NCBI GenBank assembly: GCA_934233745.1
Contig: CAKQGN010000001.1
Location: 194,621 to 258,620 of the forward strand
Direction: 5' to 3'
Length of the DNA stretch: 64,000 nucleotides
From: an uncultured Clostridia bacterium
Lineage (GTDB): Bacteria > Bacillota > Clostridia > Christensenellales > CAG-917
Below, piece after piece: positions 1 through 64,000 of this stretch. The notes under the pieces are model-generated. The model did no database searches. It saw nothing but the letters and a program-made list of their open reading frames with translations, and was not told the origin of the DNA. Positions within the stretch are counted from its first letter, which is position 1, and the number at the start of each line of letters is the position of its first letter. The position numbers and the translations under genes are program-made.

Positions 1-743
1 AGATCGGATACCGGAATTTCTTTTTCAACGCCGTCAACAATCACATGCACGGTTTTTGGGGCAAGGTTCATAAGTCCTTTGATTGCGGAAGTAGTTTTGC
101 CCTTGCTGTACGCTTCGAGGGTTTTGCCCAGGGTGATGAGCGCAAGAATCATTGCCGCCGATTCAAAGTAGAGGTTGTGCGCAAGGTGGGCGAGATGCTC
201 GGGTTGTACGCCTGCTTGTATCATCAGCGCAACACTGTATATGAAGGAGATTGCGCTGCCCATAGAAACAAGCGTGTCCATATTGGGCGCACGGTGGATA
301 AGACTCTTTGTTCCGCTGACAAAAAACTTGCCGTTGATAACCATGATAACAAGCGAAAGCACGAGTTCGTACACGGCAATCGCCATTGTATCGTCCGCAA
401 ACGAGAGCGGCCAGCCCCACATCACAACACCCATCGAAACGTACATGAGCGGTATGAGAAGCACAAAGGACAAAACAAGGCGAATCACCATGACGAGAAT
501 GGGATTCATCTTATCCTTTTTTTCGGATTTATCGCTTGCGAGCGCGGCTTTGTAGCCTGCTTCGGCAACCGCTTTAGATATGTCTTTTGAGGTGAGAGGC
601 GGATTGTACTCGACCACCATGGAGTTGGTGAGAAGGCTCACGCTGACGCTTTTTACACCGTCAAGCGCACCCACGACTTTCTCCACTCTTGCCGAGCATG
701 CCGAGCATGACATGCCCGATACATTGAATTTTTGTTTTTCCAT
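1..743 (-). CDS. copA: Copper-translocating P1B-type ATPase, N-terminal part (3' end lies beyond the window edge)
   Basis: Absent from the ORF track because it runs off the edge. The reverse complement from 743 reads MEKQKFNVSGMSCSACSARVEKVVGALDGVKSV (HMA domain, MxCxxC motif). It continues through TM segments to SLIHRAPNMDTLVSMGSAISF, typical of CopA. It lies directly downstream of csoR on the same strand. Confidence 0.85.
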   Translation of the reverse strand, partial: MEKQKFNVSGMSCSACSARVEKVVGALDGVKSVSVSLLTNSMVVEYNPPLTSKDISKAVAEAGYKAALASDKSEKKDKMNPILVMVIRLVLSFVLLIPLMYVSMGVVMWGWPLSFADDTMAIAVYELVLSLVIMVINGKFFVSGTKSLIHRAPNMDTLVSMGSAISFIYSVALMIQAGVQPEHLAHLAHNLYFESAAMILALITLGKTLEAYSKGKTTSAIKGLMNLAPKTVHVIVDGVEKEIPVSD

Positions 744-784
744 AATTTTTACCTATGATGTGTGTTTTTCAATTTTTCCTTTTT

Positions 785-958
785 GTCATTGCGAGGAGCA
801 ACGAGAGTTGCGACGTGGCAATCTAGCGGAGCGAAATGCGCCTAGTGGCTGGATTCCCACGCTACGCTCGGAATGACGGTAGGGGTGGGACACCCACACC
901 CGATTAGGTTACGCCTTACGGCTGGATTCCCACGCTACGCTCGGAATGACAGTAGGAC
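785..958. repeat. MITE/REP-like composite repeat block in the csoR-copA intergenic spacer
   Basis: Three boxes are present. GTCATTGCGAGGAGCAAC-GAGA-GTTGCGACGTGGCAATC (787-823) is a nested hairpin. GGCTGGATTCCCACGCTACGCTCGGAATGAC occurs twice as a 31-bp perfect direct repeat (847-877 and 920-950); its end, CTCGGAATGAC, is the inverted counterpart of GTCATTGCGAG. The box GGGACACCCACACCCG (887-902) recurs inverted at 55692-55707. Confidence 0.7.
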
Positions 959-965
959 AACGATG

Positions 966-1298
966 TTATTTCAGTTTTTTTATTAAATCAATCGCTTCGT
1001 CCATGATTTGAGTATTGCCGTCTTCGATGTTTTCGACAACGCAAGTCTTCATATGCTCGGCAAGAATCTCGTATCCCAAACTTTGCAATGCGCTCTGCAC
1101 CGCAGAAAGCTGAATCAGTACGTCACCGCAATAGCGGTTGTCCTCAAGCATACCTCTTATGCCGCCCAGTTGCCCGATTGCGCGGTTGAGCCGCGACGTG
1201 AGTGCTTTGAGCTGTTCCTCACTGCGCGGAGTGTGTTTTTGGCGGTTGCAACACGAGTGGCATGCAGAGCAATTTTGCGTATTTTCTATGTTTTCCAT
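966..1298 (-). CDS. csoR: CsoR/RcnR-family copper-sensing transcriptional repressor
   Basis: The track ORF 966..1307 uses a GTG start. The ATG at 1298 has a GAGGTG RBS 6 nt upstream. The product contains RLNRAIGQLGGIRGMLEDNRYCGDVLIQLSAVQSAL, the DUF156/CsoR signature, and the gene sits upstream of copA. Confidence 0.85.
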   Translation of the reverse strand: MENIENTQNCSACHSCCNRQKHTPRSEEQLKALTSRLNRAIGQLGGIRGMLEDNRYCGDVLIQLSAVQSALQSLGYEILAEHMKTCVVENIEDGNTQIMDEAIDLIKKLK

Positions 1299-1320
1299 AT
1301 CTTTCACCTCGTATACATCA

Positions 1321-1339
1321 TATACCCAGTGGGGGTATA
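1321..1339. promoter_or_regulatory. CsoR-operator-like palindrome TATACCC-AGTG-GGGGTATA
   Basis: A GC-tract inverted repeat flanked by TATA arms lies 23 nt upstream of the csoR ATG. It matches the general form of known CsoR operators (ATACCC..GGGTAT). Confidence 0.55.
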
Positions 1340-1430
1340 TTTAGAGTAAACCCATTGGCGAAAAACTGTCAAGGAAAACTTTGCAAAAATGCGAAAATGA
1401 ATCAATTTTGCAGATTGTCCAATAAAACGA

Positions 1431-1459
1431 TTGATTTGAATGTATATATATTATAAAAT
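1431..1459 (+). promoter_or_regulatory. Candidate sigma-A promoter of the giant gene (TTGATT-17-TAAAAT)
   Basis: The -35 TTGATT is at 1431-1436 and the -10 TAAAAT at 1454-1459, about 45 nt upstream of the ATG at 1504. Confidence 0.3.
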
Positions 1460-1503
1460 ATATAAAATCAATGCGACGTGGGCGCATACACGGAGAGAAA
1501 AAC

Positions 1504-4500
1504 ATGAGAAATTCAAGGACAAAAACACAAACGAAATTGAGAAATTACATAAAGCTGACCGCAGGCGCATTGTTGCTTGCTATTACGTTTGTCCTTGTCT
1601 TTGCCGGCACGCTCTCCGGTGCTTTCGGCATTGAAAACGAACTGCAACAAAACGGTATTATTGAAAATAACGTGGCAAGCGCGACAGGGACAACAAAAAC
1701 AGTTACGTATAATGCTTCCGACACGACTTTTACTGCGACACCAAACAAGAAATGGAAAAATGATCTTACAAAACAATCTATTGTAACATCATACCCATCA
1801 AAACACCAACAAAAATGGAAGAAGTTGTTTGAAGATTTTGTTGGCGATACTACATATGATGGTTGCCATGGATATTATGATAGAGATACTTATACGGAGA
1901 ATGCCACAGTTGCGTTGAACAAAACCGAGATAACGCAATTTCTTTCCAGCGGAATTGGAGAGTCGGATGACCTTTATTATACAGTGTCTGCCACCGCAAC
2001 CATTAAAATGGGCGCATGGCAGGACGGATCGGCAACTATTACGCAAAAAGTATCGGCGTGGGTCAGTGACAATGCAACACATAATAGCAACACTCAAGGA
2101 GAGTTGTTTAGTCATCAGCAATCAAAAAAAGAAGAAGCTTGGAAACACATCTTGTCGCTTGAGAGCAATATTTTCAAAACAAAGCCCACGACAAGCACTT
2201 TGTATTTTGGAGTGCATTACGAGCATAAAAATAATGCTAGCGGCACCGCGTTTGGAGCTAACACATATGATTTTATGTTGGTTGAGTCGTTTGAGATTAC
2301 AATCACAAAGTATAGCGGATATTCCGGTGGAGATGGTACTCCGGCTTCTCCATACATCTTGGCAAAAAGAGCAGATTTTGATGATCTTTCTGTAAACGTT
2401 GCATCGGGGTCAACTTATTCTGGCAAGTATTTTATCGTACAACCCGACACGACGATCGAAGGACAAAATGCAACTACAATAGCAATGGGGGACACGTATT
2501 TTACCCCGATTGGAAACTCTACGACAAAGTTTGCAGGCACGTTGCTTGGCAATGGTTGCACGATAAACGGTTTGGTTACAAGCGGTCAACACTCAGGGTT
2601 GTTTGGCTACGTAAACAATGCGCGTATCGATAGTTTGACTGTCAATGTGTCAAATGATTCAGACAGCACTTCGGTAGGCGGTCTTGTCGGGGTTGTGAAC
2701 GGCACAACAACTATAACCAATTGCAACGTTACGGGATCTGTAAAAGGAACACACCAAATAGGTGGTTTTGTCGGTTTTGCGCAAGATTGTGTGCTGACCA
2801 TTTCAAACGGTACCAATTCAGCAACAATAACCACGACAAGTCAATCTTCCAACGACAAAGGAAGGACAAGCGGCGGCGGAATCGTCGGATACGTAAACGC
2901 CAATGCTACAGTCACAATAAACGACGTGACCAACACGGGGGAAGTGAAAACAACGTCAGGCAACGCCAATTCGGGACTTGGTGGTATCGTAGGTTTTGCA
3001 AACGGCGGAACAAACATAAACAATTGTCACAATACTGCCTCAATCACGGGCCGTGCCGGTCTTGGCGGTATTGTCGGATATACGGCAAACGGTTCTATCG
3101 TGGGCTGCCGTAACGACGGAAACATCACTTCGAGCAAACCATATAATTTGGGCGCAGGAGAGGCATCATACAGCGGCGGTATTGCAGGTTATTGCTATGC
3201 AGACGTGGCAAAGTGCTACAATTCGGGCACAGTCAAGACAACATCAGATTGGGGAAATTCCAATATTGTTGGCGGTATTGCGGCTTATTTGGGTTCGGGC
3301 AGGAATGTCAAATATTGCTATAACGGCGGTTGGATTGAGGGTTCGGATTATGTTGGCGGTATTGTCGGAAGAAGGGATGGTACGGTTTCATATAGCTATC
3401 AAGCAGGCAAGATAAAGGGACTGTATAATAAAACTTCAACCATAGGACATATCACGGGCAATGATACATCATCGAAGATAAGCACTTGTTGGACATTGCC
3501 GGGTGCAAGCAATTTAACAACTGTCACAAACACATTCAATCATAACGGATATACGGTCAGTTCCGAAGCCAACGTCGCAATGAAACCTGCATTTGGCAAT
3601 GCAGTGCTTGAAAGTTGGGAAGAGATCACCGATACGGGCGCAACAAGCGATACGTTTAGCGAAATCACGGGAATTGATCAATTTGTTTTTTATCCAAACA
3701 ACAATGAACATAAAATTGAAAACAACCAATACTTGTTTGTGTATGCCACGGATGCAAACGCCGTTGCGTTGGTGCCCAATCATATCGATTCCGGTGTGTC
3801 GGTTATCACCGACACAACCACAGCGAGTGTTGCAAAAACGGTGCCGTTTGTATCTAGATTTTATTTTAATGCGAGTAGTGACAAAAATCTTGTTGCCAGC
3901 ATCAGCCCTATCGATGCTCCGCTGACGAGTACGCAGACTGTATATAACGGCAGTGGACAAAAGGTCACGACTGATGTTGTTGGTGCAGATGTCCAAGAGA
4001 AGAGTTACTATTTCACGAGCGGCAATGACAATGCATTGGCAAAGAACAAAGTTATTGACGCAGGTGAGTATGATATTGTCACCGAAGTGACGATGAAAGT
4101 CGGAGAAAATACATATGTTGTCGTAGGCAGACAAGTGCATGAAACAAAGTGGACGATTAAAACACGCCCAATCAGTTTTTGGAATAAAATCTATTATTAT
4201 GGCGAGACGCCGACAAGTGCCCCTGTCCCTCAGTCGATGAGCGGTGATAAGGGCTTATTGAACGGGCACACATTTATTTGCACTCACGCAGATGAACTTA
4301 CGTATGATTTTATGTACGGCGCAATACCCAATGCGCAAAAAGAAGTCACAATCAATATGACCGGCGAAATACGTGATGCAGCCGGCAATGATGTTACTTA
4401 CAATTACGATTTTCAAAATGGGACATTTACCATTTCAATGCGAGAGGGCAACTTTGGCGTGAAAGGCACCACGGATATTGTCAACAATCCTTGGGGAAGT

Positions 4501-7500
4501 CAGGGCAACCCGTTTGTTATAAAAACCGCTCAACATCTTGTCAACCTCTCAAAAATCGTCAACGGCGAGACTCCCACCAATGCGGATACCTCGCAGATTG
4601 TAAACAGTATTTTTGACAACACTACATACACACATGTTGTGAGCAACAATACAATTAGGTATCAAAATTGCTATTTTGTCATTGTCAATGACCTTGATAT
4701 GAATGGCAGCGGTTTTGCTCCAATAGGCAAGGATGCGACCTATTTCTTTGAAGGCAACATCAGCGGCGTTAAGTCGATTGAAGATACATTGCAACAAAAT
4801 AGGTTTATCAGCAACTTGACGGTTAATCTCGCCTCAACGGACAACGTGGGCTTGTTTGGGTATGTCCTCAAAAAAGGCACAGAAAAGCCTTATATCAAAC
4901 ACATCGTTTTGAATAATAGTTGCTCGTTTGTCGGCAAGAGCAACGTTGGTTCGATTGTAGGTTGGGCTCAAGACGCAGTCATCCAAAACTGCATCAACAA
5001 CGCAACCGTGGAGGGGAAAGGCGAAAACGCAGGTGGAATTGTCGGCAAAAACTTCGGCACCGAAACTTCAAATTGCGAAAACCACGGCACAGTCAAGGGT
5101 GTGAAAAACGTCGGCGGAATTGCAGGTACGCTAGACTGGGGGGTTATTTCAAATGTGCAAAACTCCGCTACGGTCGAGGCTTCGGGAGAAAACTGCGGCG
5201 GTATTGTAGGATATATGATATCTTATTCCACTCTCAAGAATGTGACCAACAATGCACAAGTAAATGGCGGTAACAAAACAGGCGGCGCGCTTGGATATTA
5301 TGAAAAAAAAGCTACGTATAGCGTACAACCTATCTATGGCTTGACAAACAATAACTCTGTTGAAGGTTTATCAAACGTTGGAGGTATCATCGGTTGCGTT
5401 GCGGGAGATTTGGTGTTTGACGGAAACAATGAATCTCAAAAATGCACTATGAGCGGTGGGTCTGTCAAGGGTACATTCAACGTTGGCGGTCTTGTCGGTG
5501 GTGTTGAAGACGGCTCGACTGTGACATTGACAAATTTCACCAACAATGCCAAAGTCATAGGCGGATATGTTGTGGGCGGACTTGTCGGTCTTTTGAGAGG
5601 TTCGATAAAAAACAGTGTAAACAATGCCGATATAACAAGTGAATACAATAAAGCAGGTACGCCTAGCGGTTTGTCAATTGGTGCATATGTCGGCGGTTTG
5701 GTCGGTGTGGCATATGGGGCTATTTCACACTGTTATAATAGCGGAAATATATCGGCAAGTGGCGATAATAGCGATTTTCTCGGCGGCATTGTCGGATATA
5801 CAAATGCAAACGTTGCGTACTGTACAAGTCTTGAAAATTCGATTATTTCAGGCTCCAATCAAGTCGGCGGTATCGTTGGCAAAGCGAGCGGCAACAATGT
5901 AAAAATCGAGTATTGCTATTTCGGCGGAAAGATAAACGGACTTTGGAATGATAATAGAGCCAAACTGGATTTCATTTGCGGTGAGATAATCGATGGCTTA
6001 GTCAGCAACAGTTGGAAGTTGCCAAATGCGCAAAACGGAGACACGGGTAATAGGACATACACAAATGCAGGTAATGCTTTGACTATTGCGACCGGAATGA
6101 CGTTCAAGCCATATTTTGTACAAGAGGGGAGTGAACACGATACTGAATGGGAGCAAATTGTTTCCAAGAATATAGTCGGATTCAGCGTGTCGGGCAATGT
6201 GCCGACAAATAGTTATTTTAACTCCGACAACGGTAACGATACTGCATATGTGAAACCCGATAAAACCAACGGATTTGCCGCAAACAGCACAAGCGGCAAC
6301 GTTACGGCATGGTATGGCGCGGATTTTGGCAGTGACGTGCGTTGTAGTATCGTTGAGATTCAAGTCGACACAACTCCCGACGAATATAACGGCGAGAAAC
6401 AAGGTTTGACAAGAGAAGACGTGTATATGCCGTCAGCCAACAATGGTGTATATGAGGTGCAGTTTGCATACAAAGGCAACAAATATGGCGACGTCATTCC
6501 GGAAGACGTTGACATGTATAATACAACCGTCACTGTGAAAATTGATGAAAAAGTTGTCGGTGTGCGTACAGGTGTACAATATGAAATCACCAAAAAGAAA
6601 GTTACAATCACAAATATTTGGACTTGGAAATATGTGAACGGAAGCAATGCCGACTTCTATAAATTTGAATATAATAAAGACATACAGGGAATGTTGTCTA
6701 TTACTGTTGACGGCGTGCTTGAAAATTCGCATTACACATTAACTCAAACGGAAAATAAAGCCGCGGTCGGTAAATATTCAAGCAGTGTCGTGATATCAGA
6801 TAGAGACTACGAAGTTGAAATCGTATCAAAGTATTGCACAATTCAAAATAACAATGCAAACCTTGAAACGGACAATGCAAAATACGGCATTAAAACAACT
6901 CAAACCAACGCAAACACGTCAAACAGTCAAACCACTTATACATATAATTGGGAGATTGTGCCGTTTGATTTGGCGGCGGATTTTAATAAAAACAACGTGT
7001 GGTTTGGCGGAACAAAGAATTTGATTGTCGGCAATCAAGGCATTGCAAATGTCGAGGGTGATACCACTAAGAGTTTCTATCCTTTGCAGGTAGGTAAGAA
7101 GGGTACGGGCGTGCAACAAGTGCTTGTGTATGCGCAACACAACTACGCAGCAAGCAGTTTTGTGGTGTACGTCAAGTATAACAACGGCAATGTTTTCCCG
7201 CTCACGCGAGACACGGAATACACCGTGGGGACGCTTGAAAACAACGTATTCGGCACATTTAATGTGAACGTGGTGAGCCAAGCCAAACCTGTTGAAGACA
7301 CCAACGTGACGGCAAGAGGCACGGGCAATTTCAGCGGAGATATCACCAAATATTACACCGCGATGTTCAGCGATTTCGGCGGAAACGTGACGGGGGCAAA
7401 TTGGGGCAGTGCAGGCAACCCCTATGTCATAAGCAAGCCCGAACATTTGTTGCGACTCAGCCAAATCGTCAACGGCGGCACGGCTTGGAACTCGATTATA

Positions 7501-10500
7501 ACAACAAATAACGCTTTGTGTATTTCACCTCAAGGCACGGCAGTTGCCACGGATAGAGCGTACAGTGGCGCGTATTTCCTTGTCACCGCAGACATCGATA
7601 TGACGGGCAATATCAGCACGGACGGCGTTTACAACTTCTTGCCGATCGGACACAGAAACGAACAAAGCCAAACCGATATGCCTTTCTCCGGCACATTTGA
7701 CGGTAATGGCAAAAAAATAAAGTTTGTCTACAATGTAAATCGAAACAATTTTTACAATAACAACAAGGCGCATTCGGATTATGTCGGGCTTTTCGGCTAT
7801 ATTGCAGGCTACAAGGTTGATGCCGAACAAAAGTATGCAACAATCAAAAACCTAAGCATTGAAAGCATGGATGGAAACGAGGTGGATGACAACGGCGGAA
7901 TCATCGGCAAGGATTATGTCGGAGGTATCGCCGGATACGCAGTTGATTCAAAACTGTACAACGTGAGTATGATGTATGGCAGCTGGGTGCGTGGCGAGAA
8001 CTATGTTGGCGGCATAGTCGGCTATGGCGAAAACACATGGTTGGAAGTAGGAAACGAACACGACAATGCGATAACATATGCGAACGTCGGCGGTATACAA
8101 TACGTCGGAGGCATCGTCGGGAAGTGGATTGTCAGTTCCGAGGAGCAAATCGGCGGCGGTAAGGACAAACAAGAATACATAACCACAACACTCGGCACAG
8201 ACGTCAACGGTACACAGTATGTAGGCGGTCTTGTAGGTTGGCTGGACACATCGACATGTACTGACTCGGTTGTTTTTGCACCGATAGTCAAAGGCAGCGA
8301 TCAAAACAAGAACGTTGTCAAAGGCACAGAATATGTCGGTGCGTTGTTCGGCGTGGTTGTCGGCAACGGATACCACCAAAGCGCAACACAGGGCAAGTAC
8401 ACGGCTATCGTCATAAGCGACCAAAAAGTAAACAATATAACGCTTCAAACAAACACAAGCGCAAAAGTTGTCGGTGGACTTGTCGGATATGCCGAGAGCG
8501 TTGGTATTTTGTTTGAAACGGATTGGAATACAAGTTCCACGACATTCACGCTTGACGATTCGACGTCGTTCTTCGGCGGTGTTGTCGGCGTGCTCGGCAA
8601 AAACTCAACGATAGAAGCTATAATAGTAACCAAAGAAGGTGACGGATCCTATCTCACAGGCTCGGAGCATACAATCTTAAACAACACTGCGCTTGGCGCA
8701 AGCGGAAAACCCATAGGCAGTTTTGTGGGCGGAATCGTGGGCTATGTGTCCTCGCAAGCAGGCACATATTGGGAAGCGAACACAACAATCTTCGGCAACG
8801 GAATATCGCTTGTCAACAGTGGTCAAATTCATGCAACCGGTTATGCCGGCGGTATTTTCGGCGCGCTCGGAGATCTTAGCACAAGCGTTGCGCAGACTTT
8901 TGAAAACGACACGAATTCCATTCTTTACAATGTTCTCACAAAAGGCGTAAGAAGCGGCAATGCCAACACCACGCTCGGCATCGCTCCGACAGTTGACAGC
9001 GCATATTTCATCGGAGCAAAAGGCAAACTTGTCAACAGCGCAAGCCTTTCGGTGACAGACGGCTATGTTGGCGGTATTGCAGGTTACAGCGGCGCAAAAG
9101 TCCGCTTTGTATTGCGCAATACGCCTCAAACGGGAGCAATCGCCACCGCAAATCTCAATGTGTACAGCGGCGGCAACGATATCTATATCAACGGAAGCTA
9201 TGCAGGCGGAATTGCAGGCTATCTCTCGTTTGGTCTTGACCACGAATTGCAATACGTCGTGGTGCAAGCCAAGTTTGCAAGCCAAGACGCAACGCGCGTT
9301 GGCGGTCTTGTGGGATATATGGGCAGCGGCAAGGTGGAAAGATGCGTTGTCACAAGCCCCGACGGCACAATCTCGGCAAACACAGACAACTATCAAGGCA
9401 CGGAATATGTGGGCGGTCTTGTGGGCGAAACCCAAAGCGCAATCATACGCAACAGCGTGTCAACAGGCTTCAATCTTGAACAAACCTCCAACACCAAGGG
9501 CGGTTTGCTCGGCTACGGCGCAAACCCGACGATTGATTCGAGCTGGACGTTCTATATCGCAAAATCCGGTGCAACATACAGCACCGTCAGCAAAAACACC
9601 TATGGCAAATATATCCTTGTGGACACAGACATTGTAACCACCGACATTGTAACCACCGACAAAAGTTCTTATCCGACATTTGCCAAACTTTGCGAATTTA
9701 CAGGCATTGCTAAAAACGGAACGGCGGGTATGCTTGAATTTGCAATCAACGTGCCGACGCAAAGACAACTCGCTTTCTACAACGCAAGTGGCAGCGATGT
9801 CGAAACGTCCAACAAAGACAGTTTCAAAGGCTTTGAAAACCGCAACAATGTGTTGACAATCAAATTGGACATGGCAAGTGGCACAAGCATGCAAATATGC
9901 GTTGTGGATATCGAATTTGTCAACGTTCCGCAACATGGCACGGACAATGACGAAGCCGCACATGCAGTTGTTGAATCTACATACAAAAAACCCTCAAACA
10001 GCACAAGATATCATGTTGATGTGACGCAAGCAAACTTCGATATTGCAAATACGAAACAAGTCACGCATATCAAAGCGAACATTTACTTTGACTATGACGG
10101 TGATGGGCACTATATTAGTATCGGTGATGGCAATGTCGAACCGAACAACCGTATTGGTGGTGAATATGATTCAGAAGAGATCATTCCCGGCAGCAGTGCG
10201 GAAAATCCGCTCACTATCAGCAGTCAAGAGGAGTGGAACGACTTTGCGTGGAGCATTTATACGGGTGCAAACGATTATGCAGGGCAATACGTGAAGTTGC
10301 TGGCAAGTAAAATTGTTATAAACACCGGTGAAAACAAAAACGGCAAGCATAAAGGCACAAAGTTCAACTACGACTACGACTTCACGTCTGTCAGCACACC
10401 AAACAAAAGCCAAGAAGATACCAAAAACGCAAATTCCAACATGGGCTACAACTTGGCTGGCAACATCTCGCAAGGCAGTTCGGAAGTTGAAAAAGTGACG

Positions 10501-13500
10501 GTTGATGGTGTACAAGGCGCAACAACACCGTCATTCAAAGGGCACTTTGACGGAAACGGAAATACGATTGAGATTACATATACGAGCGGCGGATATCACC
10601 GTATCAGCGTGTTCCCGAATGCCGCAGGCGCAACGTTCAAGCACCTCACTATAAAAGGCACAATTCAAGCGGCAAGTCAAGCTGACGGAAAAGGGAATGA
10701 AGAGAATGATAAAAAAGATATTGTTTCCAAAACAGCCGCTTATGACATTGCAGGATTTGTGGGCAAACCGTTTGGAACACTCAAATTTTACAACTGCAAA
10801 AACGAAGCAGACATCATCGGTTTGAGAAATGTTGGCGGCATCGTTGGCTACAATGCAGGCGGACAATCGATAACGCTTGAAGCATGTGTCAACACAGGCG
10901 ACATTACATCTTTACAAGGGTCATACACTTTGGGTGGAAAAAACTCGGACACATATAACTACGATGATGGTTTGGATGGGACAGGAGTTGGTGAGACAAA
11001 CGTTGGATATACATTTGGCACTGGCGGTATTATAGGTTCTTACATTGGTAATATTCAAATTGAAAGTTGTCGTAATTCAGGCAAAATAATAGGCGGCCAT
11101 AATGTGGGTGGTATTATCGGTTTGCACAATGGCAAACAAGAAAGTTTTGCAACACTTACCATAAACAACTGTGCAAACACCGGCGATATACTCGCAAATT
11201 CAGGATACTGGGGTGAAGATCAAGGGGGAGCAAAAGATAATCCTTCTAGAGGCGTAAGGCAAAGCATATTCGGTTACGCAGGCGGACTTGTCGGAAAGAC
11301 GAGCAGATACTCTTCCCTCAAAATGTTTGCATCGTACAATATGGGTACTGTAATTACATATTCGAATATTGTCGGTGGGCTTGTTGGCGCAGTTGGAGCT
11401 TTGTCGAAAACAAGCAAAAACACAGGTACGGATACTTTGTTGACAGGTTCAAAATCTGTGATTGCATACTGTTATAACAACGGTACCGTTCATTCAGGCG
11501 GTACGTATCCAAAACAAGTTAAAGAAAGACTTTCTGGTCGTGAGAACTATGGCGGAACAATTTCCGGCGGTATCGCAGGTATTGTCGGCAATATCAAGAT
11601 TTCAAATTGCTACAATACGGGAGATATAATTGCTTGGGGCGTTGTAGGCTATAGTGGTTCTTGGCAACTGCGTTCAGGTGGCATAGTTGGTCAATCTGAG
11701 CCAACAGGCGACACATATGTTGTTGAGTTTGAGACTTTGTACAATGCCGGTTCGATTATGGCAAAAGCAAAAAACACTCACGTAGGTGTAGAGTGGATTG
11801 GTATTGCTTATTATATGAATGAAAAATTGAGATACGGTGGTGCCATTTCCGGTTATTGTGATCATTCGGAAATAACAAGCCGAATCACTTCATACAATGT
11901 GTACTCAATCAAATATCCTGTAGGAACGAAGATACTAAAAAAAGACATTAACTCCGCTAATAAGTATAAGGAAAGCGATTATGCAGAAACTGACTTTCAC
12001 GAACAAAGACGAGGAGATTATCTTGCAGACGGCGGCGTGGCAGGTATTGGGGCATCGCAAGAAGGTCTTACAGTTTCGGGTACGACGTTTGACTCGTATG
12101 AACAGCTTACAGCGCGTTTGAATGCACGTGATGATGTTGTGCCAAGAGCAACAGAGTATACTGGCAACAATAAAATTAATATAATACAATCCATTGAAAC
12201 ATTGACTGAGGGTATCGATTATACTCAACCTAAAATTGACGGCAAAATGTATGATGGTTGGATATATGTTTATGGTTGCTTGCCACAGCTTGCCATGTTT
12301 GCATTGGACACTCAAAACGGCTTGAGTATGCACTCGGTTGGTTATAGAAAAGATCAATACGGAGAATACAATGCAACAGGTGAGAGTGCAGGTTCTGATC
12401 AATATCCATACATCATTAAAGACGGCATCGATCTTATGGGTATGCAAGCACTTGTCGATAACGGATTTGATTTTAACGGAAAAATTATAGAGTTTGCGAA
12501 CAGCACCAACAATCTATCAGGGGTATGTTCTGAAACAATTGTTTTCCCAACAACATCTAGCACGTCAACCAACCTCAAAGACAGTAATGCGTATAAGGCA
12601 AAAGACAGCAAAGGAAACTACCATGAGGGCAAAAGTTACCACTTGTTTGCAAAAGGTGCATTATGCAATCAAGGTTGGTCTGATGACAAAGGCAACGTCA
12701 ACTCTGTTGCCCAAGAATATGGGACTTGGATAGAAAACAACTATAGGAATCTTGGCGAAAGTAAAAATACCACATTAAATTTGCAAAACTTCATTGCTAT
12801 CGGTAGAAAAGGCAATTCGTTCAAAGGAACAATCAACGGTCAACAGGGTACAGCGGAAGCTAGTTTTGCAACAATCATCGATTCGTTGCGTGTGACAATC
12901 AAAGGGTATAAAAACACTCACGCAGGACTTTTCTCAACTATAGAAAATGCCATTGTGCAATATGTTGGAGTCGGTGGTAATAGCCAAGTTTTTTCCCATG
13001 AAAAAGTTGGCACAACAGTAGTTGCCACGGCAGGTGGCATTGTCGGTATGGTATACGGCAACTCTGTTGTTGAAAACTGTATCGTGAAAGGTTCAACGGT
13101 AGTTGGTGCATATGGGTCTAATGCGTATGCAGGTGGAATTGCAGGCATGGCTGATCCCAAGCAAGGCAATACGTACAATGCAGGTATCACCACCACTATC
13201 CGCAATTGCTCCATTTCTTCAAGCGGCAGAATCGAATCCGCAAAGAGCAACATCGGCGGTGTTCTCGGTTATGTCGGTGGTGACGCAGGAGCAAACGAAA
13301 AAGGCAATAGCGTGCGTATCGAGGGGTGCGAGGTGCAAAAGGCGGCAATTCAAGCCGCAAGCAGCGCGACAGAAAGCAGTCATATCGGCGGTGTGCTGGG
13401 ATACGGCTCGGACTATGTGGCGGCATTCATCACCGGATGCTCGGTCGGCAACGGCGCAGATACTGTCACCATAAAGGGCGAGCATAGCCTTGGTGGCATC

Positions 13501-16500
13501 GCAGGCGGTATGTCCAATGCAAAAGGCGGTTATATCGACTCCTGCACGGTCGGAGCAAACACCACAATCGAACGAATAAATCAAGGCGGTGGCACAGTTT
13601 CTGAAAACCCCAAGCACGGCACTGCAATCGGCGGTCTTGTCGGTTTCACCGAGGACTCAACAGACACTACAAGCCCGCTCACCACGACGTTTAGCGGAAC
13701 ATCGGCTTTCAACGGCACGATAACCGTTTCGGTTGAGGCATCCTATCAATCATCAACATTGGACGCGAAGATAAGCTGTATCGGAGGTATCGTGGGCGAT
13801 ATGGGTTCGGGCGCAAACTTCGCGTCGGGATCGAATGTCACCGTGGACGGAACAATCAATATCACGCTTGCGGCTGCAAACGTCGGCGGCGTTGCGGGCC
13901 GTACAAACACTGCAACGTTTATCGGCAATTTTGTTGTCAAACCGAATATGCAAACCGATAAAGCCGAAAACGTCGGCGGTTTCATCGGCAAGAACGTTGG
14001 CACGGTGTACATACTTGCCGACACCACTGAGCGCATCGTGAACGACAAGCTCAACGGCACGGATATCACCATTGGCGGAACGATTCGAGGCACGAGCGAG
14101 GTGGGCGGCTTCATCGGCGTCAACAACTCGGGCAGCTCGCTCAATATCGGCTCAAACGTCGCAAACGCAAAGCCGTATAGATCGGGTACGCTGTCCATTA
14201 CAATTGAAAACGGGACGATCACCGGTGGCGATAATGTCGGCGGTATCGTCGGCAAAAACGAGGGTGCGGACGGCGGCGCAAGCTATGCGAGCATAGATAT
14301 CGTCAAAGGTACTATAACTCAACGAGGCACGATCCAAGGCGCAAACTATGTGGGAGGCATCATCGGACTCAACGACGGCTTGCTCACTACGGGCGGTGGC
14401 GAGGCGGATACGTCTATCGGCGGAACTACGCTTGATGAAAATCAAATCGGGCTTATCAAAAACCTCTCGATCACCAACAACGGCAACGTCACGGGTTCGG
14501 GCAACTATGTCGGCGGCGTGGTCGGCAAGCTCGATTCGCCTGCCGAAGATTCGGGCAAGGGTGCAATCGCAGGTACGTTTACAAACAGCGGCACGGTTGT
14601 GGGCAACAACTTTGTGGGCGGCTCGCTCGGTTTTGTCGGCAAAAACGTCACAATCACTGCAAAGAATAATGTTGCAACATTGTTTGTCAATGACGGCGAA
14701 GTCAATGCGACAGGCTACTTTGTGGGCGGTTCTATCGGCGCACTTGTCGGAAAGATTCTAGGCGAAAACTCGTCCGTTGCGGTCAAGTTTGAAAACAAAA
14801 AGAAAGTCAATGCGACAGGCTTTGTGGGCGGATCTATCGGCGTGCTGGCAGGTCCCGTTTCCTATGCGCAATTTGTCAATAGCTCGGACGGCCTCGAAAT
14901 CGCGGCGGTTAACTCGGTCGGCGGCTCGGTGGGTTACATCGGTGTGCCCTCGTTGCTTAGCTATGAGTTGATCGGCTTCACTGCGCATCAGATCGACATA
15001 AATAACACTCACTTCGAGGCTTCGGGAACTCTCAAGGCAAATCCGAGCCAAGACGCTATCAATGCGGCAAAGGAAGATAAAGAGGATAACGGTTGGGGCG
15101 GCGTCGGCGGCGCAATCGGAGTCATGGGCGCGGCTATCAATTCGTGGACAGACAACACATACTACGCCAACGGCAACGTCAGTGCAAACGTCATAGAAAA
15201 CGGTATAGAAACAGGCATATACAACGTCGGCGGCATCGTCGGACTTATCAATGCAGGCAACATCACGATAAGCAACATGCTCGCCTATCGCACAACAGTA
15301 ACCGGCGGTAAAAACGTCGGCGGCATCGTCGGTGCGACCACGGGCGCAAAAACCGTCATCAATTCCGCATACGCAATAGAAGGCACGTTCAGCGGCACTG
15401 AAAACGTGGGCGGCATCATCGGTCTTGCCAAAGACGATACCGACGCAAGCACTTCGTACTGGGTTAAAGGCTACGCAAACAGCGATATAGCCACGTATGA
15501 CGTAAAAGATTTGTCCAAACTCGGCTTCACAACCGGCAAAGCAACAACCGGCTGGTTCTTCCTGTATGCAAACGATGCAACCGGCGCAAACGGACTGGGA
15601 ACAATCAACACTTCACACTCCACAAATTCCGATTTGCAATACTGGAAACGCATTGCCGACGCATACACCGCAAGCGAGCGACAAACGAAAATAAAAGACG
15701 AAACCGGCGTAGAATATACATTAGCAACGATTCCGCTTAAATCGGATATCGTCAAGGACAAAGATATCAATGGCACAGATACCAAATCTCCGCAAAAATC
15801 CACGCTCTACGCAACCGCCACGGCGGCAGAAGTGACAGAAAAAGGCTATTATATGTATACAGCGACGTCGAATAACGATGTTAAGCCGTCTGTCATATAC
15901 GATAACGGAGTGTATTATATTAGCGTAAAAACAAACGTTATCAATGCGGAGGACGAAAAAGTCCAGGCGCAAAATGTTGCAGTGTTCTACCGTTCGGTTT
16001 CTTCAAGTAAAGAAGCATTGATCTACAATGGTTATTTGCGTAATGCCATTATTGGTTTGGACGGAGTTTACTTGTATGAAAACCCAATCGGCGACAATGA
16101 AACTCCGACAATTAATGGCTATAAAGGACAATACATATTTACCGCTACAACAACTATCAAAAACGCAGACGGTTCGACAAGCGAAGTGAACGAGGCTCAA
16201 TCGGATCCGAACACCTATTCTTCCGTCATTAAGATTTACTATGTCGACGACAACGGCACGGCACGTCTTGTCGGCGGCAATACCGAATTGGCATGGAAGA
16301 TCACCGAGAGAGAATTGGCGGTTGCATTTGAACATACTACGAATAGAACGTATGGAACAGGAACCGAAGACAACACGACCGATATGACGGTTACAATAGA
16401 CAACATTGCACCAAAAAGAGGTGTTACTGTCCCGATTAGAATAGTTGTTTCGTATGGGGCACAAGAGGATAGTCGTGTTATATTCACATGGGATGGTACA

Positions 16501-19500
16501 AAATTTAATGGCGCTGACGAAAATATAAAACTTACGTCGCTTCCAATGACGCAAAGCGGAACTTTGAGCGATAAGGATAAAGAATCGACAAGTGAAACCA
16601 TTGAAGATGAGGCCACATATCAACTTGTCGTAAAATTGTTTTTCAAACAAGCCAAATCGTATACGATTACCGTTTTGGATAGCTCACAAAAAGCTCGCTA
16701 CACATTCAAGAAAAACGGAGGAAGCGCGAGTGCTGAAGTCAGCGATGAATTTACTGTGCTTCCTGCCGAGTTGAGGCTGGTGAGTTCTTACGCTACATCC
16801 AGCGCATATGACGGAACGTACAAAGGCAAAGAATGGTTGGTAACAGGATTCAAGTATAATGATGGTGTTCTTCAATTTGCAGAGTTTTTACCTTCGTTTA
16901 ATATAAAATATAAAAACGGAGATGTGACAACAAAAGCAATGACTGCCGATAATATGACAACAGGAGTGGACTTTAACGGGCCAAGGGTTTCAGTTGCAGG
17001 ACCATCCAACGGAAATCTGACCATTTCACTTGTCAATGCCATCAACAAAGGTGAGTACTATCTTACTTTTGGGAAAATCGCAGCGGGCAACTATACGCTT
17101 AAAATCGAAGATTATTCATTTAGCATCGTAGAAATACAAATTGAAATTTCATGCGATGATAATGGAAAAAGCAAAATATATGACGGAAACGCCAAGGATG
17201 TAAAATTCACATTCAAAGCGAGCGCACCCGCCGGTGTTACGTTTGACGGTATAAGTGAGTATAAAACCTTTATCAGCAAGTTCTTTAAGATTAACAATCA
17301 AACTATTGAAACAAACAGTTTGAAACTTGTTGATAACAAAACAATCACATTGACATTGCAAACGGAGAAAGATGCAGCAACATATAAATTTGTTTTCGGA
17401 AAGGGTGAGAAATACGACGACCACATTAAAAACTGTGCTCTTAAACCAGCAACACTTCCGACATATACATACACTATAACCAAACGTTCGATCACATTGA
17501 GCACAACGCCGACGAGCACCAAAACTTACATTTACAACACCGAGCATCAAGGGTTGAGTCAAGTCAAATTGAATGGTGAGAGTGGCGATGTGGGCATTGT
17601 CTCAGGCGACACCGTCATGGTTAAGGTGAGCGTTCCGGGTGGGGATCCCTCGTCGAAGACTCTGTCGTTTGACAATCAAACGCTTGAGGTAACGGCAGGC
17701 ATTTCGACTATCGACGCAAACCAATATGTCGCATCTTTCGATTTGGATGACGCATCGAGCAAAAAGAACTACACGTTGAGTGCAACAAACGTGTCTTGGA
17801 AGATAGACAAATACAAAATAATGATTGGTGAGTTTGAGATTGGGGCTGAAAAAACATACAACGCACAAGCAGAAGTGCCAAAAATCAATGTCACCAACAG
17901 CGAAGTATCGGTTAGCGGAAACACGTTTACATATGGTACAGATACCTTTACTCTTGAGTATGCTGTTTCTTACAATAACCAAACCTATGCGAGCAACAAT
18001 CTTGTCAATGCAGGCACCTACAAGATTAAAATAGGCACCTCAAATGGAAAGATACATGCCAAGCATAGCGACGGGAATGATGCGTCAAACAACTATGAGT
18101 TTGGAAATAGCTCAACAGAACATCAATACGTGATCAATCCTTGCGAGATAAAAATCGGTTGGGAAAAGAAAACATTTGTGTATAATGCAAGTAATTGGAA
18201 ACTAAATGTTGCAAGTATCGAAATCAACAACAAGACCAAGACGGTTACAAACAATAGAGTTCAAACCGGTTTGGGCAACGATACTTTGACGTTCAGTCGT
18301 GGTGGCGGCGGAACAGACGTGGGAAGTTATACAACAAATGTAACGTCGCATAGTGTCAGTGTCAGTGTAGAACCAAACCACGGCGTAAGGCCTATTGCAG
18401 GCAACTATAAGATTGTATCTGGTGCCACAAGCGACAAGTTTTCCATCACGCCGTCCAAACTGAAGATTTTCTATGCAGGCGGTACGACAAGCAAAGTTTA
18501 TGATGCGGGATTTGGTATATCAGGCAAGCCGTTCGTGTTTAATACTCAATCCCAAAATGGCGGCGCACACGGCACTTCGGAGTTGTTTGATATTAGCTAT
18601 GTGTACAAAGACAAAAATGTCGGCAACGACAAGGAAGTTGTGTTTACCTATGTGTTGAAGAACGGAAATGCGAACTACGAATACGTTGGTACGGGAACGG
18701 AAAGTCAAAACAAAGGACAAATCACGCCGGCACATATCAAGGTTGCGCTCGACAAGTTGCGTAGTGGAAAAGCGACAAGGACGTTTACCAACGAACCTTA
18801 TTATGGTGGAAAAGACGGCGCAAGCGGCGGCAAAAACGACGGCAAAAGCACAGTGTATCGTTCGGGTGAAGGTTTCCGCATAAGCGGCGTGTTCGGCAAC
18901 GACGACATCAAAGTTGTTGCAAAATACGCCGAGGCAGGCGACGATAGAGTGATGTTTGACAAATATGTCAACGACATTGTGAAAAATACAGACGAAACGT
19001 TTGCCAAGGCGGCGGCAGGCACGCATTTGAAGATGCTTGTGTTTGAAATGACGGGTGGTGACGCAACAAACTACACGTTCAACGTATACGATACATCTGA
19101 CAAAGCATACAGCAAAAACAATGGCGATAGCCAAACGCCGGTGAATGTTTATGACAAGGATGATGAGAAAAACAACAAAGATAAACTGTCCCAAATCAAA
19201 ATCGAAATCACCGTCAAAACGTACAAAGTTGAGTATAAAAACGCCGCTCAAAGTTATGCCAATGCAGACAATACTTACAACACAAATTGGGAAAGAGTTG
19301 GAGTATCCAACAACCCGCCAGGAGTTACAGTAACCGTTTCCAACGGCTGGATGTATGCCGACGGACAAGACCATGGTGATGATGAACAAGCCGAAAAGAA
19401 AGTCTACAAAGCGTACACAACCATTAGAGGCTCGCAAAACAGTGTCTTGTTGGGTGCAAAGATAAGCGGTATCGATGGAATGGAACTCAACTATAAGATG

Positions 19501-21093
19501 GTCAATCAGCCCATTCTTACCATCGGATACTTTGTCGTAGACAACAACGACGTGTTTGAAATCGGTTCGGCATCGAGTTTAATGATTGCATCCTACTATT
19601 GGTGGGTTGCGCAAAACGGTCAAAACCCCGACTTCAACCTGCCGCTCGTTGCAACTTCAACATGGCATAAGATTGTCAGCAACGATGATTATATGACAAA
19701 ACCGTTTGAGAAACCGAGCGATGCACCCAACGATGTTGATATGACGGGTTGGGATTGGGATATGTATTTTGCTTGGTTTGAACAACAATATAATGTCAAG
19801 ATTTTCCTCAATGAAACAGGAATTTCAAACGAGGACGGCACGTGGGGCTATTATACAACCGGCGAAGAATCGCAACAAACACAATATAAAAAGTATAGAA
19901 TGGTGCGTGATTTCAGCGGCAAATTGTCAGAGTCCGATATTGCCATACTTGAGGCGTTCTTCCCGAAAGAAAAAGGGTGGGGCGTTGGAAAAACGTATCT
20001 TGACAACTTCCTCAATACTTCAGTCGGAAGTGTGTTGACGGCAGTCGGAAGTGTGTTTAGATGGTATAATGGTAGTGTAGGACAGTTTGAGTTTGACGGC
20101 AACGGATATGTCATAGAGTATCTCAACATTATGGGCTACGACAAAGAGAATGTCGGCTTGTTTGACATCATCGGCGCAAACGGAAGTGTCAAAAATCTGC
20201 ATTTGAGAAATATCACAATCAATGCAAATCAAGGCAACGTCGGCGGTATTGCCGGAAGTATTGCCGCGGCTGAGGGTGAGGGCGATGCAACAAATGTCAC
20301 CAACGTGTCCTTCCACGGCAAGATTACCGCAACGGGCGGCACGGTCGGCGGCTTGTTCGGCACAAGCGCAAGAGCAATCAACGGCGCAATCGTCCTTGGC
20401 GAGATAAGCGCAAGCGGCGCAAACGTCGGTGGCGTTGTCGGCACTGCAAAAGCAGACTTAACCAAAGTTGTGTCAATGATGCAAATCACCGCAAGCGGCG
20501 GCACGGTTGGAGCGTTTACAAGCACTCAAAACCCAACAATCTCAGATTCTTTCCATATGCATAATGCAGTGTGGAAGAGCGGCACGGGCTTCGTAAACGT
20601 TGAAGGCAAAAACGTCGGCTACAATGATTTGATGAGCGGTTCAAACTCGCTTTATGCAAACGCCGCCTCCGATTCAGGCACATACGACGTTATCAACGAA
20701 ACGTTTGCCGACAGCGGTCAAAACGTCAATCCGCGCCAAAGCAAACGCTTGAGAGATATGGTTTCCGTGTATCTATTGATGTATTCTTTGAAAGTCAATG
20801 GCGACAAGTACACCATAAGCGCGTCAAGTTGGCTTGTCGGTTCGGCGGATGGCACAGACGCGAAACCGATTGCGATTGCCAACAAACAAAACGTATCGCT
20901 TTTGCGCGAGCTACGCTTTGCGGCGTTTGTGCTAAAAGCCAACGTGAGCATTGACATTGCAAGCACGTTTGGCGGCTCGTTCTATGGCAGCGTGACAAGT
21001 GAGAACGGCAAAGACTATAAGATAACTTGCAACAAGCAGATGTTCGAGGTATACGCAACCACACCTCCGGCGTGGCTTGAAGTAAAACCTTAA
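1504..21093 (+). CDS. Giant (about 6,529 aa) N-terminally anchored surface protein with GLUG-motif beta-helix repeats alternating with MBG/Ig-like repeats
   Basis: One uninterrupted ORF (track 1471..21093). The ATG at 1504 has a GGAGAG RBS. The N-terminus has a basic stretch plus one hydrophobic helix (LTAGALLLAITFVLVFAGTLSGAFG). Dozens of G-G-[ILV]-[VA]-G units occur about every 20-30 aa (VGGIVG, VGGLVG, AGGIAG), matching the GLUG motif and a parallel beta-helix. Six modules each open with a G-x-x-x-P-[YF]-x-I type segment at about nt 2326, 4486, 7396, 10186, 12388 and 19552. Between them, especially 15450-19540, are 90-110-aa repeats with junctions of the form (A/G)NY..I.P..I.I...K.Y(D/N)(G/A), which are MBG-like. 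No LPXTG, SLH or other C-terminal anchor is visible. Confidence 0.9.
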   Translation: MRNSRTKTQTKLRNYIKLTAGALLLAITFVLVFAGTLSGAFGIENELQQNGIIENNVASATGTTKTVTYNASDTTFTATPNKKWKNDLTKQSIVTSYPSKHQQKWKKLFEDFVGDTTYDGCHGYYDRDTYTENATVALNKTEITQFLSSGIGESDDLYYTVSATATIKMGAWQDGSATITQKVSAWVSDNATHNSNTQGELFSHQQSKKEEAWKHILSLESNIFKTKPTTSTLYFGVHYEHKNNASGTAFGANTYDFMLVESFEITITKYSGYSGGDGTPASPYILAKRADFDDLSVNVASGSTYSGKYFIVQPDTTIEGQNATTIAMGDTYFTPIGNSTTKFAGTLLGNGCTINGLVTSGQHSGLFGYVNNARIDSLTVNVSNDSDSTSVGGLVGVVNGTTTITNCNVTGSVKGTHQIGGFVGFAQDCVLTISNGTNSATITTTSQSSNDKGRTSGGGIVGYVNANATVTINDVTNTGEVKTTSGNANSGLGGIVGFANGGTNINNCHNTASITGRAGLGGIVGYTANGSIVGCRNDGNITSSKPYNLGAGEASYSGGIAGYCYADVAKCYNSGTVKTTSDWGNSNIVGGIAAYLGSGRNVKYCYNGGWIEGSDYVGGIVGRRDGTVSYSYQAGKIKGLYNKTSTIGHITGNDTSSKISTCWTLPGASNLTTVTNTFNHNGYTVSSEANVAMKPAFGNAVLESWEEITDTGATSDTFSEITGIDQFVFYPNNNEHKIENNQYLFVYATDANAVALVPNHIDSGVSVITDTTTASVAKTVPFVSRFYFNASSDKNLVASISPIDAPLTSTQTVYNGSGQKVTTDVVGADVQEKSYYFTSGNDNALAKNKVIDAGEYDIVTEVTMKVGENTYVVVGRQVHETKWTIKTRPISFWNKIYYYGETPTSAPVPQSMSGDKGLLNGHTFICTHADELTYDFMYGAIPNAQKEVTINMTGEIRDAAGNDVTYNYDFQNGTFTISMREGNFGVKGTTDIVNNPWGSQGNPFVIKTAQHLVNLSKIVNGETPTNADTSQIVNSIFDNTTYTHVVSNNTIRYQNCYFVIVNDLDMNGSGFAPIGKDATYFFEGNISGVKSIEDTLQQNRFISNLTVNLASTDNVGLFGYVLKKGTEKPYIKHIVLNNSCSFVGKSNVGSIVGWAQDAVIQNCINNATVEGKGENAGGIVGKNFGTETSNCENHGTVKGVKNVGGIAGTLDWGVISNVQNSATVEASGENCGGIVGYMISYSTLKNVTNNAQVNGGNKTGGALGYYEKKATYSVQPIYGLTNNNSVEGLSNVGGIIGCVAGDLVFDGNNESQKCTMSGGSVKGTFNVGGLVGGVEDGSTVTLTNFTNNAKVIGGYVVGGLVGLLRGSIKNSVNNADITSEYNKAGTPSGLSIGAYVGGLVGVAYGAISHCYNSGNISASGDNSDFLGGIVGYTNANVAYCTSLENSIISGSNQVGGIVGKASGNNVKIEYCYFGGKINGLWNDNRAKLDFICGEIIDGLVSNSWKLPNAQNGDTGNRTYTNAGNALTIATGMTFKPYFVQEGSEHDTEWEQIVSKNIVGFSVSGNVPTNSYFNSDNGNDTAYVKPDKTNGFAANSTSGNVTAWYGADFGSDVRCSIVEIQVDTTPDEYNGEKQGLTREDVYMPSANNGVYEVQFAYKGNKYGDVIPEDVDMYNTTVTVKIDEKVVGVRTGVQYEITKKKVTITNIWTWKYVNGSNADFYKFEYNKDIQGMLSITVDGVLENSHYTLTQTENKAAVGKYSSSVVISDRDYEVEIVSKYCTIQNNNANLETDNAKYGIKTTQTNANTSNSQTTYTYNWEIVPFDLAADFNKNNVWFGGTKNLIVGNQGIANVEGDTTKSFYPLQVGKKGTGVQQVLVYAQHNYAASSFVVYVKYNNGNVFPLTRDTEYTVGTLENNVFGTFNVNVVSQAKPVEDTNVTARGTGNFSGDITKYYTAMFSDFGGNVTGANWGSAGNPYVISKPEHLLRLSQIVNGGTAWNSIITTNNALCISPQGTAVATDRAYSGAYFLVTADIDMTGNISTDGVYNFLPIGHRNEQSQTDMPFSGTFDGNGKKIKFVYNVNRNNFYNNNKAHSDYVGLFGYIAGYKVDAEQKYATIKNLSIESMDGNEVDDNGGIIGKDYVGGIAGYAVDSKLYNVSMMYGSWVRGENYVGGIVGYGENTWLEVGNEHDNAITYANVGGIQYVGGIVGKWIVSSEEQIGGGKDKQEYITTTLGTDVNGTQYVGGLVGWLDTSTCTDSVVFAPIVKGSDQNKNVVKGTEYVGALFGVVVGNGYHQSATQGKYTAIVISDQKVNNITLQTNTSAKVVGGLVGYAESVGILFETDWNTSSTTFTLDDSTSFFGGVVGVLGKNSTIEAIIVTKEGDGSYLTGSEHTILNNTALGASGKPIGSFVGGIVGYVSSQAGTYWEANTTIFGNGISLVNSGQIHATGYAGGIFGALGDLSTSVAQTFENDTNSILYNVLTKGVRSGNANTTLGIAPTVDSAYFIGAKGKLVNSASLSVTDGYVGGIAGYSGAKVRFVLRNTPQTGAIATANLNVYSGGNDIYINGSYAGGIAGYLSFGLDHELQYVVVQAKFASQDATRVGGLVGYMGSGKVERCVVTSPDGTISANTDNYQGTEYVGGLVGETQSAIIRNSVSTGFNLEQTSNTKGGLLGYGANPTIDSSWTFYIAKSGATYSTVSKNTYGKYILVDTDIVTTDIVTTDKSSYPTFAKLCEFTGIAKNGTAGMLEFAINVPTQRQLAFYNASGSDVETSNKDSFKGFENRNNVLTIKLDMASGTSMQICVVDIEFVNVPQHGTDNDEAAHAVVESTYKKPSNSTRYHVDVTQANFDIANTKQVTHIKANIYFDYDGDGHYISIGDGNVEPNNRIGGEYDSEEIIPGSSAENPLTISSQEEWNDFAWSIYTGANDYAGQYVKLLASKIVINTGENKNGKHKGTKFNYDYDFTSVSTPNKSQEDTKNANSNMGYNLAGNISQGSSEVEKVTVDGVQGATTPSFKGHFDGNGNTIEITYTSGGYHRISVFPNAAGATFKHLTIKGTIQAASQADGKGNEENDKKDIVSKTAAYDIAGFVGKPFGTLKFYNCKNEADIIGLRNVGGIVGYNAGGQSITLEACVNTGDITSLQGSYTLGGKNSDTYNYDDGLDGTGVGETNVGYTFGTGGIIGSYIGNIQIESCRNSGKIIGGHNVGGIIGLHNGKQESFATLTINNCANTGDILANSGYWGEDQGGAKDNPSRGVRQSIFGYAGGLVGKTSRYSSLKMFASYNMGTVITYSNIVGGLVGAVGALSKTSKNTGTDTLLTGSKSVIAYCYNNGTVHSGGTYPKQVKERLSGRENYGGTISGGIAGIVGNIKISNCYNTGDIIAWGVVGYSGSWQLRSGGIVGQSEPTGDTYVVEFETLYNAGSIMAKAKNTHVGVEWIGIAYYMNEKLRYGGAISGYCDHSEITSRITSYNVYSIKYPVGTKILKKDINSANKYKESDYAETDFHEQRRGDYLADGGVAGIGASQEGLTVSGTTFDSYEQLTARLNARDDVVPRATEYTGNNKINIIQSIETLTEGIDYTQPKIDGKMYDGWIYVYGCLPQLAMFALDTQNGLSMHSVGYRKDQYGEYNATGESAGSDQYPYIIKDGIDLMGMQALVDNGFDFNGKIIEFANSTNNLSGVCSETIVFPTTSSTSTNLKDSNAYKAKDSKGNYHEGKSYHLFAKGALCNQGWSDDKGNVNSVAQEYGTWIENNYRNLGESKNTTLNLQNFIAIGRKGNSFKGTINGQQGTAEASFATIIDSLRVTIKGYKNTHAGLFSTIENAIVQYVGVGGNSQVFSHEKVGTTVVATAGGIVGMVYGNSVVENCIVKGSTVVGAYGSNAYAGGIAGMADPKQGNTYNAGITTTIRNCSISSSGRIESAKSNIGGVLGYVGGDAGANEKGNSVRIEGCEVQKAAIQAASSATESSHIGGVLGYGSDYVAAFITGCSVGNGADTVTIKGEHSLGGIAGGMSNAKGGYIDSCTVGANTTIERINQGGGTVSENPKHGTAIGGLVGFTEDSTDTTSPLTTTFSGTSAFNGTITVSVEASYQSSTLDAKISCIGGIVGDMGSGANFASGSNVTVDGTINITLAAANVGGVAGRTNTATFIGNFVVKPNMQTDKAENVGGFIGKNVGTVYILADTTERIVNDKLNGTDITIGGTIRGTSEVGGFIGVNNSGSSLNIGSNVANAKPYRSGTLSITIENGTITGGDNVGGIVGKNEGADGGASYASIDIVKGTITQRGTIQGANYVGGIIGLNDGLLTTGGGEADTSIGGTTLDENQIGLIKNLSITNNGNVTGSGNYVGGVVGKLDSPAEDSGKGAIAGTFTNSGTVVGNNFVGGSLGFVGKNVTITAKNNVATLFVNDGEVNATGYFVGGSIGALVGKILGENSSVAVKFENKKKVNATGFVGGSIGVLAGPVSYAQFVNSSDGLEIAAVNSVGGSVGYIGVPSLLSYELIGFTAHQIDINNTHFEASGTLKANPSQDAINAAKEDKEDNGWGGVGGAIGVMGAAINSWTDNTYYANGNVSANVIENGIETGIYNVGGIVGLINAGNITISNMLAYRTTVTGGKNVGGIVGATTGAKTVINSAYAIEGTFSGTENVGGIIGLAKDDTDASTSYWVKGYANSDIATYDVKDLSKLGFTTGKATTGWFFLYANDATGANGLGTINTSHSTNSDLQYWKRIADAYTASERQTKIKDETGVEYTLATIPLKSDIVKDKDINGTDTKSPQKSTLYATATAAEVTEKGYYMYTATSNNDVKPSVIYDNGVYYISVKTNVINAEDEKVQAQNVAVFYRSVSSSKEALIYNGYLRNAIIGLDGVYLYENPIGDNETPTINGYKGQYIFTATTTIKNADGSTSEVNEAQSDPNTYSSVIKIYYVDDNGTARLVGGNTELAWKITERELAVAFEHTTNRTYGTGTEDNTTDMTVTIDNIAPKRGVTVPIRIVVSYGAQEDSRVIFTWDGTKFNGADENIKLTSLPMTQSGTLSDKDKESTSETIEDEATYQLVVKLFFKQAKSYTITVLDSSQKARYTFKKNGGSASAEVSDEFTVLPAELRLVSSYATSSAYDGTYKGKEWLVTGFKYNDGVLQFAEFLPSFNIKYKNGDVTTKAMTADNMTTGVDFNGPRVSVAGPSNGNLTISLVNAINKGEYYLTFGKIAAGNYTLKIEDYSFSIVEIQIEISCDDNGKSKIYDGNAKDVKFTFKASAPAGVTFDGISEYKTFISKFFKINNQTIETNSLKLVDNKTITLTLQTEKDAATYKFVFGKGEKYDDHIKNCALKPATLPTYTYTITKRSITLSTTPTSTKTYIYNTEHQGLSQVKLNGESGDVGIVSGDTVMVKVSVPGGDPSSKTLSFDNQTLEVTAGISTIDANQYVASFDLDDASSKKNYTLSATNVSWKIDKYKIMIGEFEIGAEKTYNAQAEVPKINVTNSEVSVSGNTFTYGTDTFTLEYAVSYNNQTYASNNLVNAGTYKIKIGTSNGKIHAKHSDGNDASNNYEFGNSSTEHQYVINPCEIKIGWEKKTFVYNASNWKLNVASIEINNKTKTVTNNRVQTGLGNDTLTFSRGGGGTDVGSYTTNVTSHSVSVSVEPNHGVRPIAGNYKIVSGATSDKFSITPSKLKIFYAGGTTSKVYDAGFGISGKPFVFNTQSQNGGAHGTSELFDISYVYKDKNVGNDKEVVFTYVLKNGNANYEYVGTGTESQNKGQITPAHIKVALDKLRSGKATRTFTNEPYYGGKDGASGGKNDGKSTVYRSGEGFRISGVFGNDDIKVVAKYAEAGDDRVMFDKYVNDIVKNTDETFAKAAAGTHLKMLVFEMTGGDATNYTFNVYDTSDKAYSKNNGDSQTPVNVYDKDDEKNNKDKLSQIKIEITVKTYKVEYKNAAQSYANADNTYNTNWERVGVSNNPPGVTVTVSNGWMYADGQDHGDDEQAEKKVYKAYTTIRGSQNSVLLGAKISGIDGMELNYKMVNQPILTIGYFVVDNNDVFEIGSASSLMIASYYWWVAQNGQNPDFNLPLVATSTWHKIVSNDDYMTKPFEKPSDAPNDVDMTGWDWDMYFAWFEQQYNVKIFLNETGISNEDGTWGYYTTGEESQQTQYKKYRMVRDFSGKLSESDIAILEAFFPKEKGWGVGKTYLDNFLNTSVGSVLTAVGSVFRWYNGSVGQFEFDGNGYVIEYLNIMGYDKENVGLFDIIGANGSVKNLHLRNITINANQGNVGGIAGSIAAAEGEGDATNVTNVSFHGKITATGGTVGGLFGTSARAINGAIVLGEISASGANVGGVVGTAKADLTKVVSMMQITASGGTVGAFTSTQNPTISDSFHMHNAVWKSGTGFVNVEGKNVGYNDLMSGSNSLYANAASDSGTYDVINETFADSGQNVNPRQSKRLRDMVSVYLLMYSLKVNGDKYTISASSWLVGSADGTDAKPIAIANKQNVSLLRELRFAAFVLKANVSIDIASTFGGSFYGSVTSENGKDYKITCNKQMFEVYATTPPAWLEVKP
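9628..9660 (+). repeat. In-frame 15-bp perfect tandem duplication (GACATTGTAACCACC x2.2) inside the giant gene
   Basis: gacattgtaaccacc gacattgtaaccacc gac encodes DIVTT-DIVTT-D. Confidence 0.95.
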
Positions 21094-21098
21094 TATTC

Positions 21099-21122
21099 GG
21101 CGCAGACGGCATGCCGTCTGCG
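21099..21122. terminator. Perfect 24-bp palindrome GCGCAGACGGCA/TGCCGTCTGCGC just after the giant-gene stop; possible attenuator or terminator
   Basis: The 12-bp arms are fully complementary, 6 nt after the stop codon. No clean U-tract follows (AAAATGCGTTTTC), so termination efficiency is uncertain. Confidence 0.3.
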
Positions 21123-21370
21123 CAAAATGCGTTTTCAAGCGAAATCGACATTCTAACCGTGCAAAATGCGCCTTTTGTCGTTTTTGATACAAAAATAAGG
21201 CATATTGCGCGTTGTGTCGGTGAAATCGATATTCTAACCGCACTGATTGCGGGTTTTGTGTCTGCCGCAAGAAAATACGAGCGTAAACCCCAATAAAAAC
21301 GCTTTATAAATTGTAATTTATATATAGTATATACAAAGTGCAACGCATATGCACAAGGAAGCAAGAGCAA

Positions 21371-22414
21371 ATGAGTCAGCCAAGCAAAACCAAAACTTTC
21401 AAAATCATCATGTCAATCATGATTCCGCTTTTGATTGTCGTGACCACCGTTGTTATGGTGGGCGCGTCTTTTGCGTGGTTCTCAAACGCCGACAAGGTCA
21501 CTATCACCGAAATCACGATGTCCACTGCCGAGTCTTACAAAATAAAATTTGAATTGCAAACAAACAGTCAACTTTGGGACAATATGGAGTATGTCGGGCA
21601 AACCGCATTTTGCGATATAGATCCCAACGCCGGCAAACTTATGACCAAAGCTATAGCAGGCGAAAACACCGTTGACATCAGCAATCGTCCCTATTATTTT
21701 ATCAATACCGTTGCGCTTGACACGACAGGCAAAACGTTTGATATGAATATGGCGTTCGACACCGCAAAGATTGTCACCTACAAATATGAACTTGTTGACA
21801 ATGCGCAAGGAGAAAAAACGTGGCAAAAGGCGGTTGACGAAGACGGTAAGCCTATTGTTTTGAAACAAAAAACTTATTCTGCAACCGAGGCGGAAGACAT
21901 CAAATATGCGTTTACGTGGTTTTTCAAGGAGCACGTAAACGAGCAGGGCATTGCAAGCACCAACCACACAGTCGGCGACGACAAGATTGACAGATTGAAA
22001 CAACTCAATCCAACCAAAGATGATGTATGGTACACTCCGTACGGAAAACTTGAGTTTGCCGAAACAAACGAAACCGTCAAAAACGTTTACGTTTCAAAAG
22101 TCAATGGAAAAGATATCCCTAATGATTACAGTATAAAAGATCGTGAAAAAAGTGATATCACCTACTTTAATACAAACAAATTGTACGATTTCTGCATAGT
22201 TTTTGCGCCCGAAAAGCTGTTTTGGATGCAATACTTCAAAGCCGATGTGGACAAGTATACAGCGGAAAATGTTTACAGTTCAGACGAATTAAAAAAGATT
22301 TTCGGCAATCTAACCAATCAGATGTTCTATTCGAGCAGGGACTATTCCGGCTCGACGTTTGAGTTTTCAGCCGTCATCAACGTCACGGGTATGAGAGAGG
22401 AGGGACAAGGCTAA
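21371..22414 (+). CDS. Exported or anchored protein with a SipW/TasA-type signal motif (hypothetical, possibly TasA/camelysin-like)
   Basis: Track ORF 21338..22414 uses a GTG start. The ATG at 21371 is preceded by AAGGAAG. The N-terminus is K-rich, then IIMSIMIPLLIVVTTVVMVGASFAWFSNADKV. This resembles the SipW-cognate signal class (G-T-x-A-[YFW]-F-[ST]-D; compare TasA GGGTWAAFND). Confidence 0.6.
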   Translation: MSQPSKTKTFKIIMSIMIPLLIVVTTVVMVGASFAWFSNADKVTITEITMSTAESYKIKFELQTNSQLWDNMEYVGQTAFCDIDPNAGKLMTKAIAGENTVDISNRPYYFINTVALDTTGKTFDMNMAFDTAKIVTYKYELVDNAQGEKTWQKAVDEDGKPIVLKQKTYSATEAEDIKYAFTWFFKEHVNEQGIASTNHTVGDDKIDRLKQLNPTKDDVWYTPYGKLEFAETNETVKNVYVSKVNGKDIPNDYSIKDREKSDITYFNTNKLYDFCIVFAPEKLFWMQYFKADVDKYTAENVYSSDELKKIFGNLTNQMFYSSRDYSGSTFEFSAVINVTGMREEGQG

Positions 22415-23301
22415 TGAACAAAACCAAGCGCACCCTCATCGTATCGTCCGTTGTTATGGCACTCATTTTGGTTGTCACCGCAGTCAGTGTGACGGCGGCG
22501 TGGTTCAGCAACTTTGCAGGCAGCAACCAAGGCGGATTCACCATCGATTCGGCACTCTTGCAAGAGAGCGTCAACATCACGATTGACAGCAGTGCGTCGG
22601 ACTATGGCAGTGCGTTGTGGCCTGCCGTCGCAACTCCCGGCTATCTCGAAAAAGGCGCGCTCGCGCCGTATGGAACGGATTTGAAAGAAAAAAAGAACGA
22701 AACTTATGCCGTGACAGGTGTTCAAAAAGCGGCAAAATGCGCGGTGATATATTTCCCCATTCGCTTTGAAGGCTCGCCCGATTTGAATGAACAAAACGTT
22801 GCAATCGACGGAAGAAGGTCGTTGTATTTGGATGTGAAACACGCCTATCTCGGCACAAAACCAGATGACGGCAATGGAAGCAACACCCAAAACGGCGCAA
22901 TAACTGAAGATGCGACCAAAGACTATTTGTCCTGGTTCAACGTTGAAATGAAACTTGTTAAAGTCACAAAAACCGTCAACGGAGAAACGGTTACGACCAC
23001 CGTTGAAGATTTGCCGTCAACTCAAACACCGCAAGGTGAGGCAGGCGATGTGTACTACAATCAGCCAAACACCGCAAATGATAAATATCCGGGGTACAAG
23101 CTCTATATGCTCCTCAAACCGGGCGTTGAATACTATGTGCAAGCCACAATCTATTTCAACAAACTCGACGAGGAATGCGATGAAAAGTTGCTTTATCTTG
23201 ACGCATTTCAAGAGGCTCAAAAGGCAATATCGTTCAAGTTTGAACTTCACAGCACGTTGCCTGCAGGCACAAGCATAAGAAACAATAATATGACGCCATG
23301 A
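22414..23301 (+). CDS. Exported or anchored protein with a SipW/TasA-type signal motif (hypothetical)
   Basis: The start overlaps the previous stop (TAATG), with a GGAGGG RBS. The N-terminus is MNKTKRTLIVSSVVMALILVVTAVSVTAAWFSNFAG. It also contains ALWPAVATPGY, resembling the PGD-type strand motif of TasA-like proteins. Confidence 0.6.
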   Translation: MNKTKRTLIVSSVVMALILVVTAVSVTAAWFSNFAGSNQGGFTIDSALLQESVNITIDSSASDYGSALWPAVATPGYLEKGALAPYGTDLKEKKNETYAVTGVQKAAKCAVIYFPIRFEGSPDLNEQNVAIDGRRSLYLDVKHAYLGTKPDDGNGSNTQNGAITEDATKDYLSWFNVEMKLVKVTKTVNGETVTTTVEDLPSTQTPQGEAGDVYYNQPNTANDKYPGYKLYMLLKPGVEYYVQATIYFNKLDEECDEKLLYLDAFQEAQKAISFKFELHSTLPAGTSIRNNNMTP

Positions 23302-23924
23302 TTACAAGCCGTAAAAACAAAATCGCGATTGTTGTCGCAATCATAGTGCTTTTTGTCATCGCCGTTTCGACGATGGGAGTTTCCTATGCGGTTTGGACGT
23401 CGCCCGACGGCACAATCGGCGGTGGACAGTCAACCGCGTCACCATCCGTCACCCCCGACAATTCATATGTGTGGGCAAAATATTTCAAGGGCAACGTAAT
23501 AACCGTTGACAAACAGGAATATGCGGAGCTTACAACTTTCTACACGGACGATGCAGGCTTAAACCTCTCCGACGTTTTCATTCCCGACAAAATCACGATT
23601 GAAGGCAAGGATTATCAAGTCTATCGCATCACCAACGGCATATTTGCGGACGCAACGCTCAAAAATTTGCCTGTTATGGTGCATATACCATCAAGCGTGC
23701 GAGAAATTGACGACGCGGCATTTGCAGGACTTGAAAATCTCGAAACCGTGTATTTTGCAAACGAAAACGTCTGCACTCTCGGCGAGTTTGCCTTTGCAGG
23801 CTGCTCGAACCTTAAAAACATTTACAACGTTAAAGGCGGCACTGTAACAGCAAAAGACACCTCTTTCATCGGCACACCAATAAAGCTCAATGACGATGGC
23901 ACAATCCCGTTTTCAACGAATTAA
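23298..23924 (+). CDS. Small N-terminally anchored BspA-type leucine-rich-repeat protein
   Basis: The start overlaps the previous stop (ATGA). The N-terminus IAIVVAIIVLFVIAVSTMGVSYAVWTSPDG has the same TM plus A-x-W motif as the two upstream genes. The C-terminal half, IPSSVREIDDAAFAGLENLETVYFANENVCTLGEFAFAGCSNLKNIYNV, fits the LRR_5 (BspA) pattern. Confidence 0.65.
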   Translation: MITSRKNKIAIVVAIIVLFVIAVSTMGVSYAVWTSPDGTIGGGQSTASPSVTPDNSYVWAKYFKGNVITVDKQEYAELTTFYTDDAGLNLSDVFIPDKITIEGKDYQVYRITNGIFADATLKNLPVMVHIPSSVREIDDAAFAGLENLETVYFANENVCTLGEFAFAGCSNLKNIYNVKGGTVTAKDTSFIGTPIKLNDDGTIPFSTN

Positions 23925-23945
23925 AGATACCGATTCAATTTTGTT

Positions 23946-23976
23946 GAACATATCGCAACGATATGTTCTTTTTTTG
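23946..23976 (+). terminator. Rho-independent terminator of the three-gene operon
   Basis: Stem-loop GAACATATCG-CAA-CGATATGTTC followed by TTTTTTT. Confidence 0.75.
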
Positions 23977-24154
23977 TTTAGAACAAGAAAATATCGCCAA
24001 CACAAAAAAATCCGCGAATGAAACTTTATTTATCCGTGTTGGCTTATGACGGCGAGCAAAGGCGATGAGAGCACGAAGTATTCTCAATCGCCGTGCGATG
24101 ACGACGAGCGCTCCGCGCGGTTGAAAGCCGCGCTTTTATATCTTTGTTGCACAA

Positions 24155-24191
24155 GATATAAAAAATCCGTGAACGAATTTCGTTCACGGAT
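24155..24191 (-). terminator. Rho-independent terminator downstream of the tRNA pair
   Basis: An 11-bp stem, ATCCGTGAACG-AAATT-CGTTCACGGAT, is followed on the minus strand by TTTTTTATATC. Confidence 0.75.
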
Positions 24192-24192
24192 T

Positions 24193-24268
24193 TGGAGCTG
24201 ATGACCAGACTTGAACTGGTGACCTCATCCTTACCAAGGATGTGCTCTACCACCTGAGCCACATCAGC
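24193..24268 (-). tRNA. tRNA-Thr (anticodon GGT)
   Basis: The reverse complement GCTGATGTGGCTCAGGTGGTAGAGCACATCCTTGGTAAGGATGAGGTCACCAGTTCAAGTCTGGTCATCAGCTCCA folds as a cloverleaf. The acceptor is GCTGATG/CATCAGC, the anticodon loop is TTGGTAA, the T-loop is TTCAAGT, and CCA is encoded. Confidence 0.92.
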
Positions 24269-24275
24269 ATATTGT

Positions 24276-24364
24276 TGGCGGAAGCGGAGGGATTCGAACC
24301 CCCGTGGGCTTGCACCCAAACGGTTTTCAAGACCGCCTCGTTATGACCGCTTCGATACGCTTCC
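24276..24364 (-). tRNA. tRNA-Ser (anticodon TGA), class II with a long variable arm
   Basis: The reverse complement is GGAAGCGTATCGAAGCGGTCATAACGAGGCGGTCTTGAAAACCGTTTGGGTGCAAGCCCACGGGGGTTCGAATCCCTCCGCTTCCGCCA. The acceptor is GGAAGCG/CGCTTCC, the anticodon loop is CTTGAAA, the variable arm is 17 nt, and the T-loop is TTCGAAT. Confidence 0.92.
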
Positions 24365-24457
24365 ATAATGCTTAAAGCAAATCATTTCTTTTTTGTGAAA
24401 ACCGTTTCTTGTCCAAACGGTTTGACGCTTCGCTATCAAGCAAGACACGCTCACGCT

Positions 24458-24493
24458 CGCCTCGTTATGACCGCTTCGATATAATTCCATAAT
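24458..24493 (-). pseudogene. Truncated copy of the tRNA-Ser 5' region (promoter-proximal bases plus acceptor/D-arm only)
   Basis: The 36 nt at 24458-24493 equal 24334-24369 except for 3 adjacent bases (CGC versus TAA). Homology stops at the anticodon stem, so no cloverleaf can form. A hairpin, AAACCGTTTGGACAAGAAACGGTTT (minus strand), follows. Confidence 0.7.
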
Positions 24494-24797
24494 AAAAAGA
24501 ATTATTGGTTTTCATATCAAGCTCATTTAGTATAGCAAGAGTTTGCGATTGTGTCAAACATTGCTGTCAATTTTGCAAAAAAACATTGAATTTATTTTAT
24601 GCAAAGGCTCTCAGACGATTTTGCGGATATCTAATCGATAATTCTAAAATGCAGAGCGGAGCATATATGCATACGAGAACACTCGTATTGGTATATGTGC
24701 AAACAGACATATGTACAAATAATTGCGGCGCAGGTATTTACTATGCGACAAATGTGTGATATAATACTTAATTATAATCATTACGATAAGGTGAAAA

Positions 24798-25916
24798 ATG
24801 AGAATCAAATCCAATCGTTTTTTCAAAAGCGACGTAAACGGCGTCGAGGTTTTGCTTGCGGAATCACCGGAAGTAAAAGAGCAAATCAAAAAGCACAAGA
24901 AAACAGTCAAAAACGCAATCGTATGGTCGATTGTGGGTACATTGTTATTTGTGTTTGTGCTTAATGTCGTGATTTTGCCGCTCACGGGCGGATGCGCAAG
25001 AGTCGCGCGTGTGACGAATTATGCGGGGGATAACAAGTACATCGCTTTCCATACCGAAAGCGGTTTGTATTTGTCCGCTCACCGCGCAGGCGGCGTGCTT
25101 GAACCCGAGGAAACTATGGCGGCGTTCAAGCAATGTATGGAAGAAGCGGAGCGCGAAAACTACAAAGTCGATATTCTTGAATTTGACCTGCATCTTACAA
25201 AGGACGACGAGCTTGTGCTTATGCATGACCACGAGATCGACCGCACCTCAAACGGCTCGGGCAAAATTTGCGACAAGACGCTTGCGGAGCTTAAAACCTA
25301 CAATTTCGGTCACAACTTCAAGACTGTGGAGGGCGAGTATAAATACCGCGATAAGTCGGACGCCGAGCTTGAAGACGTGCGCATTTCCACGCTCGGAGAG
25401 GTGCTTGAATATGTCGAAAAGGTCGCTCGCCCCGACAAGTCTATGAAGTACGTCATCGAAATCAAGGACGGTGGCGAGCCGGGCAAGCGCGCAATGAACA
25501 AGCTCTACCGCATGATGGACGAGTACGACATCATCGACAGAACGGTGTTTGGCACGTTCCAGGGCGAAATCAGCAAGTACGTTGACGAGTGCAACGCCAA
25601 CGGCGCGTTTGAAAAAGAAATCGTCCGCTCGGCAGGCATCACCGAAGTGCTTGATTTTTACTATGCCTTCCTTTACGGCAACACAAAGGCAAAATTCAAC
25701 TTCAAGGTGTTGCAAATCCCTATGGGATTCAACGGTTTTTTCGATTTGTCCACCAAGGAGTTCATCGACTTTGCGCATAGCCTCGGTATTGCGGTTCAAT
25801 ACTGGACGATCAACGATCCCGACGATGTTGCAAAGCTACAAGCCAACGGAGCGGATTGTATCATGACGGACAATCCGAAAATGGCATACGAAGTTCTGCA
25901 CAGAAACGAGAAATAA
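24798..25916 (+). CDS. Membrane-anchored glycerophosphodiester phosphodiesterase (GDPD family)
   Basis: The RBS is AAGGTG and there is an N-terminal TM helix. SAHRAGGVLEPEETMAAF and ILEFDLHLTKDDELVLMHDHEIDRTSNG are GDPD catalytic-site motifs. Confidence 0.8.
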   Translation: MRIKSNRFFKSDVNGVEVLLAESPEVKEQIKKHKKTVKNAIVWSIVGTLLFVFVLNVVILPLTGGCARVARVTNYAGDNKYIAFHTESGLYLSAHRAGGVLEPEETMAAFKQCMEEAERENYKVDILEFDLHLTKDDELVLMHDHEIDRTSNGSGKICDKTLAELKTYNFGHNFKTVEGEYKYRDKSDAELEDVRISTLGEVLEYVEKVARPDKSMKYVIEIKDGGEPGKRAMNKLYRMMDEYDIIDRTVFGTFQGEISKYVDECNANGAFEKEIVRSAGITEVLDFYYAFLYGNTKAKFNFKVLQIPMGFNGFFDLSTKEFIDFAHSLGIAVQYWTINDPDDVAKLQANGADCIMTDNPKMAYEVLHRNEK

Positions 25917-26035
25917 GTTTGCGTAATAAATCGCAAGAACCACTCGAAAGGGTGGACTTATGTTTAGCGATAACGAGCGAAGTTTGCTCCGAAACGCTGT
26001 CTTTTACGATAAGTGATAGTTTATAAGGGTGAGAT

Positions 26036-26875
26036 ATGAATAATACAATAAATAGCGAGTTGGCGATTGTATATAGAGAATGGCTCGAAGCGTCAAAACG
26101 CCCGAACGGAATCTTTTGCGATAAAAGCGGCATCGAGAAGTATTCAAATCCGTATTTTTTCGGTGTTCCGAACGAATGGAACATTGAGAAAGACGGTGTA
26201 AGAATACTGGTTGTCGGACAAGAGGGCGCAAGCGGACATTGGAACGCAATCGATATGAATAGTGATAAATATATTGCTTTCGACGATGTGGAAAAGCTGC
26301 AGGAAGCGTCCATCGCGACTGTTGAGAAACGTGTTGGCGGCAAAGACGCAAGCATCGATATTTGCGGCGAAAAGCATCTTATAAAAGACAATCATCGTGC
26401 GTTTTGGCAGTTTTTCAATCGCATAGCAACAAATGACAAAGCGGTGGAAGCATGTCCTTGCGCATGGACAAATATCGACCTTGTTTGTTACAACCAAAAA
26501 GCCGCAAACCGCAAGTATAAACTTAACGAAACCGATAGAAAAATTTTGCACGCCGATACAATTCCCGCAATTTTCAAAAGGCTGGCGGACATAGCAAAAC
26601 CCACGCATATAGTGTTTGCTTCTTGGCGCGACATTTCGTTCGATCACGAGTTCGAGTCGAAACCGTCTGGTTTTTTTAACGATTCTTTTAAGAGAAACGG
26701 TGTAAATTCCGTTTTGCTCACTCATTTGTCGAATATACCGTGTCTTGTTTTGTATCATCCGCAGTATTTGAAAATAAAGAAATCTTTTGATGACGTAATC
26801 AAAACCATATGCGACTACATATATGACGAAAAGAAAGATGAAAATCTAATAGAAACGAGTTTCAAGCTCGGCTGA
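26036..26875 (+). CDS. Hypothetical protein, possibly uracil-DNA-glycosylase-superfamily fold with an atypical motif A
   Basis: Four segments follow the order of UDG-family landmarks. ILVVGQEGASG corresponds to VGEAPG, CAWTNIDLV to YITNVVK, KPTHIVFASW to P.vIv.LG, and LVLYHPQYL to HPS/HPA motif B. This rests on motif recall only. Confidence 0.35.
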   Translation: MNNTINSELAIVYREWLEASKRPNGIFCDKSGIEKYSNPYFFGVPNEWNIEKDGVRILVVGQEGASGHWNAIDMNSDKYIAFDDVEKLQEASIATVEKRVGGKDASIDICGEKHLIKDNHRAFWQFFNRIATNDKAVEACPCAWTNIDLVCYNQKAANRKYKLNETDRKILHADTIPAIFKRLADIAKPTHIVFASWRDISFDHEFESKPSGFFNDSFKRNGVNSVLLTHLSNIPCLVLYHPQYLKIKKSFDDVIKTICDYIYDEKKDENLIETSFKLG

Positions 26876-26894
26876 ACGTATAAAAAACAATTTT

Positions 26895-26927
26895 GCGATG
26901 TACCACAAACGGTGCATCGCTTTTTTT
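26895..26927 (+). terminator. Rho-independent terminator after 26036..26875
   Basis: Stem-loop GCGATGTACC-ACAAAC-GGTGCATCGC followed by TTTTTTT. Confidence 0.7.
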
Positions 26928-26963
26928 ATATTATAAGCGAAAAAACACAGGAGGTGAGCTTTT

Positions 26964-27476
26964 ATGGGAAAAAGCAGCAGTAATAGTATGAAGGAATTGT
27001 GTATCGAGATATCTGAGAATTCGGTTGGCTTGGAAGTCGAATACGACAGCCTAAAAAAAGCATATGACGAGGAACTCCCGATTGTATATGAAAGAGGGTT
27101 GGCGGAAGAATTTTTGCTTGCTCAAAAGGTGGCGGATGTTATAAGGAATATTTGTCCGTTTCTCGAGTTTATCGGTCTTGCAGCAAGCAGTATGGTCGCA
27201 TATTTGCTCTATATAACCGACATAAATCCCGACAAGTACAAATTGAATTTCAAAGACGTTATAGATGCGCCCTGCAACGGGTATATGTGGGGATATCATT
27301 TTAGCAAAGAAAATTTGTATGAAGTTTTCAAAGAGTTGAAAAAACATTTTCAACATGTCGAGTTGAGTGCAAACGACGATTGTTTGACGGTGAACGGTCT
27401 TAAAATATTTGTTGAAACGTCTTTTGAAAGAATCCGCACCATCGGTTTGTGTACGGAACATTGTTTACCGTTTTAA
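26964..27476 (+). CDS. Small protein resembling a catalytically dead fragment of the DNA polymerase III alpha (DnaE) palm domain
   Basis: The RBS is AGGAGGTG. The segment AEEFLLAQKVADVIRNICPFLEFIGLAASSMVAYLLYITDINPDKYKLNFKDVIDAPCNGYMWGYHFSKENLYEVFKELKKHF aligns by eye with the DnaE segment GYFLIV....[46 protein letters not shown]....R..VI.YV...YG. The catalytic PD[IF]D[TV]DF aspartates are replaced by GYMWGYHF. Confidence 0.5.
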   Translation: MGKSSSNSMKELCIEISENSVGLEVEYDSLKKAYDEELPIVYERGLAEEFLLAQKVADVIRNICPFLEFIGLAASSMVAYLLYITDINPDKYKLNFKDVIDAPCNGYMWGYHFSKENLYEVFKELKKHFQHVELSANDDCLTVNGLKIFVETSFERIRTIGLCTEHCLPF

Positions 27477-27491
27477 AGGAGAGTAAATGAT

Positions 27492-28856
27492 ATGGATGCA
27501 TTTGATAAAATTGCAGGTTACGAGAAACAAAAGAAAAATTTGCGCTATATAAGCGATATGTGGAAAAACCCCGAAGAATACAAGCGTCTCGGCGTCAGAA
27601 TTCCCAAAGGAGTGATGTTGGACGGCGACCCGGGAAACGGAAAAACGCTTATGGCTCAATGCCTCATCGAAGCAACCGAATGTGCGTATGAAAAATGCAC
27701 GAAAGACAGGGCGCAGGATGAATTCATCGTCCATTTGAAAGAGGTGTTTAAGAGGGCGGAAGATTATGTGAAAAGCAACAACAAACCGTTTATAATCTTT
27801 TTGGACGATATGGATAAATTTGCCGAAACGTCAAAAGATACTGACAATCCCGAAGAATATGCGATCCTTCAAACGTTTATAGATTCAATCAAGGATTTTG
27901 ACGTGTTTTTTGTCGCTACCGTAAACAGTTGCGCTGCTTTTCCAAAGTCGCTTATCAGAAGCGGAAGAATTGACAAAACATTTGTTATTCTCAAACCGTC
28001 AATATCGGATTCCGAAAAAGTCGCGGATTACTATTTGCAAAATCAAAACGTCAATATAAAAGGCGTGTCGGGTCGCTATATCACACAAATGACGGAAGGC
28101 GTTTCATGTGCAGAACTCGAATCGATTATCAATGAGGCAGGTATGTATGCCGCTTTCGAACGAAGCGATTGCATAACGAAGAAACACATCGATTGGGCGA
28201 TTATGTGCATCAAATTCAAGATAAATGTTGCGGGAAAATTGGAACGAACGTATGATAAAAACAATCCGAATTGCCGCGAGTTTGCGTATCACGAAGCAGG
28301 GCACGCAGCGGTTGCGCTGTTGAGCGAAAACTTTATTCCGACAATTCTGTTCACCGATGATTTAAAGAAAAACTGTTCGTTTTGCTATTCGCATAATAAA
28401 AACAAGGGGTCTCAATACAACAATTCAATCGAAAGAGTGTTTATCGATTTCGGCGGGAAAGCGGGGGCGAGTATAGGGTTTGGTCCGCTGACATTGGGGT
28501 GCAATCTGGATTTGCGTGAGGCGTGGAAAAATTTGTATTGGAATGTTTCGAAAGACTGCGTCGAAGACTTGCATATGTTCAATCCGATCGACAATCGAGA
28601 TTCCTTGCAAGGTGAATTGTTTAAAGACAGATTGGACACAACGACCGAAAAAATGAGCAACGCTTACAATTTCGTCGTGGAGTTGTTGAATCTAAACAGA
28701 GCCTTGTTAGACGCGCTTGCCGACCGTCTTATGGAAAAGTATTTTATAACCGTCGACGAGATTTCCGAAATCTTTGAGGAATATAAAAGCAATCATAAAG
28801 TCGTTACGATTCGCGATTTGATGGCAACTCGTTCGCAAACGCTTGCCTCGGCATAA
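27492..28856 (+). CDS. Soluble (no TM) FtsH-like AAA+ ATPase fused to an M41-type zinc metalloprotease domain
   Basis: The RBS is AAAGGAGAG. Walker A is GDPGNGKT. Walker B is IIFLDDMD, with DD in place of DE. The second region of homology is ATVNSCAAFPKSLIRSGRIDK. The zinc site is AYHEAGHAAV (HEXXH), with GCNLDLREA corresponding to FtsH GASNDI. No N-terminal TM helices are present, unlike canonical FtsH. Confidence 0.75.
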   Translation: MDAFDKIAGYEKQKKNLRYISDMWKNPEEYKRLGVRIPKGVMLDGDPGNGKTLMAQCLIEATECAYEKCTKDRAQDEFIVHLKEVFKRAEDYVKSNNKPFIIFLDDMDKFAETSKDTDNPEEYAILQTFIDSIKDFDVFFVATVNSCAAFPKSLIRSGRIDKTFVILKPSISDSEKVADYYLQNQNVNIKGVSGRYITQMTEGVSCAELESIINEAGMYAAFERSDCITKKHIDWAIMCIKFKINVAGKLERTYDKNNPNCREFAYHEAGHAAVALLSENFIPTILFTDDLKKNCSFCYSHNKNKGSQYNNSIERVFIDFGGKAGASIGFGPLTLGCNLDLREAWKNLYWNVSKDCVEDLHMFNPIDNRDSLQGELFKDRLDTTTEKMSNAYNFVVELLNLNRALLDALADRLMEKYFITVDEISEIFEEYKSNHKVVTIRDLMATRSQTLASA

Positions 28857-28884
28857 ATTCAGAGAAAAATTGCAGAAAAAGAGG

Positions 28885-28920
28885 ATAAAGCAGGCGTTTT
28901 GCCTGCTTTATCTGTTTGTT
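28885..28920. terminator. Bidirectional terminator between convergent genes
   Basis: An 11-bp stem, ATAAAGCAGGC-GTTTT-GCCTGCTTTAT, is flanked by an A-rich left side and a T-rich right side. Confidence 0.65.
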
Positions 28921-28942
28921 GTGCGCTGTTAAATCAAATTGA

Positions 28943-31390
28943 TTATTTCTTCTTTGCTTTTTCCTTGCCGAAGCCTTTGAGGAATCTGCGGAAACCGCCT
29001 TTTCTGCCGTTGAGCATGTCCACGAGTCCGTCGAGCGAACGCTTGGAGATTATGCCCATCGACCATGCGGCAATCGTACGGTAGGGCATATCCTTGACGG
29101 AGTTGGTGAGCATTTCGGGGTTCTCGGACGAGAGCGCGACAAGGTTGACGGCTCCGACGCAGAGGTTGTACATAAACTTTCCGAACGGCGACACACGGCA
29201 TTGACCGATAGTGTTGCATGCCTGCAATTCGCCCTTGGCAAAGGGTTTGTTTTCAATCATCTTTGCGCCGTATAGTGCCTCGAATTGCTCGACGGGGATT
29301 TCGGTTGCGTTTGCGATGTCATAGTAGCACGGAGCGACCGCTTTGTAGTCGGGGATTTGTGCGTCGGGATTTTTTGACGTCACATGTACGACGTCTTCGA
29401 GTTTGATGTCGCGAGAAGATGCGCCAACCAAAATCTTGAAGTCACCGCTTTCGACATGCCAATCTTTGATTGCAACGTTGTAGTAGGCAAAGGCTCTTGA
29501 ATCGAGATTGATTTCGACATCCTTTTCTTCGCCGGGTTGTAAGAAAACTTTTTTGAAACCTTTGAGTTCTTTAATCGGACGATAGAGTGTCGATTCGACG
29601 TCGTTGACATAGAGTTGGGCGATTTCCGCACCTGCCACTTTGCCGACGTTTTTCACAGTGAACGTAACGGTGAACGGCTCGTCCTCATTGATTGCGTTTG
29701 CGCTCAGACGGAGGTTGGAATATTCAAATTGCGTATACGAAAGTCCGTAGCCGAAAGGATATTTGACTCTCTTGTTTGCGCTGTCGTAATAGCGATATCC
29801 GACGTAAACGCCCTCGCGGTATTCCACCGTTCTCGGTCCCATACGGAAGTATTTCGAGCCGAGGTAGTCGTCCTCGTGGACGGGGAATGTTTCGGCAAGT
29901 TTGCCCGACGGATTGACCTTGCCGTAGAGAAGATTGTACGCCGCTTCTCCGCCTGCCTGACCGCCTAGATAGAGGTTGAGTATGCCTTTTACGTCCTTGT
30001 CCCAGTCGCCGATTTCGACGGGTGAGCCGCACGAAAGAACAACGACGACGTTTTTGTTGACTTTCAAAATTTCGTTGATTAGGGTGACGTGCGAGGACGG
30101 CATCTTGATGTGGTGGCGGTCATAGCCCTCGGATTCGAATGCGTCTGTAAGTCCGACAAACAGAAGCACGACGTCTTTGTCTTTTGCCGCTTTGACCGCT
30201 TTTTTGATGAGGTTCTTTTTGTAGCCTTCGCCTTTGAGAACATAGCCGTCCGCATAATCATACGACTGTCCGACTTTATCCAGCGCATCGGTAAACGATG
30301 TAAGCTTTGTGGGAAGAATGTGGCTCGAACCACCGCCTTGATAGCGGATTTGTTTTGCGAGTCTGCCGACGACGGCGATACTTTGTTTTTTATTCAAAGG
30401 CAAAATGCCGTCGTTTTTGAGGAGTACGGCTCCGCTTTCGGCAGCTTTGCGTGCGATTGCGTTGTGCTTTTCGACGTCGAAAGTCACGCCTTCGACTTCG
30501 CGCACGGTGTTTTCGTATGCAAACTTGATAAGGCGGAATATAACCTTGTCGATATCTTCTTCCGTGAGAGTGCCTGCTTTGAGTGCTTTGTATACGGTGT
30601 CGCCGTTGAGTCCGCATCCTTTGCTTCCGGGCATTTCGAGATCAAGCCCTGCTTTGACGCCTTCTGCGCGATCGTTGACTGCGCCCCAGTCGCTCACGAC
30701 GATACCTTTGAATCCCCATTCGTCGCGCAGTATGTCGGTGAGGAAACGTTTGTGGTCGCTCAGATACGTTCCGTTCAAGCGGTTGTATGAACACATAACC
30801 GTTGTCGGTTGCTCCTCTTTGACGATATGCTCGAAAGCAGGCATATAGATTTCACGCAAAGTGCGCTCGTCCACAATGGAATCGATAGTCATGCGGATGT
30901 ACTCTTGGTTGTTGGCGAGGTAGTGTTTCAATGACGTGCCGACATTCATCTCTTGTACGCCGTGTACCCATGCGCCGCCCATGCGTCCCGCAAGGAACGG
31001 ATCTTCCGAAAAGTATTCGAAGTTTCTTCCGCAAAGAGGACCTCTTTTGATGTTGACGCCGGGGCCAAGTACGGTGGAAACTCCCAGAGATTGCGCTTCG
31101 ACGGCAATCGCTTTTCCCACTTCTTCAACAAGTTCCTCATCCCAGCTCGACGCTGTGGTGACTGCGCCGGGGAAGCAAGTTGCAGGCTCGGGTGTTTGCA
31201 TGATATTGACGCCACCGCCGATTTTTTCACGGCGAAGTCCGCTCGGACCGTCGCTCATGCGAACGGCGGGGATGTCTATATCGTCGCGCTTAATCGGTTG
31301 GGTAAGCCAGTTTGTAGAGCCTGAAAGCATTGTGACCTTCTCGTCGAGAGTCAGTTTTTTCAAAATCTCCAAATAATCCTTATCGTTCAT
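28943..31390 (-). CDS. Glycoside hydrolase family 3 beta-glucosidase
   Basis: The track ORF extends to 31516, but the ATG at 31390 has a GGAGGAAAAT RBS. The product reads MNDKDYLEILKKLTLDEKV..., with SDGPSGLR, KHYLANNQE and VVSDWGA, which are GH3 signatures. Confidence 0.88.
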   Translation of the reverse strand: MNDKDYLEILKKLTLDEKVTMLSGSTNWLTQPIKRDDIDIPAVRMSDGPSGLRREKIGGGVNIMQTPEPATCFPGAVTTASSWDEELVEEVGKAIAVEAQSLGVSTVLGPGVNIKRGPLCGRNFEYFSEDPFLAGRMGGAWVHGVQEMNVGTSLKHYLANNQEYIRMTIDSIVDERTLREIYMPAFEHIVKEEQPTTVMCSYNRLNGTYLSDHKRFLTDILRDEWGFKGIVVSDWGAVNDRAEGVKAGLDLEMPGSKGCGLNGDTVYKALKAGTLTEEDIDKVIFRLIKFAYENTVREVEGVTFDVEKHNAIARKAAESGAVLLKNDGILPLNKKQSIAVVGRLAKQIRYQGGGSSHILPTKLTSFTDALDKVGQSYDYADGYVLKGEGYKKNLIKKAVKAAKDKDVVLLFVGLTDAFESEGYDRHHIKMPSSHVTLINEILKVNKNVVVVLSCGSPVEIGDWDKDVKGILNLYLGGQAGGEAAYNLLYGKVNPSGKLAETFPVHEDDYLGSKYFRMGPRTVEYREGVYVGYRYYDSANKRVKYPFGYGLSYTQFEYSNLRLSANAINEDEPFTVTFTVKNVGKVAGAEIAQLYVNDVESTLYRPIKELKGFKKVFLQPGEEKDVEINLDSRAFAYYNVAIKDWHVESGDFKILVGASSRDIKLEDVVHVTSKNPDAQIPDYKAVAPCYYDIANATEIPVEQFEALYGAKMIENKPFAKGELQACNTIGQCRVSPFGKFMYNLCVGAVNLVALSSENPEMLTNSVKDMPYRTIAAWSMGIISKRSLDGLVDMLNGRKGGFRRFLKGFGKEKAKKK

Positions 31391-31549
31391 ATTTTCCTCC
31401 AAATGGTGTTTATTTGTATGTTTTGTGACGATAAACCGTCTGTTTTTGCAATTTTGACAGTCGGTACATGCCGTATATTTTTGTTGCGGCGTTGATTGCA
31501 TAAGCACTTCAACCAATCGCTTCTATCCATTATATCATTTGATTGTTGT

Positions 31550-32251
31550 TCAATCAACAGAGAATCGGTTGTTTTGTTCATCGAGTCTTTGTTTATCTCT
31601 GATTGAAAGAGGCAAATCATCGTTTACATAAGTGTTCCACACATCCATTTTGTCGTTCTCATCGAGGTAGCGCAGCACTTTTGCAGGCGAGCCGACGGCA
31701 ATACAGTTGGAAGGAAGGTCGCGCGTAACCACGCTGCCTGCGCCGACGATTGTGTTTTCACCGATGGTCACGCCGCCGCATATGGTGACGTTCGATGCAA
31801 TCCAGCACCCCTTTTTTATGGTGACGGGCTTTGCGTATTCGAGGTCGTGAAAACCGTCGGGATATTGCACGCATACTCGCTCGCTTGCCAAAAACGGGTG
31901 GCACGGCGTTGCAATCGTGACGTGTGCGCCAAGCCAAACGTCGTCTTCGAGAGTGATGGGCGCGATGTCCAAAAGCGTGCAACCGTAGTTGAAAAACACG
32001 CCGTTGCCAACGTGAATATTCACGCCGTATTCGCAATAAAAAGGCGTAAAAGCCCACACGGATTTGCCTTTTGACGAGGGGATGAGCTTGTTGAAAAGTC
32101 GTTTTTGTCGAGGTTGATTGAGAATGGAACACTTGTTGAGTTTTTGCGTGAGCCACAAGCCTCTTGCGTGTTGCCAAAAAATATCCTTACTCGTGGAATT
32201 GTAAAGTTTGCCGTCAACCATTCGTTGCCAATCGTTTTTTCTTTTTTGCAT
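31550..32251 (-). CDS. maa: Maltose/galactoside O-acetyltransferase (left-handed beta-helix, hexapeptide repeat)
   Basis: The product begins MQKRKNDWQRMVDGKLYN (Mac N-terminal domain). It then has hexapeptide repeats: IHVGNGVFFNYGCTLLD, VWLGAHVTIAT, IKKGCWIASNVTICGGVTIGENTIVGAGSVV. The track start at 32314 is probably too early. Confidence 0.8.
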   Translation of the reverse strand: MQKRKNDWQRMVDGKLYNSTSKDIFWQHARGLWLTQKLNKCSILNQPRQKRLFNKLIPSSKGKSVWAFTPFYCEYGVNIHVGNGVFFNYGCTLLDIAPITLEDDVWLGAHVTIATPCHPFLASERVCVQYPDGFHDLEYAKPVTIKKGCWIASNVTICGGVTIGENTIVGAGSVVTRDLPSNCIAVGSPAKVLRYLDENDKMDVWNTYVNDDLPLSIRDKQRLDEQNNRFSVD

Positions 32252-32426
32252 AGTCAAAAACCTAAAAGGCAGATATTGCGCCTTGCGCGTGAGAGGGGTT
32301 TTGGATGCAAACATCCACTTTGTTACGCTATCATTTTATTTGATACGCAAAGAGATTTATATCAAAAATCACGACGAAATATCAAAAAACCGTTGTAAAA
32401 TACAAAAAGTATGATATTATTTTTGT

Positions 32427-33182
32427 ATGGATAAGAATGAAAAGCAACTCAATGTACATTTTTTGCCAAAGGGAATCAGCAATCCTCGGTTTCAACAACG
32501 AGAAAGCGGCGTTGCGCATACGCCGTACAGCCGAGAAGTTGCGTTCTACACTTGCATAAAAAACGGTGATTTGCAGGGACTTGAAAGCAATATGGCAAGT
32601 TTTATGAGCGACGCGCTTGTGGTCGGACGTATGAGCGACGACAATTTGCGACAAGTCAAGTATTTGGCGGTGAGTTGCATCACTCTTGCCACACGTTACG
32701 CCGTCGAGGGCGGACTTATGGAAAGCGAGGCTTACAATCTTTCGGACTCGTACATTCAATGCGTCGATAAAATGGATTCGGCAAACGACATTATGCGATT
32801 CCTCGTCGAAAAGGCAACCGAACTCACATTGCTTGTCGAAAGTCACCGTCAAAGACTGGAATACCCTCCGTACATAAGAAAGGCAATCAGGTATATCAGC
32901 GCGCATTTGCACGATAGGTTGAAATGCGATGACGTTGCAAACGAGTGCGGAGTGAGTGCGGATTATCTGTCGCAAAAATTCAAAAAGTATGTTGGGGAAA
33001 GTTTGCACGGATATATCCTGTCGCAAAAGCTCGAAGAATCGAAGGCGTTGCTTTTTCAGGGGACGGAATACGGCGAAATCGGTTATTATTTCGGTTTCTG
33101 CTCGCAAACGCACTACATCCGGTGCTTTAAGAAAAAGTACGGTATGACGCCGAAAGAATATGTGAACGCATGCTTGACGTGA
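32427..33182 (+). CDS. AraC-family transcriptional regulator
   Basis: The C-terminus has a double HTH: YISAHLHDRLKCDDVANECGVSADYLSQKFKKYVGESLHGY and IGYYFGFCSQTHYIRCFKKKYGMTPKEY. The gene is divergent from the maa-GH3 operon. Confidence 0.85.
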   Translation: MDKNEKQLNVHFLPKGISNPRFQQRESGVAHTPYSREVAFYTCIKNGDLQGLESNMASFMSDALVVGRMSDDNLRQVKYLAVSCITLATRYAVEGGLMESEAYNLSDSYIQCVDKMDSANDIMRFLVEKATELTLLVESHRQRLEYPPYIRKAIRYISAHLHDRLKCDDVANECGVSADYLSQKFKKYVGESLHGYILSQKLEESKALLFQGTEYGEIGYYFGFCSQTHYIRCFKKKYGMTPKEYVNACLT

Positions 33183-33269
33183 CGTTTGAAAACGGCGATT
33201 GTGCGTTGTGTGCAATGCATCTCAATATCCGATGATACGATGCTTTTCACAATAGAAAAAATCGAGATA

Positions 33270-33299
33270 TTGACATTGAAAAGGAAAATTTAATATAAT
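33270..33299 (+). promoter_or_regulatory. Near-consensus sigma-A promoter (TTGACA-18-TATAAT) upstream of the ECF sigma gene
   Basis: TTGACA is at 33270-33275 and TATAAT at 33294-33299, about 45 nt upstream of the ATG at 33343. Confidence 0.5.
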
Positions 33300-33342
33300 C
33301 GTAACCGAAAACGTTTGATAACGTTTATAAAGTGAGGAACAA

Positions 33343-33822
33343 ATGAAAAGCACGGCATGGGAAAACTTGTTTAAGAGATATTACAACGAGGCTCTTTTGT
33401 ACGTGTATTCGTTTTGTCACAATCGCACGCTTGCCGAAGACATAGTGCAGGAAGCGTATGTAAGAGCCATTCGCTCGATTGACGAGGAAAAAGACGGATT
33501 TAAGTTCTGGTTGCTGAAAGTTTGCAGAAACTGTTACTTTGACACGTTGCGCAAAAACAAAAAGCTCGAAGCAATCGAAAACGACATGCCCTCAAGCGAT
33601 TCGCTTGTCGATGACGTTATACAAAAAGAAGAATACCGAGCGTTGTACAAGGCCGTTTCTCTTTTGAAAGACAGCTATCAGGAGGTTGTCAGACTCTATT
33701 ATTTCGATTCGATGTCCGTCAAGGAGATTGCGTCGATAATCGGAGAGTCTGCCGACAATGTAAAAATTCAATTGTACAGAGCAAGGCTCAAACTCAAAGA
33801 ACTTTTGGAGGAAAGCATATGA
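33343..33822 (+). CDS. ECF-type RNA polymerase sigma-70 family factor
   Basis: Region 2 is AEDIVQEAYVRAI. The region 4 HTH is MSVKEIASIIGESADNVKIQLYRARLKLKELL. The size is 159 aa. Confidence 0.85.
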   Translation: MKSTAWENLFKRYYNEALLYVYSFCHNRTLAEDIVQEAYVRAIRSIDEEKDGFKFWLLKVCRNCYFDTLRKNKKLEAIENDMPSSDSLVDDVIQKEEYRALYKAVSLLKDSYQEVVRLYYFDSMSVKEIASIIGESADNVKIQLYRARLKLKELLEESI

Positions 33823-34382
33823 ATTTCGATGATGCGTTCAAGCACTATCGGGACGGTGTCGCAACCGATGAAGAAAAACAATTTGTCAAGGATCAGCTTG
33901 CCAAGGCAAACGAATTTTTGCAAAACGAAACATTCAGGGACGAATCTCCCGTCAAAGAAGCGGATGCGAAAGAAGTAAAGCAAGCAAAAAAGAAATTAAA
34001 ATGGCAGTATATCGTCTTGCCGATATGCTTTTTTGTGTGCGTGCTGGCAATCATTGCGGCAATATTGGGCGGAGTGTTCGGCTCTGCAGCGTCATACGCA
34101 AAGCAATCCGCAATGTATTCAAGATCGACATGCGTCGATATCGCCAAAACAAAAGCGTTTGAATTTGTCAGTGATTCGGCAAACTTCTCCTATGTGAACG
34201 TGCAAAGCAAGGACGATTTTGTCGTAGACGATGTCGATGCCGATTTCAATTACAACGGCAAGAATTTGAAAAACAGTTATTACACGTATATCGTGGAACT
34301 CGAAGTCGAAAGCTGCGATTTTGAAATCAAAATCGAGGTGGATACGCGAAACGGCCAAAGCAAAGTCATCAAAGTCAAATAA
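33819..34382 (+). CDS. Putative anti-sigma factor or membrane protein coupled to the ECF sigma
   Basis: An ATGA overlap with the sigma gene indicates translational coupling. The protein has a single TM helix (YIVLPICFFVCVLAIIAAILGGVFG) and an extracytoplasmic C-terminal domain. No zf-HC2 motif was seen. Confidence 0.4.
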   Translation: MNFDDAFKHYRDGVATDEEKQFVKDQLAKANEFLQNETFRDESPVKEADAKEVKQAKKKLKWQYIVLPICFFVCVLAIIAAILGGVFGSAASYAKQSAMYSRSTCVDIAKTKAFEFVSDSANFSYVNVQSKDDFVVDDVDADFNYNGKNLKNSYYTYIVELEVESCDFEIKIEVDTRNGQSKVIKVK

Positions 34383-34521
34383 AGCTGAAACAAAAATTCG
34401 TAATCTATAATGCAATGTACGGGCGCGCCTAAAAGGCGTGCCTTTGTTTTTTCAAAGCCAGTTGCCAAAACGTACAAAATATTCCACTAATTTTTATATC
34501 CTGCTTGCATACAATAGTTGT

Positions 34522-35235
34522 ATGTGGTCAAACGTGATAAGCATAGGCAAAGAGTATTCAAAGGAAATAGATTATATACTTGCGCAACTACAATGTACAA
34601 AAGATGTTTCGTATGCGACGGAAGAAAGCGAGCAAAGGATGTGGATTTATCTTGCGTCGTCTTGCGAGAACGCTCAACAAATAGAAAACGAAATGTATCG
34701 TATATTATCGGTAGTATTTTTGTCGTTTTTGAAATTGAGATTCTTTCTTGAGAGGTTGCCGATACATTGTATGTCATATGCAAAATGCGTCCTGATAAGT
34801 TCTATGTTGCACTTTGACGAGGCTTTTGAAGAAAACCTGATTGCAAAAACGTTGTCCGATTCGATGGATTATAATGTGGACGGGCTTTTCAATTTTCGCT
34901 TGCGTATGCTCAAAGAGTCTTGGGAGGAAATAGCAGACGTTGCCGCGAGATTGCTTGAGGGAAGCGACGGCGACAAGGACGTTTTCGACATAGCAACGTT
35001 TATAGCAGGCAGTGAGGGCGGAAAAAGCCGTATTGCAACCGACGGACAAACCATAGACAACATAACGCAACGTCGCAGAGTGGAAATCGTAAGATTGTAC
35101 GATGATAGCGAATACAATCTGATTGATGCCATAGTAAAGGAAAAGCCTTTTGAAATATATGTCACAAACAAGAATCTTTCGGATGCTATGAGAGGAATAT
35201 TGAAAAAAATCGCAAAAGTAATAGAAAAGATATAA
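34522..35235 (+). CDS. Hypothetical protein, possibly a YtxC-like sporulation protein
   Basis: The track ORF starts at 34438, inside the upstream terminator, so the ATG at 34522 (MWSNVISIGKEY) is preferred. The segment NVDGLFNFRLRMLKESWEEIADVA is reminiscent of the YtxC family. This assignment is weak. Confidence 0.3.
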   Translation: MWSNVISIGKEYSKEIDYILAQLQCTKDVSYATEESEQRMWIYLASSCENAQQIENEMYRILSVVFLSFLKLRFFLERLPIHCMSYAKCVLISSMLHFDEAFEENLIAKTLSDSMDYNVDGLFNFRLRMLKESWEEIADVAARLLEGSDGDKDVFDIATFIAGSEGGKSRIATDGQTIDNITQRRRVEIVRLYDDSEYNLIDAIVKEKPFEIYVTNKNLSDAMRGILKKIAKVIEKI

Positions 35236-35367
35236 AACACGATAAGTGTGACAAAAATCGCAAAAATACGATATAAACGGAAATAATAGCCCAAAATTCG
35301 CTTTATTTTTTATATAAAAAACACAATACGTGTTGTATATTAAAAAATAAAAACACGATATGTGTTC
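35234..35367. repeat. Three copies of an A-run plus ACAC-N5-GTGT palindrome in the convergent intergenic region
   Basis: The copies are AAAACACGATAAGTGTG (35234-35250), AAAAACACAATACGTGTTG (35317-35335) and AAAAACACGATATGTGTTC (35349-35367). Confidence 0.8.
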
Positions 35368-35410
35368 AATATTAAATATATTATGCTTGTATTCGGACAA
35401 GCAATACCAA

Positions 35411-35442
35411 TAAAACAAAAAAGGCAGGCCGCAGCCTGCCTT
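35411..35442 (-). terminator. Rho-independent terminator of the serC-serA operon
   Basis: Stem-loop AAGGCAGGC-CGCA-GCCTGCCTT followed on the minus strand by TTTTTTGTTTTATT. Confidence 0.75.
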
Positions 35443-35457
35443 AGACTTTGTTTGTCG

Positions 35458-36546
35458 TCAATATACTTTTCTTGCTTTTATTATGTCGTCGCCTTCGAAC
35501 GACAGAGTGTCGTCGTCGCTGTCAATGACGGTATATCTCAGACCGTTTCTCGTTGCGCTTACGCCGCCGAATCTGTTTGTGCCGATATCTGTTGAAATCA
35601 CCGTATAGCGATGGGTTGCGCTTTTAGGTGCTTTTACGTTTGGAAGATTGACCGAATTTGTTATATTGCCGTTTTCGATATAATCTTTGAGTTGTTGCGC
35701 CGCCATAACCGCACAATTGTCTTCGGCTTCTTCCGTTGACGCTCCGAGGTGAGGAATTGCAACTATGCCGTCCACGCCTATGCAGTCTTCGTTTGGAAAG
35801 TCAACGACGTATTTGCGTATTTTTTTGATTGTAAGAGCCTCTTTTATTGCGTTCACGTCGCAAAGTTCTCCTCGCGCTGCGTTGATGACGATAACTCCGT
35901 CCTTCATTGTCTGTATGCTTTCGGCATTGACAAGCCCTTTGGTGTCGGGAGTCATAGGCATATGCAAAGTGACAAAATCGGCGTCCGCCCAGCTTGCTTT
36001 CATATCGTCATAAACGGTTACAAACGGGATTTCTTTCTTTGCGTTTTCAGAAATAAACGGATCGTATCCGACAATATTCATGCCGAGTGCATGTGCGGAT
36101 ACGGCAACTTTGCGACCTATCGCACCGAGTCCCAAAACACAAAGTGTTTTGCCTGAGATTTCTGTGCCTGCAAATTGTGCTTTCCCTTTTTCGACTTGCT
36201 TTGCCACATCGTCGCCACTTAGGTTGCTTGCCCAGTTTATAGCTTCGCTGATATTGCGTGCGCCGATAATCAATGCGGCAATGACAAGTTCTTTTACGGC
36301 GTTTGCGTTTGCACCCGGTGTGTTGAATACGCAAATTCCTTGCTTTGCATATTCCGCATGAGGAATGTTGTTTACGCCCGCGCCCGCTCTTGCCACGGCA
36401 AGAAGGGAAGACGGCACAGCGTATTCTTCCATTTTGAAGGAACGAACAAGAATTCCGATCGGATTTTCGCTCGAATCAGTGACGTTGTATCCTTCAAGCA
36501 CCGGATTTGCAAGTTTTGATATAGAGTTGAGTTTTAATATATCCAT
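35458..36546 (-). CDS. serA: D-3-phosphoglycerate dehydrogenase (D-isomer 2-hydroxyacid dehydrogenase family)
   Basis: The ATG at 36546 has an AAGGAG RBS. The NAD-binding site is GKTLCVLGLGAIGRKVA. The gene lies immediately downstream of serC. Confidence 0.8.
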   Translation of the reverse strand: MDILKLNSISKLANPVLEGYNVTDSSENPIGILVRSFKMEEYAVPSSLLAVARAGAGVNNIPHAEYAKQGICVFNTPGANANAVKELVIAALIIGARNISEAINWASNLSGDDVAKQVEKGKAQFAGTEISGKTLCVLGLGAIGRKVAVSAHALGMNIVGYDPFISENAKKEIPFVTVYDDMKASWADADFVTLHMPMTPDTKGLVNAESIQTMKDGVIVINAARGELCDVNAIKEALTIKKIRKYVVDFPNEDCIGVDGIVAIPHLGASTEEAEDNCAVMAAQQLKDYIENGNITNSVNLPNVKAPKSATHRYTVISTDIGTNRFGGVSATRNGLRYTVIDSDDDTLSFEGDDIIKARKVY

Positions 36547-36645
36547 ACTGTCTCCTTGCAAAACGTTCTGACTCGGCAGAAGTTTTGCATTGTGTACGAA
36601 CAGAGTTCGTAAGGCAAAAAGAAGCGCAAAATGCGCCTCATTTCG

Positions 36646-37722
36646 TTATTTGTTTTCAAGCTCGAACTTCTTCATAAAGTCGATGAGTGCTTTTACGCCT
36701 TCAACGGGCATTGCGTTGTAAATCGACGCTCTCATGCCGCCGACGAGTTTGTGTCCTTTAAGACTCACAAGTCCTGCCTGTTCCGCTTCTTTGACAAACT
36801 TTGCGTTGAGTTCGTCGCTCGGGGATACAAACGGCACATTCATAATAGAACGGCTTTCTTTTTCAACGAAATTGTTGTAAAAATCGCTCTCATCGATAAA
36901 ATCGTAAAGCATTTTTGCCTTTTCGCGATTGATTTGTTCCATGACGGGAACGCCGCCGAGTTTTTTGAGGTGACGAAGGTTGAGCATCATCATATAAATC
37001 GACCAGCACGGAGGTGTGTTATAGAGGCTGTTCGCGTCGATTTGCGTGCGATATTTGAGCATAGTCGGGCAAATCGGCAATTCGCCTCCGAGCATATCCT
37101 CTTTGACGATAACAAGCGTCACGCCTGCGGGAGCGAGGTTTTTTTGCGCGCCTGCGTAAATGAGAGAATATTTGCTCGGGTCTATCACTTCGCTCATTAT
37201 GCACGAGGATAAGTCCGAAACCAAAGGCACGTTGCCCGTATCGGGCAGAGTGTTGTATTTCAAGCCGAAAATAGTGTTGTTTTCGGTGATATGCACATAG
37301 CTTGCGTCTTGTCTGAAATCTTCGCGAGCGGTTTTGGGAATATAAGTGAACTTTTTATCTTCGCTTGAAGCGACAAGGCGAATATCTCCGTATTTTTGCG
37401 CTTCTTTGTATGCTTTTTTTGCAAAGTTACCCGTCACTATATAGTCCGCTTTGCCCGTTTTCAACAGGTTGAGGGGTATAGCCTCGAATTGTGTGGACGC
37501 ACCGCCTTGCACCATGATGACGTGATAGTCGTCGGGAAGATTCATAAGCTCGCGCACAAGATCAAGTGCTTCGCTGTTGATTGCGTCATACCATTTTGAG
37601 CGATGGCTCATTTCCATCACGCTCATGCCCGAACCGTTGTAATCGGCAATATTTTTGCTTGCTTCTTCGATAACTTCGAGAGGGAGCATACTGGGGCCTG
37701 CCGAGAAATTGTAAACTCTCAT
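36646..37722 (-). CDS. serC: Phosphoserine aminotransferase
   Basis: The N-terminus MRVYNFSAGPSMLPLEVIEEA is the canonical SerC N-terminus. The RBS is AAGGAG. Confidence 0.9.
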   Translation of the reverse strand: MRVYNFSAGPSMLPLEVIEEASKNIADYNGSGMSVMEMSHRSKWYDAINSEALDLVRELMNLPDDYHVIMVQGGASTQFEAIPLNLLKTGKADYIVTGNFAKKAYKEAQKYGDIRLVASSEDKKFTYIPKTAREDFRQDASYVHITENNTIFGLKYNTLPDTGNVPLVSDLSSCIMSEVIDPSKYSLIYAGAQKNLAPAGVTLVIVKEDMLGGELPICPTMLKYRTQIDANSLYNTPPCWSIYMMMLNLRHLKKLGGVPVMEQINREKAKMLYDFIDESDFYNNFVEKESRSIMNVPFVSPSDELNAKFVKEAEQAGLVSLKGHKLVGGMRASIYNAMPVEGVKALIDFMKKFELENK

Positions 37723-37859
37723 AAAATTCTCCTTTTAAGATGACATAATCGCATTCGTTTTTGCGATTTGTACATTATAATCGTAAATGATAAAAAGCTT
37801 GTTGTAAAGATTTTTTTTCGTGCAAACGTATAGTTTTTGACGCTTTTTGGCGAAAGCCT

Positions 37860-37888
37860 TGCAAAAATCTCCGTTTTGATGTAATATA
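37860..37888 (+). promoter_or_regulatory. Candidate sigma-A promoter for rnj (TTGCAA-17-TAATAT)
   Basis: TTGCAA is at 37860-37865 and TAATAT at 37883-37888, preceded by TG, about 120 nt upstream of the ATG. Confidence 0.35.
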
Positions 37889-38009
37889 ATAAACTGCGTA
37901 GCTATTGACTAATAATAAATAATTATATGTACATACTTGCGCGCGGACGTTGTTCGCAAAACAAAACAAATATATTCTAATATAAATAGACAGAAATCGG
38001 AGAAAACAC

Positions 38010-39665
38010 ATGGCAAAAAACGCAAAAAATGCTAAAACAGTAAAAGTTACCTTCCTCGGCGGTGTCGGCGAGGTGGGCAAAAATATGACCGCAATCGAGT
38101 GCGGCGACGATATGATAGTCGTCGACTGCGGCGTGTCCTTTGCAACAAGCGAAGAAGCGCCCGGCATCGACGCAATCATCCCCGACATCACTTATATCAA
38201 AGAAAACATATCCAAATTGCGCGGAATCGTGCTGACACACGGTCACGAAGACCACATCGGCGCAATTCCGTACTATGCCGACGATCTTAAAAACACGCCC
38301 ATTTACGGCACTGCGCTCACAATCGGACTATTGAAGAGAAAACTCGACAAAAACGGCAAAAAATGCAATCTTATTACCGTATCGGCAGGCGACAGCGTTA
38401 CGCTTGGCGGGTTCAAAGTCGAATTTATCAAAGTTTGTCACTCTATGGCAGGTGCATGCGCTCTTGCGATAACGACGCAGGTCGGCACCGTGTTCGTGAC
38501 GGGCGATTTCAAAATCGACAACACGCCAATCGACGGCAAGAAAACCGACATAGGACGTATTGCCGAAATCGGTGCAAAGGGCGTTTTGCTTATGTTGGGC
38601 GAGTCCACAAACGTTGAGCGAAAGGGCAGTTCCACATCCGAAAAGGTGGTCGGTCAGACTCTTGAAAATATCTTTGCGTCAAACCTCGACAAGAGAATCG
38701 TTATCGCATGCTTTGCATCTTCCAATTACAGAGTGCAACAAGTGCTTACTCTTGCTCACAAGTATCACAGAAAAGTCGTGCTTGCGGGCAGAAGCATGAA
38801 GGGTATGGCGGACGTTGCGTCGGCTTGCGGCGAATTGCAAGTGCCAAAGGGCGTCATAGTGGACAGCGTGGGCAAACTCTTGCCGAGCGAAACCGTCATT
38901 TTGGCAACGGGCTCGCAAGGAGAGCCTCTGTCTGCGCTCAACAAACTTTCCAAAGGAGAATTCAACAAAATCAACATCGGACCGCAAGATCTTGTCGTGC
39001 TTTCGTCATCTCCCATTCCCGGCAACGAAAAATCGGTATACGACGTCATCAACGACTTGTTCAGAAAGGGTGCAAACGTAATTTACGACGCGATGAACGA
39101 CATCCACGTTTCGGGACACGCATACGAGGAAGAACTCAAACTTATGCTCACCCTCGTGCAACCCGAGTATTTTATGCCGGTACACGGTGAATATCGTCAT
39201 CAGCATAAGCATGCGGAGATCGCAAAAACGCTCGGCGTTCCCTCAAAAAATATCGTTATTCCGAATATCGGCGAGTGCTATGGCGTAAACCACAAGGGCA
39301 TAAGACAACACTCAAACGTCACCGCAGGCAATGCGTATGTGGACGGCGTTGTGCTTGAAAACGGCAAAATGCTCGTCAACGACAGAAAATCGCTTGCCGA
39401 ATACGGTATGCTCGTGGTGCTATGCGCAGTTGATACGGATCAAGGCAAGGTGGTTGGCGACGTCGACATCGTTGCAAGAGGGTTCAATCTCACCGACGAT
39501 GTAGTAAATTCCATAAAGACTACCGCAATCGACACGATAAACGGTGCCGACTTTGACAAGGCGGACGTCAATGAGGTTGCAAGAATGGTCAAAAAAGCAG
39601 TCAGAAAGCTCTTCTACAAAGACAGACAATTCCCAATTATTATTCCGGTGATTGTCGAGGACTGA
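38010..39665 (+). CDS. rnj: Ribonuclease J
   Basis: VTFLGGVGEVGKNMTAIECGDDMIVVDCG and LTHGHEDHIGAIPY form the metallo-beta-lactamase HxHxDH motif. The 551-aa size is typical of RNase J. Confidence 0.9.
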   Translation: MAKNAKNAKTVKVTFLGGVGEVGKNMTAIECGDDMIVVDCGVSFATSEEAPGIDAIIPDITYIKENISKLRGIVLTHGHEDHIGAIPYYADDLKNTPIYGTALTIGLLKRKLDKNGKKCNLITVSAGDSVTLGGFKVEFIKVCHSMAGACALAITTQVGTVFVTGDFKIDNTPIDGKKTDIGRIAEIGAKGVLLMLGESTNVERKGSSTSEKVVGQTLENIFASNLDKRIVIACFASSNYRVQQVLTLAHKYHRKVVLAGRSMKGMADVASACGELQVPKGVIVDSVGKLLPSETVILATGSQGEPLSALNKLSKGEFNKINIGPQDLVVLSSSPIPGNEKSVYDVINDLFRKGANVIYDAMNDIHVSGHAYEEELKLMLTLVQPEYFMPVHGEYRHQHKHAEIAKTLGVPSKNIVIPNIGECYGVNHKGIRQHSNVTAGNAYVDGVVLENGKMLVNDRKSLAEYGMLVVLCAVDTDQGKVVGDVDIVARGFNLTDDVVNSIKTTAIDTINGADFDKADVNEVARMVKKAVRKLFYKDRQFPIIIPVIVED

Positions 39666-39736
39666 TATTTTAGACGCAATACTCGCATTTTCAAAGAGAT
39701 GCGGACAACAATATTTGTAGAAAAAGAAGGCGCAAA

Positions 39737-40825
39737 ATGTATAGAAAACGCATTATTTTGATACTCACTTCACGCGACGAAAACGACGGAATCTCGCAAA
39801 AAATTGCAGAGGCTATCCGCAAAATCGGCACGCATAACGTGGTTGTGATGAGCGACGACAAGTACGGCTCGGCAGCCAAACTTTCCGCGCTCGACAAACT
39901 TATGGACAGCGGAAGCGAATATCAGTATTTGCTTGAAAAGAAAGACAAAGGCGTGCTGCGCGACATATTTAAGCTCAAAAGTTTTTCAAAACGCGTCAAT
40001 CGCATAAACAACATGATAAAGCGTTTTCATCCCGAGTATATTTTGTGCGTTACACCGTATGCTCATCATTGCGCCGTCGAGGCAAAACGCAGAGCTAAAT
40101 TTCGCACGCAGATAATATACATGCTCCAAACGTTCACTCTTCCAAAAAGAGTGCATGATGACGCAACCAATGTGTTTATCGTCGAAAATGCGGATGTAAA
40201 AGCCGATTTGGTGCGACAAGGCATAAAATCAAAGGATGTTATGGTGATGGGCTTGCCCTTTGAAATCACACCGAAAACGCGTCAGGAAATTGTGCTGAAA
40301 AAGCAGGAACTCGGACTTCCGAAAGTCAAGACGGTTTATGTAAACATTCAAGAAAAAAAACAACTCGAAAGCGTGTTTTCGCTCCTTCTCGACCAAGGCG
40401 AGATAGCAAATCTGGCAGTTTACGTCAACGACGCGCATATGCTTGAAACGCTCTCGTCACTGTCAGTAAAAGCACCCGAAACAAAGGTTATATTTTTGCA
40501 ATCGCCCGAGCAAGCCGACGACTGTTTGCCCGTTTGCGACGTAGCAATTACGCTTTACGATCCGGCAACGCTTTATAAGTGTTTCAAACTCGGTGTGCCG
40601 TCCGTTGTCGTAAAGGAAGGAGAACACGAGCAATCGGACATATCCTATCTTGCTCAGAACGAGCTTTGCCTTGTTGCAAAAACCGATTTGGAAATCGTGG
40701 GATTGCTGTATAGAGTTTTGCAAACGGACGCAGGGGAGCGAATTGCCGCAAACGGCAAAAAGTGGGTGGAGTTCAGCTCGCTTGAAAATATCGCAAACTT
40801 CCTCACGGCGTATATCGCGGTGTGA
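39737..40825 (+). CDS. Putative GT28/MGDG-synthase-like (UgtP-like) glycosyltransferase
   Basis: The layout resembles diacylglycerol glycosyltransferases, for example IILILTS...GISQKIAEAI, HPEYILCVTPYA and VENADVKADLVRQGI. This rests on motif recall only. Confidence 0.4.
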   Translation: MYRKRIILILTSRDENDGISQKIAEAIRKIGTHNVVVMSDDKYGSAAKLSALDKLMDSGSEYQYLLEKKDKGVLRDIFKLKSFSKRVNRINNMIKRFHPEYILCVTPYAHHCAVEAKRRAKFRTQIIYMLQTFTLPKRVHDDATNVFIVENADVKADLVRQGIKSKDVMVMGLPFEITPKTRQEIVLKKQELGLPKVKTVYVNIQEKKQLESVFSLLLDQGEIANLAVYVNDAHMLETLSSLSVKAPETKVIFLQSPEQADDCLPVCDVAITLYDPATLYKCFKLGVPSVVVKEGEHEQSDISYLAQNELCLVAKTDLEIVGLLYRVLQTDAGERIAANGKKWVEFSSLENIANFLTAYIAV

Positions 40826-40859
40826 GCGTGCGCATAAGGGAGGTGCGTCTTTTGCGCAA

Positions 40860-41085
40860 GTGATATTGCACTTCGTGCGGTGATATCACTGCGTGATGGT
40901 ATCGTGCTTTGCACGGTGATATCGCACTTTGTGCGATGATATCAAAACACTGTTTGGATTGCGGAATATTGCACTTGCGTGCGTGATATTGTCGTCGCTG
41001 ACGACAGTGATATTGCAACTTTGTTGCAGTTGTGGAAAACTAAATAATATCGCCTGCGGCGGTGATATTTGCTCAAACGGAGCCT
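40860..41085 (+). repeat. Array of about 10 short variable hairpins separated by a conserved (G)TGATAT(C) linker
   Basis: The units read GTGATAT plus a hairpin: GCAC-TTC-GTGC, ATCAC-TGC-GTGAT, GTGC-TTT-GCAC, GCAC-TTT-GTGC, GCAC-TTGC-GTGC, TGTCGTC-GCT-GACGACA, TGCAAC-TTT-GTTGCA, CGCC-TGC-GGCG and GCTC-AAACG-GAGC. The period is about 22-24 nt. Confidence 0.8.
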
Positions 41086-41110
41086 AGGTTATGGCAACCT
41101 CCCAAACGGT

Positions 41111-41211
41111 GTCATTGCGAGGAGCAACAACGTTGCGACGTGGCAATCCCCTAAATAGAAACGAAAACACAGTGGCAATTGCCATTCACCACGCTTGTTC
41201 TCGCAATGATA
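41111..41211. mobile_element. MITE-like element of about 100 bp bounded by inverted TCATTGCGAG repeats
   Basis: The left end, GTCATTGCGAGGAGCAACAACGTTGCGACGTGGCAATC, is nearly identical to 785-823. The right end, CTTGTTCTCGCAATGA, is the reverse complement of TCATTGCGAGAACAAG. There is an internal palindrome, TGGCAATTGCCA. It has no coding capacity. Confidence 0.5.
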
Positions 41212-41251
41212 AAGATAAGACAGTGACAACGATAACAAAACAGGTTGAGAT

Positions 41252-42526
41252 ATGCCAAAGATTGTAAAATTGAACGAAATTGCAAAAAGACAAGGGTTTA
41301 AGCTCGGTGACGATGTTATACGTATCGGCGGATACAAAATGGTTGACGAGTTGGACTATCTCTACTACGACAACGAAAAGAAGTTTTCGGTGGATATTGT
41401 GCGTGACGGAAAAGAACACACCGTAAAAGTCCACAAAAAAGAAGGGCAGTCGCTCGGATTGGAATTTGCAATCGACATGAAGCCCGTGGTTTGCAAAAAC
41501 AAGTGCATTTTCTGCTTTGTCGATCAACTTCCCAAGAATATGCGCCCCAGTCTTTACGTCAAAGACGACGATTATCGATACAGCTTTATGTGCGGGTCGT
41601 ATGTCACCATGACAAATGTCACCGAAGAAGAAATCGAAAGAGTAATCAGGCTCAAACTCAGTCCGCTGTACATCTCCGTGCATGCGTGGGACGACGATAT
41701 AAGAACGTATATCCTCAAAAACCCGAATACGAGAAAACTGCCCGAGCAAATGCGCAGACTCGGCGCAAACGGCATAAAAATGCACACTCAACTTGTTGTC
41801 GTTCCGGATGTCAACGACGGCAAAGTGCTTGAAGACAGCATAAGGGGGTTGCATACCGTCGAAGGAGTCGAAACGGTTGCGGTTGTTCCTGTCGGCATGA
41901 CGGGACACAGGGAACAACTTGCCAAACTCAAAGCCGTTGACGAACAGAACGCAAGAGATACCATAAAACTCGTCGAGAGTTTGAACGAGGAGTTTGGCGG
42001 AAACTTCTGCTGGTGTAGTGACGAATACTATGTCAAGGCAAACGCAGACGTGCCGCCCTGCTCATATTACGGTGCTTTCGACCAAATCGAAAACGGCGTG
42101 GGACTCATTGCCGACTGGAAAGACAATTTTCAATACAGCCTGCAAGAAGCTGGAAAGGCGAATCTCGGCAAGAGAATTGACATGATAACGGGCGTGTCGT
42201 TTGCGCCTATGCTCAAAAAGTATTCCGAAATGCTTGCCGACAATCTCGGTTTGCATGTCGAAGTGCATGCGATAATCAACAACTTTTTCGGCACGAGCGT
42301 TACGGTTGCGGGGCTTGTGACGGCAGGGGACATGATTGAGCAGTTGCAAGGCGTAAAGACGGACGCTTTTGTGATTCCCGACAATATGTTGCGTGAGTTT
42401 ACCGACACCTTCCTTGACAACAAAACCGTCAAAGAAGTCGAAGATGCGCTGGGCGCGCCGTTTATCGTAGTGTCGCACTCAGGAAGCGATACCGCACAAA
42501 AAATAATCGAGTTTTTCCAAAAGTGA
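41252..42526 (+). CDS. PDZ/radical-SAM-like DUF512 protein
   Basis: The protein has an N-terminal PDZ-like segment, the CX3CX2C motif VVCKNKCIFCFVDQL, and KDDDYRYSFMCGSYVTMTN. Its position just upstream of der is typical of Clostridia. Confidence 0.8.
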   Translation: MPKIVKLNEIAKRQGFKLGDDVIRIGGYKMVDELDYLYYDNEKKFSVDIVRDGKEHTVKVHKKEGQSLGLEFAIDMKPVVCKNKCIFCFVDQLPKNMRPSLYVKDDDYRYSFMCGSYVTMTNVTEEEIERVIRLKLSPLYISVHAWDDDIRTYILKNPNTRKLPEQMRRLGANGIKMHTQLVVVPDVNDGKVLEDSIRGLHTVEGVETVAVVPVGMTGHREQLAKLKAVDEQNARDTIKLVESLNEEFGGNFCWCSDEYYVKANADVPPCSYYGAFDQIENGVGLIADWKDNFQYSLQEAGKANLGKRIDMITGVSFAPMLKKYSEMLADNLGLHVEVHAIINNFFGTSVTVAGLVTAGDMIEQLQGVKTDAFVIPDNMLREFTDTFLDNKTVKEVEDALGAPFIVVSHSGSDTAQKIIEFFQK

Positions 42527-42601
42527 AAATATGTGCAATATGACGCAAACAGGTGTTTATATTGCAAAAAACAATAGATAAAAATCGGAAACGGTGAAAA
42601 T

Positions 42602-43918
42602 ATGAAACCATTGGTGGCAATTGTAGGAAGACCGAATGTCGGAAAATCGACATTGTTCAATCGGCTCGCGGGACAAAGAATATCCATTGTCGAAAATACG
42701 CCGGGCGTTACTCGTGACAGAGTTTATGCCGATTGCGAGTGGTGCGGAAGGGCGTTTACGCTCATAGATACCGGCGGTCTGGAACTGAAAAGCGACGACG
42801 TGATGTGGAATCACATTCGCACTCAAGTGGAAATCGCAGTTGATACTGCGGACGCTATCCTTTACGTCGTAGACGGCAAAACGGGACTTACCACCGACGA
42901 CAACCTCGTGTGTTCGTTTTTGAGAAAGTCCAAATTGCCCGTCATACTTGCGGTCAACAAAATCGACAACAACGATATGAGCAATGTTTACGACTTTTAC
43001 GCACTGGGATTCGGCGAGCCTCATGCAGTGAGCGCAGAACAGGGCAAAGGGCTTGGAGATTTGCTCGACGCGATACTCGAAGATATCCCCGAATATTCCT
43101 TGGACGAAGATCCCGATCGAATCAAAATCGCAATCGTCGGAAAACCGAACGCAGGCAAAAGCTCGATTACAAACAGACTCCTCGGTTATGACCGCTGTAT
43201 CGTGAGCGACATCGCAGGCACGACAAGGGACGCAATCGACACCGAACTCGATGTCGGCGATGACAAATACCTCATCATCGACACCGCAGGTATGCGCAAA
43301 AAGAAGGTGGTGAGCGAGGACTTGGAAAGATACTCGGTCATGCGCAGTCTGCTTGCCGTAAGGCGCGCGGACGTTGTGCTTGTTGTGTGCGACGCAACGG
43401 AAGGACTCACCGAACAGGACGTCAAAATCGCAGGGTTCGTACACGAGGAGGGCAAACCGTCCATCATCGTTATGAACAAGTGGGATCTGGTTGACAAAAA
43501 TACTCACACGATTTACGAGTTTGAAAAAAAGCTCAAAGAAGATTTGAAATTTATGGATTACTTCAAATCCGTGTATATATCGGCGTTGAGCGGCAAAAGA
43601 CTTGACAATTTGCTTCCGCTTTGCAAGGAAGTTGTGGCAAATTCGAAAAAGCGTATTCCCACGGGACTTCTCAACGAGGTGGTCGGGGACGCTATCCGAA
43701 TAAGCGAGCCGCCGTCTTATCTCGGGAAAAAGCTCAAAATTTTCTATGTGACGCAAGTGTCCGTCGCACCGCCGACTTTTGTGCTTAAAGTCAACGATCC
43801 GACGATTATGCATTTCAGTTATAAGAGATATCTCGAAAACGCGCTCCGAAAGAGTTTCGATTTTTCGGGTACGCCGATTCGCTTGCTGATAAGAGGAAAT
43901 AACGAAAGCGATCAATAA
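42602..43918 (+). CDS. der: Ribosome-associated GTPase Der (EngA), double GTPase domain
   Basis: The two G1 motifs are MKPLVAIVGRPNVGKSTLFNRL and KIAIVGKPNAGKSSITNRL. A KH-like C-terminus is present. Confidence 0.92.
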   Translation: MKPLVAIVGRPNVGKSTLFNRLAGQRISIVENTPGVTRDRVYADCEWCGRAFTLIDTGGLELKSDDVMWNHIRTQVEIAVDTADAILYVVDGKTGLTTDDNLVCSFLRKSKLPVILAVNKIDNNDMSNVYDFYALGFGEPHAVSAEQGKGLGDLLDAILEDIPEYSLDEDPDRIKIAIVGKPNAGKSSITNRLLGYDRCIVSDIAGTTRDAIDTELDVGDDKYLIIDTAGMRKKKVVSEDLERYSVMRSLLAVRRADVVLVVCDATEGLTEQDVKIAGFVHEEGKPSIIVMNKWDLVDKNTHTIYEFEKKLKEDLKFMDYFKSVYISALSGKRLDNLLPLCKEVVANSKKRIPTGLLNEVVGDAIRISEPPSYLGKKLKIFYVTQVSVAPPTFVLKVNDPTIMHFSYKRYLENALRKSFDFSGTPIRLLIRGNNESDQ

Positions 43919-44086
43919 ATTTTTCGCATTTGAAAATAACAAAGATAATTTATCGCATCAATCGCAGACAAACGAATTGTCAAATCGAAAATTCGGTGGT
44001 ATAGTCTTTGCGTTGAAAAACGCCGCATAGTATGGACGATATATGGCATATGCGGCATATAGTATACAAATATGGAAGGTGGTCTT

Positions 44087-45355
44087 ATGGACTATAAAGC
44101 ATTGTCGAAAAACGAACTTGAAGAATTGCTCAAACAAGAACAAAAAGCCTACAAAAAGCTTCAAAAAGCGGATAGGCATGTCGATATGACGAGAGGAAAA
44201 CCCTCCAAGGAACAACTGGACATATCTATGCCCATGCTCGAAAATGCAGCAAAGTGCGACTTTATGATGAGCGGAGTCGACGCAAGAAATTACGGCGAAC
44301 CTGCCGGCGTCAAACAAGCAAGGGAGCTTTTTGCGGATCTTTTGGGGGTAAAGGCGGACGAGGTTATCGCCATTGACGGATCTTCGCTCGACATCATGTA
44401 CAATGTGGTGCAGTTTGCAATGCAGTTCGGCGTGTTGGGCTCGACGCCGTGGAACAAACTCGACAAAGTAAAATTCATCTGTCCCGCTCCCGGATACGAC
44501 AGACATTTTTCCATTTGCGAGAATTTCGGCATCGATATGATCACCGTGCCCATGCTCCCGGACGGTCCCGATATGGATCTTGTGGAAAGACTCGTTCGCG
44601 ACGACGAGAGTATCAAGGGCATATGGTGCGTGCCGAAGTATTCAAATCCCACGGGTATCGTGTTTTCCGACAAAGTTGTGGAGCGTATGGCAAATCTCAA
44701 ACCCAAAGCGAAAGATTTTCGTGTGTTCTGGGACAACGCCTATTGCATACATTCGCTTTACGACACCGACGATAAACTTAAAAACATCTTTGACGTTGCA
44801 AGAAAAGCAGGAACGAGCGATATGATTTATTGCTTTGCCTCGACTGCCAAAATTACGTTTGCAGGCAGTGGAGTAGCGGTGTTCGCGTCCTCGCAAAACA
44901 ACGTGCAAGATATGCTCAAACGCCTCTTTTTTAAGAGAATAAACCCCAACAAAGTCAATCAGGTTATCCATGTGGAATACTTGAAAAACGTTGACAATAT
45001 CAAAAAAATAATGTCGCAACACGCAGCGATTTTGCGTCCGAAATTCGATCTTTTCAAGGATAGAATGGAAGAGGCTTTCGGCGATGACGAAAACGTGAAT
45101 TGGTCAAAACCGAGAGGCGGTTATTTCATCTCGCTCGATGTCGCAGGATGTGCAAAACGTATTGTCGAACTTGCCTCCGACGCAGGCGTCAAGTTTACGG
45201 CGGCAGGCTCGACGTTCCCTTACAGAATCGACGACAACGATTCGAATATCCGCATTGCCCCGAGCGTTCCGACGCTTGAAGAAATGAATTTTGCAATAGA
45301 CGTGCTTGTGTGTTCGATAAAGATTGCTCTTATCGAAAAATACCTGACTCGATAA
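44087..45355 (+). CDS. PLP-dependent aminotransferase (aspartate aminotransferase-like family)
   Basis: A GGAAGGTGG RBS precedes the ATG at 44087. MTRGKPSKEQLDISMPML and YSNPTG are characteristic of this class I/II-fold aminotransferase family. Confidence 0.75.
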   Translation: MDYKALSKNELEELLKQEQKAYKKLQKADRHVDMTRGKPSKEQLDISMPMLENAAKCDFMMSGVDARNYGEPAGVKQARELFADLLGVKADEVIAIDGSSLDIMYNVVQFAMQFGVLGSTPWNKLDKVKFICPAPGYDRHFSICENFGIDMITVPMLPDGPDMDLVERLVRDDESIKGIWCVPKYSNPTGIVFSDKVVERMANLKPKAKDFRVFWDNAYCIHSLYDTDDKLKNIFDVARKAGTSDMIYCFASTAKITFAGSGVAVFASSQNNVQDMLKRLFFKRINPNKVNQVIHVEYLKNVDNIKKIMSQHAAILRPKFDLFKDRMEEAFGDDENVNWSKPRGGYFISLDVAGCAKRIVELASDAGVKFTAAGSTFPYRIDDNDSNIRIAPSVPTLEEMNFAIDVLVCSIKIALIEKYLTR

Positions 45356-45374
45356 AAGAAAAAAGACAACGGTT

Positions 45375-45405
45375 GAGCGGCGATTCGACGCCGCTCTTTT
45401 TTTTT
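45375..45405 (+). terminator. Rho-independent terminator
   Basis: Stem-loop GAGCGGCG-ATTCGA-CGCCGCTC followed by TTTTTTTTT. Confidence 0.8.
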
Positions 45406-45506
45406 GAAAATTATCGTACAAATGCACGATTCGGTATTGAAAACGTCATGCTTTTAATATATAATTGATACATATCAAATTGGCGCGTTTGCGCAAAGGG
45501 AAAATT

Positions 45507-47195
45507 ATGACGGATTTGGTAAATAAAAAAGAGAAAAAGGTCGGTGCGTTGACCGCGAATATGTGGATATACGCATTGGGACTTATGGGCATCAACCTGG
45601 GCATCGGTCTTATCAACAGCTATCAGGCGGAATTCTTCAACAAAATTCTGCAAGCGGATCTGATGGCGGTTGCAGGAATTATTCTTGCGGCAAAATTCAT
45701 AAGCATCGTTGCGGACTTTGTTATAGGAAATCTCATAGACAGAGCCAATTTCAAGGCGGGCAAAATGCGCCCGTGGATATTGTTTTCGGCGTTTCCGCTT
45801 GCGGTGCTGACGATGATTTCGTTTGTATTTATTCCTTTTTCGTCGAATGCGGGCAGATATATCTACATCATATTCATCGTTGTACTTTGGAATATTTCAA
45901 TGACAATGGCGGACATTCCGTCGCAGGGTATGCTCTCGCTCATTTCAAAAAGCAGTGAAGAGGTCAACAATGCGGCAGGACTGGGCAACACTCTCAAATC
46001 CGTTGCGCTCGCCGCGCCCGGCATATTTGTAAGTTTTGTATGTATTCTCACCGGCTCCGACGGCGCAGTCGGGCAATTGCAATATCTTATCACGGCAGCC
46101 ATTATGGCGGGATTGGGACTTATATTCCAACTTCTTATGTACTTCAAGTGCAAAGAAGTCGTCAAATCCAACACGTCCGCGGGCATGAGTTTCAAAGAGA
46201 TGTTCAGAGAACTGAAAAACAACAAGATGTTGCTCATAGTTTTCGGAACGTATATTCTCGGATTCGGCAGAAACATCGGGCTCGGCATCGCGGTGCAGGC
46301 AACGTGTATTCTCATACGTGACGGCATCGACCTCAGCTTTATCGGAATGGGCACGCTTTACGGCGACGCTTGCAGCTGGGCAATAGGCATTACGTCGGCG
46401 ATTTCGTCAATGGTTACAATCGTACTCAATCCGATAATCAACAAAAAATTGGGCGAAAAGAAGTATTTTATCGTGGCAGGGTTTTACGGCTTTTTGGTCA
46501 CGCTCATCGCAACGCTCATCTACACGCTCAGCCCCGGCGGCGGCTTCGGAAGAGGCATCTGGGCGATTTGGATTTATCAATTCTTCCTCGGCTTTGCATA
46601 CGGCCCGAACGGTTATTTGCCAATGGTTATGACGGCGGATATCGTGGACTATCAGGAATGGAAAACGGGCAAACGTACCGAGGGTACGCAGTTTGCAATC
46701 CTATCTATGTCCAACAAACTTTCAAACGCGCTTTCCGTATCTCTCGGCATTTTGTTTATAGGCGCAATCGGATACGATGCGGCAAAATATGCGGAAGTTT
46801 CGCACATCGGCGTGCAGGGCAGTCAAGAAAATCTCGCCGCCATTGCAAGCTATGTCACCGACGGTATGCAAAACAAAGCGTGGATAATCTACTTCCTGCT
46901 TCCGGGACTTTGCATGCTTGCAAGCTCGCTTCTGATGTTCTTCTACAAGATTGACAAAAAGACGAAAGAGCAAATGAGAGAGGAACTTGCGATTCGCAGA
47001 GCCGAAAACGAAGCGGCGCAAATCGTGGAGGAAGAGGAATGCACCGACAATTGTGCGGAGTGTGAAAAAGAGTGCGATTTGTCAAAAGACGACGCGCAAT
47101 CCGCCGAGCCGTTTGACGAAGCCCTTGCCGAGCATTTTGAAGAAGAATTGAACGAAGTGCCTGATTCGCAAGACGATAAGGATATGGAAGAATAA
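45507..47195 (+). CDS. Glycoside-pentoside-hexuronide (GPH/MelB-like) cation symporter with an acidic Cys-rich C-terminal tail
   Basis: A 12-TM MFS-like profile and the motifs DRANFKAGKMRPW and DYQEWKTGKRTEG are typical of the GPH family. The ATG at 45507 follows AAGGGAAA. The gene is adjacent to a GH27 alpha-galactosidase. Confidence 0.8.
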   Translation: MTDLVNKKEKKVGALTANMWIYALGLMGINLGIGLINSYQAEFFNKILQADLMAVAGIILAAKFISIVADFVIGNLIDRANFKAGKMRPWILFSAFPLAVLTMISFVFIPFSSNAGRYIYIIFIVVLWNISMTMADIPSQGMLSLISKSSEEVNNAAGLGNTLKSVALAAPGIFVSFVCILTGSDGAVGQLQYLITAAIMAGLGLIFQLLMYFKCKEVVKSNTSAGMSFKEMFRELKNNKMLLIVFGTYILGFGRNIGLGIAVQATCILIRDGIDLSFIGMGTLYGDACSWAIGITSAISSMVTIVLNPIINKKLGEKKYFIVAGFYGFLVTLIATLIYTLSPGGGFGRGIWAIWIYQFFLGFAYGPNGYLPMVMTADIVDYQEWKTGKRTEGTQFAILSMSNKLSNALSVSLGILFIGAIGYDAAKYAEVSHIGVQGSQENLAAIASYVTDGMQNKAWIIYFLLPGLCMLASSLLMFFYKIDKKTKEQMREELAIRRAENEAAQIVEEEECTDNCAECEKECDLSKDDAQSAEPFDEALAEHFEEELNEVPDSQDDKDMEE

Positions 47196-47231
47196 CCTGC
47201 AAGCAACAACGTTTCAAATTCAAAGCACAAG

Positions 47232-47259
47232 AAAAAGCCTCGCAATCCGCGAGGCTTTT
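47232..47259. terminator. Bidirectional terminator between the symporter and GH27 genes
   Basis: AAAAA-GCCTCGC-AATCC-GCGAGGC-TTTT. Confidence 0.7.
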
Positions 47260-47328
47260 GAATATGTTTTTTAACTGCTATTTGCAAAAACAATGGGTTA
47301 AAAGCGCAATATCAAAACGATAAAATGC

Positions 47329-48954
47329 TTATTTGACGATATACACCTTGCTTTGACATTTTTCAAGAGATATTGCGAGAACTCCGTCGGTGGTGAGGTT
47401 TTCGCCGCTCCATTGCTCTTTTGCACGGTACTCGTTTTGTTTTGTCATCGCGACATATTCATCGTCGACAAGCGTGTTCAAATCGAATTTTACTCTTGTC
47501 CCGTGCGATGCTTTGTTGAAGAAACACACCGCAACCGAACCGTCCGCAAGAGGTTTTGCAAGCACGTCCACAACGCCTTTTCTGACGCGTTTGGCTTGTT
47601 TTGCGAGAGCGTCCTGGTTGATTGCTATCATGTTTCTGTTGGTTACGATACTCTTGACCTGCTCGTTCATATTGCGCAAGTCGTTGCCGAGAATGAGGGG
47701 AGCGTTCATCATGCACCAAAGCGAGAAGTGCGACACGTTTTGATTGTAGGTGAGCTTGCCGTTGCCGACTTCCAGCATATCGGGATCGTTGTAGTGTCCT
47801 TTGCTTGCGTATTTATAGAGCTTGACGGTGTGTTCGTATATGAGCTTTATCCAAACCCACCACGGGCGAATGTCGGGAGTAGTGCGCCACAGATTGCCTG
47901 CTTTTGCGCCCCAGTTGTAGGGTTTGCCCCAACCCCATTCGCAAATTGAAAACACTATGGGTTTTTCCTTTTGTTTGCGCTCTTTTGCAACTCTTGCAGC
48001 GGCGTCTTTGAGTGCTTTGCCCATGCGGCGATATTGATACAATTCGCTGTCGGCATTGCTCGTGACGGGATTGAAGAGTTCGATTTTGTTTTTCCCTGCG
48101 GTGAGATTTACGATGACCTGGAATCTTGCGGTGAGGTTGTAGTGCTTTTGAGGAGGGAAGAGAAGTTCGTATTCTTCGTCGTCGTTGACTTTTGCTATGA
48201 GATATTTTTCGTACGCGCCCTTCTTTTTTATATTGACGGTGAGTACGTATCTGCCGTCCTCGTCGACTTCGATGTTGTTGTATGTGATGCGACCTTGGTT
48301 TGCGTCAAGCCCCGAAACATAGCTTCCGCTCGGAAGTTTTGTGTCCGTCATAAATCTCGCAAGCCCCGAAAGCACCGCATTATGCACGGAATATTCCATC
48401 GGGTGCGAATCGAATTGCGATATGCTTATAGAATATACCAAAGGCGCGTATTTCGAGATGGGAATGTGATGGCAATAATCGTATTTGAAATATTCCACGC
48501 CCCATTTCGCAAGGGTGTAGGCGTCAAACCGTTCTCTGCCGAGGCTTGCGGGCAAATCCTCGCAGGTGAGAGTGCCGTTCGAGGTGTACGCACCGAGCTT
48601 CAAGCCCATTGCGTTGACTTGTTTGACAAGGTTTTCGATACCGCCGGGGAAAGTTTCGTAATCGCCCACAAGCTCGCCGTTTTCGTCGCGCAGAGAGGAT
48701 TGCCAGCAGTCGTCGAGATTGATATATTTGTATCCTGCCTCGATAAGTCCGTTGTCCCTCATCGCTTTTGCGGTGTCGAGAATGAGCTTTTCGTTTATGC
48801 GATTTCTGAATGTGTTCCAGCTTGACCAGCCCATCGGGGGAGTGAGCGCAACGCCGTTTTCGTAATCGGGCAATTGCGGATTTACGCTTGTGGGCTTTTT
48901 CTTTTTGAAAAGGCTTTTGATAAAACAGAACGGACACATGTTGTTACGTTTCAT
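47329..48954 (-). CDS. Glycoside hydrolase family 27 alpha-galactosidase
   Basis: PPMGWSSWNTF and YKYINLDDCW are GH27 catalytic-domain signatures. The RBS is AGGTGAACA. Confidence 0.88.
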   Translation of the reverse strand: MKRNNMCPFCFIKSLFKKKKPTSVNPQLPDYENGVALTPPMGWSSWNTFRNRINEKLILDTAKAMRDNGLIEAGYKYINLDDCWQSSLRDENGELVGDYETFPGGIENLVKQVNAMGLKLGAYTSNGTLTCEDLPASLGRERFDAYTLAKWGVEYFKYDYCHHIPISKYAPLVYSISISQFDSHPMEYSVHNAVLSGLARFMTDTKLPSGSYVSGLDANQGRITYNNIEVDEDGRYVLTVNIKKKGAYEKYLIAKVNDDEEYELLFPPQKHYNLTARFQVIVNLTAGKNKIELFNPVTSNADSELYQYRRMGKALKDAAARVAKERKQKEKPIVFSICEWGWGKPYNWGAKAGNLWRTTPDIRPWWVWIKLIYEHTVKLYKYASKGHYNDPDMLEVGNGKLTYNQNVSHFSLWCMMNAPLILGNDLRNMNEQVKSIVTNRNMIAINQDALAKQAKRVRKGVVDVLAKPLADGSVAVCFFNKASHGTRVKFDLNTLVDDEYVAMTKQNEYRAKEQWSGENLTTDGVLAISLEKCQSKVYIVK

Positions 48955-48973
48955 TGTTCACCTGAATTAAATA

Positions 48974-51811
48974 TTATTTGAGTTTCGGCGCTTTTACGCG
49001 CATTTTTGCGTCGAGGCGTTCGAATTTTTGTTCGATTGCCTCGCCGTGTTCGAGTTTGATTTGATTCATTATGGCAACAAAGCCGACATATGCAATCGTA
49101 AGGATTGCGCCTATTGCAAGCATGGCTTTGCCCATCTCCCACGTGATGTGGTTGTCGAGGCGGAAGAACGTGCGGACAATTTGCACAATGTCGATGTTCC
49201 GACCGTTTACAATCACGTTTATCGACAGGAAGTACGAGCCGACAAAGAGAAATACCATGGCGATGTATGTGAACAAATTGAGTACGACAAGCCACTTGGA
49301 TTTGCCGAATTTGCGTCTTTTTTTCTTCTCTTTTTGAGGTTTGGAGTTGTCGGAATCCACCACCTGCATTACAACGCCGTTTGTGAGCGAGTATCTTTTT
49401 TCTTTTTCGTCAACGTAACCGTCGTACAAGCTGGAATCGATTTTTTGCGCCCTTGCCTCTTCTTTCGCTTTTTCAGCCATATAGTCGCTTATGCCGAAAA
49501 ACGCCGACCAACTCGATAGTTTTGTGGGAAGGGAAACTTTGAACAAAAGCAAGAATCCGACAAACGTGATTATCCATATGAACACCGTCTGCGACTGAGC
49601 GTCGGTGATGTCGGTGAGGAAAAACCTGTTGCATATGATGACTGCAATTGCGCCCATAAGCACGGTTATACCGCCGGGCAGGGCGTTTGACAGCACTTTG
49701 GGCAAGAACCTTCCCGTAACTCTGTCCGCATTCGGTTCGAGTGCAAGCACGACGGAGGGGATGCCTATCGTCACCATACCCATAATCGTGAGATTCTGCG
49801 GAGTGAAGGGGAGAGGATCGACCACAATCATAAACAAAAGTGCCAAAAGCGTGTTGTAAATTGTTTTCATGATGTACAACGCCGCCGAGCGTTCGAGATT
49901 GTTTATCGAACGTCTGCCTTCGGCAACCACTTTTGGCATAGAAGAGAAGTTGCTGTCCAAAAGCACCAGTGAGCTTACGTTTTTCGCCGCGTCCGAGCCC
50001 GAAGCCATTGCAACCGAGCAATCCGCTTCTTTCAGCGCAAGCACGTCGTTGACGCCGTCGCCCGTCATGGCAACGGTGTGTCCCGCTTTTTTGAGTGCTT
50101 TTACGAGCATGAGTTTCTGGTCGGGCAACACGCGTCCGAAAATGGTGTATTTTGTTGCTGCCTCAAAAACTTCTTCTTCGGTTTTCAAAGTGGACATATC
50201 AACGATATTGTCGCAATTTTCAAGCCCTGCGCGCATAGCCACCGCACGCACGGTTTGGGGGTTGTCGCCGGATATGATTTTGACCGTGACGCCTTCTTGT
50301 TTGAAGAAGCGCAGGGTGTCGGGAGCTTCCTTTCTGATCTTATCGGTTATAAAGATATAACTTTCAAGAGAGAGGGTTTTGGGAAGAGTGCCGTCGCCGA
50401 ACATATTTTTCGATGACGCCACAACCATAACTCTAAAACCTTTTTGAGCCATTTCCGAAACGGTGTTTTCCATGGCTTTCGTGCGCTTTTTGAATACGAA
50501 TTCGGGTGCGCCGATGACATATGAAACGCCGTCTATTCTTGCGCCGCTCCACTTACGTTGAGAGGAGAAGGGAACGACTTGTTCGATTGTTCCCGAATTT
50601 TGCAATTCGCCGACATAGGTGCGCAAGGCGTTTATCGTGGCATTGTCGTCCTCAAGCGCGCTTGTCACGTTTTTGATGATTTGATTTATATCGTCGACGT
50701 TTTTTCCTTTTGCAGGCATCACTTCATTGACTTCCATCGTGCCTTCGGTGATAGTGCCTGTTTTGTCGAGGCAAAGCACATCGACGCGTGCGAGAGTTTC
50801 CACGCAATAGAGATCCTGCGCCAGCGTTTTGTGTCGGGAGAGTCGCATAACGCTCACGCAAAACACCGTTGATGACAGAGCGACAAGTCCCGACGGAATC
50901 ATGCCGATGACGGTCGCAACCGTGCCGAGTACCGTTTCGGAGAGGTGCGAACTTATTTTATATCCCAGCAGGGTGGTGATGGTTTTTTGTGCTTCTTCGG
51001 GATTGTTCTGCACAAAGTATTTGACGCAGAACAGCATAATTCCGAGCGGTACGATTATGCTCGCCATGACTTTGACGATAAACATAAGCGAACGCCAGAT
51101 TTCGCTGTTCGGTTTTTTGAAATACTTTGCCCCCGAGCTGATTTTTGTTGCGAAGTTGTCCGCTCCGACATGTTCGACTTGCGCTTTTGCAGTGCCGGAC
51201 ACGACAAAACTGCCCGACATTATTTCATCTCCGGGATTTTTGAGGATTGCGTCGGGCTCGCCCGTGATAAGGCTTTCGTTGACTTCTATCGAGCCTTCCG
51301 CAACGATTGCGTCCGCACAGATCTGACTTCCGCTCGAAAGTATTGTCAAATCGTCCAGAACGATGTCTTTGATTGCGATTTCCTGTTCTTGCCCGTCACG
51401 CAAAACGATGGCTTTGGGCGCGGAAATCAAGGAGAGTTTGTCGATTGTGCGCTTTGCGCGAAGTTCTTGAATAATACCGACAAGCGCATTGAAAATTATC
51501 AAAAGCATGAAGCCGAAGTTGCCAAGAACAGACAAAATGTTTTCGTGCGAATCTATGAAAAAGAAGATTAAAACCGCAAGCACAATAAACACGAAATTGA
51601 AAAACGTGACGATGTTTTCACGCAATATTTGCCCGACGGTCTTTGTTTTTACGTTTGTGTCGCCGTTGACTTTGCCTTCGGCAATCCTTTTTTTCACGTC
51701 CTCCTGTCCGAGTCCTTTTTCAAGGTCGGTGACAAAACGTTCGCTGACGTTTTGTTCTTGCTCCGACATTATTTCGGACGGCATATAGATGTGATCGTGA
51801 TTTTCGGACAT
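48974..51811 (-). CDS. Cation-transporting P-type ATPase (P2-like) with an extra C-terminal membrane extension
   Basis: DKTGTITEG is the phosphorylation site, and MTGDGVNDVLALKEADCSVAMASGSDAAKNVSSLVLLD is the hinge. The ATG at 51811 follows AAGGGAG; the track start at 51829 is probably too early. Confidence 0.88.
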   Translation of the reverse strand: MSENHDHIYMPSEIMSEQEQNVSERFVTDLEKGLGQEDVKKRIAEGKVNGDTNVKTKTVGQILRENIVTFFNFVFIVLAVLIFFFIDSHENILSVLGNFGFMLLIIFNALVGIIQELRAKRTIDKLSLISAPKAIVLRDGQEQEIAIKDIVLDDLTILSSGSQICADAIVAEGSIEVNESLITGEPDAILKNPGDEIMSGSFVVSGTAKAQVEHVGADNFATKISSGAKYFKKPNSEIWRSLMFIVKVMASIIVPLGIMLFCVKYFVQNNPEEAQKTITTLLGYKISSHLSETVLGTVATVIGMIPSGLVALSSTVFCVSVMRLSRHKTLAQDLYCVETLARVDVLCLDKTGTITEGTMEVNEVMPAKGKNVDDINQIIKNVTSALEDDNATINALRTYVGELQNSGTIEQVVPFSSQRKWSGARIDGVSYVIGAPEFVFKKRTKAMENTVSEMAQKGFRVMVVASSKNMFGDGTLPKTLSLESYIFITDKIRKEAPDTLRFFKQEGVTVKIISGDNPQTVRAVAMRAGLENCDNIVDMSTLKTEEEVFEAATKYTIFGRVLPDQKLMLVKALKKAGHTVAMTGDGVNDVLALKEADCSVAMASGSDAAKNVSSLVLLDSNFSSMPKVVAEGRRSINNLERSAALYIMKTIYNTLLALLFMIVVDPLPFTPQNLTIMGMVTIGIPSVVLALEPNADRVTGRFLPKVLSNALPGGITVLMGAIAVIICNRFFLTDITDAQSQTVFIWIITFVGFLLLFKVSLPTKLSSWSAFFGISDYMAEKAKEEARAQKIDSSLYDGYVDEKEKRYSLTNGVVMQVVDSDNSKPQKEKKKRRKFGKSKWLVVLNLFTYIAMVFLFVGSYFLSINVIVNGRNIDIVQIVRTFFRLDNHITWEMGKAMLAIGAILTIAYVGFVAIMNQIKLEHGEAIEQKFERLDAKMRVKAPKLK

Positions 51812-51960
51812 AATCTCCCTTATGCGCATGCGCGCTTTTCATAGTATATATAGATGATTATAGCATAAATTGTTCATTATACAAGAAAAAGTTGACTCAA
51901 AAATGAGTTTTATACATGTTTTTTTGCATAATTGCAACTTTTCCAAAGTATATTTTGCAT

Positions 51961-52626
51961 ATGAAAAGAAAAATATGTTTGATTTTTGTTGCAATATTGT
52001 GCGTTGTTTCCGCTCTTGTCGCTCTTTGCGCATGCAATAAGAAAGACAATGCCGAAAGCAAAGACAACGTGTCAAGGCTCACCGAAGCGTATTATGCCGG
52101 AGAGAGCGATTTGTTTGCCGTCACAATCGAAAAGGGCAGACGTGAAAAGAGCTTTATAGCCGACGGGATTGCAAAGGATGTTTGCGATTTCACAGAGCTT
52201 ACAATCACGCCGCTGAAAAGCAACGAGTATCAGAGCATTGCATACGTCGTCTGCGCCGACAACAAAACCGTATCGGGTGAAATTCAGAGCGGAAAAAGTG
52301 GCGAATTTACGGCATCTATCGCACTCGATTTTGTTCCGACAACGATAAGGGTGACCGCAGGCGAGGCAGAATCGGACATCGAACTATGCTCGATTCTCGA
52401 CGGAAAACTGTCGTCTTCCGACATCATAAATATTGCCAAAGACGCATTCAAAGATAAAATCGACAAAGAGTATTCGGAGGGCAAAGCCGAGCGCGAAATA
52501 TACGTGAAACTCATCACTGCCGACCGCGAATCGTATTATTATTACGTGTCGTTCATCGGTGACGGAGTGGACTACTGGGCGATGCTGATTGACCCGAGTA
52601 CAGGCAATATAATCAGCAAAAAATAA
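51961..52626 (+). CDS. Hypothetical lipoprotein
   Basis: MKRKICLIFVAILCVVSALVALCACNKKDN is a signal peptide with an L-C-A-C lipobox. The track ORF starts upstream, at 51916. Confidence 0.65.
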   Translation: MKRKICLIFVAILCVVSALVALCACNKKDNAESKDNVSRLTEAYYAGESDLFAVTIEKGRREKSFIADGIAKDVCDFTELTITPLKSNEYQSIAYVVCADNKTVSGEIQSGKSGEFTASIALDFVPTTIRVTAGEAESDIELCSILDGKLSSSDIINIAKDAFKDKIDKEYSEGKAEREIYVKLITADRESYYYYVSFIGDGVDYWAMLIDPSTGNIISKK

Positions 52627-52857
52627 GCGTTATAGTGAAAACAAAATATAAAAATCCCTTTTGACTCTCGCAACAAAAAGACGGTTTTCCCGATGAGCGT
52701 CAAAAGGGGATACTTCTCAATAATCCGTAAATTAAAATTTCCGTGACGAATATGGAGTGTTTACATCATATTTTGTAATATGACAATTGCTTTCAAACAA
52801 ACCGCCGAAACCCCGAACGGCGATTTGTTTGTTGATTTGTATGTGAGGAATCGGGGT

Positions 52858-53271
52858 TTACTTTTTGATTGCCTGCGACATAGCGGTTGCCATTTGCGTC
52901 GCTTGCTCCTGAAGACGATCTTGCTCGTACAATTCCATTTGTGCGAAAATCGCTTTTTTGAATTCCTCAGGCTTTTTAATGCCGTAAAATACGACGGGAG
53001 AAGAACCGGCAGTTTCGATTTTCAATCCGCCGTAGCCGAATATCTTTCCGAATAAGCCACTGGCAACGGTCACGTTTTGAATTTTGTTCAAAGGACTTGT
53101 GATCGTGTGGGTGCGAATCAGACCTTTTTTACCGACAATTCTTTTGTTGGTTATAGCCAATTCTGAGGTCAAAAAACTGATAAAGTGCGGAAAAACCGCA
53201 AGGAACGACTTTTTAGCTTTGCGGATGACTTTTTCGTTTTTCGTTAAATTTTGTTCTGCATAGTTACCCAT
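52858..53271 (-). CDS. Bacterial PH-domain (bPH_2/YdbS-YdbT-like) membrane protein
   Basis: The motif pattern SELAITNKRIVGKKGLIRTHTITSPLNKIQNVTVASGLFGKIFGYGGLKIETAG fits the family. Confidence 0.65.
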   Translation of the reverse strand: MGNYAEQNLTKNEKVIRKAKKSFLAVFPHFISFLTSELAITNKRIVGKKGLIRTHTITSPLNKIQNVTVASGLFGKIFGYGGLKIETAGSSPVVFYGIKKPEEFKKAIFAQMELYEQDRLQEQATQMATAMSQAIKK

Positions 53272-53306
53272 TTTATTACCTCCGTAATGGTTGATAAACT
53301 TATTGT

Positions 53307-53351
53307 AATGTAAGAATTCTTAAATGTCAAGAATAAATGTAAGAATTCTTA
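53307..53351. promoter_or_regulatory. Two identical 16-bp sites, AATGTAAGAATTCTTA, each containing the perfect palindrome TAAGAATTCTTA; a likely operator pair
   Basis: The copies are at 53307-53322 and 53336-53351, 29 bp centre to centre. They lie between the divergent PH-domain gene and the XRE regulator gene. Confidence 0.6.
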
Positions 53352-53365
53352 TATGCTAAAAATCT

Positions 53366-53584
53366 ATGAAAGATAACACAATCGGCGAATCGATAAAGCT
53401 CAATCGTATAGAGCAAAAATATACTCAAAAGCAACTTGCGCAAATGATAGGCGTTACGCATGCTGCTATAAGCTATTGGGAAAACGGAATAAATATACCC
53501 AACGTCAAAGATTGCTGGCTGCTTGCCGATGCATTGGAAATTTCAATCGACGAGTTGGTGGGGCGGGACGGCAACGCCGAATGA
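53366..53584 (+). CDS. XRE-family helix-turn-helix transcriptional regulator (72 aa)
   Basis: The HTH_3 pattern is IKLNRIEQKYTQKQLAQMIGVTHAAISYWENG. Confidence 0.85.
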   Translation: MKDNTIGESIKLNRIEQKYTQKQLAQMIGVTHAAISYWENGINIPNVKDCWLLADALEISIDELVGRDGNAE

Positions 53585-53789
53585 GCGAGTAGGTTTGTTG
53601 TGTGGATTGATATAAAATAGCCCTTTGATTGTCAAAACGATTGCAGTCAAGAATCACGCAAGTCGTTTTGGTTGTTGCGCATAAAAGGGTTATTCACCTT
53701 GTGGTATACTAATTGTACTAGAAATTTGTATAAACTGTTTTAATTTTTTACAGGTGTTGCACTTGAAAGTATAATTCACCGCCTGACAT

Positions 53790-53821
53790 AAAAAAGCACC
53801 GTCGCGTGACGGTGTTTTTTA
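53790..53821. terminator. Bidirectional rho-independent terminator (serves hup on the minus strand)
   Basis: AAAAAAG-CACCGTC-GCGT-GACGGTG-TTTTTT. Confidence 0.75.
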
Positions 53822-53843
53822 TGTTGTTTTCGTATCAAAGCAA

Positions 53844-54116
53844 TTAGTTGAACAAATCCTTGAACGCTTTGCCGAATTTGACGACGGGAGCTTTGCTTGC
53901 CGCGATCGTGATCGGTTGCTTTGTAAGGGGATTGAAGCCTTGTCTTTCTGCTTTTTCTTTGATTTCGTAAGAAGCAAAGTTTGCGATTGCGACTTTGTCG
54001 CCTGCTTTGAGTGCTTCTGCGATGACTGCTGCGTATGCGTCAACCGCTGCTGTTGCGTCTTTGATGGAAAGGTCGGCTTTTGCTGCCACTGCTTTGATAA
54101 ATTCTGCTTTATTCAT
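53844..54116 (-). CDS. hup: HU-family nucleoid-associated DNA-binding protein
   Basis: The product is 90 aa, with MNKAEFIKAVAAKADLSIKDATAAVDAY...GFNPLTKQPITIAASKAPVVKFGKAFKD. The RBS is AAGGAGG. Confidence 0.92.
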   Translation of the reverse strand: MNKAEFIKAVAAKADLSIKDATAAVDAYAAVIAEALKAGDKVAIANFASYEIKEKAERQGFNPLTKQPITIAASKAPVVKFGKAFKDLFN

Positions 54117-54278
54117 TTTTGTTCCTCCTTGGGGATTGTATTGCCATTATAGACGAAAAAAACGGCTATTGCAATACTTTTTTTAATATTTGCGCTTCGC
54201 AAGCGATTTTATATCTGTCACCTTTTGCCGTCAAACTTATAGTTTGAAAGCAAAGAAACTTTGCAAGGTCGTTTTCGA

Positions 54279-55622
54279 TTATTGCGGAATTTGCGGCGAA
54301 GGTTGTTCGCTGTCCGATTGGGGAGGGACGTCCGCAGGTGCGGATGTGTTTGTCGAATCCGTCGTTTCATTGACCAAAGGCGGATTGATAGGCGTATCGT
54401 CCGATTTGCTCTTTTTGTATGTAAGTTTCAAAAGCAAGGGCGTAAGCAAGGACGACACGATTATAAGAATAAGCACAAACGGCATAATCGAAGCGTCCAC
54501 AAGCCCGCTGTCCACGCCTTTTTGAGTGCAGACAAGCACGACTTCGGCTCTTGCCATCATTCCGATACCCACACGCAAACTGTCCATAAACGAGTATTTG
54601 CAAATGAGAGAGCCTATTCCGCAACCGAGTACTTTGCCTATAAGCCCCACGGCGATAAACGCAAATCCGAATCCGACGATAGCGGGGGAGATTGCTCCGA
54701 AATCCGCTTTTATACCGATGCTTGCAAAAAACACCGGAGCAAAAATCATATAGTTGCTTATCTCGACTTTGCTGTCGATATAGTCCGATTCCGAGAGTGT
54801 GGAAAGCATGATTCCGGCAACGTATGCGCCGGTGATGTCCGCAACGCCGAACCATTCTTCTGCGGCGTAAGCAAAGAAAAATGCCATCGCAAAACCGATG
54901 ATAGGAATACGTCTGTGATGCTCGGGGTGACGTTTGAGATAATGTTTGAGGATAATGTGCGCAACAAACCCCACTGCGATTGCCGCGGCAAAAAAGCCTA
55001 TCATCTTGCCGATGGAGATGCCGATGCCGTCAAGTCCGTTGCCTTTGTCGAGGGATATGAACAAAGAGAGAAGGATGACGCCGATGATGTCGTCGAGGAT
55101 TGCCGCCGCAACGATAGAAGTGCCGACTTTCGTGTTGAGCTTGCCGAGTTCTTTGAGTGCGGCAACGGTTATGCTGACGCTTGTAGCCGCCAAAATCGCA
55201 CCGTAAAACAGGTTGGTGATGATTTGGTGTTGTTCAACGTGAAAACCGCCGTTGAATGCCGACGCAACCAAAAACCCGAGTCCCAACGGGAAAATCACGC
55301 CCAATATAGTGATCAAAATCGATGGCAAACCGCTTGTTTTGAATTGTTTGAGGTCGGTTTCGAGTCCTGCCGAGAACATGATGAGAATGACGCCGATTTT
55401 CGCAAGAAAGGACAAGCCCTCCATCGTCGATTCGGTGAATACGTTCTGATTCGGGATATACTTTATAAATCCGAGAAGTATGCCCGCAATCAGCATACCG
55501 ACAACCTGTGGCAACCCCAGTTTTTTGCCCATAAGCGAAAACAGCTTCGTGCAAAGAAGAATGAGTGCAAGCGGCAATAGAATTTCAAAGTATGCAATTG
55601 CAGATATTGATTGAGTGAACAT
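54279..55622 (-). CDS. Cation:proton antiporter (CPA2 / Na+/H+ exchanger family)
   Basis: The protein is polytopic, with LGLPQVVGMLIAGILLG, GLETDL and a C-terminal hydrophilic tail. Confidence 0.8.
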   Translation of the reverse strand: MFTQSISAIAYFEILLPLALILLCTKLFSLMGKKLGLPQVVGMLIAGILLGFIKYIPNQNVFTESTMEGLSFLAKIGVILIMFSAGLETDLKQFKTSGLPSILITILGVIFPLGLGFLVASAFNGGFHVEQHQIITNLFYGAILAATSVSITVAALKELGKLNTKVGTSIVAAAILDDIIGVILLSLFISLDKGNGLDGIGISIGKMIGFFAAAIAVGFVAHIILKHYLKRHPEHHRRIPIIGFAMAFFFAYAAEEWFGVADITGAYVAGIMLSTLSESDYIDSKVEISNYMIFAPVFFASIGIKADFGAISPAIVGFGFAFIAVGLIGKVLGCGIGSLICKYSFMDSLRVGIGMMARAEVVLVCTQKGVDSGLVDASIMPFVLILIIVSSLLTPLLLKLTYKKSKSDDTPINPPLVNETTDSTNTSAPADVPPQSDSEQPSPQIPQ

Positions 55623-55691
55623 AGTTTCCTCTATATTTTGAAAAAATTTTATTTATTTTTAGTGGCAGTGCGCCCTGAATAAGTGTCTGTT

Positions 55692-55807
55692 CGGGTGTGG
55701 GTGTCCCGCCCGCAACTGCAACGAAGTTGCAATATCACTTGCGCAAAGCGCAAATATCACTGTTGCCAAAGGCAACAATATCACGCACGCTTTGCGTGCA
55801 TATCACT
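55692..55807 (-). repeat. Second GTGATAT-linker hairpin array (inverted orientation) plus a GGGACACCCACACCCG box
   Basis: The minus strand reads GTGATAT-GCACGC-AAA-GCGTGC, GTGATAT-TGTTGCC-TTT-GGCAACA, GTGATAT-TTGCGC-TTT-GCGCAA and GTGATAT-TGCAAC-TTC-GTTGCA-GTTGCGGGC-GGGACACCCACACCCG. The last unit nearly matches 41007-41035. Confidence 0.8.
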
Positions 55808-56041
55808 TACATTGTCGTTGCCGCAACGCCGTTCGAGCAACTTTGTTATACTCTCTTAAACAGAGGATAGTCAAGCGAAAAAGAGGAAATAAAAGTTAAA
55901 GAAAGATTAAAAATTGTGGCAAAACGTCGTCAAAACCACAAAATATAGTTTTTATTTGACAACGGTTTGAGTTATTGATAAAATAAACTGGTAATTGTGT
56001 GCGTATATTCTAAAAATAAATCACGCGCGCAAGGAGAGAAT

Positions 56042-56476
56042 TTGGACTTTTTGTCATTTCTGACACAAGCTGCGGATTATCTTGTAGGCTTTGCAAAAAC
56101 GTTTGCAGGGCTTGTTGCCGCGCTTACCATATTTATGATTGCAAAATGCTTACCAAAGCGTATTCGAAGATACTTTTCAGCATGCGCGACTTTGGTGATA
56201 ACTTTTGCATTGTTCAGAAGTTCGGTTCAACAGTTTACGCTTTTCACGTTCAAAACGGCGATTGTCAATGTCACTCTTGCGAGCCTGACCGTTTTGACGT
56301 TTTTGTTTTTCATTTACGTTGCAACTTATATCGCAGACACAGCTTCTGTCCGTTTGCTTAACACTCGGCGGAATGTCAAATGCGACTCTCGCATCGTAAA
56401 AGGGTTTGCGCTGCACAATGACGACATAGTCGCATCGTCGTCGTTTTTGCGCATTTCACCGATTTGCTTACAATGA
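56042..56476 (+). CDS. Hypothetical small membrane protein
   Basis: A TTG start follows an AAGGAGAG RBS; the track used GTG at 55997. Three to four hydrophobic helices are present. No family was recognised. Confidence 0.35.
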   Translation: MDFLSFLTQAADYLVGFAKTFAGLVAALTIFMIAKCLPKRIRRYFSACATLVITFALFRSSVQQFTLFTFKTAIVNVTLASLTVLTFLFFIYVATYIADTASVRLLNTRRNVKCDSRIVKGFALHNDDIVASSSFLRISPICLQ

Positions 56477-56581
56477 TTTTATTTTGACGGCATGCTTTTG
56501 CTGTTGCAGATGCGTGCGTGCGCGCGTGTAAATGCGCAATAGAGGGCAAAATGCCCCAATAACTATTTCAGGAGAAAAAAT

Positions 56582-57412
56582 ATGCTTAAAGTTGAACATT
56601 TGAAAAAAACTTATCCAAAGAGCGACAGAGTCGCAGTTGACGATATATCTTTTGAATTGCGCCCGGGCGAGATTTTCGGATTTCTCGGACAAAACGGCGC
56701 GGGTAAATCCACTACGATAAAGTGCCTTACGGGCATTCTTCCGTTTGACAGCGGCACTATCACCATTTGCGGTCACGACATTGTCAAAGAGCCTATCAAA
56801 GCGAAAATGGAAATGGGATATGTCCCCGACAACCACTCCGTTTACGAGCGTCTTACGGGCAGGGAATACGTCAACTATGTTGCCGACCTTTACAAAGTGC
56901 CTGCTTTGGTTCGCACCGAAAGAATCGACCGCTATGCAAAGCTGTTCAAGCTCGAAAACGCCATCGACAGACAAATCAAGTCGTACTCACACGGTATGAA
57001 ACAAAAAATATGTATCATTGCCGCGCTCATTCACGATCCCAAACTTTGGGTGCTTGACGAGCCTATGATGGGACTCGATCCGCAGTCTACCGCGGAAATC
57101 ATTTCGTATATGCGCGAGCATTGCGCAAAGGGCAACACCGTTTTCTTTTCGAGCCACAACCTCGACCTTGTCAAGAAACTTTGCCACAGAGCCGCAATCG
57201 TCAACGACGGACATCTCATCGACATCATCGACCTTGCCGGCAACGACGCCAACAAAGCCAATCTCGAAGAAACTTTCTTCCGTGTCACAGGCACGTACGA
57301 ACAAAGATTGTTTGAGGACTATATCGCGCAAGAGAGCGCGGATATGCGCCCGGATATGCCCGTCAAAAGCGATGTAAACGACATCGAAATCGACGAGGAG
57401 GATGCAAAATGA
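56582..57412 (+). CDS. ABC transporter ATP-binding protein
   Basis: Walker A is GQNGAGKST, the signature is YSHGMKQK, and Walker B is LWVLDEPMMGLD. The RBS is AGGAGAA. Confidence 0.9.
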   Translation: MLKVEHLKKTYPKSDRVAVDDISFELRPGEIFGFLGQNGAGKSTTIKCLTGILPFDSGTITICGHDIVKEPIKAKMEMGYVPDNHSVYERLTGREYVNYVADLYKVPALVRTERIDRYAKLFKLENAIDRQIKSYSHGMKQKICIIAALIHDPKLWVLDEPMMGLDPQSTAEIISYMREHCAKGNTVFFSSHNLDLVKKLCHRAAIVNDGHLIDIIDLAGNDANKANLEETFFRVTGTYEQRLFEDYIAQESADMRPDMPVKSDVNDIEIDEEDAK

Positions 57413-59118
57413 GCAATAAAAGCGATTTTTCCATGCAAAGCGTGAGGACGCTTTTCAAGCTCGACCTCAAATCGAGATACGGCATATCACCCGATGCGGG
57501 CAAGCTCAAAAAGTTTGCGCAATTCGGCAACATATTGTTTTTTGTCCTCGTTTACGCCGTGCTTGTGGTTGGTATTTATTATCTGAGCAATGTGTTTGTG
57601 TCGCGTTCGGGCTTGAGAATAGAGTTTCTGGTCATTATCGCAACATTTACGATTACACTTGCGACAATCGTATCGACAAGCACCGTCATAAAGAACTTAT
57701 ATCAGAACGGCGACAACGAAATGCTGTTGCGCTTTCCCGTCAGCGGAAAAGAGATTCTGGTTGCAAAGTCCGTATATTGCTACTTGCACAATCTTGTGAC
57801 ATGCCTGCTTACGATGTTGCCGTTCTACATTTCGTTCGGCGTCGTGACGCACGCAAGCGTAGGCGATTACTTTGCGTACATCGGCATAGTGCTGTTGAGT
57901 ACGTTCTTGCCGTTCTTTATCGCAAATATCATCGCAGTGCCTGTCATGAAAGTGATGAACCTTGTCAAAAACCAATTCCTTTTGGTGCTTATATTCACCA
58001 TAATCGTGGTTTGCGCAGTGTTCGTTTTCTATCTTGTATCGCTCAGCAACGTTCTTAAATATCTGAAAGACTCCAATCAAACGATTTTTTCTGCGGATAT
58101 GATTGCAAGATACAAGCATTTTGCTCAAAACGCATATCCTTTCAACTGGTATGCCGAAATCATCAACGGCAGAAAGTACGCAGGGCTTTCGGGCGGACAA
58201 TATGCGCTCCGTTTCGTGTATATGTTCCTCATCAACGCAGTGTTCGGCGTATGCGCCTATTTCGTTACGACAAAGGAATATTACAAGACAATCCTTTACG
58301 GTATCGAAACGCAAAAGGCGTCTTTCAAAAAGAAAATCAAGGACGTGCGTCGTCCCGTGTGGTATGCGCTTTTCAGACGTGAGTTTTATCTCATACTGAG
58401 AAGTTTCAACTATTCGTTCCAATACTTTGCAATGGCATGCGCCGCTCCCGTCATGGTGTTTTTCTGCAACAGACTTGCCGCGTCCATGGGTACGGAAAGC
58501 GTCGGCGCAAGCATTATGCCCGGTCTTACGCTTATGGTAATCGTGATTTTTGTCACGATTATAGTATCGTTTGCGTCCACCTGCATTTCGAGGGAAGGCA
58601 ATTGCTTCTACCACACAAAGATAATTCCCGTAAGTTACACAAATCAGATTCTCGTCAAGTTTTTGCTTTACTCTATGACGGGTACGCTGTCGGTTGCGCT
58701 CTCTTGCGCGGTATCGGGCGGTTATTACACGAGCAAGGCGGGCGGACATCTTCTCACTCCGCTTGACGTGGGCGCAATATTCGGCATTGCGGAAATGCTT
58801 GTTTTGAGCCTCACTTGCCTCAGTATGATTGCGGACATCAAATCTCCGACTTTCAACGTGTCGGGGGACGGCGAGCTTGTTGCGGCAAACAAAAACGTCG
58901 CTCTTGCACTTGTCGTCGGCATCGTCGCGGCAATCGCTTACGGTTTGTTCACTATGCTTTTCAGTTTCTTCCCGTTCTCAATCGGAAGTTTGGTTATCGG
59001 AGGAAACATGAGAGCAATATACCTCATTTTGAGCGTAATCACGCTGTTGTTGCTGGCAGGCTCTTTGGCAGGGCTGTTTGTCAACCTCAACAAGCGTTAT
59101 CAAAAGATCGTTCCTTGA
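57409..59118 (+). CDS. Polytopic ABC-exporter-type permease (about 12 TM)
   Basis: An ATGA overlap with the ATPase gene indicates coupling. The 569-aa product is highly hydrophobic throughout. Confidence 0.7.
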   Translation: MSNKSDFSMQSVRTLFKLDLKSRYGISPDAGKLKKFAQFGNILFFVLVYAVLVVGIYYLSNVFVSRSGLRIEFLVIIATFTITLATIVSTSTVIKNLYQNGDNEMLLRFPVSGKEILVAKSVYCYLHNLVTCLLTMLPFYISFGVVTHASVGDYFAYIGIVLLSTFLPFFIANIIAVPVMKVMNLVKNQFLLVLIFTIIVVCAVFVFYLVSLSNVLKYLKDSNQTIFSADMIARYKHFAQNAYPFNWYAEIINGRKYAGLSGGQYALRFVYMFLINAVFGVCAYFVTTKEYYKTILYGIETQKASFKKKIKDVRRPVWYALFRREFYLILRSFNYSFQYFAMACAAPVMVFFCNRLAASMGTESVGASIMPGLTLMVIVIFVTIIVSFASTCISREGNCFYHTKIIPVSYTNQILVKFLLYSMTGTLSVALSCAVSGGYYTSKAGGHLLTPLDVGAIFGIAEMLVLSLTCLSMIADIKSPTFNVSGDGELVAANKNVALALVVGIVAAIAYGLFTMLFSFFPFSIGSLVIGGNMRAIYLILSVITLLLLAGSLAGLFVNLNKRYQKIVP

Positions 59119-59138
59119 TCTGAAAGGAAATTCGCATT

Positions 59139-62057
59139 ATGAAAAAAGTGATGATAGGTATATTGATTCTTATACCGATTATTATTCTTCTCGTCGTTGC
59201 GATGGTTTCCACAATCGTTTCGGCACAAGCGCATATTGCGGTTGAAAATATAGAATTAAAGTATAAGAATTCGCAAGATACCATATATGAGTTGCCCCTT
59301 TCTCTTGAAAGCGTGGCAAACAAAGTTGTAAATATCAAAGACTATCTCGACGTTGCCGTTTTTCCCGAAAAGGCAAACAACTATACTATCGAGTGGAAAA
59401 TATCGGGAAACGTCACATACACCGACGAGGAATACTACAAAAAGTATAAAAACTATCTCGACAATCCCGAATCGAGCGAAAAGGTCGCCCCTGCGGCGGC
59501 GTTTGTCGACGACAAAGGAAACGACGTTTCCTCAAACACATCGGGAAGAATGGTTATAGGCTCGTACTGCACTTTTACAATGCAAGTCGTTGCCGAAAAC
59601 GTCAGTAAAACATTGAACGTTAAAGTCGTAGGCTATGACGTCAACAGAGTGGATTTGCGCGCGCAAAACGGCAGCAACAAGATAGAAGTCGGCTCGGCAG
59701 TGCGTTTGCTCCCGTCCTATACACCGATTGACAGCATTGTCAACGAAACCGTGTGGACAACCTCCGACGCATCTGTTGCGCGTGTCGACCAAAACGGCAT
59801 AGTTACGGCGATCGGACAGGGCAAAGCGACCATAACTCTCGGCGCAAGCGTGTTTTCCACGGGCGAAAAAGTTTACGGTTCTTTCGATGTCGAAGTGACG
59901 GCAACAGGCGCAAGCGTGCGTTACGGCAACAAAATCGTGACAAGCAAATCTTCGCTTACGCTGACAGAACTCGGTATCGACGAGAGCGCAACGGCAATAG
60001 ACGGATGTGAAATCGACAAAGGGATTGTCACGGTGACCAAGGATGTCGCAACGCTGAACGTCGGCGGCAAAAACTTTGTCATAAAACGATGTGCGGCGGA
60101 CGAAATCGTAATTCAGAACAAGGATTTTTACGAACATAAGGACGACGGCTATGTGCTTGCAGTCGGAGAGCATACACTCAAACTTGCGGCAATGTGGGCG
60201 GATATGACCAACGAAACCGTTTTGTCCGGCGTTGTTTGGACGTCCGACAATCAAAACGTTGCCACAGTCACCGAAAACGGTGAAGTCAAAGGCTTGTCAA
60301 GCGGTCTTGTCACAATCACCGCCACCGCAAACGGAAAGAGTGCGAGCGTGACGATAAACGTACAAAACAAACTTGCGTCCGTGCAATTGCGCACGTCCGA
60401 CGCGTCGTTGGCGGTAGGTCTTGCAAGAGAAACCGTTTTCGCAAGCCAGAAATTTGCAAATCCGACAAATGTTAAAAACGACGACGGCAAGGTTGCCAAC
60501 AGCACCCGCATTGTCGTTGAAGGCGAAAAGGTCGGAGCAACGAAAGAAGAGCTTGAGCTGTTCTATTCGGCATACGATTTCGAAGTAGTCAAGGGCGGAG
60601 AATATGCGTATTTTGACGATACGATCCGCAATATGCTCGTCTTCAAAGACGGTGGAAAAGCACTTGAAGGCAAGGGCAGGCAACAAATCGTTGTCAGAGT
60701 CAGCGCAAAGTATCCCAAGTACGAGGGGATGACCAAATTCACCACACAGGAAGTCACGCTAAACGCCATATTCGGCGTTGCGGTATCTTCGGTTGCGGAG
60801 CTTGAAGCGGCGGCAAAATATCAACGAGCATACGCGGAAGCGTCTGAAAATGTCCTCGAAGCGCAAAAAAGGTACGAAATCACAAACGATTACGACAACA
60901 AAACGTATCGTGTTCAATCCAACCCGTATTCAAAGACGACGTATGCGATTTGCTTTGAAAACAACGTCGCTTATACGATTGCCGAACAAGGCGAAAACCT
61001 TGTGGGGCCTGAGGACAGAGTCAATTTCTACGGAGACGTGTACGGCAACAATCATATGCTGTCAACCGAGACAAATCAGCTTTCGACAAACACAAAACTT
61101 ATGCGTATTTCCTGGTCGAACGTGACTATGTCCAACCTCATTCTCCGCGCAAACAGCGCAGCGCAGGGCACCGAAATCGATTCGGCGGAGGATACGAAAG
61201 GCTTTACGGGTATTCTCGGACTTGTCGGCAGCCACGTAAACTGGGACATATATCGTCTTGAAAACGTCAAAATCGAATATTGCATATTCGAAAATGCAAA
61301 AGAAGCGATCAATGTCAACAATTCGAATGTCGATTTCGACGGTTGCATTGTCAGAAACCTTTGCTACTGCGGTATTGCAACGCAAGCCCGCATAAACGAA
61401 TCGGACGGAGTTTTATATCCGTATTATTCGCATATAGGCATGAACAATTTTGTGTTCTCCAACACGCTTGCGTCAATAATGGTCGTCAACTATGAGCATT
61501 ATACGACGACGGGCAAAGCCACGGATTATCGTTTTGCGGCAACGGCAGAAGAGAACGAAAAATGGTTTATGGACAACTTCTATGCAAAAGGAATCAATTT
61601 CCGTTTCAGACAAACCGGATTCATCGACGCATACAACTGGCAACCCGTGTCCAACGCTTCGCTTATTAGCGTCGGAAACGTGAACGGCGTAAATATCGAC
61701 GAACTTATCGCAAAATTCAGCGACATGATCATCAGGGGCAATTCAGCATTCGAAAAGCGCAGATTGATCGACTCCGAGGACGTTTGCTGGATTCACGTTG
61801 CGATAGTCAGCGCAGGCATCACGAGCGGACTTACCGTCGAAAAGACATACGAGGACGTAGCAATGGAAGATTCTCGTCTGTCTTATTTCAGCACAAAAGA
61901 AATGCCGATTGAAAACTCGGGACTCGCAGGGCTCGGAGAAAGTTTCCTGAAGAAAGCCTCGGCGGGTATCTGGGGGTATGATAATCAACAAAACATTCAA
62001 CCTTCGACGACTTATCAGGTCAACGATGCGTTTATTGAAAGATTGCACTCAAGATAA
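59139..62057 (+). CDS. N-terminally anchored surface protein with Big_2 (bacterial Ig-like group 2) domains and a C-terminal beta-helix-like region
   Basis: The N-terminal TM is MKKVMIGILILIPIIILLVVAMVSTIVS. Big_2-like segments include VRLLPSYTPIDSIVNETVWTTSDASVARVDQNGIVTAIGQGKATITL and VVWTSDNQNVATVTENGEVKGLSSGLVTITAT. The C-terminus has beta-helix-like repeats (NVTMSNLILRAN, IEYCIFENAKEAINVNNSNVDFDGCIVRN). Confidence 0.8.
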   Translation: MKKVMIGILILIPIIILLVVAMVSTIVSAQAHIAVENIELKYKNSQDTIYELPLSLESVANKVVNIKDYLDVAVFPEKANNYTIEWKISGNVTYTDEEYYKKYKNYLDNPESSEKVAPAAAFVDDKGNDVSSNTSGRMVIGSYCTFTMQVVAENVSKTLNVKVVGYDVNRVDLRAQNGSNKIEVGSAVRLLPSYTPIDSIVNETVWTTSDASVARVDQNGIVTAIGQGKATITLGASVFSTGEKVYGSFDVEVTATGASVRYGNKIVTSKSSLTLTELGIDESATAIDGCEIDKGIVTVTKDVATLNVGGKNFVIKRCAADEIVIQNKDFYEHKDDGYVLAVGEHTLKLAAMWADMTNETVLSGVVWTSDNQNVATVTENGEVKGLSSGLVTITATANGKSASVTINVQNKLASVQLRTSDASLAVGLARETVFASQKFANPTNVKNDDGKVANSTRIVVEGEKVGATKEELELFYSAYDFEVVKGGEYAYFDDTIRNMLVFKDGGKALEGKGRQQIVVRVSAKYPKYEGMTKFTTQEVTLNAIFGVAVSSVAELEAAAKYQRAYAEASENVLEAQKRYEITNDYDNKTYRVQSNPYSKTTYAICFENNVAYTIAEQGENLVGPEDRVNFYGDVYGNNHMLSTETNQLSTNTKLMRISWSNVTMSNLILRANSAAQGTEIDSAEDTKGFTGILGLVGSHVNWDIYRLENVKIEYCIFENAKEAINVNNSNVDFDGCIVRNLCYCGIATQARINESDGVLYPYYSHIGMNNFVFSNTLASIMVVNYEHYTTTGKATDYRFAATAEENEKWFMDNFYAKGINFRFRQTGFIDAYNWQPVSNASLISVGNVNGVNIDELIAKFSDMIIRGNSAFEKRRLIDSEDVCWIHVAIVSAGITSGLTVEKTYEDVAMEDSRLSYFSTKEMPIENSGLAGLGESFLKKASAGIWGYDNQQNIQPSTTYQVNDAFIERLHSR

Positions 62058-62066
62058 GGAAAGCTT

Positions 62067-64000
62067 ATGAAAAAAGTAATGATCGGAATCCTAATTCTCA
62101 TACCGATAATCGTTTTGGTTGTCGTTGCGCTTGTGTCCGTCATCGTGTCGGTCAACGCTCACATTGCCGTTGAAGACTTGCAATTGAGATACAAAGGGAC
62201 GGACAAAACCGTTTACGATCTTCAAATTCCTTTAGACGAGGTTGCAAACGTCAATATATACAACTATGTCGATGCGATAGTGTATCCCCAAAAAGCAACC
62301 AACAAGACGGTTGAATGGCAGATAGTGGGCGATGTTTCCTACACCGACGAAAACTATGAAACACTGAGAAACAAGTACCTTTCCGACCTTTCTGCTCTCA
62401 AAGCGGAATTGGAAGGGGAGCTTGCAAGAGGCTCGTTTTCAACGGCGGCAAGGCAAAATGCTTATAATATCGCAAAGGGAAAGTATTACAAAGATTCGTC
62501 GCTTATCATCTCCGCAATGGCGGATATATTGCTTGAAAAAGTGTATCCGGCGGCGGCTTTTGTGGACGGCAACGGAAAAGAAGTCGAGTCCAACACAACA
62601 GGCAAGATGATTGTAAGCTCATATTGCAAATTTACCATTCGCGCACAAGCCGAAACCGTGTCAAAGACAATCACCGTGTCCGTCGTGGGCTATGACGTCG
62701 AAAGAGTTACGCTCAACGTTTCGGAGGAAGAGAGTACAACTCTCGGCGTGGGTGAATCCATGCGTATTTTCGAGTCGTATACACCCATTGACAGCATTGT
62801 CAACAAGACCATTTGGTCAAGCTCGGACGAAAGCGTCGTTTCTGTCGACCGAAACGGCGTTGTAACCGCGCTCAAAGAAGGCAGAGCGACGATAACGCTT
62901 AAAGCGAGCGTCTATTCGTCCGAAAAGGAGGACGCGCTCAGATTCGTCGAAGGCTCTATTGAGCTGAATGTCGAACAAAAGGGCGCAAGTTCGAAATTCG
63001 GAGAAAAACTTGTCACAAACAAGTCGAGTTTTTCGCTTGCCGAAATCGGCGTTGTCAAAGACGAAATAACAAGCGTTGAAGGTGCAACCGTCAATGCGGA
63101 CGGAACTGTGTCGATGATTGCGGATACGGCGGTAATCACAATGCAAGACGGCAAAAAACTCACCGTCACGAGTTGCTCCGACAGAGACATTGCTTTTAGA
63201 AATATACGTTTTTACGAAAACGAAAGCGGATATGTTCTTGCCGTCGGCGAAAACGTGCTTGATTTAGATTTGGTTTGGGCAGATATGCTCAAAGAAGGCA
63301 ATCCGCAAGGTGTGGTTTGGGCTTCTTCCGATTCGAAAATCGCGACCGTCGACGAAAACGGCGAAGTCAAGGGCGTTTCAAGCGGTCTTGTCACAATCAC
63401 CGCTACATTGGGCGCAAAATCCGTCAGCGTGACAATCAACGTACAAAACAAACTTTCACAAATCCAGCTGCGCACGTCCGACGCGTCGCTTGCCATAGGT
63501 ATTGCGCGCGAAACCGTGTTTGCAAGTCAAAAGTACGTTGACGTGAGCGTAAACAACGACAAGGTTGCAAATTCCACGCTCATTGCCGTTCAAGGTCAGC
63601 CGGAGGGAGCAACCGCGGCGCAACTTGCGGCATTTTATTCGGCATACAACTTTGAAATCGTTGAGGGCAAAGAATTCGCTTCGCTTGACACGGTTGTAAG
63701 AAACAAAGTCGTGTTTACAAACGCAACGGAAGGCATGGGCAAGCAAAAAGTTGTTGTCAAGGTCAGCGCAAAGTATCCCAAGTACGAAGGAATGACCAGA
63801 TTTACCACCGAAACCGTCGCTTTGAACGTGGTTTACGGCGTTGCGGTGAAGGATATACGAGAGCTTCAACAGGCGTCGAAAGATCAGGAAGCGTATGCGA
63901 AAAAAGAAGACAATATCGTCAATCCCGACGGAATAGAAGTGTGGCGATTGCAAAACGGCAACGACACATATATCGTGCGAAATGCCAAATATTCAAAGCA
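62067..64000 (+). CDS. Tandem paralogue of 59139..62057 (Big_2 surface protein), truncated by the window edge
   Basis: Absent from the ORF track because it is open-ended. The ATG at 62067 follows AAGGAAAG. The product begins MKKVMIGILILIPIIVLVVVALVSVIVSVNAHIAVEDLQLRYK. Later segments include VVWASSDSKIATVDENGEVKGVSSGLVTITAT and VSAKYPKYEGMTRFTTE, matching the upstream gene. Confidence 0.85.
   Translation, partial: MKKVMIGILILIPIIVLVVVALVSVIVSVNAHIAVEDLQLRYKGTDKTVYDLQIPLDEVANVNIYNYVDAIVYPQKATNKTVEWQIVGDVSYTDENYETLRNKYLSDLSALKAELEGELARGSFSTAARQNAYNIAKGKYYKDSSLIISAMADILLEKVYPAAAFVDGNGKEVESNTTGKMIVSSYCKFTIRAQAETVSKTITVSVVGYDVERVTLNVSEEESTTLGVGESMRIFESYTPIDSIVNKTIWSSSDESVVSVDRNGVVTALKEGRATITLKASVYSSEKEDALRFVEGSIELNVEQKGASSKFGEKLVTNKSSFSLAEIGVVKDEITSVEGATVNADGTVSMIADTAVITMQDGKKLTVTSCSDRDIAFRNIRFYENESGYVLAVGENVLDLDLVWADMLKEGNPQGVVWASSDSKIATVDENGEVKGVSSGLVTITATLGAKSVSVTINVQNKLSQIQLRTSDASLAIGIARETVFASQKYVDVSVNNDKVANSTLIAVQGQPEGATAAQLAAFYSAYNFEIVEGKEFASLDTVVRNKVVFTNATEGMGKQKVVVKVSAKYPKYEGMTRFTTETVALNVVYGVAVKDIRELQQASKDQEAYAKKEDNIVNPDGIEVWRLQNGNDTYIVRNAKYSK

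Follow-up and report, generated by a model that had tools for sequence, protein, structure and literature searches.

The giant gene described here likely encodes a Sec-exported, fiber-like cell-surface protein with six GLUG beta-helix rods, which would bind in a strain-specific manner and be retained through its leader, its C-terminal module, small partner proteins or several of these. The gene is intact and the protein has six modules. Its alleles are recombination mosaics, parts of which, chiefly the first domain, are swapped like cassettes between strains, and the locus is syntenic within the genus and linked to three partner genes. We infer the surface location, the binding function and which end of the protein is held at the cell.

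Gene model and six-module organization

The gene occupies positions 1504-21093 (+) of the window, by which we mean the whole stretch of 64,000 nucleotides analyzed. It comprises 19.6 kb (6,529 codons plus the stop), corresponding to 30.6% of the window. The uninterrupted open frame spans 1471-21093 (+), with ATG 1504 as the best start: orthologous leaders in other species start at the same methionine, and a Shine-Dalgarno sequence, GGAGAG (1492-1497, +), was read from the sequence 6 nt 5' of this codon. A putative promoter-like site (TTGATT-17-TAAAAT; 1431-1459, +) was located 5' of the gene by a consensus scan only. Six bases past the stop there is a perfect 12+12 palindrome with no T-run (21100-21123, +; read from the sequence), and weak terminator-like sites are found 3' of the gene at 21159 and 21238. 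The Rfam search near the gene revealed no riboswitch or other RNA family.

The original prediction of a single giant ORF is borne out not only by the open frame and its Shine-Dalgarno sequence but also by its relatives. The frame was open in approximately 30 of 32 independent human-gut metagenome loci (across the 18 kb covered), in species genomes of the genus and in the homologue clusters (90% identity) of 6,000-7,100 aa, which number at least 675. Since the source is a metagenome-type assembly of 12 contigs, the long frame might have arisen through misassembly, or the gene might be dead. This can practically be dismissed: the same open frame recurs in independent assemblies, the order of the six modules is conserved, and the DNA of the gene contains no repeat longer than 53 nt that would be available to collapse. 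A whole-protein self-BLAST returned the identity match only, and the similarity between modules emerged from BLAST of 150-aa pieces, which showed them to be 28-43% alike. This low similarity, along with the lack of long DNA repeats, makes an assembly collapse unlikely.

The motif GG[ILVFA][VAILFTG]G occurs 60 times in the protein, as compared to about 2 copies expected, as estimated from the composition. All 60 copies fall within six clusters, containing 7, 10, 14, 8, 18 and 3 copies that are mostly 27-60 aa apart, and none was found in the spacers or in the first domain. Six conserved entry segments, each followed by GG-type turns, had been proposed, and all of them were found, at aa 276, 997, 1967, 2897, 3631 and 6017. 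The further claim that spacers separate the modules is correct for most pairs. However, modules 4 and 5 abut, the former ending at about aa 3610 and the latter entering at aa 3631, so that this pair lacks a spacer.

Fold of the modules and spacers

Six right-handed GLUG beta-helix rods would make up the fixed framework of the body, every one of them starting with a short strand and a capping helix. Beta-sandwich spacers would join the rods, and those of the long spacer may be of the YDG/MBG type. The Pfam Glug profile (PF07581), with a gathering score of 20.5 bits, scored 71.4 bits on aa 1-3000. On pieces of the protein it scored 42.9-49.5 bits in four and 21.7 bits in a fifth, the best stretches being in modules 1-3; it returned nothing for aa 3226-6529, and modules 5 and 6 were uncalled by Pfam. 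Module 1 (2329-3573, aa 276-690, +; 7 turns) scored 45.1 bits, with the best stretch at aa 388-413. Module 2 (4492-6093, aa 997-1530, +; 10 turns; 44.8 and 42.9 bits) is 32-39% identical to module 1. Module 3 (7402-9603, aa 1967-2700, +; 14 turns) has its best Glug stretch at aa 2632-2655 and is closed by a 15-bp tandem duplication (DIVTT twice) at 9624-9661. Module 5 (12394-15660, aa 3631-4719, +), the largest GLUG-like block with 18 turns by motif count, is BLAST-similar to modules 1 and 2, and every homologue has it, at 70-88% identity.

Module 4 (10192-12393, aa 2897-3630, +; 8 strict turns) is predicted to have a beta-helix fold and is the one module that was modeled with confidence. The AlphaFold model of aa 2690-3630 (pTM 0.70, mean pLDDT 64.5) places a strand and a capping helix over the entry segment; at least 9 rungs follow, each made of three short strands (pLDDT 80-93). 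The six top Foldseek matches of the module 4 model were all GLUG-type beta-helices (7JGJ, 6XJB, 7UVL, 6XJA, 3N6Z and 7UVK), with probabilities of 0.93-1.00 and weak E values, the best being 1.4e-3 and the others reaching up to about 5e-2. Together with the Glug scores above the cut-off, the match of this model to the beta-helix of M26 IgA1 protease and to 3N6Z upholds the GLUG beta-helix call. Module 6 and the conserved tail (19552-21090, aa 6017-6529, +; 3 turns) were assigned by motif count and an AlphaFold model. The model of aa 5560-6529, covering the long spacer and the tail, was poor (mean pLDDT 49.7); in it, module 6 appears as a capping helix followed by a strand-rich core (pLDDT 60-89), and the Foldseek matches of the model were antibody Fabs with probabilities below 0.1, which is uninformative.

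The next Foldseek matches of the module 4 model were other right-handed beta-helices, including pectate lyases and tailspikes. The modules could accordingly be enzymes. The protein would then be a giant polysaccharide lyase or hydrolase with several catalytic modules, used for feeding on glycans from the host or its diet, and the lower matches indeed comprised a fucoidan lyase, pectate lyases, an alginate epimerase/lyase and phage tailspike depolymerases. However, these matches have E values of 0.2-5 and low probability and reflect the common fold. Furthermore, neither Pfam nor NCBIfam detected a glycoside-hydrolase, lyase or Beta_helix family even at E 10, and there is no PDB sequence match and no HExxH motif, so that we consider an enzymatic role very unlikely. 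The NCBIfam search of the giant protein gave no match.

We also considered an M26 IgA1-specific metalloprotease of the ZmpA type. Module 1 gave a weak Peptidase_M26_N match (E 0.007; 16.1 bits, cut-off 27.7) that covers the beta-helix part. The protein contains no HExxH motif anywhere and is thus not an M26 protease; likewise, it has no M26 catalytic region. The N-terminal domain of the M26 IgA1 protease of Streptococcus pneumoniae (6XJA, 6XJB, 7JGJ, 7UVL) shares the GLUG motif family and the right-handed beta-helix with the giant protein, and the IgA1 protease of Gemella haemolysans (7UVK) and BACOVA_03286 of Bacteroides ovatus (3N6Z) are likewise GLUG-type beta-helix matches, with 11-13% sequence identity in the structural matches. 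The giant protein differs in having no LPXTG and in having six helices per chain, most of them two to four times longer than the helix of IgA1 protease, which has approximately 290 residues. IgA1 protease uses its GLUG beta-helix to bind the Fab of IgA1 (PMC7695701), and the fold is thus a known binding surface.

A long right-handed beta-helix, used for binding, is also found in diderm adhesins such as the autotransporters Fap2 and EspP and the two-partner-secretion filamentous haemagglutinins. EspP, EspC and Fap2 were among the low Foldseek matches of the module 4 model (E >0.4). Unlike these proteins, the giant protein has no beta-barrel translocator or TPS domain according to Pfam and would be exported by an ordinary N-terminal signal.

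Spacer 1 (3574-4491, aa 691-996, +) has no GLUG motif and only a noise-level PKD match, and was present in approximately 37 of 125 homologues. Spacer 2 (6094-7401, aa 1531-1966, +), also devoid of GLUG motifs, varies among alleles. Spacer 3 (9604-10191, aa 2701-2896, +) consists of predicted beta-strand domains: residues 12-207 of the AlphaFold model are mostly strands, with pLDDT values of 50-68 (model residues 31-110) and 74-85 (model residues 111-180). The long spacer (15661-19551, aa 4720-6016, +) appears to be built of divergent units of about 110 aa of the YDG/MBG type, as suggested by weak profile matches. Spacers of the MBG type had been predicted, and this holds in part. MBG_2 (PF18676) gave no match to the giant gene, whereas another gene of the same genome has seven matches over the cut-off, and MBG (PF17883) remained below its cut-off of 23.3 bits (14.4 bits, E 0.059, at 18166-18450). 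YDG (PF18657) reached 20.2 bits at aa 5652-5727 (18457-18684; cut-off 25) and was significant in 10 of 23 orthologous long-spacer segments, with a best E value of 1.5e-8. Within the long spacer, hhalign detected weak internal repeats (E 0.009-0.11), and an iterated HMM seeded with the YDG-like unit recruited no further units.

Variation between strains

The six clusters were retained in 111 of 124 full-length homologues, which answers the question of module number among relatives in favor of a fixed plan. Variation is illustrated by the first domain, a hypervariable cassette (1684-2328, aa 61-275, +) that is common to only 3 of 125 homologues. Following a near-invariant 60-residue leader, at least 9 unrelated classes of first domain were observed among 123 homologues, and this domain gave no Pfam or PDB match. 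In the pairwise identity profiles of alleles, blocks of 98-100% identity lie beside blocks of 30-50%, and most flanking genes have 82-93% identity in comparisons that give only 35-55% for the giant gene. The first domain and several inner blocks would thus be exchanged by recombination between strains, as expected if hosts, phages or neighbors impose diversifying selection on a surface structure. The giant protein would then probably act as a strain-specific binding organelle, that is, an adhesin in the broad sense. At the other end of the chain, the full module 6 was almost entirely restricted to the very C-terminal end of proteins with a length of about 6,000-6,900 aa, with approximately 40 full-length matches among 1.84 billion representatives.

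No silent copies of alternative first domains were found elsewhere in the genome, indicating that the variation lies between strains and is not a within-cell switch. BLAST of the 150-aa pieces against all ORFs of the genome revealed no paralogue at E 1e-3. The other giant exported proteins of this genome (8,821 and 3,462 aa, next to the 6,529 aa of the present one) are therefore different families. A scan of genome contigs returned one locus only, in a same-genus bin deposited as Butyrivibrio crossotus.

Gram-positive fibrillar giant adhesins of the SasG, SdrD and Ebh type have a head domain, a repeated stalk and a sortase-anchored C-terminus. The giant protein would resemble them in being very long and exported and in having a variable terminal domain, a beta-rich repeated stalk and Ig-like spacers. 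It differs in that it has no LPXTG and its genome no sortase, and in that its stalk consists mostly of beta-helices of 28-43% identity instead of tandem near-identical Ig repeats.

Locus, export and retention at the cell

The order copA, csoR, giant gene, three small genes, tRNA pair (tRNA-Thr and tRNA-Ser, 3' of the locus) and GDPD was conserved in each of the five further species of the genus examined. The island-like context initially suggested was consequently abandoned, as these species share the same flanks; in addition, no integrase family was detected with Pfam among the neighbors scanned. In some species of the genus without the locus, the flanking genes were on different contigs (four species) or GDPD was unmatched (a fifth).

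The first of the three small genes (21371-22414, +) encodes a 347-aa protein (N-terminus ...VVMVGASFAWFSNADK) with no Pfam match. The second (22414-23301, +; 295 aa; N-terminus ...AVSVTAAWFSNFAG) is conserved in position, and the third (23298-23924, +) encodes a 208-aa protein with an N-terminal helix and BspA-type leucine-rich repeats (Pfam LRR_5, E 3.6e-10). Past the third gene, a sequence scan identified a terminator-like hairpin with a T-run (23946-23968, +). Each of the 27 loci with sufficient DNA, and the five species, showed the three small genes 3' of the giant gene in an unchanged order, and among 52 genomes of the genus the giant gene and the second partner gene were both present in 32 and both absent from 11. 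The original prediction had named partner proteins as one means of retention, and the constant company of the three genes in the 27 loci makes this role plausible. The evidence for this apparent partnership is the order of the genes and their co-occurrence in related genomes, which are non-independent observations.

The conserved leader (1504-1683, aa 1-60, +), which would carry the giant protein across the membrane by Sec export, consists of a basic N-region and a hydrophobic segment at aa 16-34, followed by SGAFGIENELQQNGIIENNVASA. Its sequence hardly varies among about 120 homologues or between species. The hydrophobic segment is the sole one in the protein (mean Kyte-Doolittle value of 2.29; next best 1.52), and small residues located C-terminal to the helix, at VFA|G and SGA|F, would be compatible with a signal-peptidase site, as judged by inspection only. 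As predicted, the protein has neither a sortase signal nor SLH: no LPXTG or NPXTN motif and no SLH were found in it, and the whole genome, which is 97.5% complete, gave no match to sortase (PF04203) and none to SLH. Because the genome has neither system, the giant protein is most likely retained through the leader, the conserved C-terminal module, the three co-inherited small membrane-targeted proteins, or a combination of these.

The lack of a covalent anchor system and the cleavable-looking signal would also suit a protein that, once released, builds a scaffold around the cells in the form of an extracellular matrix or coat, and the investment of this genome in several giant exported proteins (8,821, 6,529 and 3,462 aa) points in the same direction. 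Nevertheless, cassette-like hypervariation at one end would be more usual in a recognition surface than in a bulk matrix, and the partner genes encode membrane-targeting N-termini, so that a matrix component appears unlikely when set against a binding fiber.

A stronger competitor, which we still judge somewhat doubtful, is that the protein stands on the membrane tethered solely by its N-terminal helix, which would act as an uncleaved signal anchor; the conserved C-terminal module would be the far tip, and the small genes would have a different purpose. The single hydrophobic segment of about 19-20 residues, the lack of any other anchor motif and the strong conservation of the leader are consistent with this layout, as is the 244-bp spacer with its palindrome between the giant gene and the small genes. 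However, the small genes accompany the giant gene at every locus seen, and VFA|G and SGA|F after the helix would, by inspection, permit cleavage. Furthermore, were the helix retained, the hypervariable first domain would lie beside the membrane, a poor fit to a binding tip. Such an arrangement, with variability greatest at the membrane and conservation greatest at the tip, reverses the layout usual for surface proteins under diversifying selection.

We compared the locus with the tapA-sipW-tasA system of Bacillus subtilis, in which SipW processes the fiber proteins. A hydrophobic helix followed by A-W-F-S is present in partner proteins 1 and 2, of which motif the leader of the giant protein has a looser version (GTLSGAFG). 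Genome-wide, an N-terminal helix with AWF[ST] was cleanly observed only in these two partner proteins and in two proteins beside SipW-type peptidases; partner protein 2 is weakly similar to 420-aa proteins beside SipW genes. In contrast to the B. subtilis system, the two SipW-type peptidases of this genome (TIGR02228) are encoded elsewhere, about 240 kb from the locus, and TIGR04088, the SipW-cognate signal, matches none of the four N-termini, namely, those of the giant and the three partner proteins. No TasA (Peptidase_M73) domain was detected with Pfam among the neighbors scanned.

A speculative variant, to which we attach little credence, is that the near-invariant peptide after the helix, FGIENELQQNGIIENNVASA, is not a mere linker but a docking strand that inserts into a partner protein. 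A signal peptidase, possibly of the SipW type, would cleave the leader, the freed strand would enter one of the three partner proteins, and a small membrane-bound pedestal would hold the N-terminus of the giant protein. This would resemble TasA fibers, for which donor-strand exchange has reportedly been described. If true, monoderm gut bacteria would possess a sortase-independent mechanism, hitherto undescribed, for mounting giant surface proteins that can be exchanged.

New aspects of this family are its mosaic alleles, the near-invariant leader followed by at least 9 classes of first domain, and a host genome that has no sortase or SLH. No name is attached to any homologue cluster listed or to any member of the seven clusters checked; with the family lacking public annotation, a documented domain map helps its annotation. 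The gene is, furthermore, a useful strain marker in metagenomes. The host belongs to a small-genome lineage of human-gut Clostridia that is common but uncultured, and the gene alone accounts for 1.2% of the 1.65-Mb genome, to which the genes of the two other giants add a further share. A fixed six-rod plan, parts of which are shuffled between strains, marks the giant protein as a main interface of this bacterium with its surroundings and makes it a candidate for strain-specific colonization, phage recognition or antibody binding.

Gene model and beta-helix modules

The open frame of the giant gene extends from position 1471 to 21093 on the plus strand. Since GGAGAG (1492-1497, read from the sequence) precedes an ATG at 1504, and the corresponding Met begins the leader in orthologues from nine other species, we took 1504 as the start, giving a protein of 6,529 residues in which G, T, N, S, and V are abundant. 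The original prediction of a single intact gene was borne out: there is one open frame, homologues of 6,000 to 7,100 residues form at least 675 clusters in public assemblies, and the frame was open over 18 kb in about 30 of 32 human-gut metagenome loci (the exceptions being one late start and one broken frame). Species genomes of the same genus contained open frames of 5,960 to 7,230 residues. Pairwise identity among the modules was only 28 to 43%, and the longest DNA repeats (26 to 53 nt, 60 to 80% identity) all encoded the VGGIVG turn; with modules so unlike and repeats so short and diverged, the gene offers an assembler nothing to collapse. The sole tandem repeat of note was a near-perfect 15-bp in-frame duplication at 9624-9661 (2.5 copies, 95% matches), which encodes DIVTT-DIVTT at the end of module 3. 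An assembly artefact is a very unlikely explanation of the giant gene. Its G+C content ranged from 0.41 to 0.54 (0.41 at 11001-13000 and 0.53 to 0.54 at 13001-15000), compared with 0.45 for the contig, and glycine-rich coding or mosaic ancestry, alone or together, may account for this variation.

All six predicted module entry segments were found, at residues 276, 997, 1967, 2897, 3631, and 6017. The motif GG[ILVFA][VAILFTG]G occurred 60 times, as against approximately 2 copies expected from residue frequencies, in six clusters of 7, 10, 14, 8, 18, and 3 copies spaced mostly 27 to 60 residues apart; counted over the whole protein, it was absent from the first domain (residues 61-275) and from the spacers. 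Comparison of module number across relatives showed six motif clusters in 111 of 124 full-length homologues. Apart from weakly matching the N-terminal region of M26 IgA1 protease, the protein was assigned by Pfam to Glug (PF07581) only, with 71 bits on residues 1-3,000. In 760-residue pieces, Glug scored 42.9 to 49.5 bits in four and 21.7 bits in a fifth, and its best stretches fell within modules 1 to 3. Pfam returned no family at meaningful E-values for residues 3226-6529, and the giant protein had no match in NCBIfam or, by sequence search, in the PDB. Module 5 was linked to modules 1 and 2 through BLAST similarity. Module 6 has three motif turns, a modeled strand-rich core (pLDDT 60-89) behind a capping helix, and a central part (query residues 180-320) that matches many other GLUG-repeat proteins.

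Residues 2690-3630, comprising the spacer before module 4 and module 4 itself, were modeled with AlphaFold from 27 sequences (the window and metagenome loci). The model (pTM 0.70, mean pLDDT 64.5) had a core with pLDDT 80-93, broken up by low-confidence loops. In it the spacer consisted mainly of strands, the module 4 entry segment folded into a short strand plus a helix of 13 residues, and at least 9 rungs of three short strands each followed. The top six Foldseek matches in the PDB were exclusively GLUG-type beta-helix proteins (probability 0.93-1.00), namely, the Streptococcus pneumoniae IgA1 protease in four states, Bacteroides ovatus BACOVA_03286 (3N6Z; target TM 0.51), and the Gemella haemolysans IgA1 protease, followed by fucoidan lyase, pectate lyases, autotransporter passengers, and phage tailspikes. 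The E-values were modest (best 1.4e-3), which is to be expected when the query has several domains and flexible loops. The Pfam match and this model thus uphold the GLUG beta-helix assignment. In IgA1 protease, the GLUG beta-helix is responsible for binding the IgA1 Fab and acts as a gate to the active site (PMC7695701). The giant protein shares the beta-helix fold with this M26 enzyme but contains no HExxH anywhere and is therefore not an M26-family protease; an enzymatic role is unlikely.

The modules had been predicted to be separated by MBG/Ig-like spacers. This reading fails between modules 4 and 5, which abut, and holds in part elsewhere: the spacer before module 4 (residues 2701-2896) is strand-rich in the model and the long spacer between modules 5 and 6 (residues 4720-6016) probably contains a YDG-type unit, but MBG repeats as such were not demonstrated. 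Pfam MBG_2 had no match in the giant protein, although a different gene of the genome contained seven above-threshold MBG_2 domains. MBG reached 14.4 bits at residues 5555-5649 and YDG 20.2 bits (cut-off 25) at the adjoining residues 5652-5727. YDG matched the orthologous long spacer in 10 of 23 loci scanned (best E 1.5e-8), and when the profile of the YDG-like unit was compared with the remainder of the long spacer, weak matches (E 0.009 to 0.11) appeared approximately 110 residues apart. These matches point to at least one YDG-type unit in the long spacer and probably to several very diverged ones. A second AlphaFold model (residues 5560-6529) was poor across the long-spacer part.

Chromosomal position and allelic variation

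The giant gene is preceded by csoR and a copA fragment; downstream are three small partner genes (21371-22414, 22414-23301, and 23298-23924, plus strand), tRNA-Thr and tRNA-Ser, and a glycerophosphodiester phosphodiesterase (GDPD) gene. The giant gene was followed by three small genes and tRNA genes in all five other species checked (tRNA-Thr alone in one), and GDPD was present downstream in four of them. Among the three species giving an upstream match, copA was found in all and csoR in two. The suggestion of an island-like context is contradicted by this flanking order, kept in all five species. In the closer species, copA and GDPD were 82 to 91% identical and the gene beyond 93%; GDPD identity was 55 to 67% in the two most distant species checked. 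Cross-species identity was 35 to 55% for the giant protein and 28 to 71% for the small proteins. The locus is thus fast-evolving and occupies a fixed chromosomal place. The tRNA pair, at 24193-24364 in the window, is inverted in one other species of the genus (G016) and split onto opposite strands in another (G005), while the flanking genes stay put.

Of 52 species-level genomes of the genus, 34 had module 5, 39 had partner gene 2, 32 had both, and 11 had neither. The two genomes with the giant only carried it at a contig end or in pieces, and five of the seven with the partner only were fragmented or incomplete bins. The full C-terminal module almost never occurred outside the genus (1.84 billion representative proteins searched), and its approximately 40 full-length matches lay nearly all at the extreme end of proteins of about 6,000 to 6,900 residues. 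The only match in a genome-contig search (CAVANK010000002.1) has the leader and copA flank seen in the genus; it was deposited as 'Butyrivibrio crossotus', a name that may not fit.

Leader residues 1-60 were near-invariant among approximately 120 homologues, with divergence immediately past NVASA. The first domain of the window was found in only 3 of 125 homologues (98 to 99% identity) and was absent from the others, and the first domains of 123 homologues fell into at least 9 classes without detectable mutual similarity. Residues 1800-4700 and the last 330 residues were present in all homologues compared, and blocks at residues 700-1000, 1200-1400, and 1700-1800 were common to about a third of alleles. 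Pairwise profiles in 200-residue steps placed blocks of 98 to 100% identity beside blocks of 30 to 50%, in a pattern that changed from pair to pair and that is characteristic of alleles which have recombined repeatedly with one another. No silent copy of another first domain was found elsewhere in this genome, so that the variation lies between strains.

Predicted export signals and partner proteins

The giant protein has a single hydrophobic segment (residues 16-34), and its leader consists of a basic stretch, this segment of about 19 residues, and AGTLSGAFG. Signal peptidase I cleavage sites follow a small-residue rule, which, on inspection, cleavage between VFA and G or between SGA and F would satisfy; given these small-residue triplets after the hydrophobic segment, the protein may be cleaved by signal peptidase rather than anchored. 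As predicted, sortase and SLH signals are lacking: there is no LPXTG in the giant protein, and neither a sortase gene nor an SLH domain in the genome. Many of the other large proteins of this genome are lipoproteins, and many other ORFs of >1,000 residues in its 1.65 Mb start with L-[VA]-A-C lipoboxes. One open frame, on the minus strand of contig C3, is longer than the giant: it has 8,821 residues and a lipoprotein signal (LFGMVAC). A 3,462-residue ORF with YDG and MBG_2 domains (contig C4, 136283-146671, minus strand), directly adjoining V-type-ATPase-like genes, has a leader (TLVFAAAL...NNIANA) resembling that of the giant.

The three partner proteins begin with a helix followed by the related motifs GASFAWFSN, VTAAWFSN, and GVSYAVWTS. 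When every ORF of the genome was scanned, only four proteins showed a clean helix-AWF[ST] arrangement: two were partner proteins 1 and 2, and the other two were 420-residue proteins beside the two SipW-type signal peptidases of the genome, approximately 240 kb from the giant locus. Partner protein 2 is weakly similar to both 420-residue proteins. As neither the giant nor its three partner proteins scored over threshold with TIGR04088, the curated SipW-cognate model, we regard the SipW link as a lead rather than a finding. The SipW cluster (contig C1, 451067-463345, downstream of the giant), in which the 420-residue proteins have ...TATYAWF[ST] N termini, also encodes a membrane-anchored McrB-like AAA protein and a 983-residue acidic protein. 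Partner protein 3 contains BspA-type leucine-rich repeats, a protein-binding fold.

A promoter-like site precedes the giant gene, and a clean terminator lies downstream of partner gene 3. Six bases past the giant's stop is a perfect 12+12 palindrome without a T-run (21100-21123), followed by repeated GCAAAATGCG boxes (21141-21240) before partner gene 1; together these may constitute a site of read-through or attenuation separating the giant gene from the partner genes. The predicted signals would fit a single transcription unit in which read-through is partial.

Novelty and working model

The fold and the general theme of a giant adhesin-like protein are already known. No name was attached to any listed homologue cluster or, in the seven clusters whose members were checked, to any member, and the literature searched referred to GLUG proteins almost solely in passing. 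What is new is the map of domains, the test of whether the spacers are MBG repeats, the evidence against an island, the census of the genus, the lack of sortase and SLH in the genome, and the mosaic structure of the alleles, in which a conserved leader precedes first domains of at least 9 classes.

In our working model, the giant protein would be an exported fibre in which beta-sandwich joints connect six beta-helix rods; it would bear an exchangeable first domain and, if extended, measure well over 100 nm (a rough figure that assumes rungs of about 0.48 nm and sandwich domains of about 4 nm). One or more of the leader, the three partner proteins, and the conserved C-terminal module would retain it at the cell. 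Of the two ends, the variable one more likely lies away from the cell, which would favour retention through the C-terminal module; the opposite topology is less likely. A matrix role is possible; in the model that we propose, the fibre would serve in strain-specific recognition.

Follow-up and report, generated by a model that had tools for sequence, protein, structure and literature searches.

The stretch of DNA analysed here, hereafter the window, is 64,000 nucleotides long and comes from an uncultured Clostridia bacterium. It carries a gene for a giant surface protein, followed on the same strand by three small genes, P1, P2 and P3 (together, the triplet). The features referred to below are as follows.

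1471..21093, + strand: gene for the giant surface protein with GLUG repeats (ORF, 6540 aa; Pfam PF07581 Glug)
1471..1683, + strand: N-terminal leader of the giant, aa 1-71 (basic stretch, TM helix, 'GTLSGAFGIENELQQNGIIENNVASA')
18691..21090, + strand: C-terminal module of the giant, ~800 aa, the most conserved part of its last 1500 aa
21095..21128, + strand: palindromic hairpin just 3' of the giant's stop codon (17-nt arms, 88% complementary)
21371..22414, + strand: P1, 347 aa, new family (ORF; N-terminal module, then a beta-rich domain)
21371..21526, + strand: putative export module of P1, aa 1-52 (n-region, helix, G31-A-S33-F-A35 / W36-F-S-N, strand-like segment)
22414..23301, + strand: P2, 295 aa, new family (ORF; N-terminal module, then a beta-rich domain)
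23298..23924, + strand: P3, 208 aa (ORF; N-terminal module, WAKYF, then a BspA-type LRR domain)
23616..23882, + strand: LRR_5 (BspA-type leucine-rich repeat) domain of P3, aa 107-195 (PF13306)
23946..23975, + strand: intrinsic terminator closing the triplet (10-bp stem, 3-nt loop, T7)

Metagenomes abound in giant adhesins from uncultured gut Clostridia, and the one described here has no recognisable wall anchor. A three-gene appendage that is invariant and exclusive to such a protein offers three small, expressible proteins as a handle on how the giant is tethered or assembled.

The preliminary description took the three ORFs for a single translationally coupled unit, and the junctions bear this out. 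P1, P2 and P3 are translationally coupled: the P1/P2 junction reads ...GGCTAATGAAC... (a TAATG overlap), with the ribosome-binding site GAGGAGG upstream, the P2/P3 junction reads ...GCCATGATT... (an ATGA overlap), and the genes share the terminator 3' of P3, where a 10-bp hairpin at 23946-23968 is followed by T7 (MFE -15.3 kcal/mol, z = -3.46). Such coupling would lead to the three proteins being made in fixed proportion. An alternative GTG start for P1 at 21338 finds no support in the N-termini of its orthologues. The hairpin behind the giant's stop codon is possibly a partial terminator or an attenuator. The spacer between the giant gene and P1 measures 277 nt in the window as against ~45-120 nt in distant relatives, and a search for structured RNA found none in the spacer or the 3' flank, returning only two tRNAs. 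Upstream of the giant gene, on the opposite strand, lies csoR-copA.

Linkage of the triplet to one giant protein family

Pfam finds PF07581 Glug in the giant protein (E = 1.5e-23) and nothing else. There is a single hydrophobic segment (aa 29-54), and the protein has no LPXTG-like motif, C-terminal hydrophobic segment, wall-binding domain or anchoring domain in Pfam. A word-based search found the leader near-identical in 16 database proteins, all of them close relatives or fragments, with sequences that are unrelated right after '...NVASA'. At the other end of the protein, column identity over the last 1500 aa in 28 species is 0.35-0.58 within the C-terminal module and 0.02-0.3 upstream of it. 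The conserved parts of the giant are the leader and this module.

The order giant-P1-P2-P3 is kept in all 35 species-level genomes found, wherever the contig suffices, and the linkage survives to 28-33% identity, distant relatives included. It holds in the reverse direction as well. Every usable metagenome locus matching the last 700 aa of the giant (11/11, usable meaning a full-length match to those 700 aa and enough downstream DNA) carries the triplet or its start, whereas the triplet is found at 0/67 loci of unrelated or generic GLUG proteins. The linkage of triplet and giant is exclusive in both directions, and in uncultured gut Clostridia the three genes invariably come directly after a single family of giant GLUG-repeat surface proteins of ~6,000 residues. 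A gene-neighbourhood survey had been proposed to ask whether giant GLUG proteins are recurrently followed by these three genes; they recur behind this giant family and not behind GLUG proteins in general. The preliminary description had also named three observations that would together speak against its model, namely no similarity to TasA-like folds, no SipW homologue in the genome and no conserved synteny with giant GLUG genes; this combination does not occur, because the synteny of the triplet is conserved. A literature search returned nothing relevant on this arrangement, on GLUG adhesins in Clostridia, or on the signal class discussed below outside Bacillus.

Families and folds of the three proteins

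P1 and P2 are new families, and neither has a match in Pfam. An exhaustive HMMER profile search of 1.84 billion representative proteins with P1 recovered only the clade's own family, of 79 clusters at 50% identity, and no useful remote homologues; the AWF motif is present in all clusters but one low-complexity false match. The most conserved segment of P1 is aa 1-52. The AF2 model of P1 has a pLDDT of 76.6, with a core mostly at 84-97 and aa 1-65 unstructured, and the model of P2 is weak (pLDDT 57.5). In P2 the N-terminal motif SVTAA/WFSN is followed by a beta-rich domain with an 'IYFNKVDEEC' motif, and the conservation of its N-terminus acts at the protein level.

A TasA/camelysin-type fold had been suggested for the first two proteins, and profile and structure comparisons gave no such match. 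Neither P1 nor P2 matches PF12389 (Peptidase_M73) in Pfam or NCBIfam, and phmmer and profile searches of the PDB with both proteins yielded nothing relevant. A PDB match to an entry named 'Flagellin' is weak (E = 0.85) and confined to the N-terminal ~75 residues. Foldseek against the PDB found nothing at E <= 0.001 for the P1 model and no significant match for the weak P2 model, with TasA and AbpA absent among the matches listed for each. The best matches (E = 0.03 for P1, 0.005 for P2) are assorted beta-sandwich proteins, MSCRAMM adhesins and CorA 4bz4 among them, at TM-scores of at most 0.27. A TasA/camelysin relationship is rejected for P1, which has no match by Pfam, NCBIfam, PDB sequence and profile searches or Foldseek; for P2, where the fold model is weak, it is unsupported.

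Nor are P1 and P2 paralogues beyond their first ~60 residues. Their homology is confined to that segment (hhalign E = 4.8e-5), which is also where the N-terminus of P3 aligns to P2 (E = 6.6e-4) and to P1 (E = 1.2e-3), and the cores of P1 and P2 are not homologous. The possibility that P1-P3 are copies of domains of the giant was likewise rejected, as they show no homology to any of them. P3 had been described as a BspA-type LRR protein, and its match to PF13306 LRR_5 (E = 3.6e-10) stands at 40.3 bits, above the Pfam gathering cut-off of 27.7; the domain is flagged in P3 orthologues too. Ahead of it, the motif GVSYA/VWTS is followed by an invariant 'WAKYF'.

A shared N-terminal module and its likeness to SipW-type signals

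The three products begin in the same way. Each has one hydrophobic segment, at the N-terminus, within a module that runs from a basic n-region through a hydrophobic helix of 22-24 residues to a short motif and then a conserved, strand-prone stretch. The motif common to all three is [G/S]-x-[S/T]-x-A followed by [W/V/I]-[F/W]-[S/T]-[N/D/S], with G/S at -5, S/T at -3 and A at -1; in the window it reads GASFA-WFSN in P1, VTAA-WFSN in P2 and VSYA-VWTS in P3. Orthologues in the 35 species-level genomes keep it down to 28-30% identity, with SFAWF invariant in P1, AAWF in P2 and A-x-W in P3. Three families with no other relationship to one another thus keep the pattern at -5/-3/-1 and +1 to +4 throughout 35 species, and the small-residue/aromatic motif first noted in the three window proteins is seen in their orthologues as well.

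The module resembles the SipW-cognate signal class, most clearly in P1 and weakly in P3. The NCBIfam model for SipW-dependent signal peptides, TIGR04088, has 34 positions and a cut-off of 19 bits, and no NCBIfam family ranks higher for the N-terminal fragments, of which 20/79 match it. Orthologues of P1 reach 22.0 bits (L023), 16.9 (L004) and 13.7 (L025), P1 of the window 12.7 (aa 21-52 on model positions 3-33, below the cut-off), and one P3 orthologue 12.3, also below it. P2 and P3 of the window and the giant have no match. The likeness proposed in the preliminary description is thus seen in P1, and faintly in a P3 orthologue, but not in P2 or the giant. Its further proposal, that 'GTLSGA-FGIENE' is the giant's version of the triplet motif, fared in a similar way: the sequence is present and conserved among close relatives, but all it has in common with the triplet is a generic S-x-A/aromatic site, and it does not match TIGR04088.

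No peptidase gene accompanies the signals. Among ORFs of 90 aa or more, none in the window or in loci L001-L040 has signal peptidase I box motifs. SipW is missing from the window and from the 6-10 kb around the locus in every relative, neither the window nor any of ~47 related loci shows a linked signal peptidase, and none was found upstream of the giant. Pfam scans of the window's other large ORFs found no Peptidase_S24/S26, sortase or pilus ATPase. The statement that the window lacks a SipW-type signal peptidase, a sortase and a pilus ATPase therefore stands, by Pfam scans for all three and by the motif scan for the signal peptidase, and the flanks of relatives have none of the three either. 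That said, a missing neighbouring sipW is not disqualifying, because a generic peptidase reportedly processes the TasA-like archaeal proteins AbpA and AbpB, whose genes have no dedicated peptidase gene in their vicinity (PMC9245690). A type IV pilin reading of P1-P3 was rejected, as there is no G/FxxxE before the helix and no prepilin peptidase or pilus ATPase in the window. Nor do the proteins look sortase-anchored, their hydrophobic segments being N-terminal only.

Proposed tethering of the giant and its alternatives

We infer that P1-P3 are exported, cleaved, retained at the surface and in physical contact with the giant. They would serve as beta-rich accessory or tethering partners of the adhesin and not as fibre subunits or proteases, a reading we favour with about evenly divided confidence. 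Export would proceed via Sec, and the cut after the invariant Ala would be made by a type I signal peptidase, SipW-like or housekeeping, whose gene lies elsewhere. The proteins would then remain on the surface of the cell, partnering a giant that has no sortase signal or wall-binding domain of its own, and would tether it or aid its assembly, P3 through its LRR domain and P1 and P2 through the conserved N-terminal segments that are unfolded in the monomer models. The preliminary description had also allowed for a processing role, for which there is no basis because P1, P2 and P3 all lack a protease-like domain. Counting against the favoured reading, P1 of the window falls short of the TIGR04088 cut-off, P2 and the giant have no match, and no peptidase is linked to the locus. 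If the signals are indeed of TasA/SipW type, this class would extend beyond biofilm-fibre systems. For annotation, P1-P3 define three protein families that are new, and their gene order serves as a diagnostic signature of the clade.

A more specific form of this reading is speculative and on balance improbable. The three proteins would be a sortase-independent anchoring set, locked non-covalently onto the giant by strand complementation, in which the conserved strands at their N-termini, along with P3's LRR domain, would bind the C-terminal module or the leader of the giant. Were this so, the set would hold the giant on the cell while the distal N-terminal domain varied freely between strains, and a TapA-like strand-donor principle would have been reused to tether a giant adhesin and not to nucleate a fibre.

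It is also possible, though we think it unlikely, that the modules are uncleaved signal anchors and P1-P3 bitopic (N-in, C-out) membrane proteins. The motif would then be a helix-packing G-x-x-x-A with W/F in an interfacial aromatic belt, and the three helices, together with the TM leader of the giant, would form an intramembrane docking platform. The length of the hydrophobic segments and their Kyte-Doolittle maxima of 2.75-2.92 (19 residues) agree with this, as do sub-threshold matches to the TM regions of the bitopic proteins FliL, FtsQ, YmgF and WzzB, and G(-5)xxxA(-1) is a small-xxx-small motif by direct reading. In P1 and P2 no part is better conserved at the amino-acid level than the n- and h-regions, which points to selection on the protein, and the TM leader of the giant is near-invariant with hypervariable sequence behind it. 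Against this, S/T at -3 and A at -1 after a helix breaker fit the canonical type I signal peptidase site, the TIGR04088 match spans the motif site and the first mature residues, and the h-region of the TasA signal is similarly long. As to cleavage itself, helices so long and so hydrophobic count against it, and such conservation of the n- and h-regions in P1 and P2 would sooner be expected of TM anchors that stay in place than of signal peptides that are discarded.

We regard it as rather improbable that P1-P3 are ordinary secreted proteins, such as independent minor adhesins, co-inherited with the giant and without a specific functional tie to it, the motif being a lineage-specific flavour of the Sec signal peptide. 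The three show no homology to the giant's domains. Flanking housekeeping genes downstream (GDPD, GH3 and a hexapeptide transferase) are syntenic in relatives too, and part of the synteny is shared ancestry because the genes surrounding the locus largely keep their order; the P1 family is confined to one clade, and shared descent could partly explain the linkage. However, the linkage persists at 28-33% identity and is exclusive both ways, the triplet genes are translationally coupled, and the motif is absent from every other ORF of the window and of the relatives' flanks, two other secreted proteins of the window carrying different signals.

Least probable is a TasA-like fibre in which P1 and/or P2, cleaved by SipW, polymerise by donor-strand exchange and carry or dock the giant: the signal is SipW-type-like, the stretches behind the motif in P1 and P2 are conserved and strand-prone and do not fold in the monomer models, and TasA and BsaA fibres are reported to assemble by means of such N-terminal strands (PMC9674648; PMC11580942), but the Pfam, NCBIfam, PDB profile and Foldseek comparisons (the latter with the confident P1 core and the weak P2 model) gave no TasA match, the two cores are not homologous to each other, and sipW is not adjacent as it is in tapA-sipW-tasA and sipW-bsaABC. 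The 'fibre' element of the earlier suggestion is weakened accordingly.

Several known systems share parts of this arrangement. The tapA-sipW-tasA operon of B. subtilis (TasA fibre, TapA accessory or anchor, SipW peptidase) likewise encodes co-operonic exported beta-rich proteins, with a TIGR04088-class signal that has small residues at -3/-1, then aromatic-[S/T/N]-[D/N] and a conserved N-terminal strand region, and its accessory member TapA is, like P1-P3, not TasA-like in fold (PMC9245690). The triplet differs in having no TasA-like subunit, no adjacent sipW and a 6,540-aa GLUG adhesin as its partner, and from the signal class in that P1 of the window scores below the cut-off and P2 does not match. 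The C. perfringens operon sipW-bsaA-bsaB-bsaC is a clostridial case with several exported proteins thought to be SipW-processed and an interaction domain in one member, VWA in BsaC where P3 has an LRR (PMC11580942); there, in contrast, BsaA and BsaB polymerise and are distantly homologous to TasA, sipW lies inside the operon, and there is no giant adhesin. For the archaeal bundling pili of AbpA and AbpB a generic signal peptidase is presumed, as no dedicated gene lies nearby (PMC9245690), but AbpA is a TasA-like jelly-roll and AbpB is TapA-like, and the comparisons with P1 and P2 brought up neither fold.

P3 shares its LRR_5 domain with the BspA-type surface proteins and is very short by comparison, with some three repeats fused to the triplet's N-terminal module and WAKYF. 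Sortase-anchored (LPXTG) giant adhesins of Gram-positive bacteria resemble the present giant in being huge and repetitive, with a variable distal and a conserved proximal part; the locus described here departs from them in having no LPXTG motif, no sortase in the window, and three dedicated small partner genes behind the giant.

Gene layout behind the giant adhesin

The three accessory genes, P1, P2 and P3 (the triplet), lie directly downstream of the gene for a GLUG-repeat surface protein (the giant), a predicted adhesin, and on the same strand.

Features of the locus and its upstream neighbours
within 1-1307, minus strand: N-terminus of a copper P-type ATPase (copA) with an HMA domain, beyond csoR and running off the window start
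966-1307, minus strand: csoR-type metal-sensing repressor, divergent upstream neighbour of the giant
1471-21093, plus strand: giant ORF, 6,540 codons
21371-22414, plus strand: P1, 347 aa
22414-23301, plus strand: P2, 295 aa
23298-23924, plus strand: P3, 208 aa
23946-23975, plus strand: terminator hairpin after P3, 10-bp stem, then T7

A spacer of 277 nt separates the giant's stop codon from P1, which starts at ATG 21371 and not at GTG 21338, as judged from orthologue N-termini. The three genes themselves are closely packed, with overlaps of TAATG (P1/P2) and ATGA (P2/P3) and a Shine-Dalgarno sequence, GAGGAGG, located within the 3' end of P1. The terminator hairpin has an MFE of -15.3 kcal/mol (z = -3.5 against shuffles), and two tRNA genes lie beyond it on the opposite strand. 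ORFs, overlaps and hairpin with T7 all agree with the preliminary description in coordinates, translational coupling and termination.

Between 21095 and 21259 the spacer holds a palindrome with 17-nt arms, directly 3' of the giant's stop codon, and a 38-nt direct repeat present twice, at 21141-21178 and at 21222-21259 (79% identical); in distant relatives the spacer is far shorter, about 45-120 nt. Elsewhere in the window, a cluster at 56582-64000 comprises a gene for an ABC ATPase, an ORF of 569 aa that matches nothing in Pfam, and a pair of paralogous genes (59139-62057, and 62067 to the window end) for secreted proteins with Big_2 domains, whose N-terminal signals are nearly identical (MKKVMIGILILIPII...) and of another type than the triplet's.

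Genomic linkage of the triplet to one giant family

The locus was sampled from 35 species-level genomes and further assemblies. Among the 35 genome loci, the order giant-P1-P2-P3 was found in every one with sufficient contig, down to 28-33% identity, and in one still more distant fragment. In the reverse direction, metagenome contigs were searched with a profile built from the conserved last 700 residues of the giant. Twelve loci matched this profile at full length, and all of those with downstream DNA (11/11) have P1, as well as P2 and P3 wherever the contig extends; relatives of P1, P2 or P3 were found in none of the other 67 loci, which matched generic GLUG repeats only. The contrast between 11/11 and 0/67 ties the triplet to one giant family and not to GLUG proteins at large, so that the expected recurrence behind giant GLUG proteins holds for this family and fails for generic GLUG loci.

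The giant has a single hydrophobic segment, at aa 29-54; no signal of the LPXTG type was found in it, and its Pfam domains are Glug alone. Its first ~71 residues (1471-1683) show 90-100% conservation across 16 database proteins, the sequences of which are mutually unrelated directly after '...NVASA'. The pattern points to a leader that is conserved and a distal domain that is hypervariable between strains, the two possibly joined through recombination or cassette replacement. Within the C-terminal 1,500 residues, conservation among 28 species is highest over the last ~800 (18691-21090), with a column identity of 0.35-0.58 in this module versus 0.02-0.3 further upstream.

By its deposited records, the triplet family belongs to uncultured gut Clostridia, many of them labelled Christensenella-like, with humans, mice, rabbits and ruminants among the sample sources. 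The cassette is specific to this clade, yet several of the contigs that have it (related loci L007, L014, L016, L021, L024 and L028) are filed under unrelated names, namely Phascolarctobacterium succinatutens, Anaeroplasmataceae, Bacteroides sp. and Butyrivibrio crossotus, probably because those MAGs were wrongly binned or labelled.

The shared N-terminal module

Each product has one hydrophobic segment, N-terminal and with Lys/Arg ahead of the helix. The motif at the helix end is [G/S]-x-S-F-A-W-F-[S/T]-[N/D/Q] in P1 (SFAWF invariant in a 38-sequence alignment), [S/G]-x-[T/S]-A-A-W-F-[S/T/G]-[N/D] in P2 (AAWF invariant) and G-x-[S/T]-[Y/A]-A-[I/V]-W-[T/I]-[S/D/E] in P3 (A31 and W33 invariant). 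All share one register: position -5 is a helix breaker or a small residue, -3 is Ser/Thr and -1 is Ala, and two aromatic residues and a polar [S/T]-[N/D] follow; TasA has GGGTWA|AFND in the same register. The small-residue/aromatic motif noticed earlier in all three products is thus real and conserved across the sampled loci. The giant's 'GTLSGA-FGIENE', noted earlier at the same position, is a generic S-x-A/aromatic site with nothing further in common with the triplet. The module is absent from all other ORFs of the window and of the flanks in relatives, and two other secreted window proteins have a different signal.

Profile-profile comparison related P1 to P2 over ~60 residues (E = 4.8e-5), P3 to P2 (E = 6.6e-4) and P3 to P1 (E = 1.2e-3), in each case through the N-terminal module only and with no relatedness beyond it. 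Conservation peaks at aa 21-40 in P1 (0.67 versus a mean of 0.41) and at aa 1-20 in P2 (0.74 versus 0.40); the latter residues, the best-conserved 20 of P2, are encoded at 22414-22473 (MNKTKRTLIVSSVVMALILV) and span the n-region plus the N-terminal half of the hydrophobic helix. Synonymous sites here are saturated in both genes, which places the constraint at the protein level, and such conservation would be unusual for a disposable signal peptide.

TIGR04088, the SipW-dependent signal peptide model (34 positions, cut-off 19 bits), matches 8 of 38 P1-family members. Full-length scans put no family above threshold; for 65-residue N-terminal fragments the model ranks first, with 20 of 79 matched.

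TIGR04088 scores
P1 orthologue L023: 22.0 bits
P1 orthologue L004: 16.9 bits
P1 orthologue L025: 13.7 bits
window P1: 12.7 bits (below the 19-bit cut-off)
P3 orthologue L037: 12.3 bits
window P3, P2 and giant: none

Judged from these scores, the proposed likeness to the SipW-cognate class is real for P1 at the family level and marginal for P3; neither P2 nor the giant has a match, and P2 would be assigned through the motif it has in common with P1. Window scans found no signal peptidase, sortase or pilus ATPase, as first reported, and no prepilin peptidase; box motifs of signal peptidase I were likewise missing from the window and from 40 related loci.

Folds, precedents and a possible role

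P3 matches PF13306 (40.3 bits), which identifies it by sequence as a bona fide BspA-type LRR protein, as had been proposed; an invariant WAKYF segment lies between its motif and repeats. P1 and P2 matched no Pfam or NCBIfam family and no PDB relative in sequence or profile searches. Searched exhaustively with a P1 profile, 1.84 billion representative proteins yielded 79 clusters only, all its own family bar one low-complexity false match. For P1, AF2 gave a good model (pLDDT 76.6, mostly 84-97 in the core blocks), in which long strands make up a beta-rich domain and residues 1-65 are unstructured; Foldseek against the PDB gave nothing below E = 0.03, with TM-scores about 0.1, and TasA and AbpA entries were absent among the matches listed. 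For P2 the model is weak (pLDDT 57.5), and CorA 4bz4 was the best match to it (E = 0.005, TM 0.21-0.26). The suggested comparison with TasA/camelysin therefore gave no likeness for P1 or P2; a TasA-like nature was rejected for P1 and found no support for P2, the fold of which was judged from a weak model.

Two observations concern P1 relatives. A distant 470-aa member (P0315, L041:912-2324) has a C-terminal Flg_new (Listeria-Bacteroides repeat) extension, so the P1 module can be fused to adhesin-type repeats. The P1 orthologue of a long-read MAG chromosome (CP091723.1, L035:9992-10705) has 237 codons versus about 340 elsewhere, probably a frameshift or sequencing error.

The signal class and co-operonic accessory proteins are already known from tapA-sipW-tasA. 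The same is true of sipW-bsaABC (PMC11580942). Unlike both, the present locus has neither a TasA-like subunit nor a linked SipW. This double absence is new, as are the three protein families, whose detectable relatives are confined to one clade, and their attachment to one giant adhesin family, invariant and exclusive in the loci examined. No account of the giant-triplet arrangement was found in the literature searched.

The reading with the best support makes P1-P3 exported accessory proteins that partner the giant adhesin and have a TasA/TapA-class N-terminal module. They would be cut by a type I signal peptidase, SipW-like or housekeeping; cleavage is favoured by the match to TIGR04088 and by the conserved residues at -5, -3 and -1. 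For archaeal AbpA/AbpB, which like P1-P3 have no dedicated peptidase gene nearby, a housekeeping peptidase has been proposed (PMC9245690). Retention of P1-P3 as membrane anchors is a serious rival to cleavage, as their helices are long and strongly hydrophobic and show high conservation. That TasA-like subunits form a fibre, as first envisaged, is unlikely given that no TasA likeness was found for P1 or P2 by sequence, profile or Foldseek (for P2, from its weak model), and a processing role for the triplet found no support. For exported partners of the giant, the most economical hypothesis is that the triplet tethers or assembles it at the surface. This is suggested by an anchorless giant with a conserved leader and C-terminal module, by the LRR domain of P3, and by the segments of P1 and P2 behind the motif, which are conserved yet appear unstructured in monomer models.

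What the first reader, a model, noticed from the sequence alone, without database searches (positions are those of the whole stretch)
26964..28856. Two-gene operon: a catalytically dead DnaE-palm fragment followed by a transmembrane-less FtsH-like AAA+ zinc protease
- Gene 1 (170 aa) aligns by eye to the DnaE palm segment around [26 protein letters not shown]...PDIDTDF. It reads GLAASSMVAYLLYITDINPDKYKLNF...GYMWGYHF, so the fold-defining segment is retained but all catalytic aspartates are lost.
- Gene 2 starts 16 nt later with its own RBS. It has an intact Walker A, arginine-finger region and HEAGH zinc site, but lacks the two N-terminal TM helices that define FtsH. Its Walker B is DD instead of DE.
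- A polymerase mimic paired with a soluble AAA+ protease could be a decoy-or-sensor plus effector pair. It might monitor a replisome-targeting phage factor or act as an adaptor for degrading a replication protein. I know of no characterised system with this pairing.
- The operon is insulated by terminators on both sides. It sits in an accessory-looking stretch next to a UDG-fold-like gene and near tRNA genes.
Basis: inference. Interest (0 to 1): 0.65.

Follow-up and report, generated by a model that had tools for sequence, protein, structure and literature searches.

The report
Dead polymerase fragment with soluble protease
A gut Clostridia bacterium carries a small operon pairing a catalytically dead fragment of the replicative DNA polymerase with a membrane-free FtsH-type protease, and the same pairing recurs in distant bacteria on plasmids and mobile elements beside a WYL-type regulator, pointing to an undescribed module of unknown function.

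Summary
Gene 1 (26964-27476) is a real gene under purifying selection. Its confident AF2 model matches only Pol III alpha palm domains, and both strand aspartates are replaced (PDIDSD becomes MWGYHF). Gene 2 (27492-28856) is the complete cytosolic core of FtsH with no membrane anchor. It has a family-wide DD Walker B, an intact HEAGH plus third-ligand Asp, and a shortened pore-1 loop.

What is new:
- Gene 1 is a truncated member of a rare 'mini-DnaE' family of dead palm proteins.
- Gene 2 belongs to a large Clostridia family.
- Both families, and the upstream 279-aa gene, belong to one gene pool centred on WYL-WCX regulators and carried on plasmids and integrative elements.
- A WYL regulator lies within 3 kb in 14 of 25 well-flanked gene 2 family loci.
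- Dead-DnaE genes lie within 9 kb of the protease in four deeply separated clades (28-38% identity) and directly abut it in three, including both sides of it on Butyrivibrio plasmid pCY186.

Against an obligate pairing: most family members lack the partner, one relative keeps gene 1 without gene 2, and the window has no WYL gene.

The best reading is a reduced remnant of this module, with gene 1 as specificity partner or bait for the protease. The mechanism is inferred. I found no published description.

The parts
26036..26875 (+). g0: a 279-aa protein of unknown function, syntenic with the pair, with UDG-superfamily-like motifs by eye (VVGQEGASGHW, YHPQYL). It comes from the same WYL-associated gene pool.
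   Evidence: No Pfam, NCBIfam, PHROG or PADLOC hit. A profile of its orthologs hits ORFs beside gene 2 homologs and WYL in L065 (E 2.3e-7) and L045 (6.6e-4), with shared GQE/GQQ, FWxFF, WNN[IV]D and YHPxY motifs. Its alleles are exchanged between lineages independently of the flanks.
26895..26920 (+). Terminator-like hairpin plus T-run between g0 and gene 1.
   Evidence: 10-pair stem, 6 GC pairs, then TTTTTTTATA.
26950..26955 (+). Ribosome-binding site (AGGAGG) of gene 1.
   Evidence: Read directly from the sequence, 8 nt before the ATG.
26964..27476 (+). Gene 1: a 170-aa truncated, catalytically dead DnaE-palm protein (mini-DnaE family).
   Evidence: PF07733 above the gathering cut-off. AF2 pLDDT 84.5 and pTM 0.82. 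The top 15 Foldseek hits are all Pol III alpha. dN/dS is 0.23-0.27. Family alignments are A2 and A4.
27285..27302 (+). Residues 108-113 (MWGYHF): the beta strand that carries the catalytic DxD in real DnaE.
   Evidence: Alignment with true DnaE P0136, 'YPDIDSD'. Predicted strand E110-112. Invariant M108 W109 G110 Y111 H112 in orthologs.
27438..27473 (+). Disordered C-terminal tail ending in ...CLPF, a candidate docking motif or degron.
   Evidence: pLDDT below 50 for residues 158-170. P169 and F170 are invariant. Related [LFM]PF / EMPF motifs lie near the C-termini of full-length mini-DnaE proteins.
27477..27483 (+). Ribosome-binding site (AGGAGAG) of gene 2 within the 15-nt intergenic gap.
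   Evidence: Read directly from the sequence.
27492..28856 (+). Gene 2: a 454-aa soluble FtsH-type AAA+ zinc metalloprotease.
   Evidence: Pfam AAA + AAA_lid_3 + Peptidase_M41. TIGR01241 E 1.9e-40, positions 161-597. FtsH structures 2ce7/8vw9 match over residues 4-430. No TM segment.
27624..27647 (+). Walker A, GDPGNGKT (residues 45-52).
   Evidence: Invariant G45 P47 G48 G50 K51 across the family.
27723..27728 (+). Pore-1 loop remnant F78-I79. The following GVGA of FtsH is deleted.
   Evidence: HMMER alignment to FtsH: 'elFVgvgaarvrdlf' against 'deFI....vhlkevf'. F78 is invariant in the family.
27792..27809 (+). Walker B, IIFLDD (DD instead of DE).
   Evidence: D105 D106 D108 K109 F110 are invariant across 20 family members at 33-36% identity.
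27957..27968 (+). Second region of homology arginines, R156-S-G-R159.
   Evidence: R156 G158 R159 are invariant. They align to FtsH 'llrpgrfd'.
28290..28304 (+). Zinc-binding HEAGH (residues 267-271).
   Evidence: Invariant in the family. It aligns to FtsH 'ayheaghavv'.
28509..28511 (+). D340, the third zinc ligand.
   Evidence: Invariant. It aligns to the D of FtsH 'gaanDiera'.
28883..28913 (.). Bidirectional terminator hairpin shared by gene 2 and the convergent GH3 gene.
   Evidence: The same hairpin follows gene 1 directly in L015, which lacks gene 2.
27326..28825 (.). Recently exchanged recombination tract: the 3' end of gene 1 plus all of gene 2.
   Evidence: 91-99% nucleotide identity to L004 against 65-85% in the flanks. 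Gene 2 dS is 0.042 against 1.1-2.8 for the flanks.

Best explanation
The gene 1-gene 2 operon, together with the upstream gene g0, is a reduced chromosomal remnant of an undescribed accessory gene module. That module is carried by plasmids and integrative elements of gut and rumen Clostridia and is centred on a WYL-WCX transcription regulator.

Gene 2 is a cytosolic, ATP-driven zinc metalloprotease. It is the FtsH catalytic core without the membrane anchor and periplasmic domain that normally position FtsH. Its substrate choice must therefore come from partner proteins.

Gene 1 is a folded but catalytically dead and truncated copy of the replicative-polymerase palm, with a disordered hydrophobic C-terminal tail (...CLPF). 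It is the most likely specificity partner. It could be a bait or degron-bearing substrate whose state gates the protease. It could instead be an adaptor that brings in a protein that normally binds the DnaE/PolC palm. The output would be proteolysis of a replication-linked target.

In the ancestral module, expression is presumably set by the WYL regulator. WYL domains in PafBC, DriD, BrxR and CapW respond to ssDNA or infection signals (my own knowledge). In the window lineage that regulator is gone and the operon stands between its own terminators.

Shown: domain identities, active-site status, purifying selection, recurrent neighbourhood, WYL association, mobile-element context and lateral exchange.

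Inferred: physical interaction, adaptor versus substrate, the target, and whether the biological role is anti-phage defence, mobile-element replication control or a DNA-damage response.
For: Gene 1 is a dead DnaE palm:
- PF07733 above the gathering cut-off.
- AF2 pLDDT 84.5.
- Foldseek top 15 hits are all Pol III alpha, probability 0.94-1.00, TM-score on the query 0.45-0.58.
- The DxD pair is replaced by W and Y.

Gene 1 is functional: dN/dS 0.23-0.27, conserved length, invariant C-terminal half.

Gene 2 is probably an active protease. Walker A, DDxDKF, sensor-1 N, both SRH arginines, HEAGH and D340 are invariant at 33-36% identity. It aligns over the full length to solved FtsH. It has no TM segment.

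The neighbourhood recurs in four clades 28-38% identical to each other:
- Window clade: 15-nt gap.
- L028: a PF07733 ORF overlaps the stop of the gene 2 homolog.
- Plasmid pCY186: dead-DnaE genes of 480 aa and 332 aa flank the protease at 120 nt and 28 nt.
- L034/35/78 and L098/L102: 1.4-9 kb away.

Mini-DnaE is very rare: 15 hits at E<=1e-3 in 1.84 billion representatives and about 20 clusters. Chance co-occurrence is therefore negligible.

Shared WYL hub:
- A WYL regulator lies within 3 kb of 36 of 81 gene 2 family loci, and of 14 of 25 loci with at least 3 kb on both flanks.
- It directly abuts the gene in 23 loci.
- There are 49 WYL ORFs in 0.68 Mb, against 0 in 1.70 Mb of control loci.
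- A WYL regulator is adjacent to every full-length mini-DnaE context read.

Within the window clade, gene 2 is never seen without gene 1.

Mobile-element context: serine recombinases, T4SS coupling proteins, and the plasmid replication cluster of pCY186.

Gene 2 is laterally exchanged and shows presence/absence polymorphism.
Against: - No interaction was tested.
- Only 6 of 81 distant gene 2 family loci have a DnaE-like ORF within the fetched flanks. In three of the four clades with one it is directly adjacent; in the fourth it is kilobases away.
- The c3-type mini-DnaE contexts have WYL and DUF2779 but no FtsH-like gene within 7 kb. The link could therefore be indirect, through shared islands.
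- L015 keeps an intact gene 1 without gene 2.
- The window has no WYL gene in 64 kb. It also shows no mobile-element hallmarks immediately around the pair.
- The Walker B DD and the shortened pore loop leave open whether gene 2 is a processive unfoldase.
- PADLOC gives no defence-system assignment.
Confidence: 0.5

Rival explanations
1. The genes are co-cargo, not partners. Gene 1 and gene 2 are functionally independent genes that both travel in WYL-regulated islands. Their adjacency in the window clade, L028 and pCY186 reflects common island origin and gene shuffling, not a joint mechanism. Each works with, or under, the WYL regulator separately.
For: - WYL is the dominant neighbour of both families, whereas direct DnaE-protease adjacency is a minority pattern.
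- c3 mini-DnaE loci lack the protease.
- L015 retains gene 1 alone, with an intact ORF.
- Gene 2, g0 and the 3' end of gene 1 recombine as separate cassettes.
Against: - Tight operonic coupling arose in three separate clades, in both gene orders (15 nt, overlapping stop, 28 nt).
- On pCY186 two dead-DnaE paralogs bracket the protease.
- Gene 2 never occurs without gene 1 in the window clade.
Confidence: 0.2
2. This is a mobile-element replication accessory. The protease and the dead-DnaE proteins belong to the replication or maintenance machinery of plasmids and integrative elements. They would remodel or degrade initiator or replisome components, as ClpX, ClpA and FtsH do for Mu, P1 and lambda proteins. 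The window pair would then be a domesticated leftover of such an element.
For: - On pCY186 the trio sits inside a cluster of Rep, dnaX, a DnaA/Hda-family gene, PolC and dnaB.
- DnaQ-like exonuclease and DnaA/Hda-N-terminal-like ORFs recur in gene 2 family loci.
- Serine recombinases and T4SS coupling proteins lie nearby.
Against: - Only one locus shows an explicit replication cluster.
- The window locus has no replication or mobility genes nearby, yet both genes remain under purifying selection.
- The association with a Cas4-like DUF2779, R-M, GmrSD and KAP NTPase genes fits defence islands equally well.
Confidence: 0.15
3. This is a toxin-antidote-like pair. The free soluble protease is harmful, and gene 1 is its inhibitor or sacrificial substrate that keeps it in check until a trigger removes or saturates gene 1.
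For: - In the window clade gene 1 can exist without gene 2 (L015), but gene 2 is never found without gene 1.
- Gene 1 comes first in the operon, with close spacing.
- It has a hydrophobic, disordered C-terminal tail of the kind FtsH-type proteases recognise (FtsH tail recognition is my own knowledge).
Against: - Most gene 2 family members have no DnaE-like gene at all.
- In L028 and for one of the pCY186 copies the order is reversed.
- No toxicity data exist.
Confidence: 0.1
4. Gene 1 is a decaying pseudogene fragment of a duplicated dnaE with no function of its own.
For: It covers only about 15% of a DnaE and lacks all catalytic residues. It is restricted to 3 of about 185,000 species genomes.
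Against: - dN/dS is 0.23-0.27 over dS up to about 1.1.
- The 170-aa length is kept in all lineages.
- The C-terminal half is invariant, there is a strong RBS, and the predicted fold is confident.
- It belongs to a family of similarly dead proteins with conserved architecture.
Confidence: 0.03

Closest known systems
FtsH / Yme1 / AFG3L2 (AAA+ M41 zinc metalloproteases)
   Same: The AAA+ module, lid and M41 protease domain align over the full length to solved FtsH cytosolic regions (E about 1e-29). HEXXH plus the Asp zinc site, sensor-1 and the SRH arginines are conserved.
   Different: - No N-terminal TM helices or periplasmic domain.
- The TIGR01241 score is 139 bits against a cut-off of 600.
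- Walker B is DD instead of DE, family-wide.
- The pore-1 loop is shortened by four residues, with GVGA missing.
- It is encoded in accessory or mobile contexts next to WYL regulators, not as a housekeeping gene.
DnaE / PolC (C-family replicative DNA polymerase alpha subunit)
   Same: Gene 1 shares sequence (PF07733) and predicted fold with the N-terminal part of the palm, including the GxxxSxVAYxLxIT helix-hairpin and the beta-alpha-beta unit that normally bears the catalytic DxD.
   Different: It is 170 aa against more than 1000 aa. It has no PHP, thumb, fingers, beta-binding or OB domains. Both strand aspartates are replaced by W and Y, and the region carrying the third Asp is absent. It cannot be a polymerase.
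ImuB in the ImuA-ImuB-DnaE2 mutasome (catalytically dead Y-family polymerase used as a scaffold)
   Same: The concept is the same: a polymerase-derived protein that has lost catalysis and is retained as a non-enzymatic partner in an accessory, often mobile, stress-regulated cassette. In mycobacteria that cassette is partly under the WYL regulator PafBC (paper PMC8682763 title and abstract; the rest is my own knowledge).
   Different: The polymerase family is different (C, not Y). No clamp-binding motif was recognised. The partner is a protease rather than an active polymerase. No homology exists between the systems.
WYL-regulated modules (PafBC with the Pup-proteasome locus; BrxR-BREX; CapW-CBASS)
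   Same: Homologs of gene 2 and full-length mini-DnaE genes are typically adjacent to an HTH-WYL-WCX regulator, often translationally coupled. In Actinobacteria, PafBC is likewise encoded beside an AAA+ proteolysis system (PMC8223512 title; my own knowledge).
   Different: The window itself has no WYL gene. The regulated genes (soluble FtsH-like protease, dead DnaE, DUF2779, Metallophos, g0-like) match no described WYL-controlled system that I could find.
IetAS anti-phage system (IetA AAA+ ATPase plus IetS protease)
   Same: This is the only PADLOC or NCBIfam defence hit: weak AAA-domain similarity to IetA (E 8e-11 and 6e-8). Both involve an ATPase and a protease activity.
   Different: The score of 32 bits is far below the NCBIfam cut-off of 510. 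There is no IetS subtilase partner. Here the protease is fused to the ATPase and is of the M41 type.

Membership tests
C-family DNA polymerase (DnaE/PolC) | Palm-domain homology and fold | tested here: met
   PF07733 at 29.5 bits against a gathering cut-off of 23.9. The Foldseek top 15 are all Pol III alpha, probability 0.94-1.00.
C-family DNA polymerase (DnaE/PolC) | Catalytic aspartate triad (E. coli D401, D403, D555) | tested here: not met
   PDIDSD aligns to MWGYHF. The segment holding the third Asp is absent.
C-family DNA polymerase (DnaE/PolC) | PHP, thumb, fingers and beta-binding/OB domains | tested here: not met
   The protein is 170 aa. Only profile positions 19-92 of PF07733 match, and there are no PF02811, PF17657 or PF14579 hits.
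Mini-DnaE family (undescribed; defined here by alignments A2 and A4) | N-terminal palm segment with the DxD strand replaced by aromatic or hydrophobic residues | tested here: met
   phmmer E 3e-6 to 8e-4 to P0131-P0135 and P0140 over residues about 35-157. Alignments A2 and A4.
Mini-DnaE family (undescribed; defined here by alignments A2 and A4) | C-terminal finger-domain remnant (EDYMHxxHY...G.SY.EA..IR; PF17657 positions about 108-164) | tested here: not met
   Gene 1 ends at the equivalent of family position about 160 and keeps only an ...LPF tail.
Mini-DnaE family (undescribed; defined here by alignments A2 and A4) | Adjacent WYL-WCX regulator | tested here: not met
   No WYL hit anywhere in the 64-kb window. 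It is present in L017, L019-L023 and pCY186.
FtsH (TIGR01241 / MEROPS M41) | AAA+ module with Walker A, Walker B and SRH arginines | tested here: met
   All are present. Walker B is DD rather than DE, and this is invariant in the family.
FtsH (TIGR01241 / MEROPS M41) | M41 protease domain with HEXXH and a third Asp zinc ligand | tested here: met
   PF01434 at 33 bits against a gathering cut-off of 29.9. HEAGH 267-271 and D340 are invariant and aligned to FtsH.
FtsH (TIGR01241 / MEROPS M41) | Two N-terminal transmembrane helices with a periplasmic domain | tested here: not met
   The match begins at model position 161 of 598. The protein starts 3 residues before the AAA module. Maximum KD(19) is 1.25.
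FtsH (TIGR01241 / MEROPS M41) | Pore-1 loop aromatic-hydrophobic-Gly (MFVG) | tested here: inconclusive
   F78-I79 align with the FtsH F-V, but the following GVGA is deleted. No structure of gene 2 was predicted.
FtsH (TIGR01241 / MEROPS M41) | Curated equivalog score | tested here: not met
   139.3 bits against a cut-off of 600.
IetAS defence system | IetA-type ATPase at family score, plus an IetS subtilase partner | tested here: not met
   NF042959 scores 32 bits against a cut-off of 510. PADLOC IetA E is 8e-11, for the AAA region only. No subtilase gene is adjacent.
Type II-like toxin-antitoxin pair | Toxicity of one product neutralised by the other | not testable with these tools
   Only distribution logic is available: gene 1 occurs without gene 2, never the reverse, within the clade.

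The most novel reading that the evidence does not exclude
The pair is the minimal form of a new kind of mobile-element-borne surveillance system. In this reading a soluble FtsH-type protease is armed by catalytically dead mimics of the replicative polymerase palm. These mimics act as decoys for phage or plasmid proteins that hijack or inhibit the host DnaE/PolC. Engagement of the decoy would switch the protease on or off. In the full system a WYL regulator that senses aberrant DNA would control the whole module. That would be a guard/decoy immunity mechanism aimed at the replisome, with no characterised precedent.
Probability: 0.15. Interest if true: 0.85.

Novelty: new variant of a known kind. 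Interest (0 to 1): 0.66.

Why it matters
Catalytically dead polymerases kept as scaffolds, and membrane-free FtsH-type proteases, are each barely studied in bacteria.

Three dark-matter families are linked here into one recurring neighbourhood on plasmids and integrative elements of abundant gut and rumen Clostridia:
- a rare mini-DnaE family;
- a soluble AAA+ M41 protease family with hundreds to thousands of relatives (one search counts 5,967 hits, but that total also includes ordinary FtsH-type proteins);
- a g0-like, possibly UDG-like, protein.

WYL regulators, a Cas4-like DUF2779 nuclease and a phosphoesterase also belong to this neighbourhood.

If the protease is directed by polymerase mimics, this would be a new way to couple regulated proteolysis to the replisome. 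The purpose could be defence, mobile-element replication control or damage tolerance. It would also give function to many 'AAA family ATPase' and 'hypothetical protein' annotations.

The window operon is the smallest natural version: two genes with no regulator. That makes it a convenient entry point for experiments.

Tried and rejected
- The first AF2 run of gene 1, with only 7 close orthologs, gave pLDDT 54, and its Foldseek matches were meaningless. I repeated it with the 26-sequence family alignment.
- phmmer and profile searches of gene 1 against PDB sequences were not significant: DnaE at E 0.2-0.7, with spurious PI3K SH2 hits ahead of it.
- I first read the high conservation of gene 1's C-terminal half, and its divergence in L015, as relaxed selection after loss of gene 2. 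The nucleotide mosaic showed that the conservation in L004 is at least partly hitch-hiking on the recombination tract that carries gene 2. I dropped that argument.
- I first noted the pore-1 loop as 'absent'. The FtsH alignment shows that the aromatic-hydrophobic pair is kept and only GVGA is missing.
- Viral-contig scans: mini-DnaE profile hits there are ordinary full-length phage DnaE (550-1500 aa). Only 4 viral contigs carry true gene 2 family members. A phage origin is not supported.
- No c3-type mini-DnaE was found in the PLSDB plasmid or INPHARED phage collections.
- The L070 ORF downstream of a gene 2 homolog looked like the exonuclease-mini-DnaE fusions P0131 and P0132, but it has only the DnaQ-like domain.
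- Several co-oriented neighbours in L046 and L064 (c76-c79, c42, c43, c81, c6) have no Pfam match.
- Literature searches for WYL with DUF2779, M41, FtsH-like or DnaE, for pCY186, and for soluble FtsH returned nothing relevant.
- YjoB of B. subtilis, recalled as a soluble FtsH-like AAA protein, was not tested.


Full report
**1. What is in the sequence**

The two ORFs exist exactly as described. Gene 1 is at 26964-27476 (170 aa) and gene 2 at 27492-28856 (454 aa), both on the + strand.
- They are separated by 15 nt containing AGGAGAG. Gene 1 has AGGAGG 8 nt before its ATG.
- A terminator-like hairpin with a T-run lies between the upstream 279-aa gene (g0, 26036-26875) and gene 1.
- A bidirectional hairpin follows gene 2 and is shared with a convergent GH3 beta-glucosidase gene.
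- tRNA-Thr and tRNA-Ser lie 2.6 kb upstream.
- Relatives place the window in an uncultured gut Clostridiales / Christensenella-like lineage.

**2. Gene 1 is a folded, selected, catalytically dead DnaE-palm fragment**

- Pfam PF07733 matches residues 26-98 above the gathering threshold (E 7.5e-7). Several NCBIfam DnaE models match residues 3-98, equivalent to about residues 290-390 of DnaE.
- With only close orthologs the AF2 model was poor (pLDDT 54). With a 26-sequence family alignment it is confident (pLDDT 84.5, pTM 0.82).
- The 15 best PDB matches of that model are all Pol III alpha subunits from Thermus, M. tuberculosis and E. coli. Probabilities are 0.94-1.00 and TM-scores on the query are 0.45-0.58. 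PolC and Pol-beta-type nucleotidyltransferases follow.
- In alignment with a genuine DnaE, the catalytic strand 'YPDIDSD' corresponds to 'Y-MWGYHF'. The part of the palm holding the third aspartate is missing.
- The gene is not a pseudogene. dN/dS is 0.23-0.27 at dS up to about 1.1, the length is constant, and the half that does not match Pfam is the best conserved.

**3. Gene 1 belongs to a rare 'mini-DnaE' family**

- An exhaustive phmmer search of 1.84 billion representatives returned only 15 hits at E<=1e-3.
- Beyond its orthologs, these are proteins of 259-450 aa that align over residues about 35-157.
- They all replace the DxD with FGWF/FGFY-type residues. They then continue into a remnant of the finger domain (EDYMHxxHY..G.SY.EA..IR, PF17657 positions about 108-164). 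Two carry an N-terminal RNase T-like exonuclease.
- A family search found about 20 clusters, typically 275-280 aa.
- Gene 1 is the shortest member and lacks the finger remnant.
- It ends in a disordered ...CLPF tail. This resembles the [LFM]PF / EMPF motif near the C-terminus of full-length members.
- Gene 1 orthologs occur in only 3 of about 185,000 species genomes.

**4. Gene 2 is a soluble FtsH catalytic core from a large family**

- It has AAA, AAA_lid_3 and Peptidase_M41 domains. It aligns from residue 4 to 430 with the crystallised cytosolic region of T. maritima FtsH.
- The TIGR01241 match starts at model position 161 and scores far below the equivalog cut-off. No hydrophobic segment approaches TM character.
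- Across 20 relatives at 33-36% identity the invariant residues are: Walker A, a DDxDKF Walker B, sensor-1 N, R156/R159, HEAGH and the third zinc ligand D340. The DD is therefore a family trait, not decay.
- Against FtsH, the aromatic-hydrophobic pair of the pore-1 loop is kept (FI for FV). The following GVGA is deleted.
- The word-indexed search returned 5,967 hits at E<=1e-10, a total that also includes ordinary FtsH-type proteins. The listed relatives are TM-less proteins of 420-440 aa from gut and rumen Firmicutes.

**5. The local history is mosaic**

- In relatives, the block GDPD-g0-gene 1-gene 2-GH3 is syntenic.
- Gene 2 plus the 3' end of gene 1 is 97-99% identical at the nucleotide level between the window and lineage L004. 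The flanks there are 65-85% identical. dS is 0.042 for the tract and above 1 for the flanks.
- g0 shows a separate exchange between two other lineages.
- In Christensenella sp. UBA7571 (L015), gene 1 is intact but gene 2 is absent. The same terminator hairpin follows gene 1 directly, with no gene 2 remnant.
- Within the clade, gene 2 is never found without gene 1.

**6. The wider context: a WYL-centred gene pool**

- Full-length mini-DnaE genes always sit beside an HTH-WYL-WCX regulator. A DUF2779 (Cas4-like) gene is usually present, and in places serine recombinases, a rolling-circle Rep or a type I R-M system. One of these loci is in the same genome as L015.
- A metagenome scan gave 78 distant gene 2 family loci. 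Together with three found earlier, that makes 81.
- A WYL regulator lies within 3 kb in 36 of the 81 loci, and in 14 of the 25 with at least 3 kb on both flanks. It directly abuts the gene in 23, often with overlapping stop and start codons. There are 49 WYL ORFs in 0.68 Mb, against none in 1.70 Mb of control loci.
- A Pfam census of immediate neighbours confirms WYL and WCX as the only dominant partner. The remainder is mobile-element cargo.
- Other recurrent neighbours are DUF2779 (15 loci), a Metallophos phosphoesterase, a DnaQ-like exonuclease and serine recombinases.
- A profile of g0 also finds homologs wedged between gene 2 homologs and WYL genes in two distant loci.
- All three adjacent window genes therefore come from this pool. 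The window itself has no WYL gene.

**7. The DnaE-protease neighbourhood recurs**

- DnaE-palm ORFs occur in 6 of the 81 distant loci. Pfam confirms them independently.
- In L028 the fragment overlaps the stop codon of the gene 2 homolog.
- On the complete Butyrivibrio proteoclasticus B316 plasmid pCY186, the gene 2 homolog (BPR_RS19030) is bracketed by two dead-DnaE genes. One is 480 aa (palm plus fingers) and the other 332 aa (palm only). Both lack the DxD.
- That trio sits in a cluster with a WYL gene, dnaX, a DnaA/Hda-family gene, PolC and dnaB.
- On a neighbour-joining tree, the DnaE-associated gene 2 homologs fall into four clades that are 28-38% identical to each other. WYL association is spread over the whole tree.
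- Direct adjacency is seen in three of those clades: the window clade, L028 and pCY186. In the fourth the DnaE-like gene lies 1.4-9 kb away.
- Given how rare mini-DnaE proteins are, this recurrence cannot be chance. It could still reflect shared islands rather than direct partnership.

**8. Interpretation**

The best-supported reading is that the window operon is a reduced, regulator-less remnant of an undescribed WYL-associated accessory module of mobile elements.
- A membrane-free FtsH core needs partners to choose its substrates.
- A dead polymerase palm with an exposed hydrophobic tail is a plausible adaptor, bait or substrate, and points to a replication-linked target.
- Whether the biological role is defence, element replication control or a damage response cannot be decided from sequence.
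- The rivals are co-cargo without interaction, a replication accessory, a toxin-antidote logic, and a pseudogene. They are weighed separately, and only the pseudogene is clearly disfavoured.

**9. Novelty**

Both domains are known, and WYL-regulated accessory modules are a known kind. I found no description of any of the following:
- the mini-DnaE family;
- the soluble FtsH-like family as a WYL partner;
- their pairing.

PADLOC gives no assignment beyond weak IetA-like AAA similarity. I therefore rate it a new variant of a known kind, with moderately high interest.

Noticed in passing
window 1471-21093 (+): A single giant ORF of 6540 aa. Its first 2000 residues contain GLUG motifs (PF07581, E 1e-23). 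The last 2030 residues have no Pfam match. It is probably a huge surface or adhesin-like protein.
   Followed up: partly
window 26036-26875 (+), and L045:5612-6361, L065:2574-3293: The 279-aa upstream gene g0 has no database family but is conserved. It carries motifs reminiscent of uracil-DNA glycosylases (VVGQEGASGHW, YHPQYL). It has distant homologs lying between gene 2 homologs and WYL genes. Its alleles are swapped between lineages independently of the flanks: L001 and L004 are 96-100% identical here against about 75% elsewhere.
   Followed up: partly
L001:341-2693 (relative of the window locus): In one related lineage an HTH gene, a 229-aa gene and a phage-type integrase are inserted upstream of the GDPD gene. 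In the window the tRNA-Thr and tRNA-Ser genes lie at that position, which suggests a tRNA-associated integration hotspot bordering the block.
   Followed up: no
L019:12623-14605, L020, L021 (mini-DnaE loci): A 660-aa AAA + AAA_lid_6 (SpoVK/CbbX-like) ATPase recurs about 4.7 kb downstream of c3-type mini-DnaE/WYL/DUF2779 genes. It is a different AAA+ protein occupying a comparable neighbourhood position to the FtsH-like protease.
   Followed up: no
L046 and L064 (gene 2 family loci): Long co-oriented arrays of 15 or more genes surround the gene 2 homolog. They include Metallophos, a DnaQ-like exonuclease, WYL, an ADP-ribosylglycohydrolase and several conserved proteins with no Pfam match (clusters c6, c42, c43, c76-c79, c81). 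This looks like a conserved but uncharacterised mobile-element segment.
   Followed up: partly
P0137 (510 aa) and P0138 (500 aa): These are further truncated DnaE-like proteins with palm plus finger domains and degenerate DxD motifs ('SIQFDFE', 'FIFNLP'). Dead or reduced C-family polymerase derivatives may be more diverse than the mini-DnaE family defined here.
   Followed up: no
P0129 (1705 aa): This highly repetitive eukaryote-like protein hit gene 1 at E 1.7e-10 through a short low-complexity stretch (query residues 48-68, 9 repeats). I judged it a spurious match.
   Followed up: no
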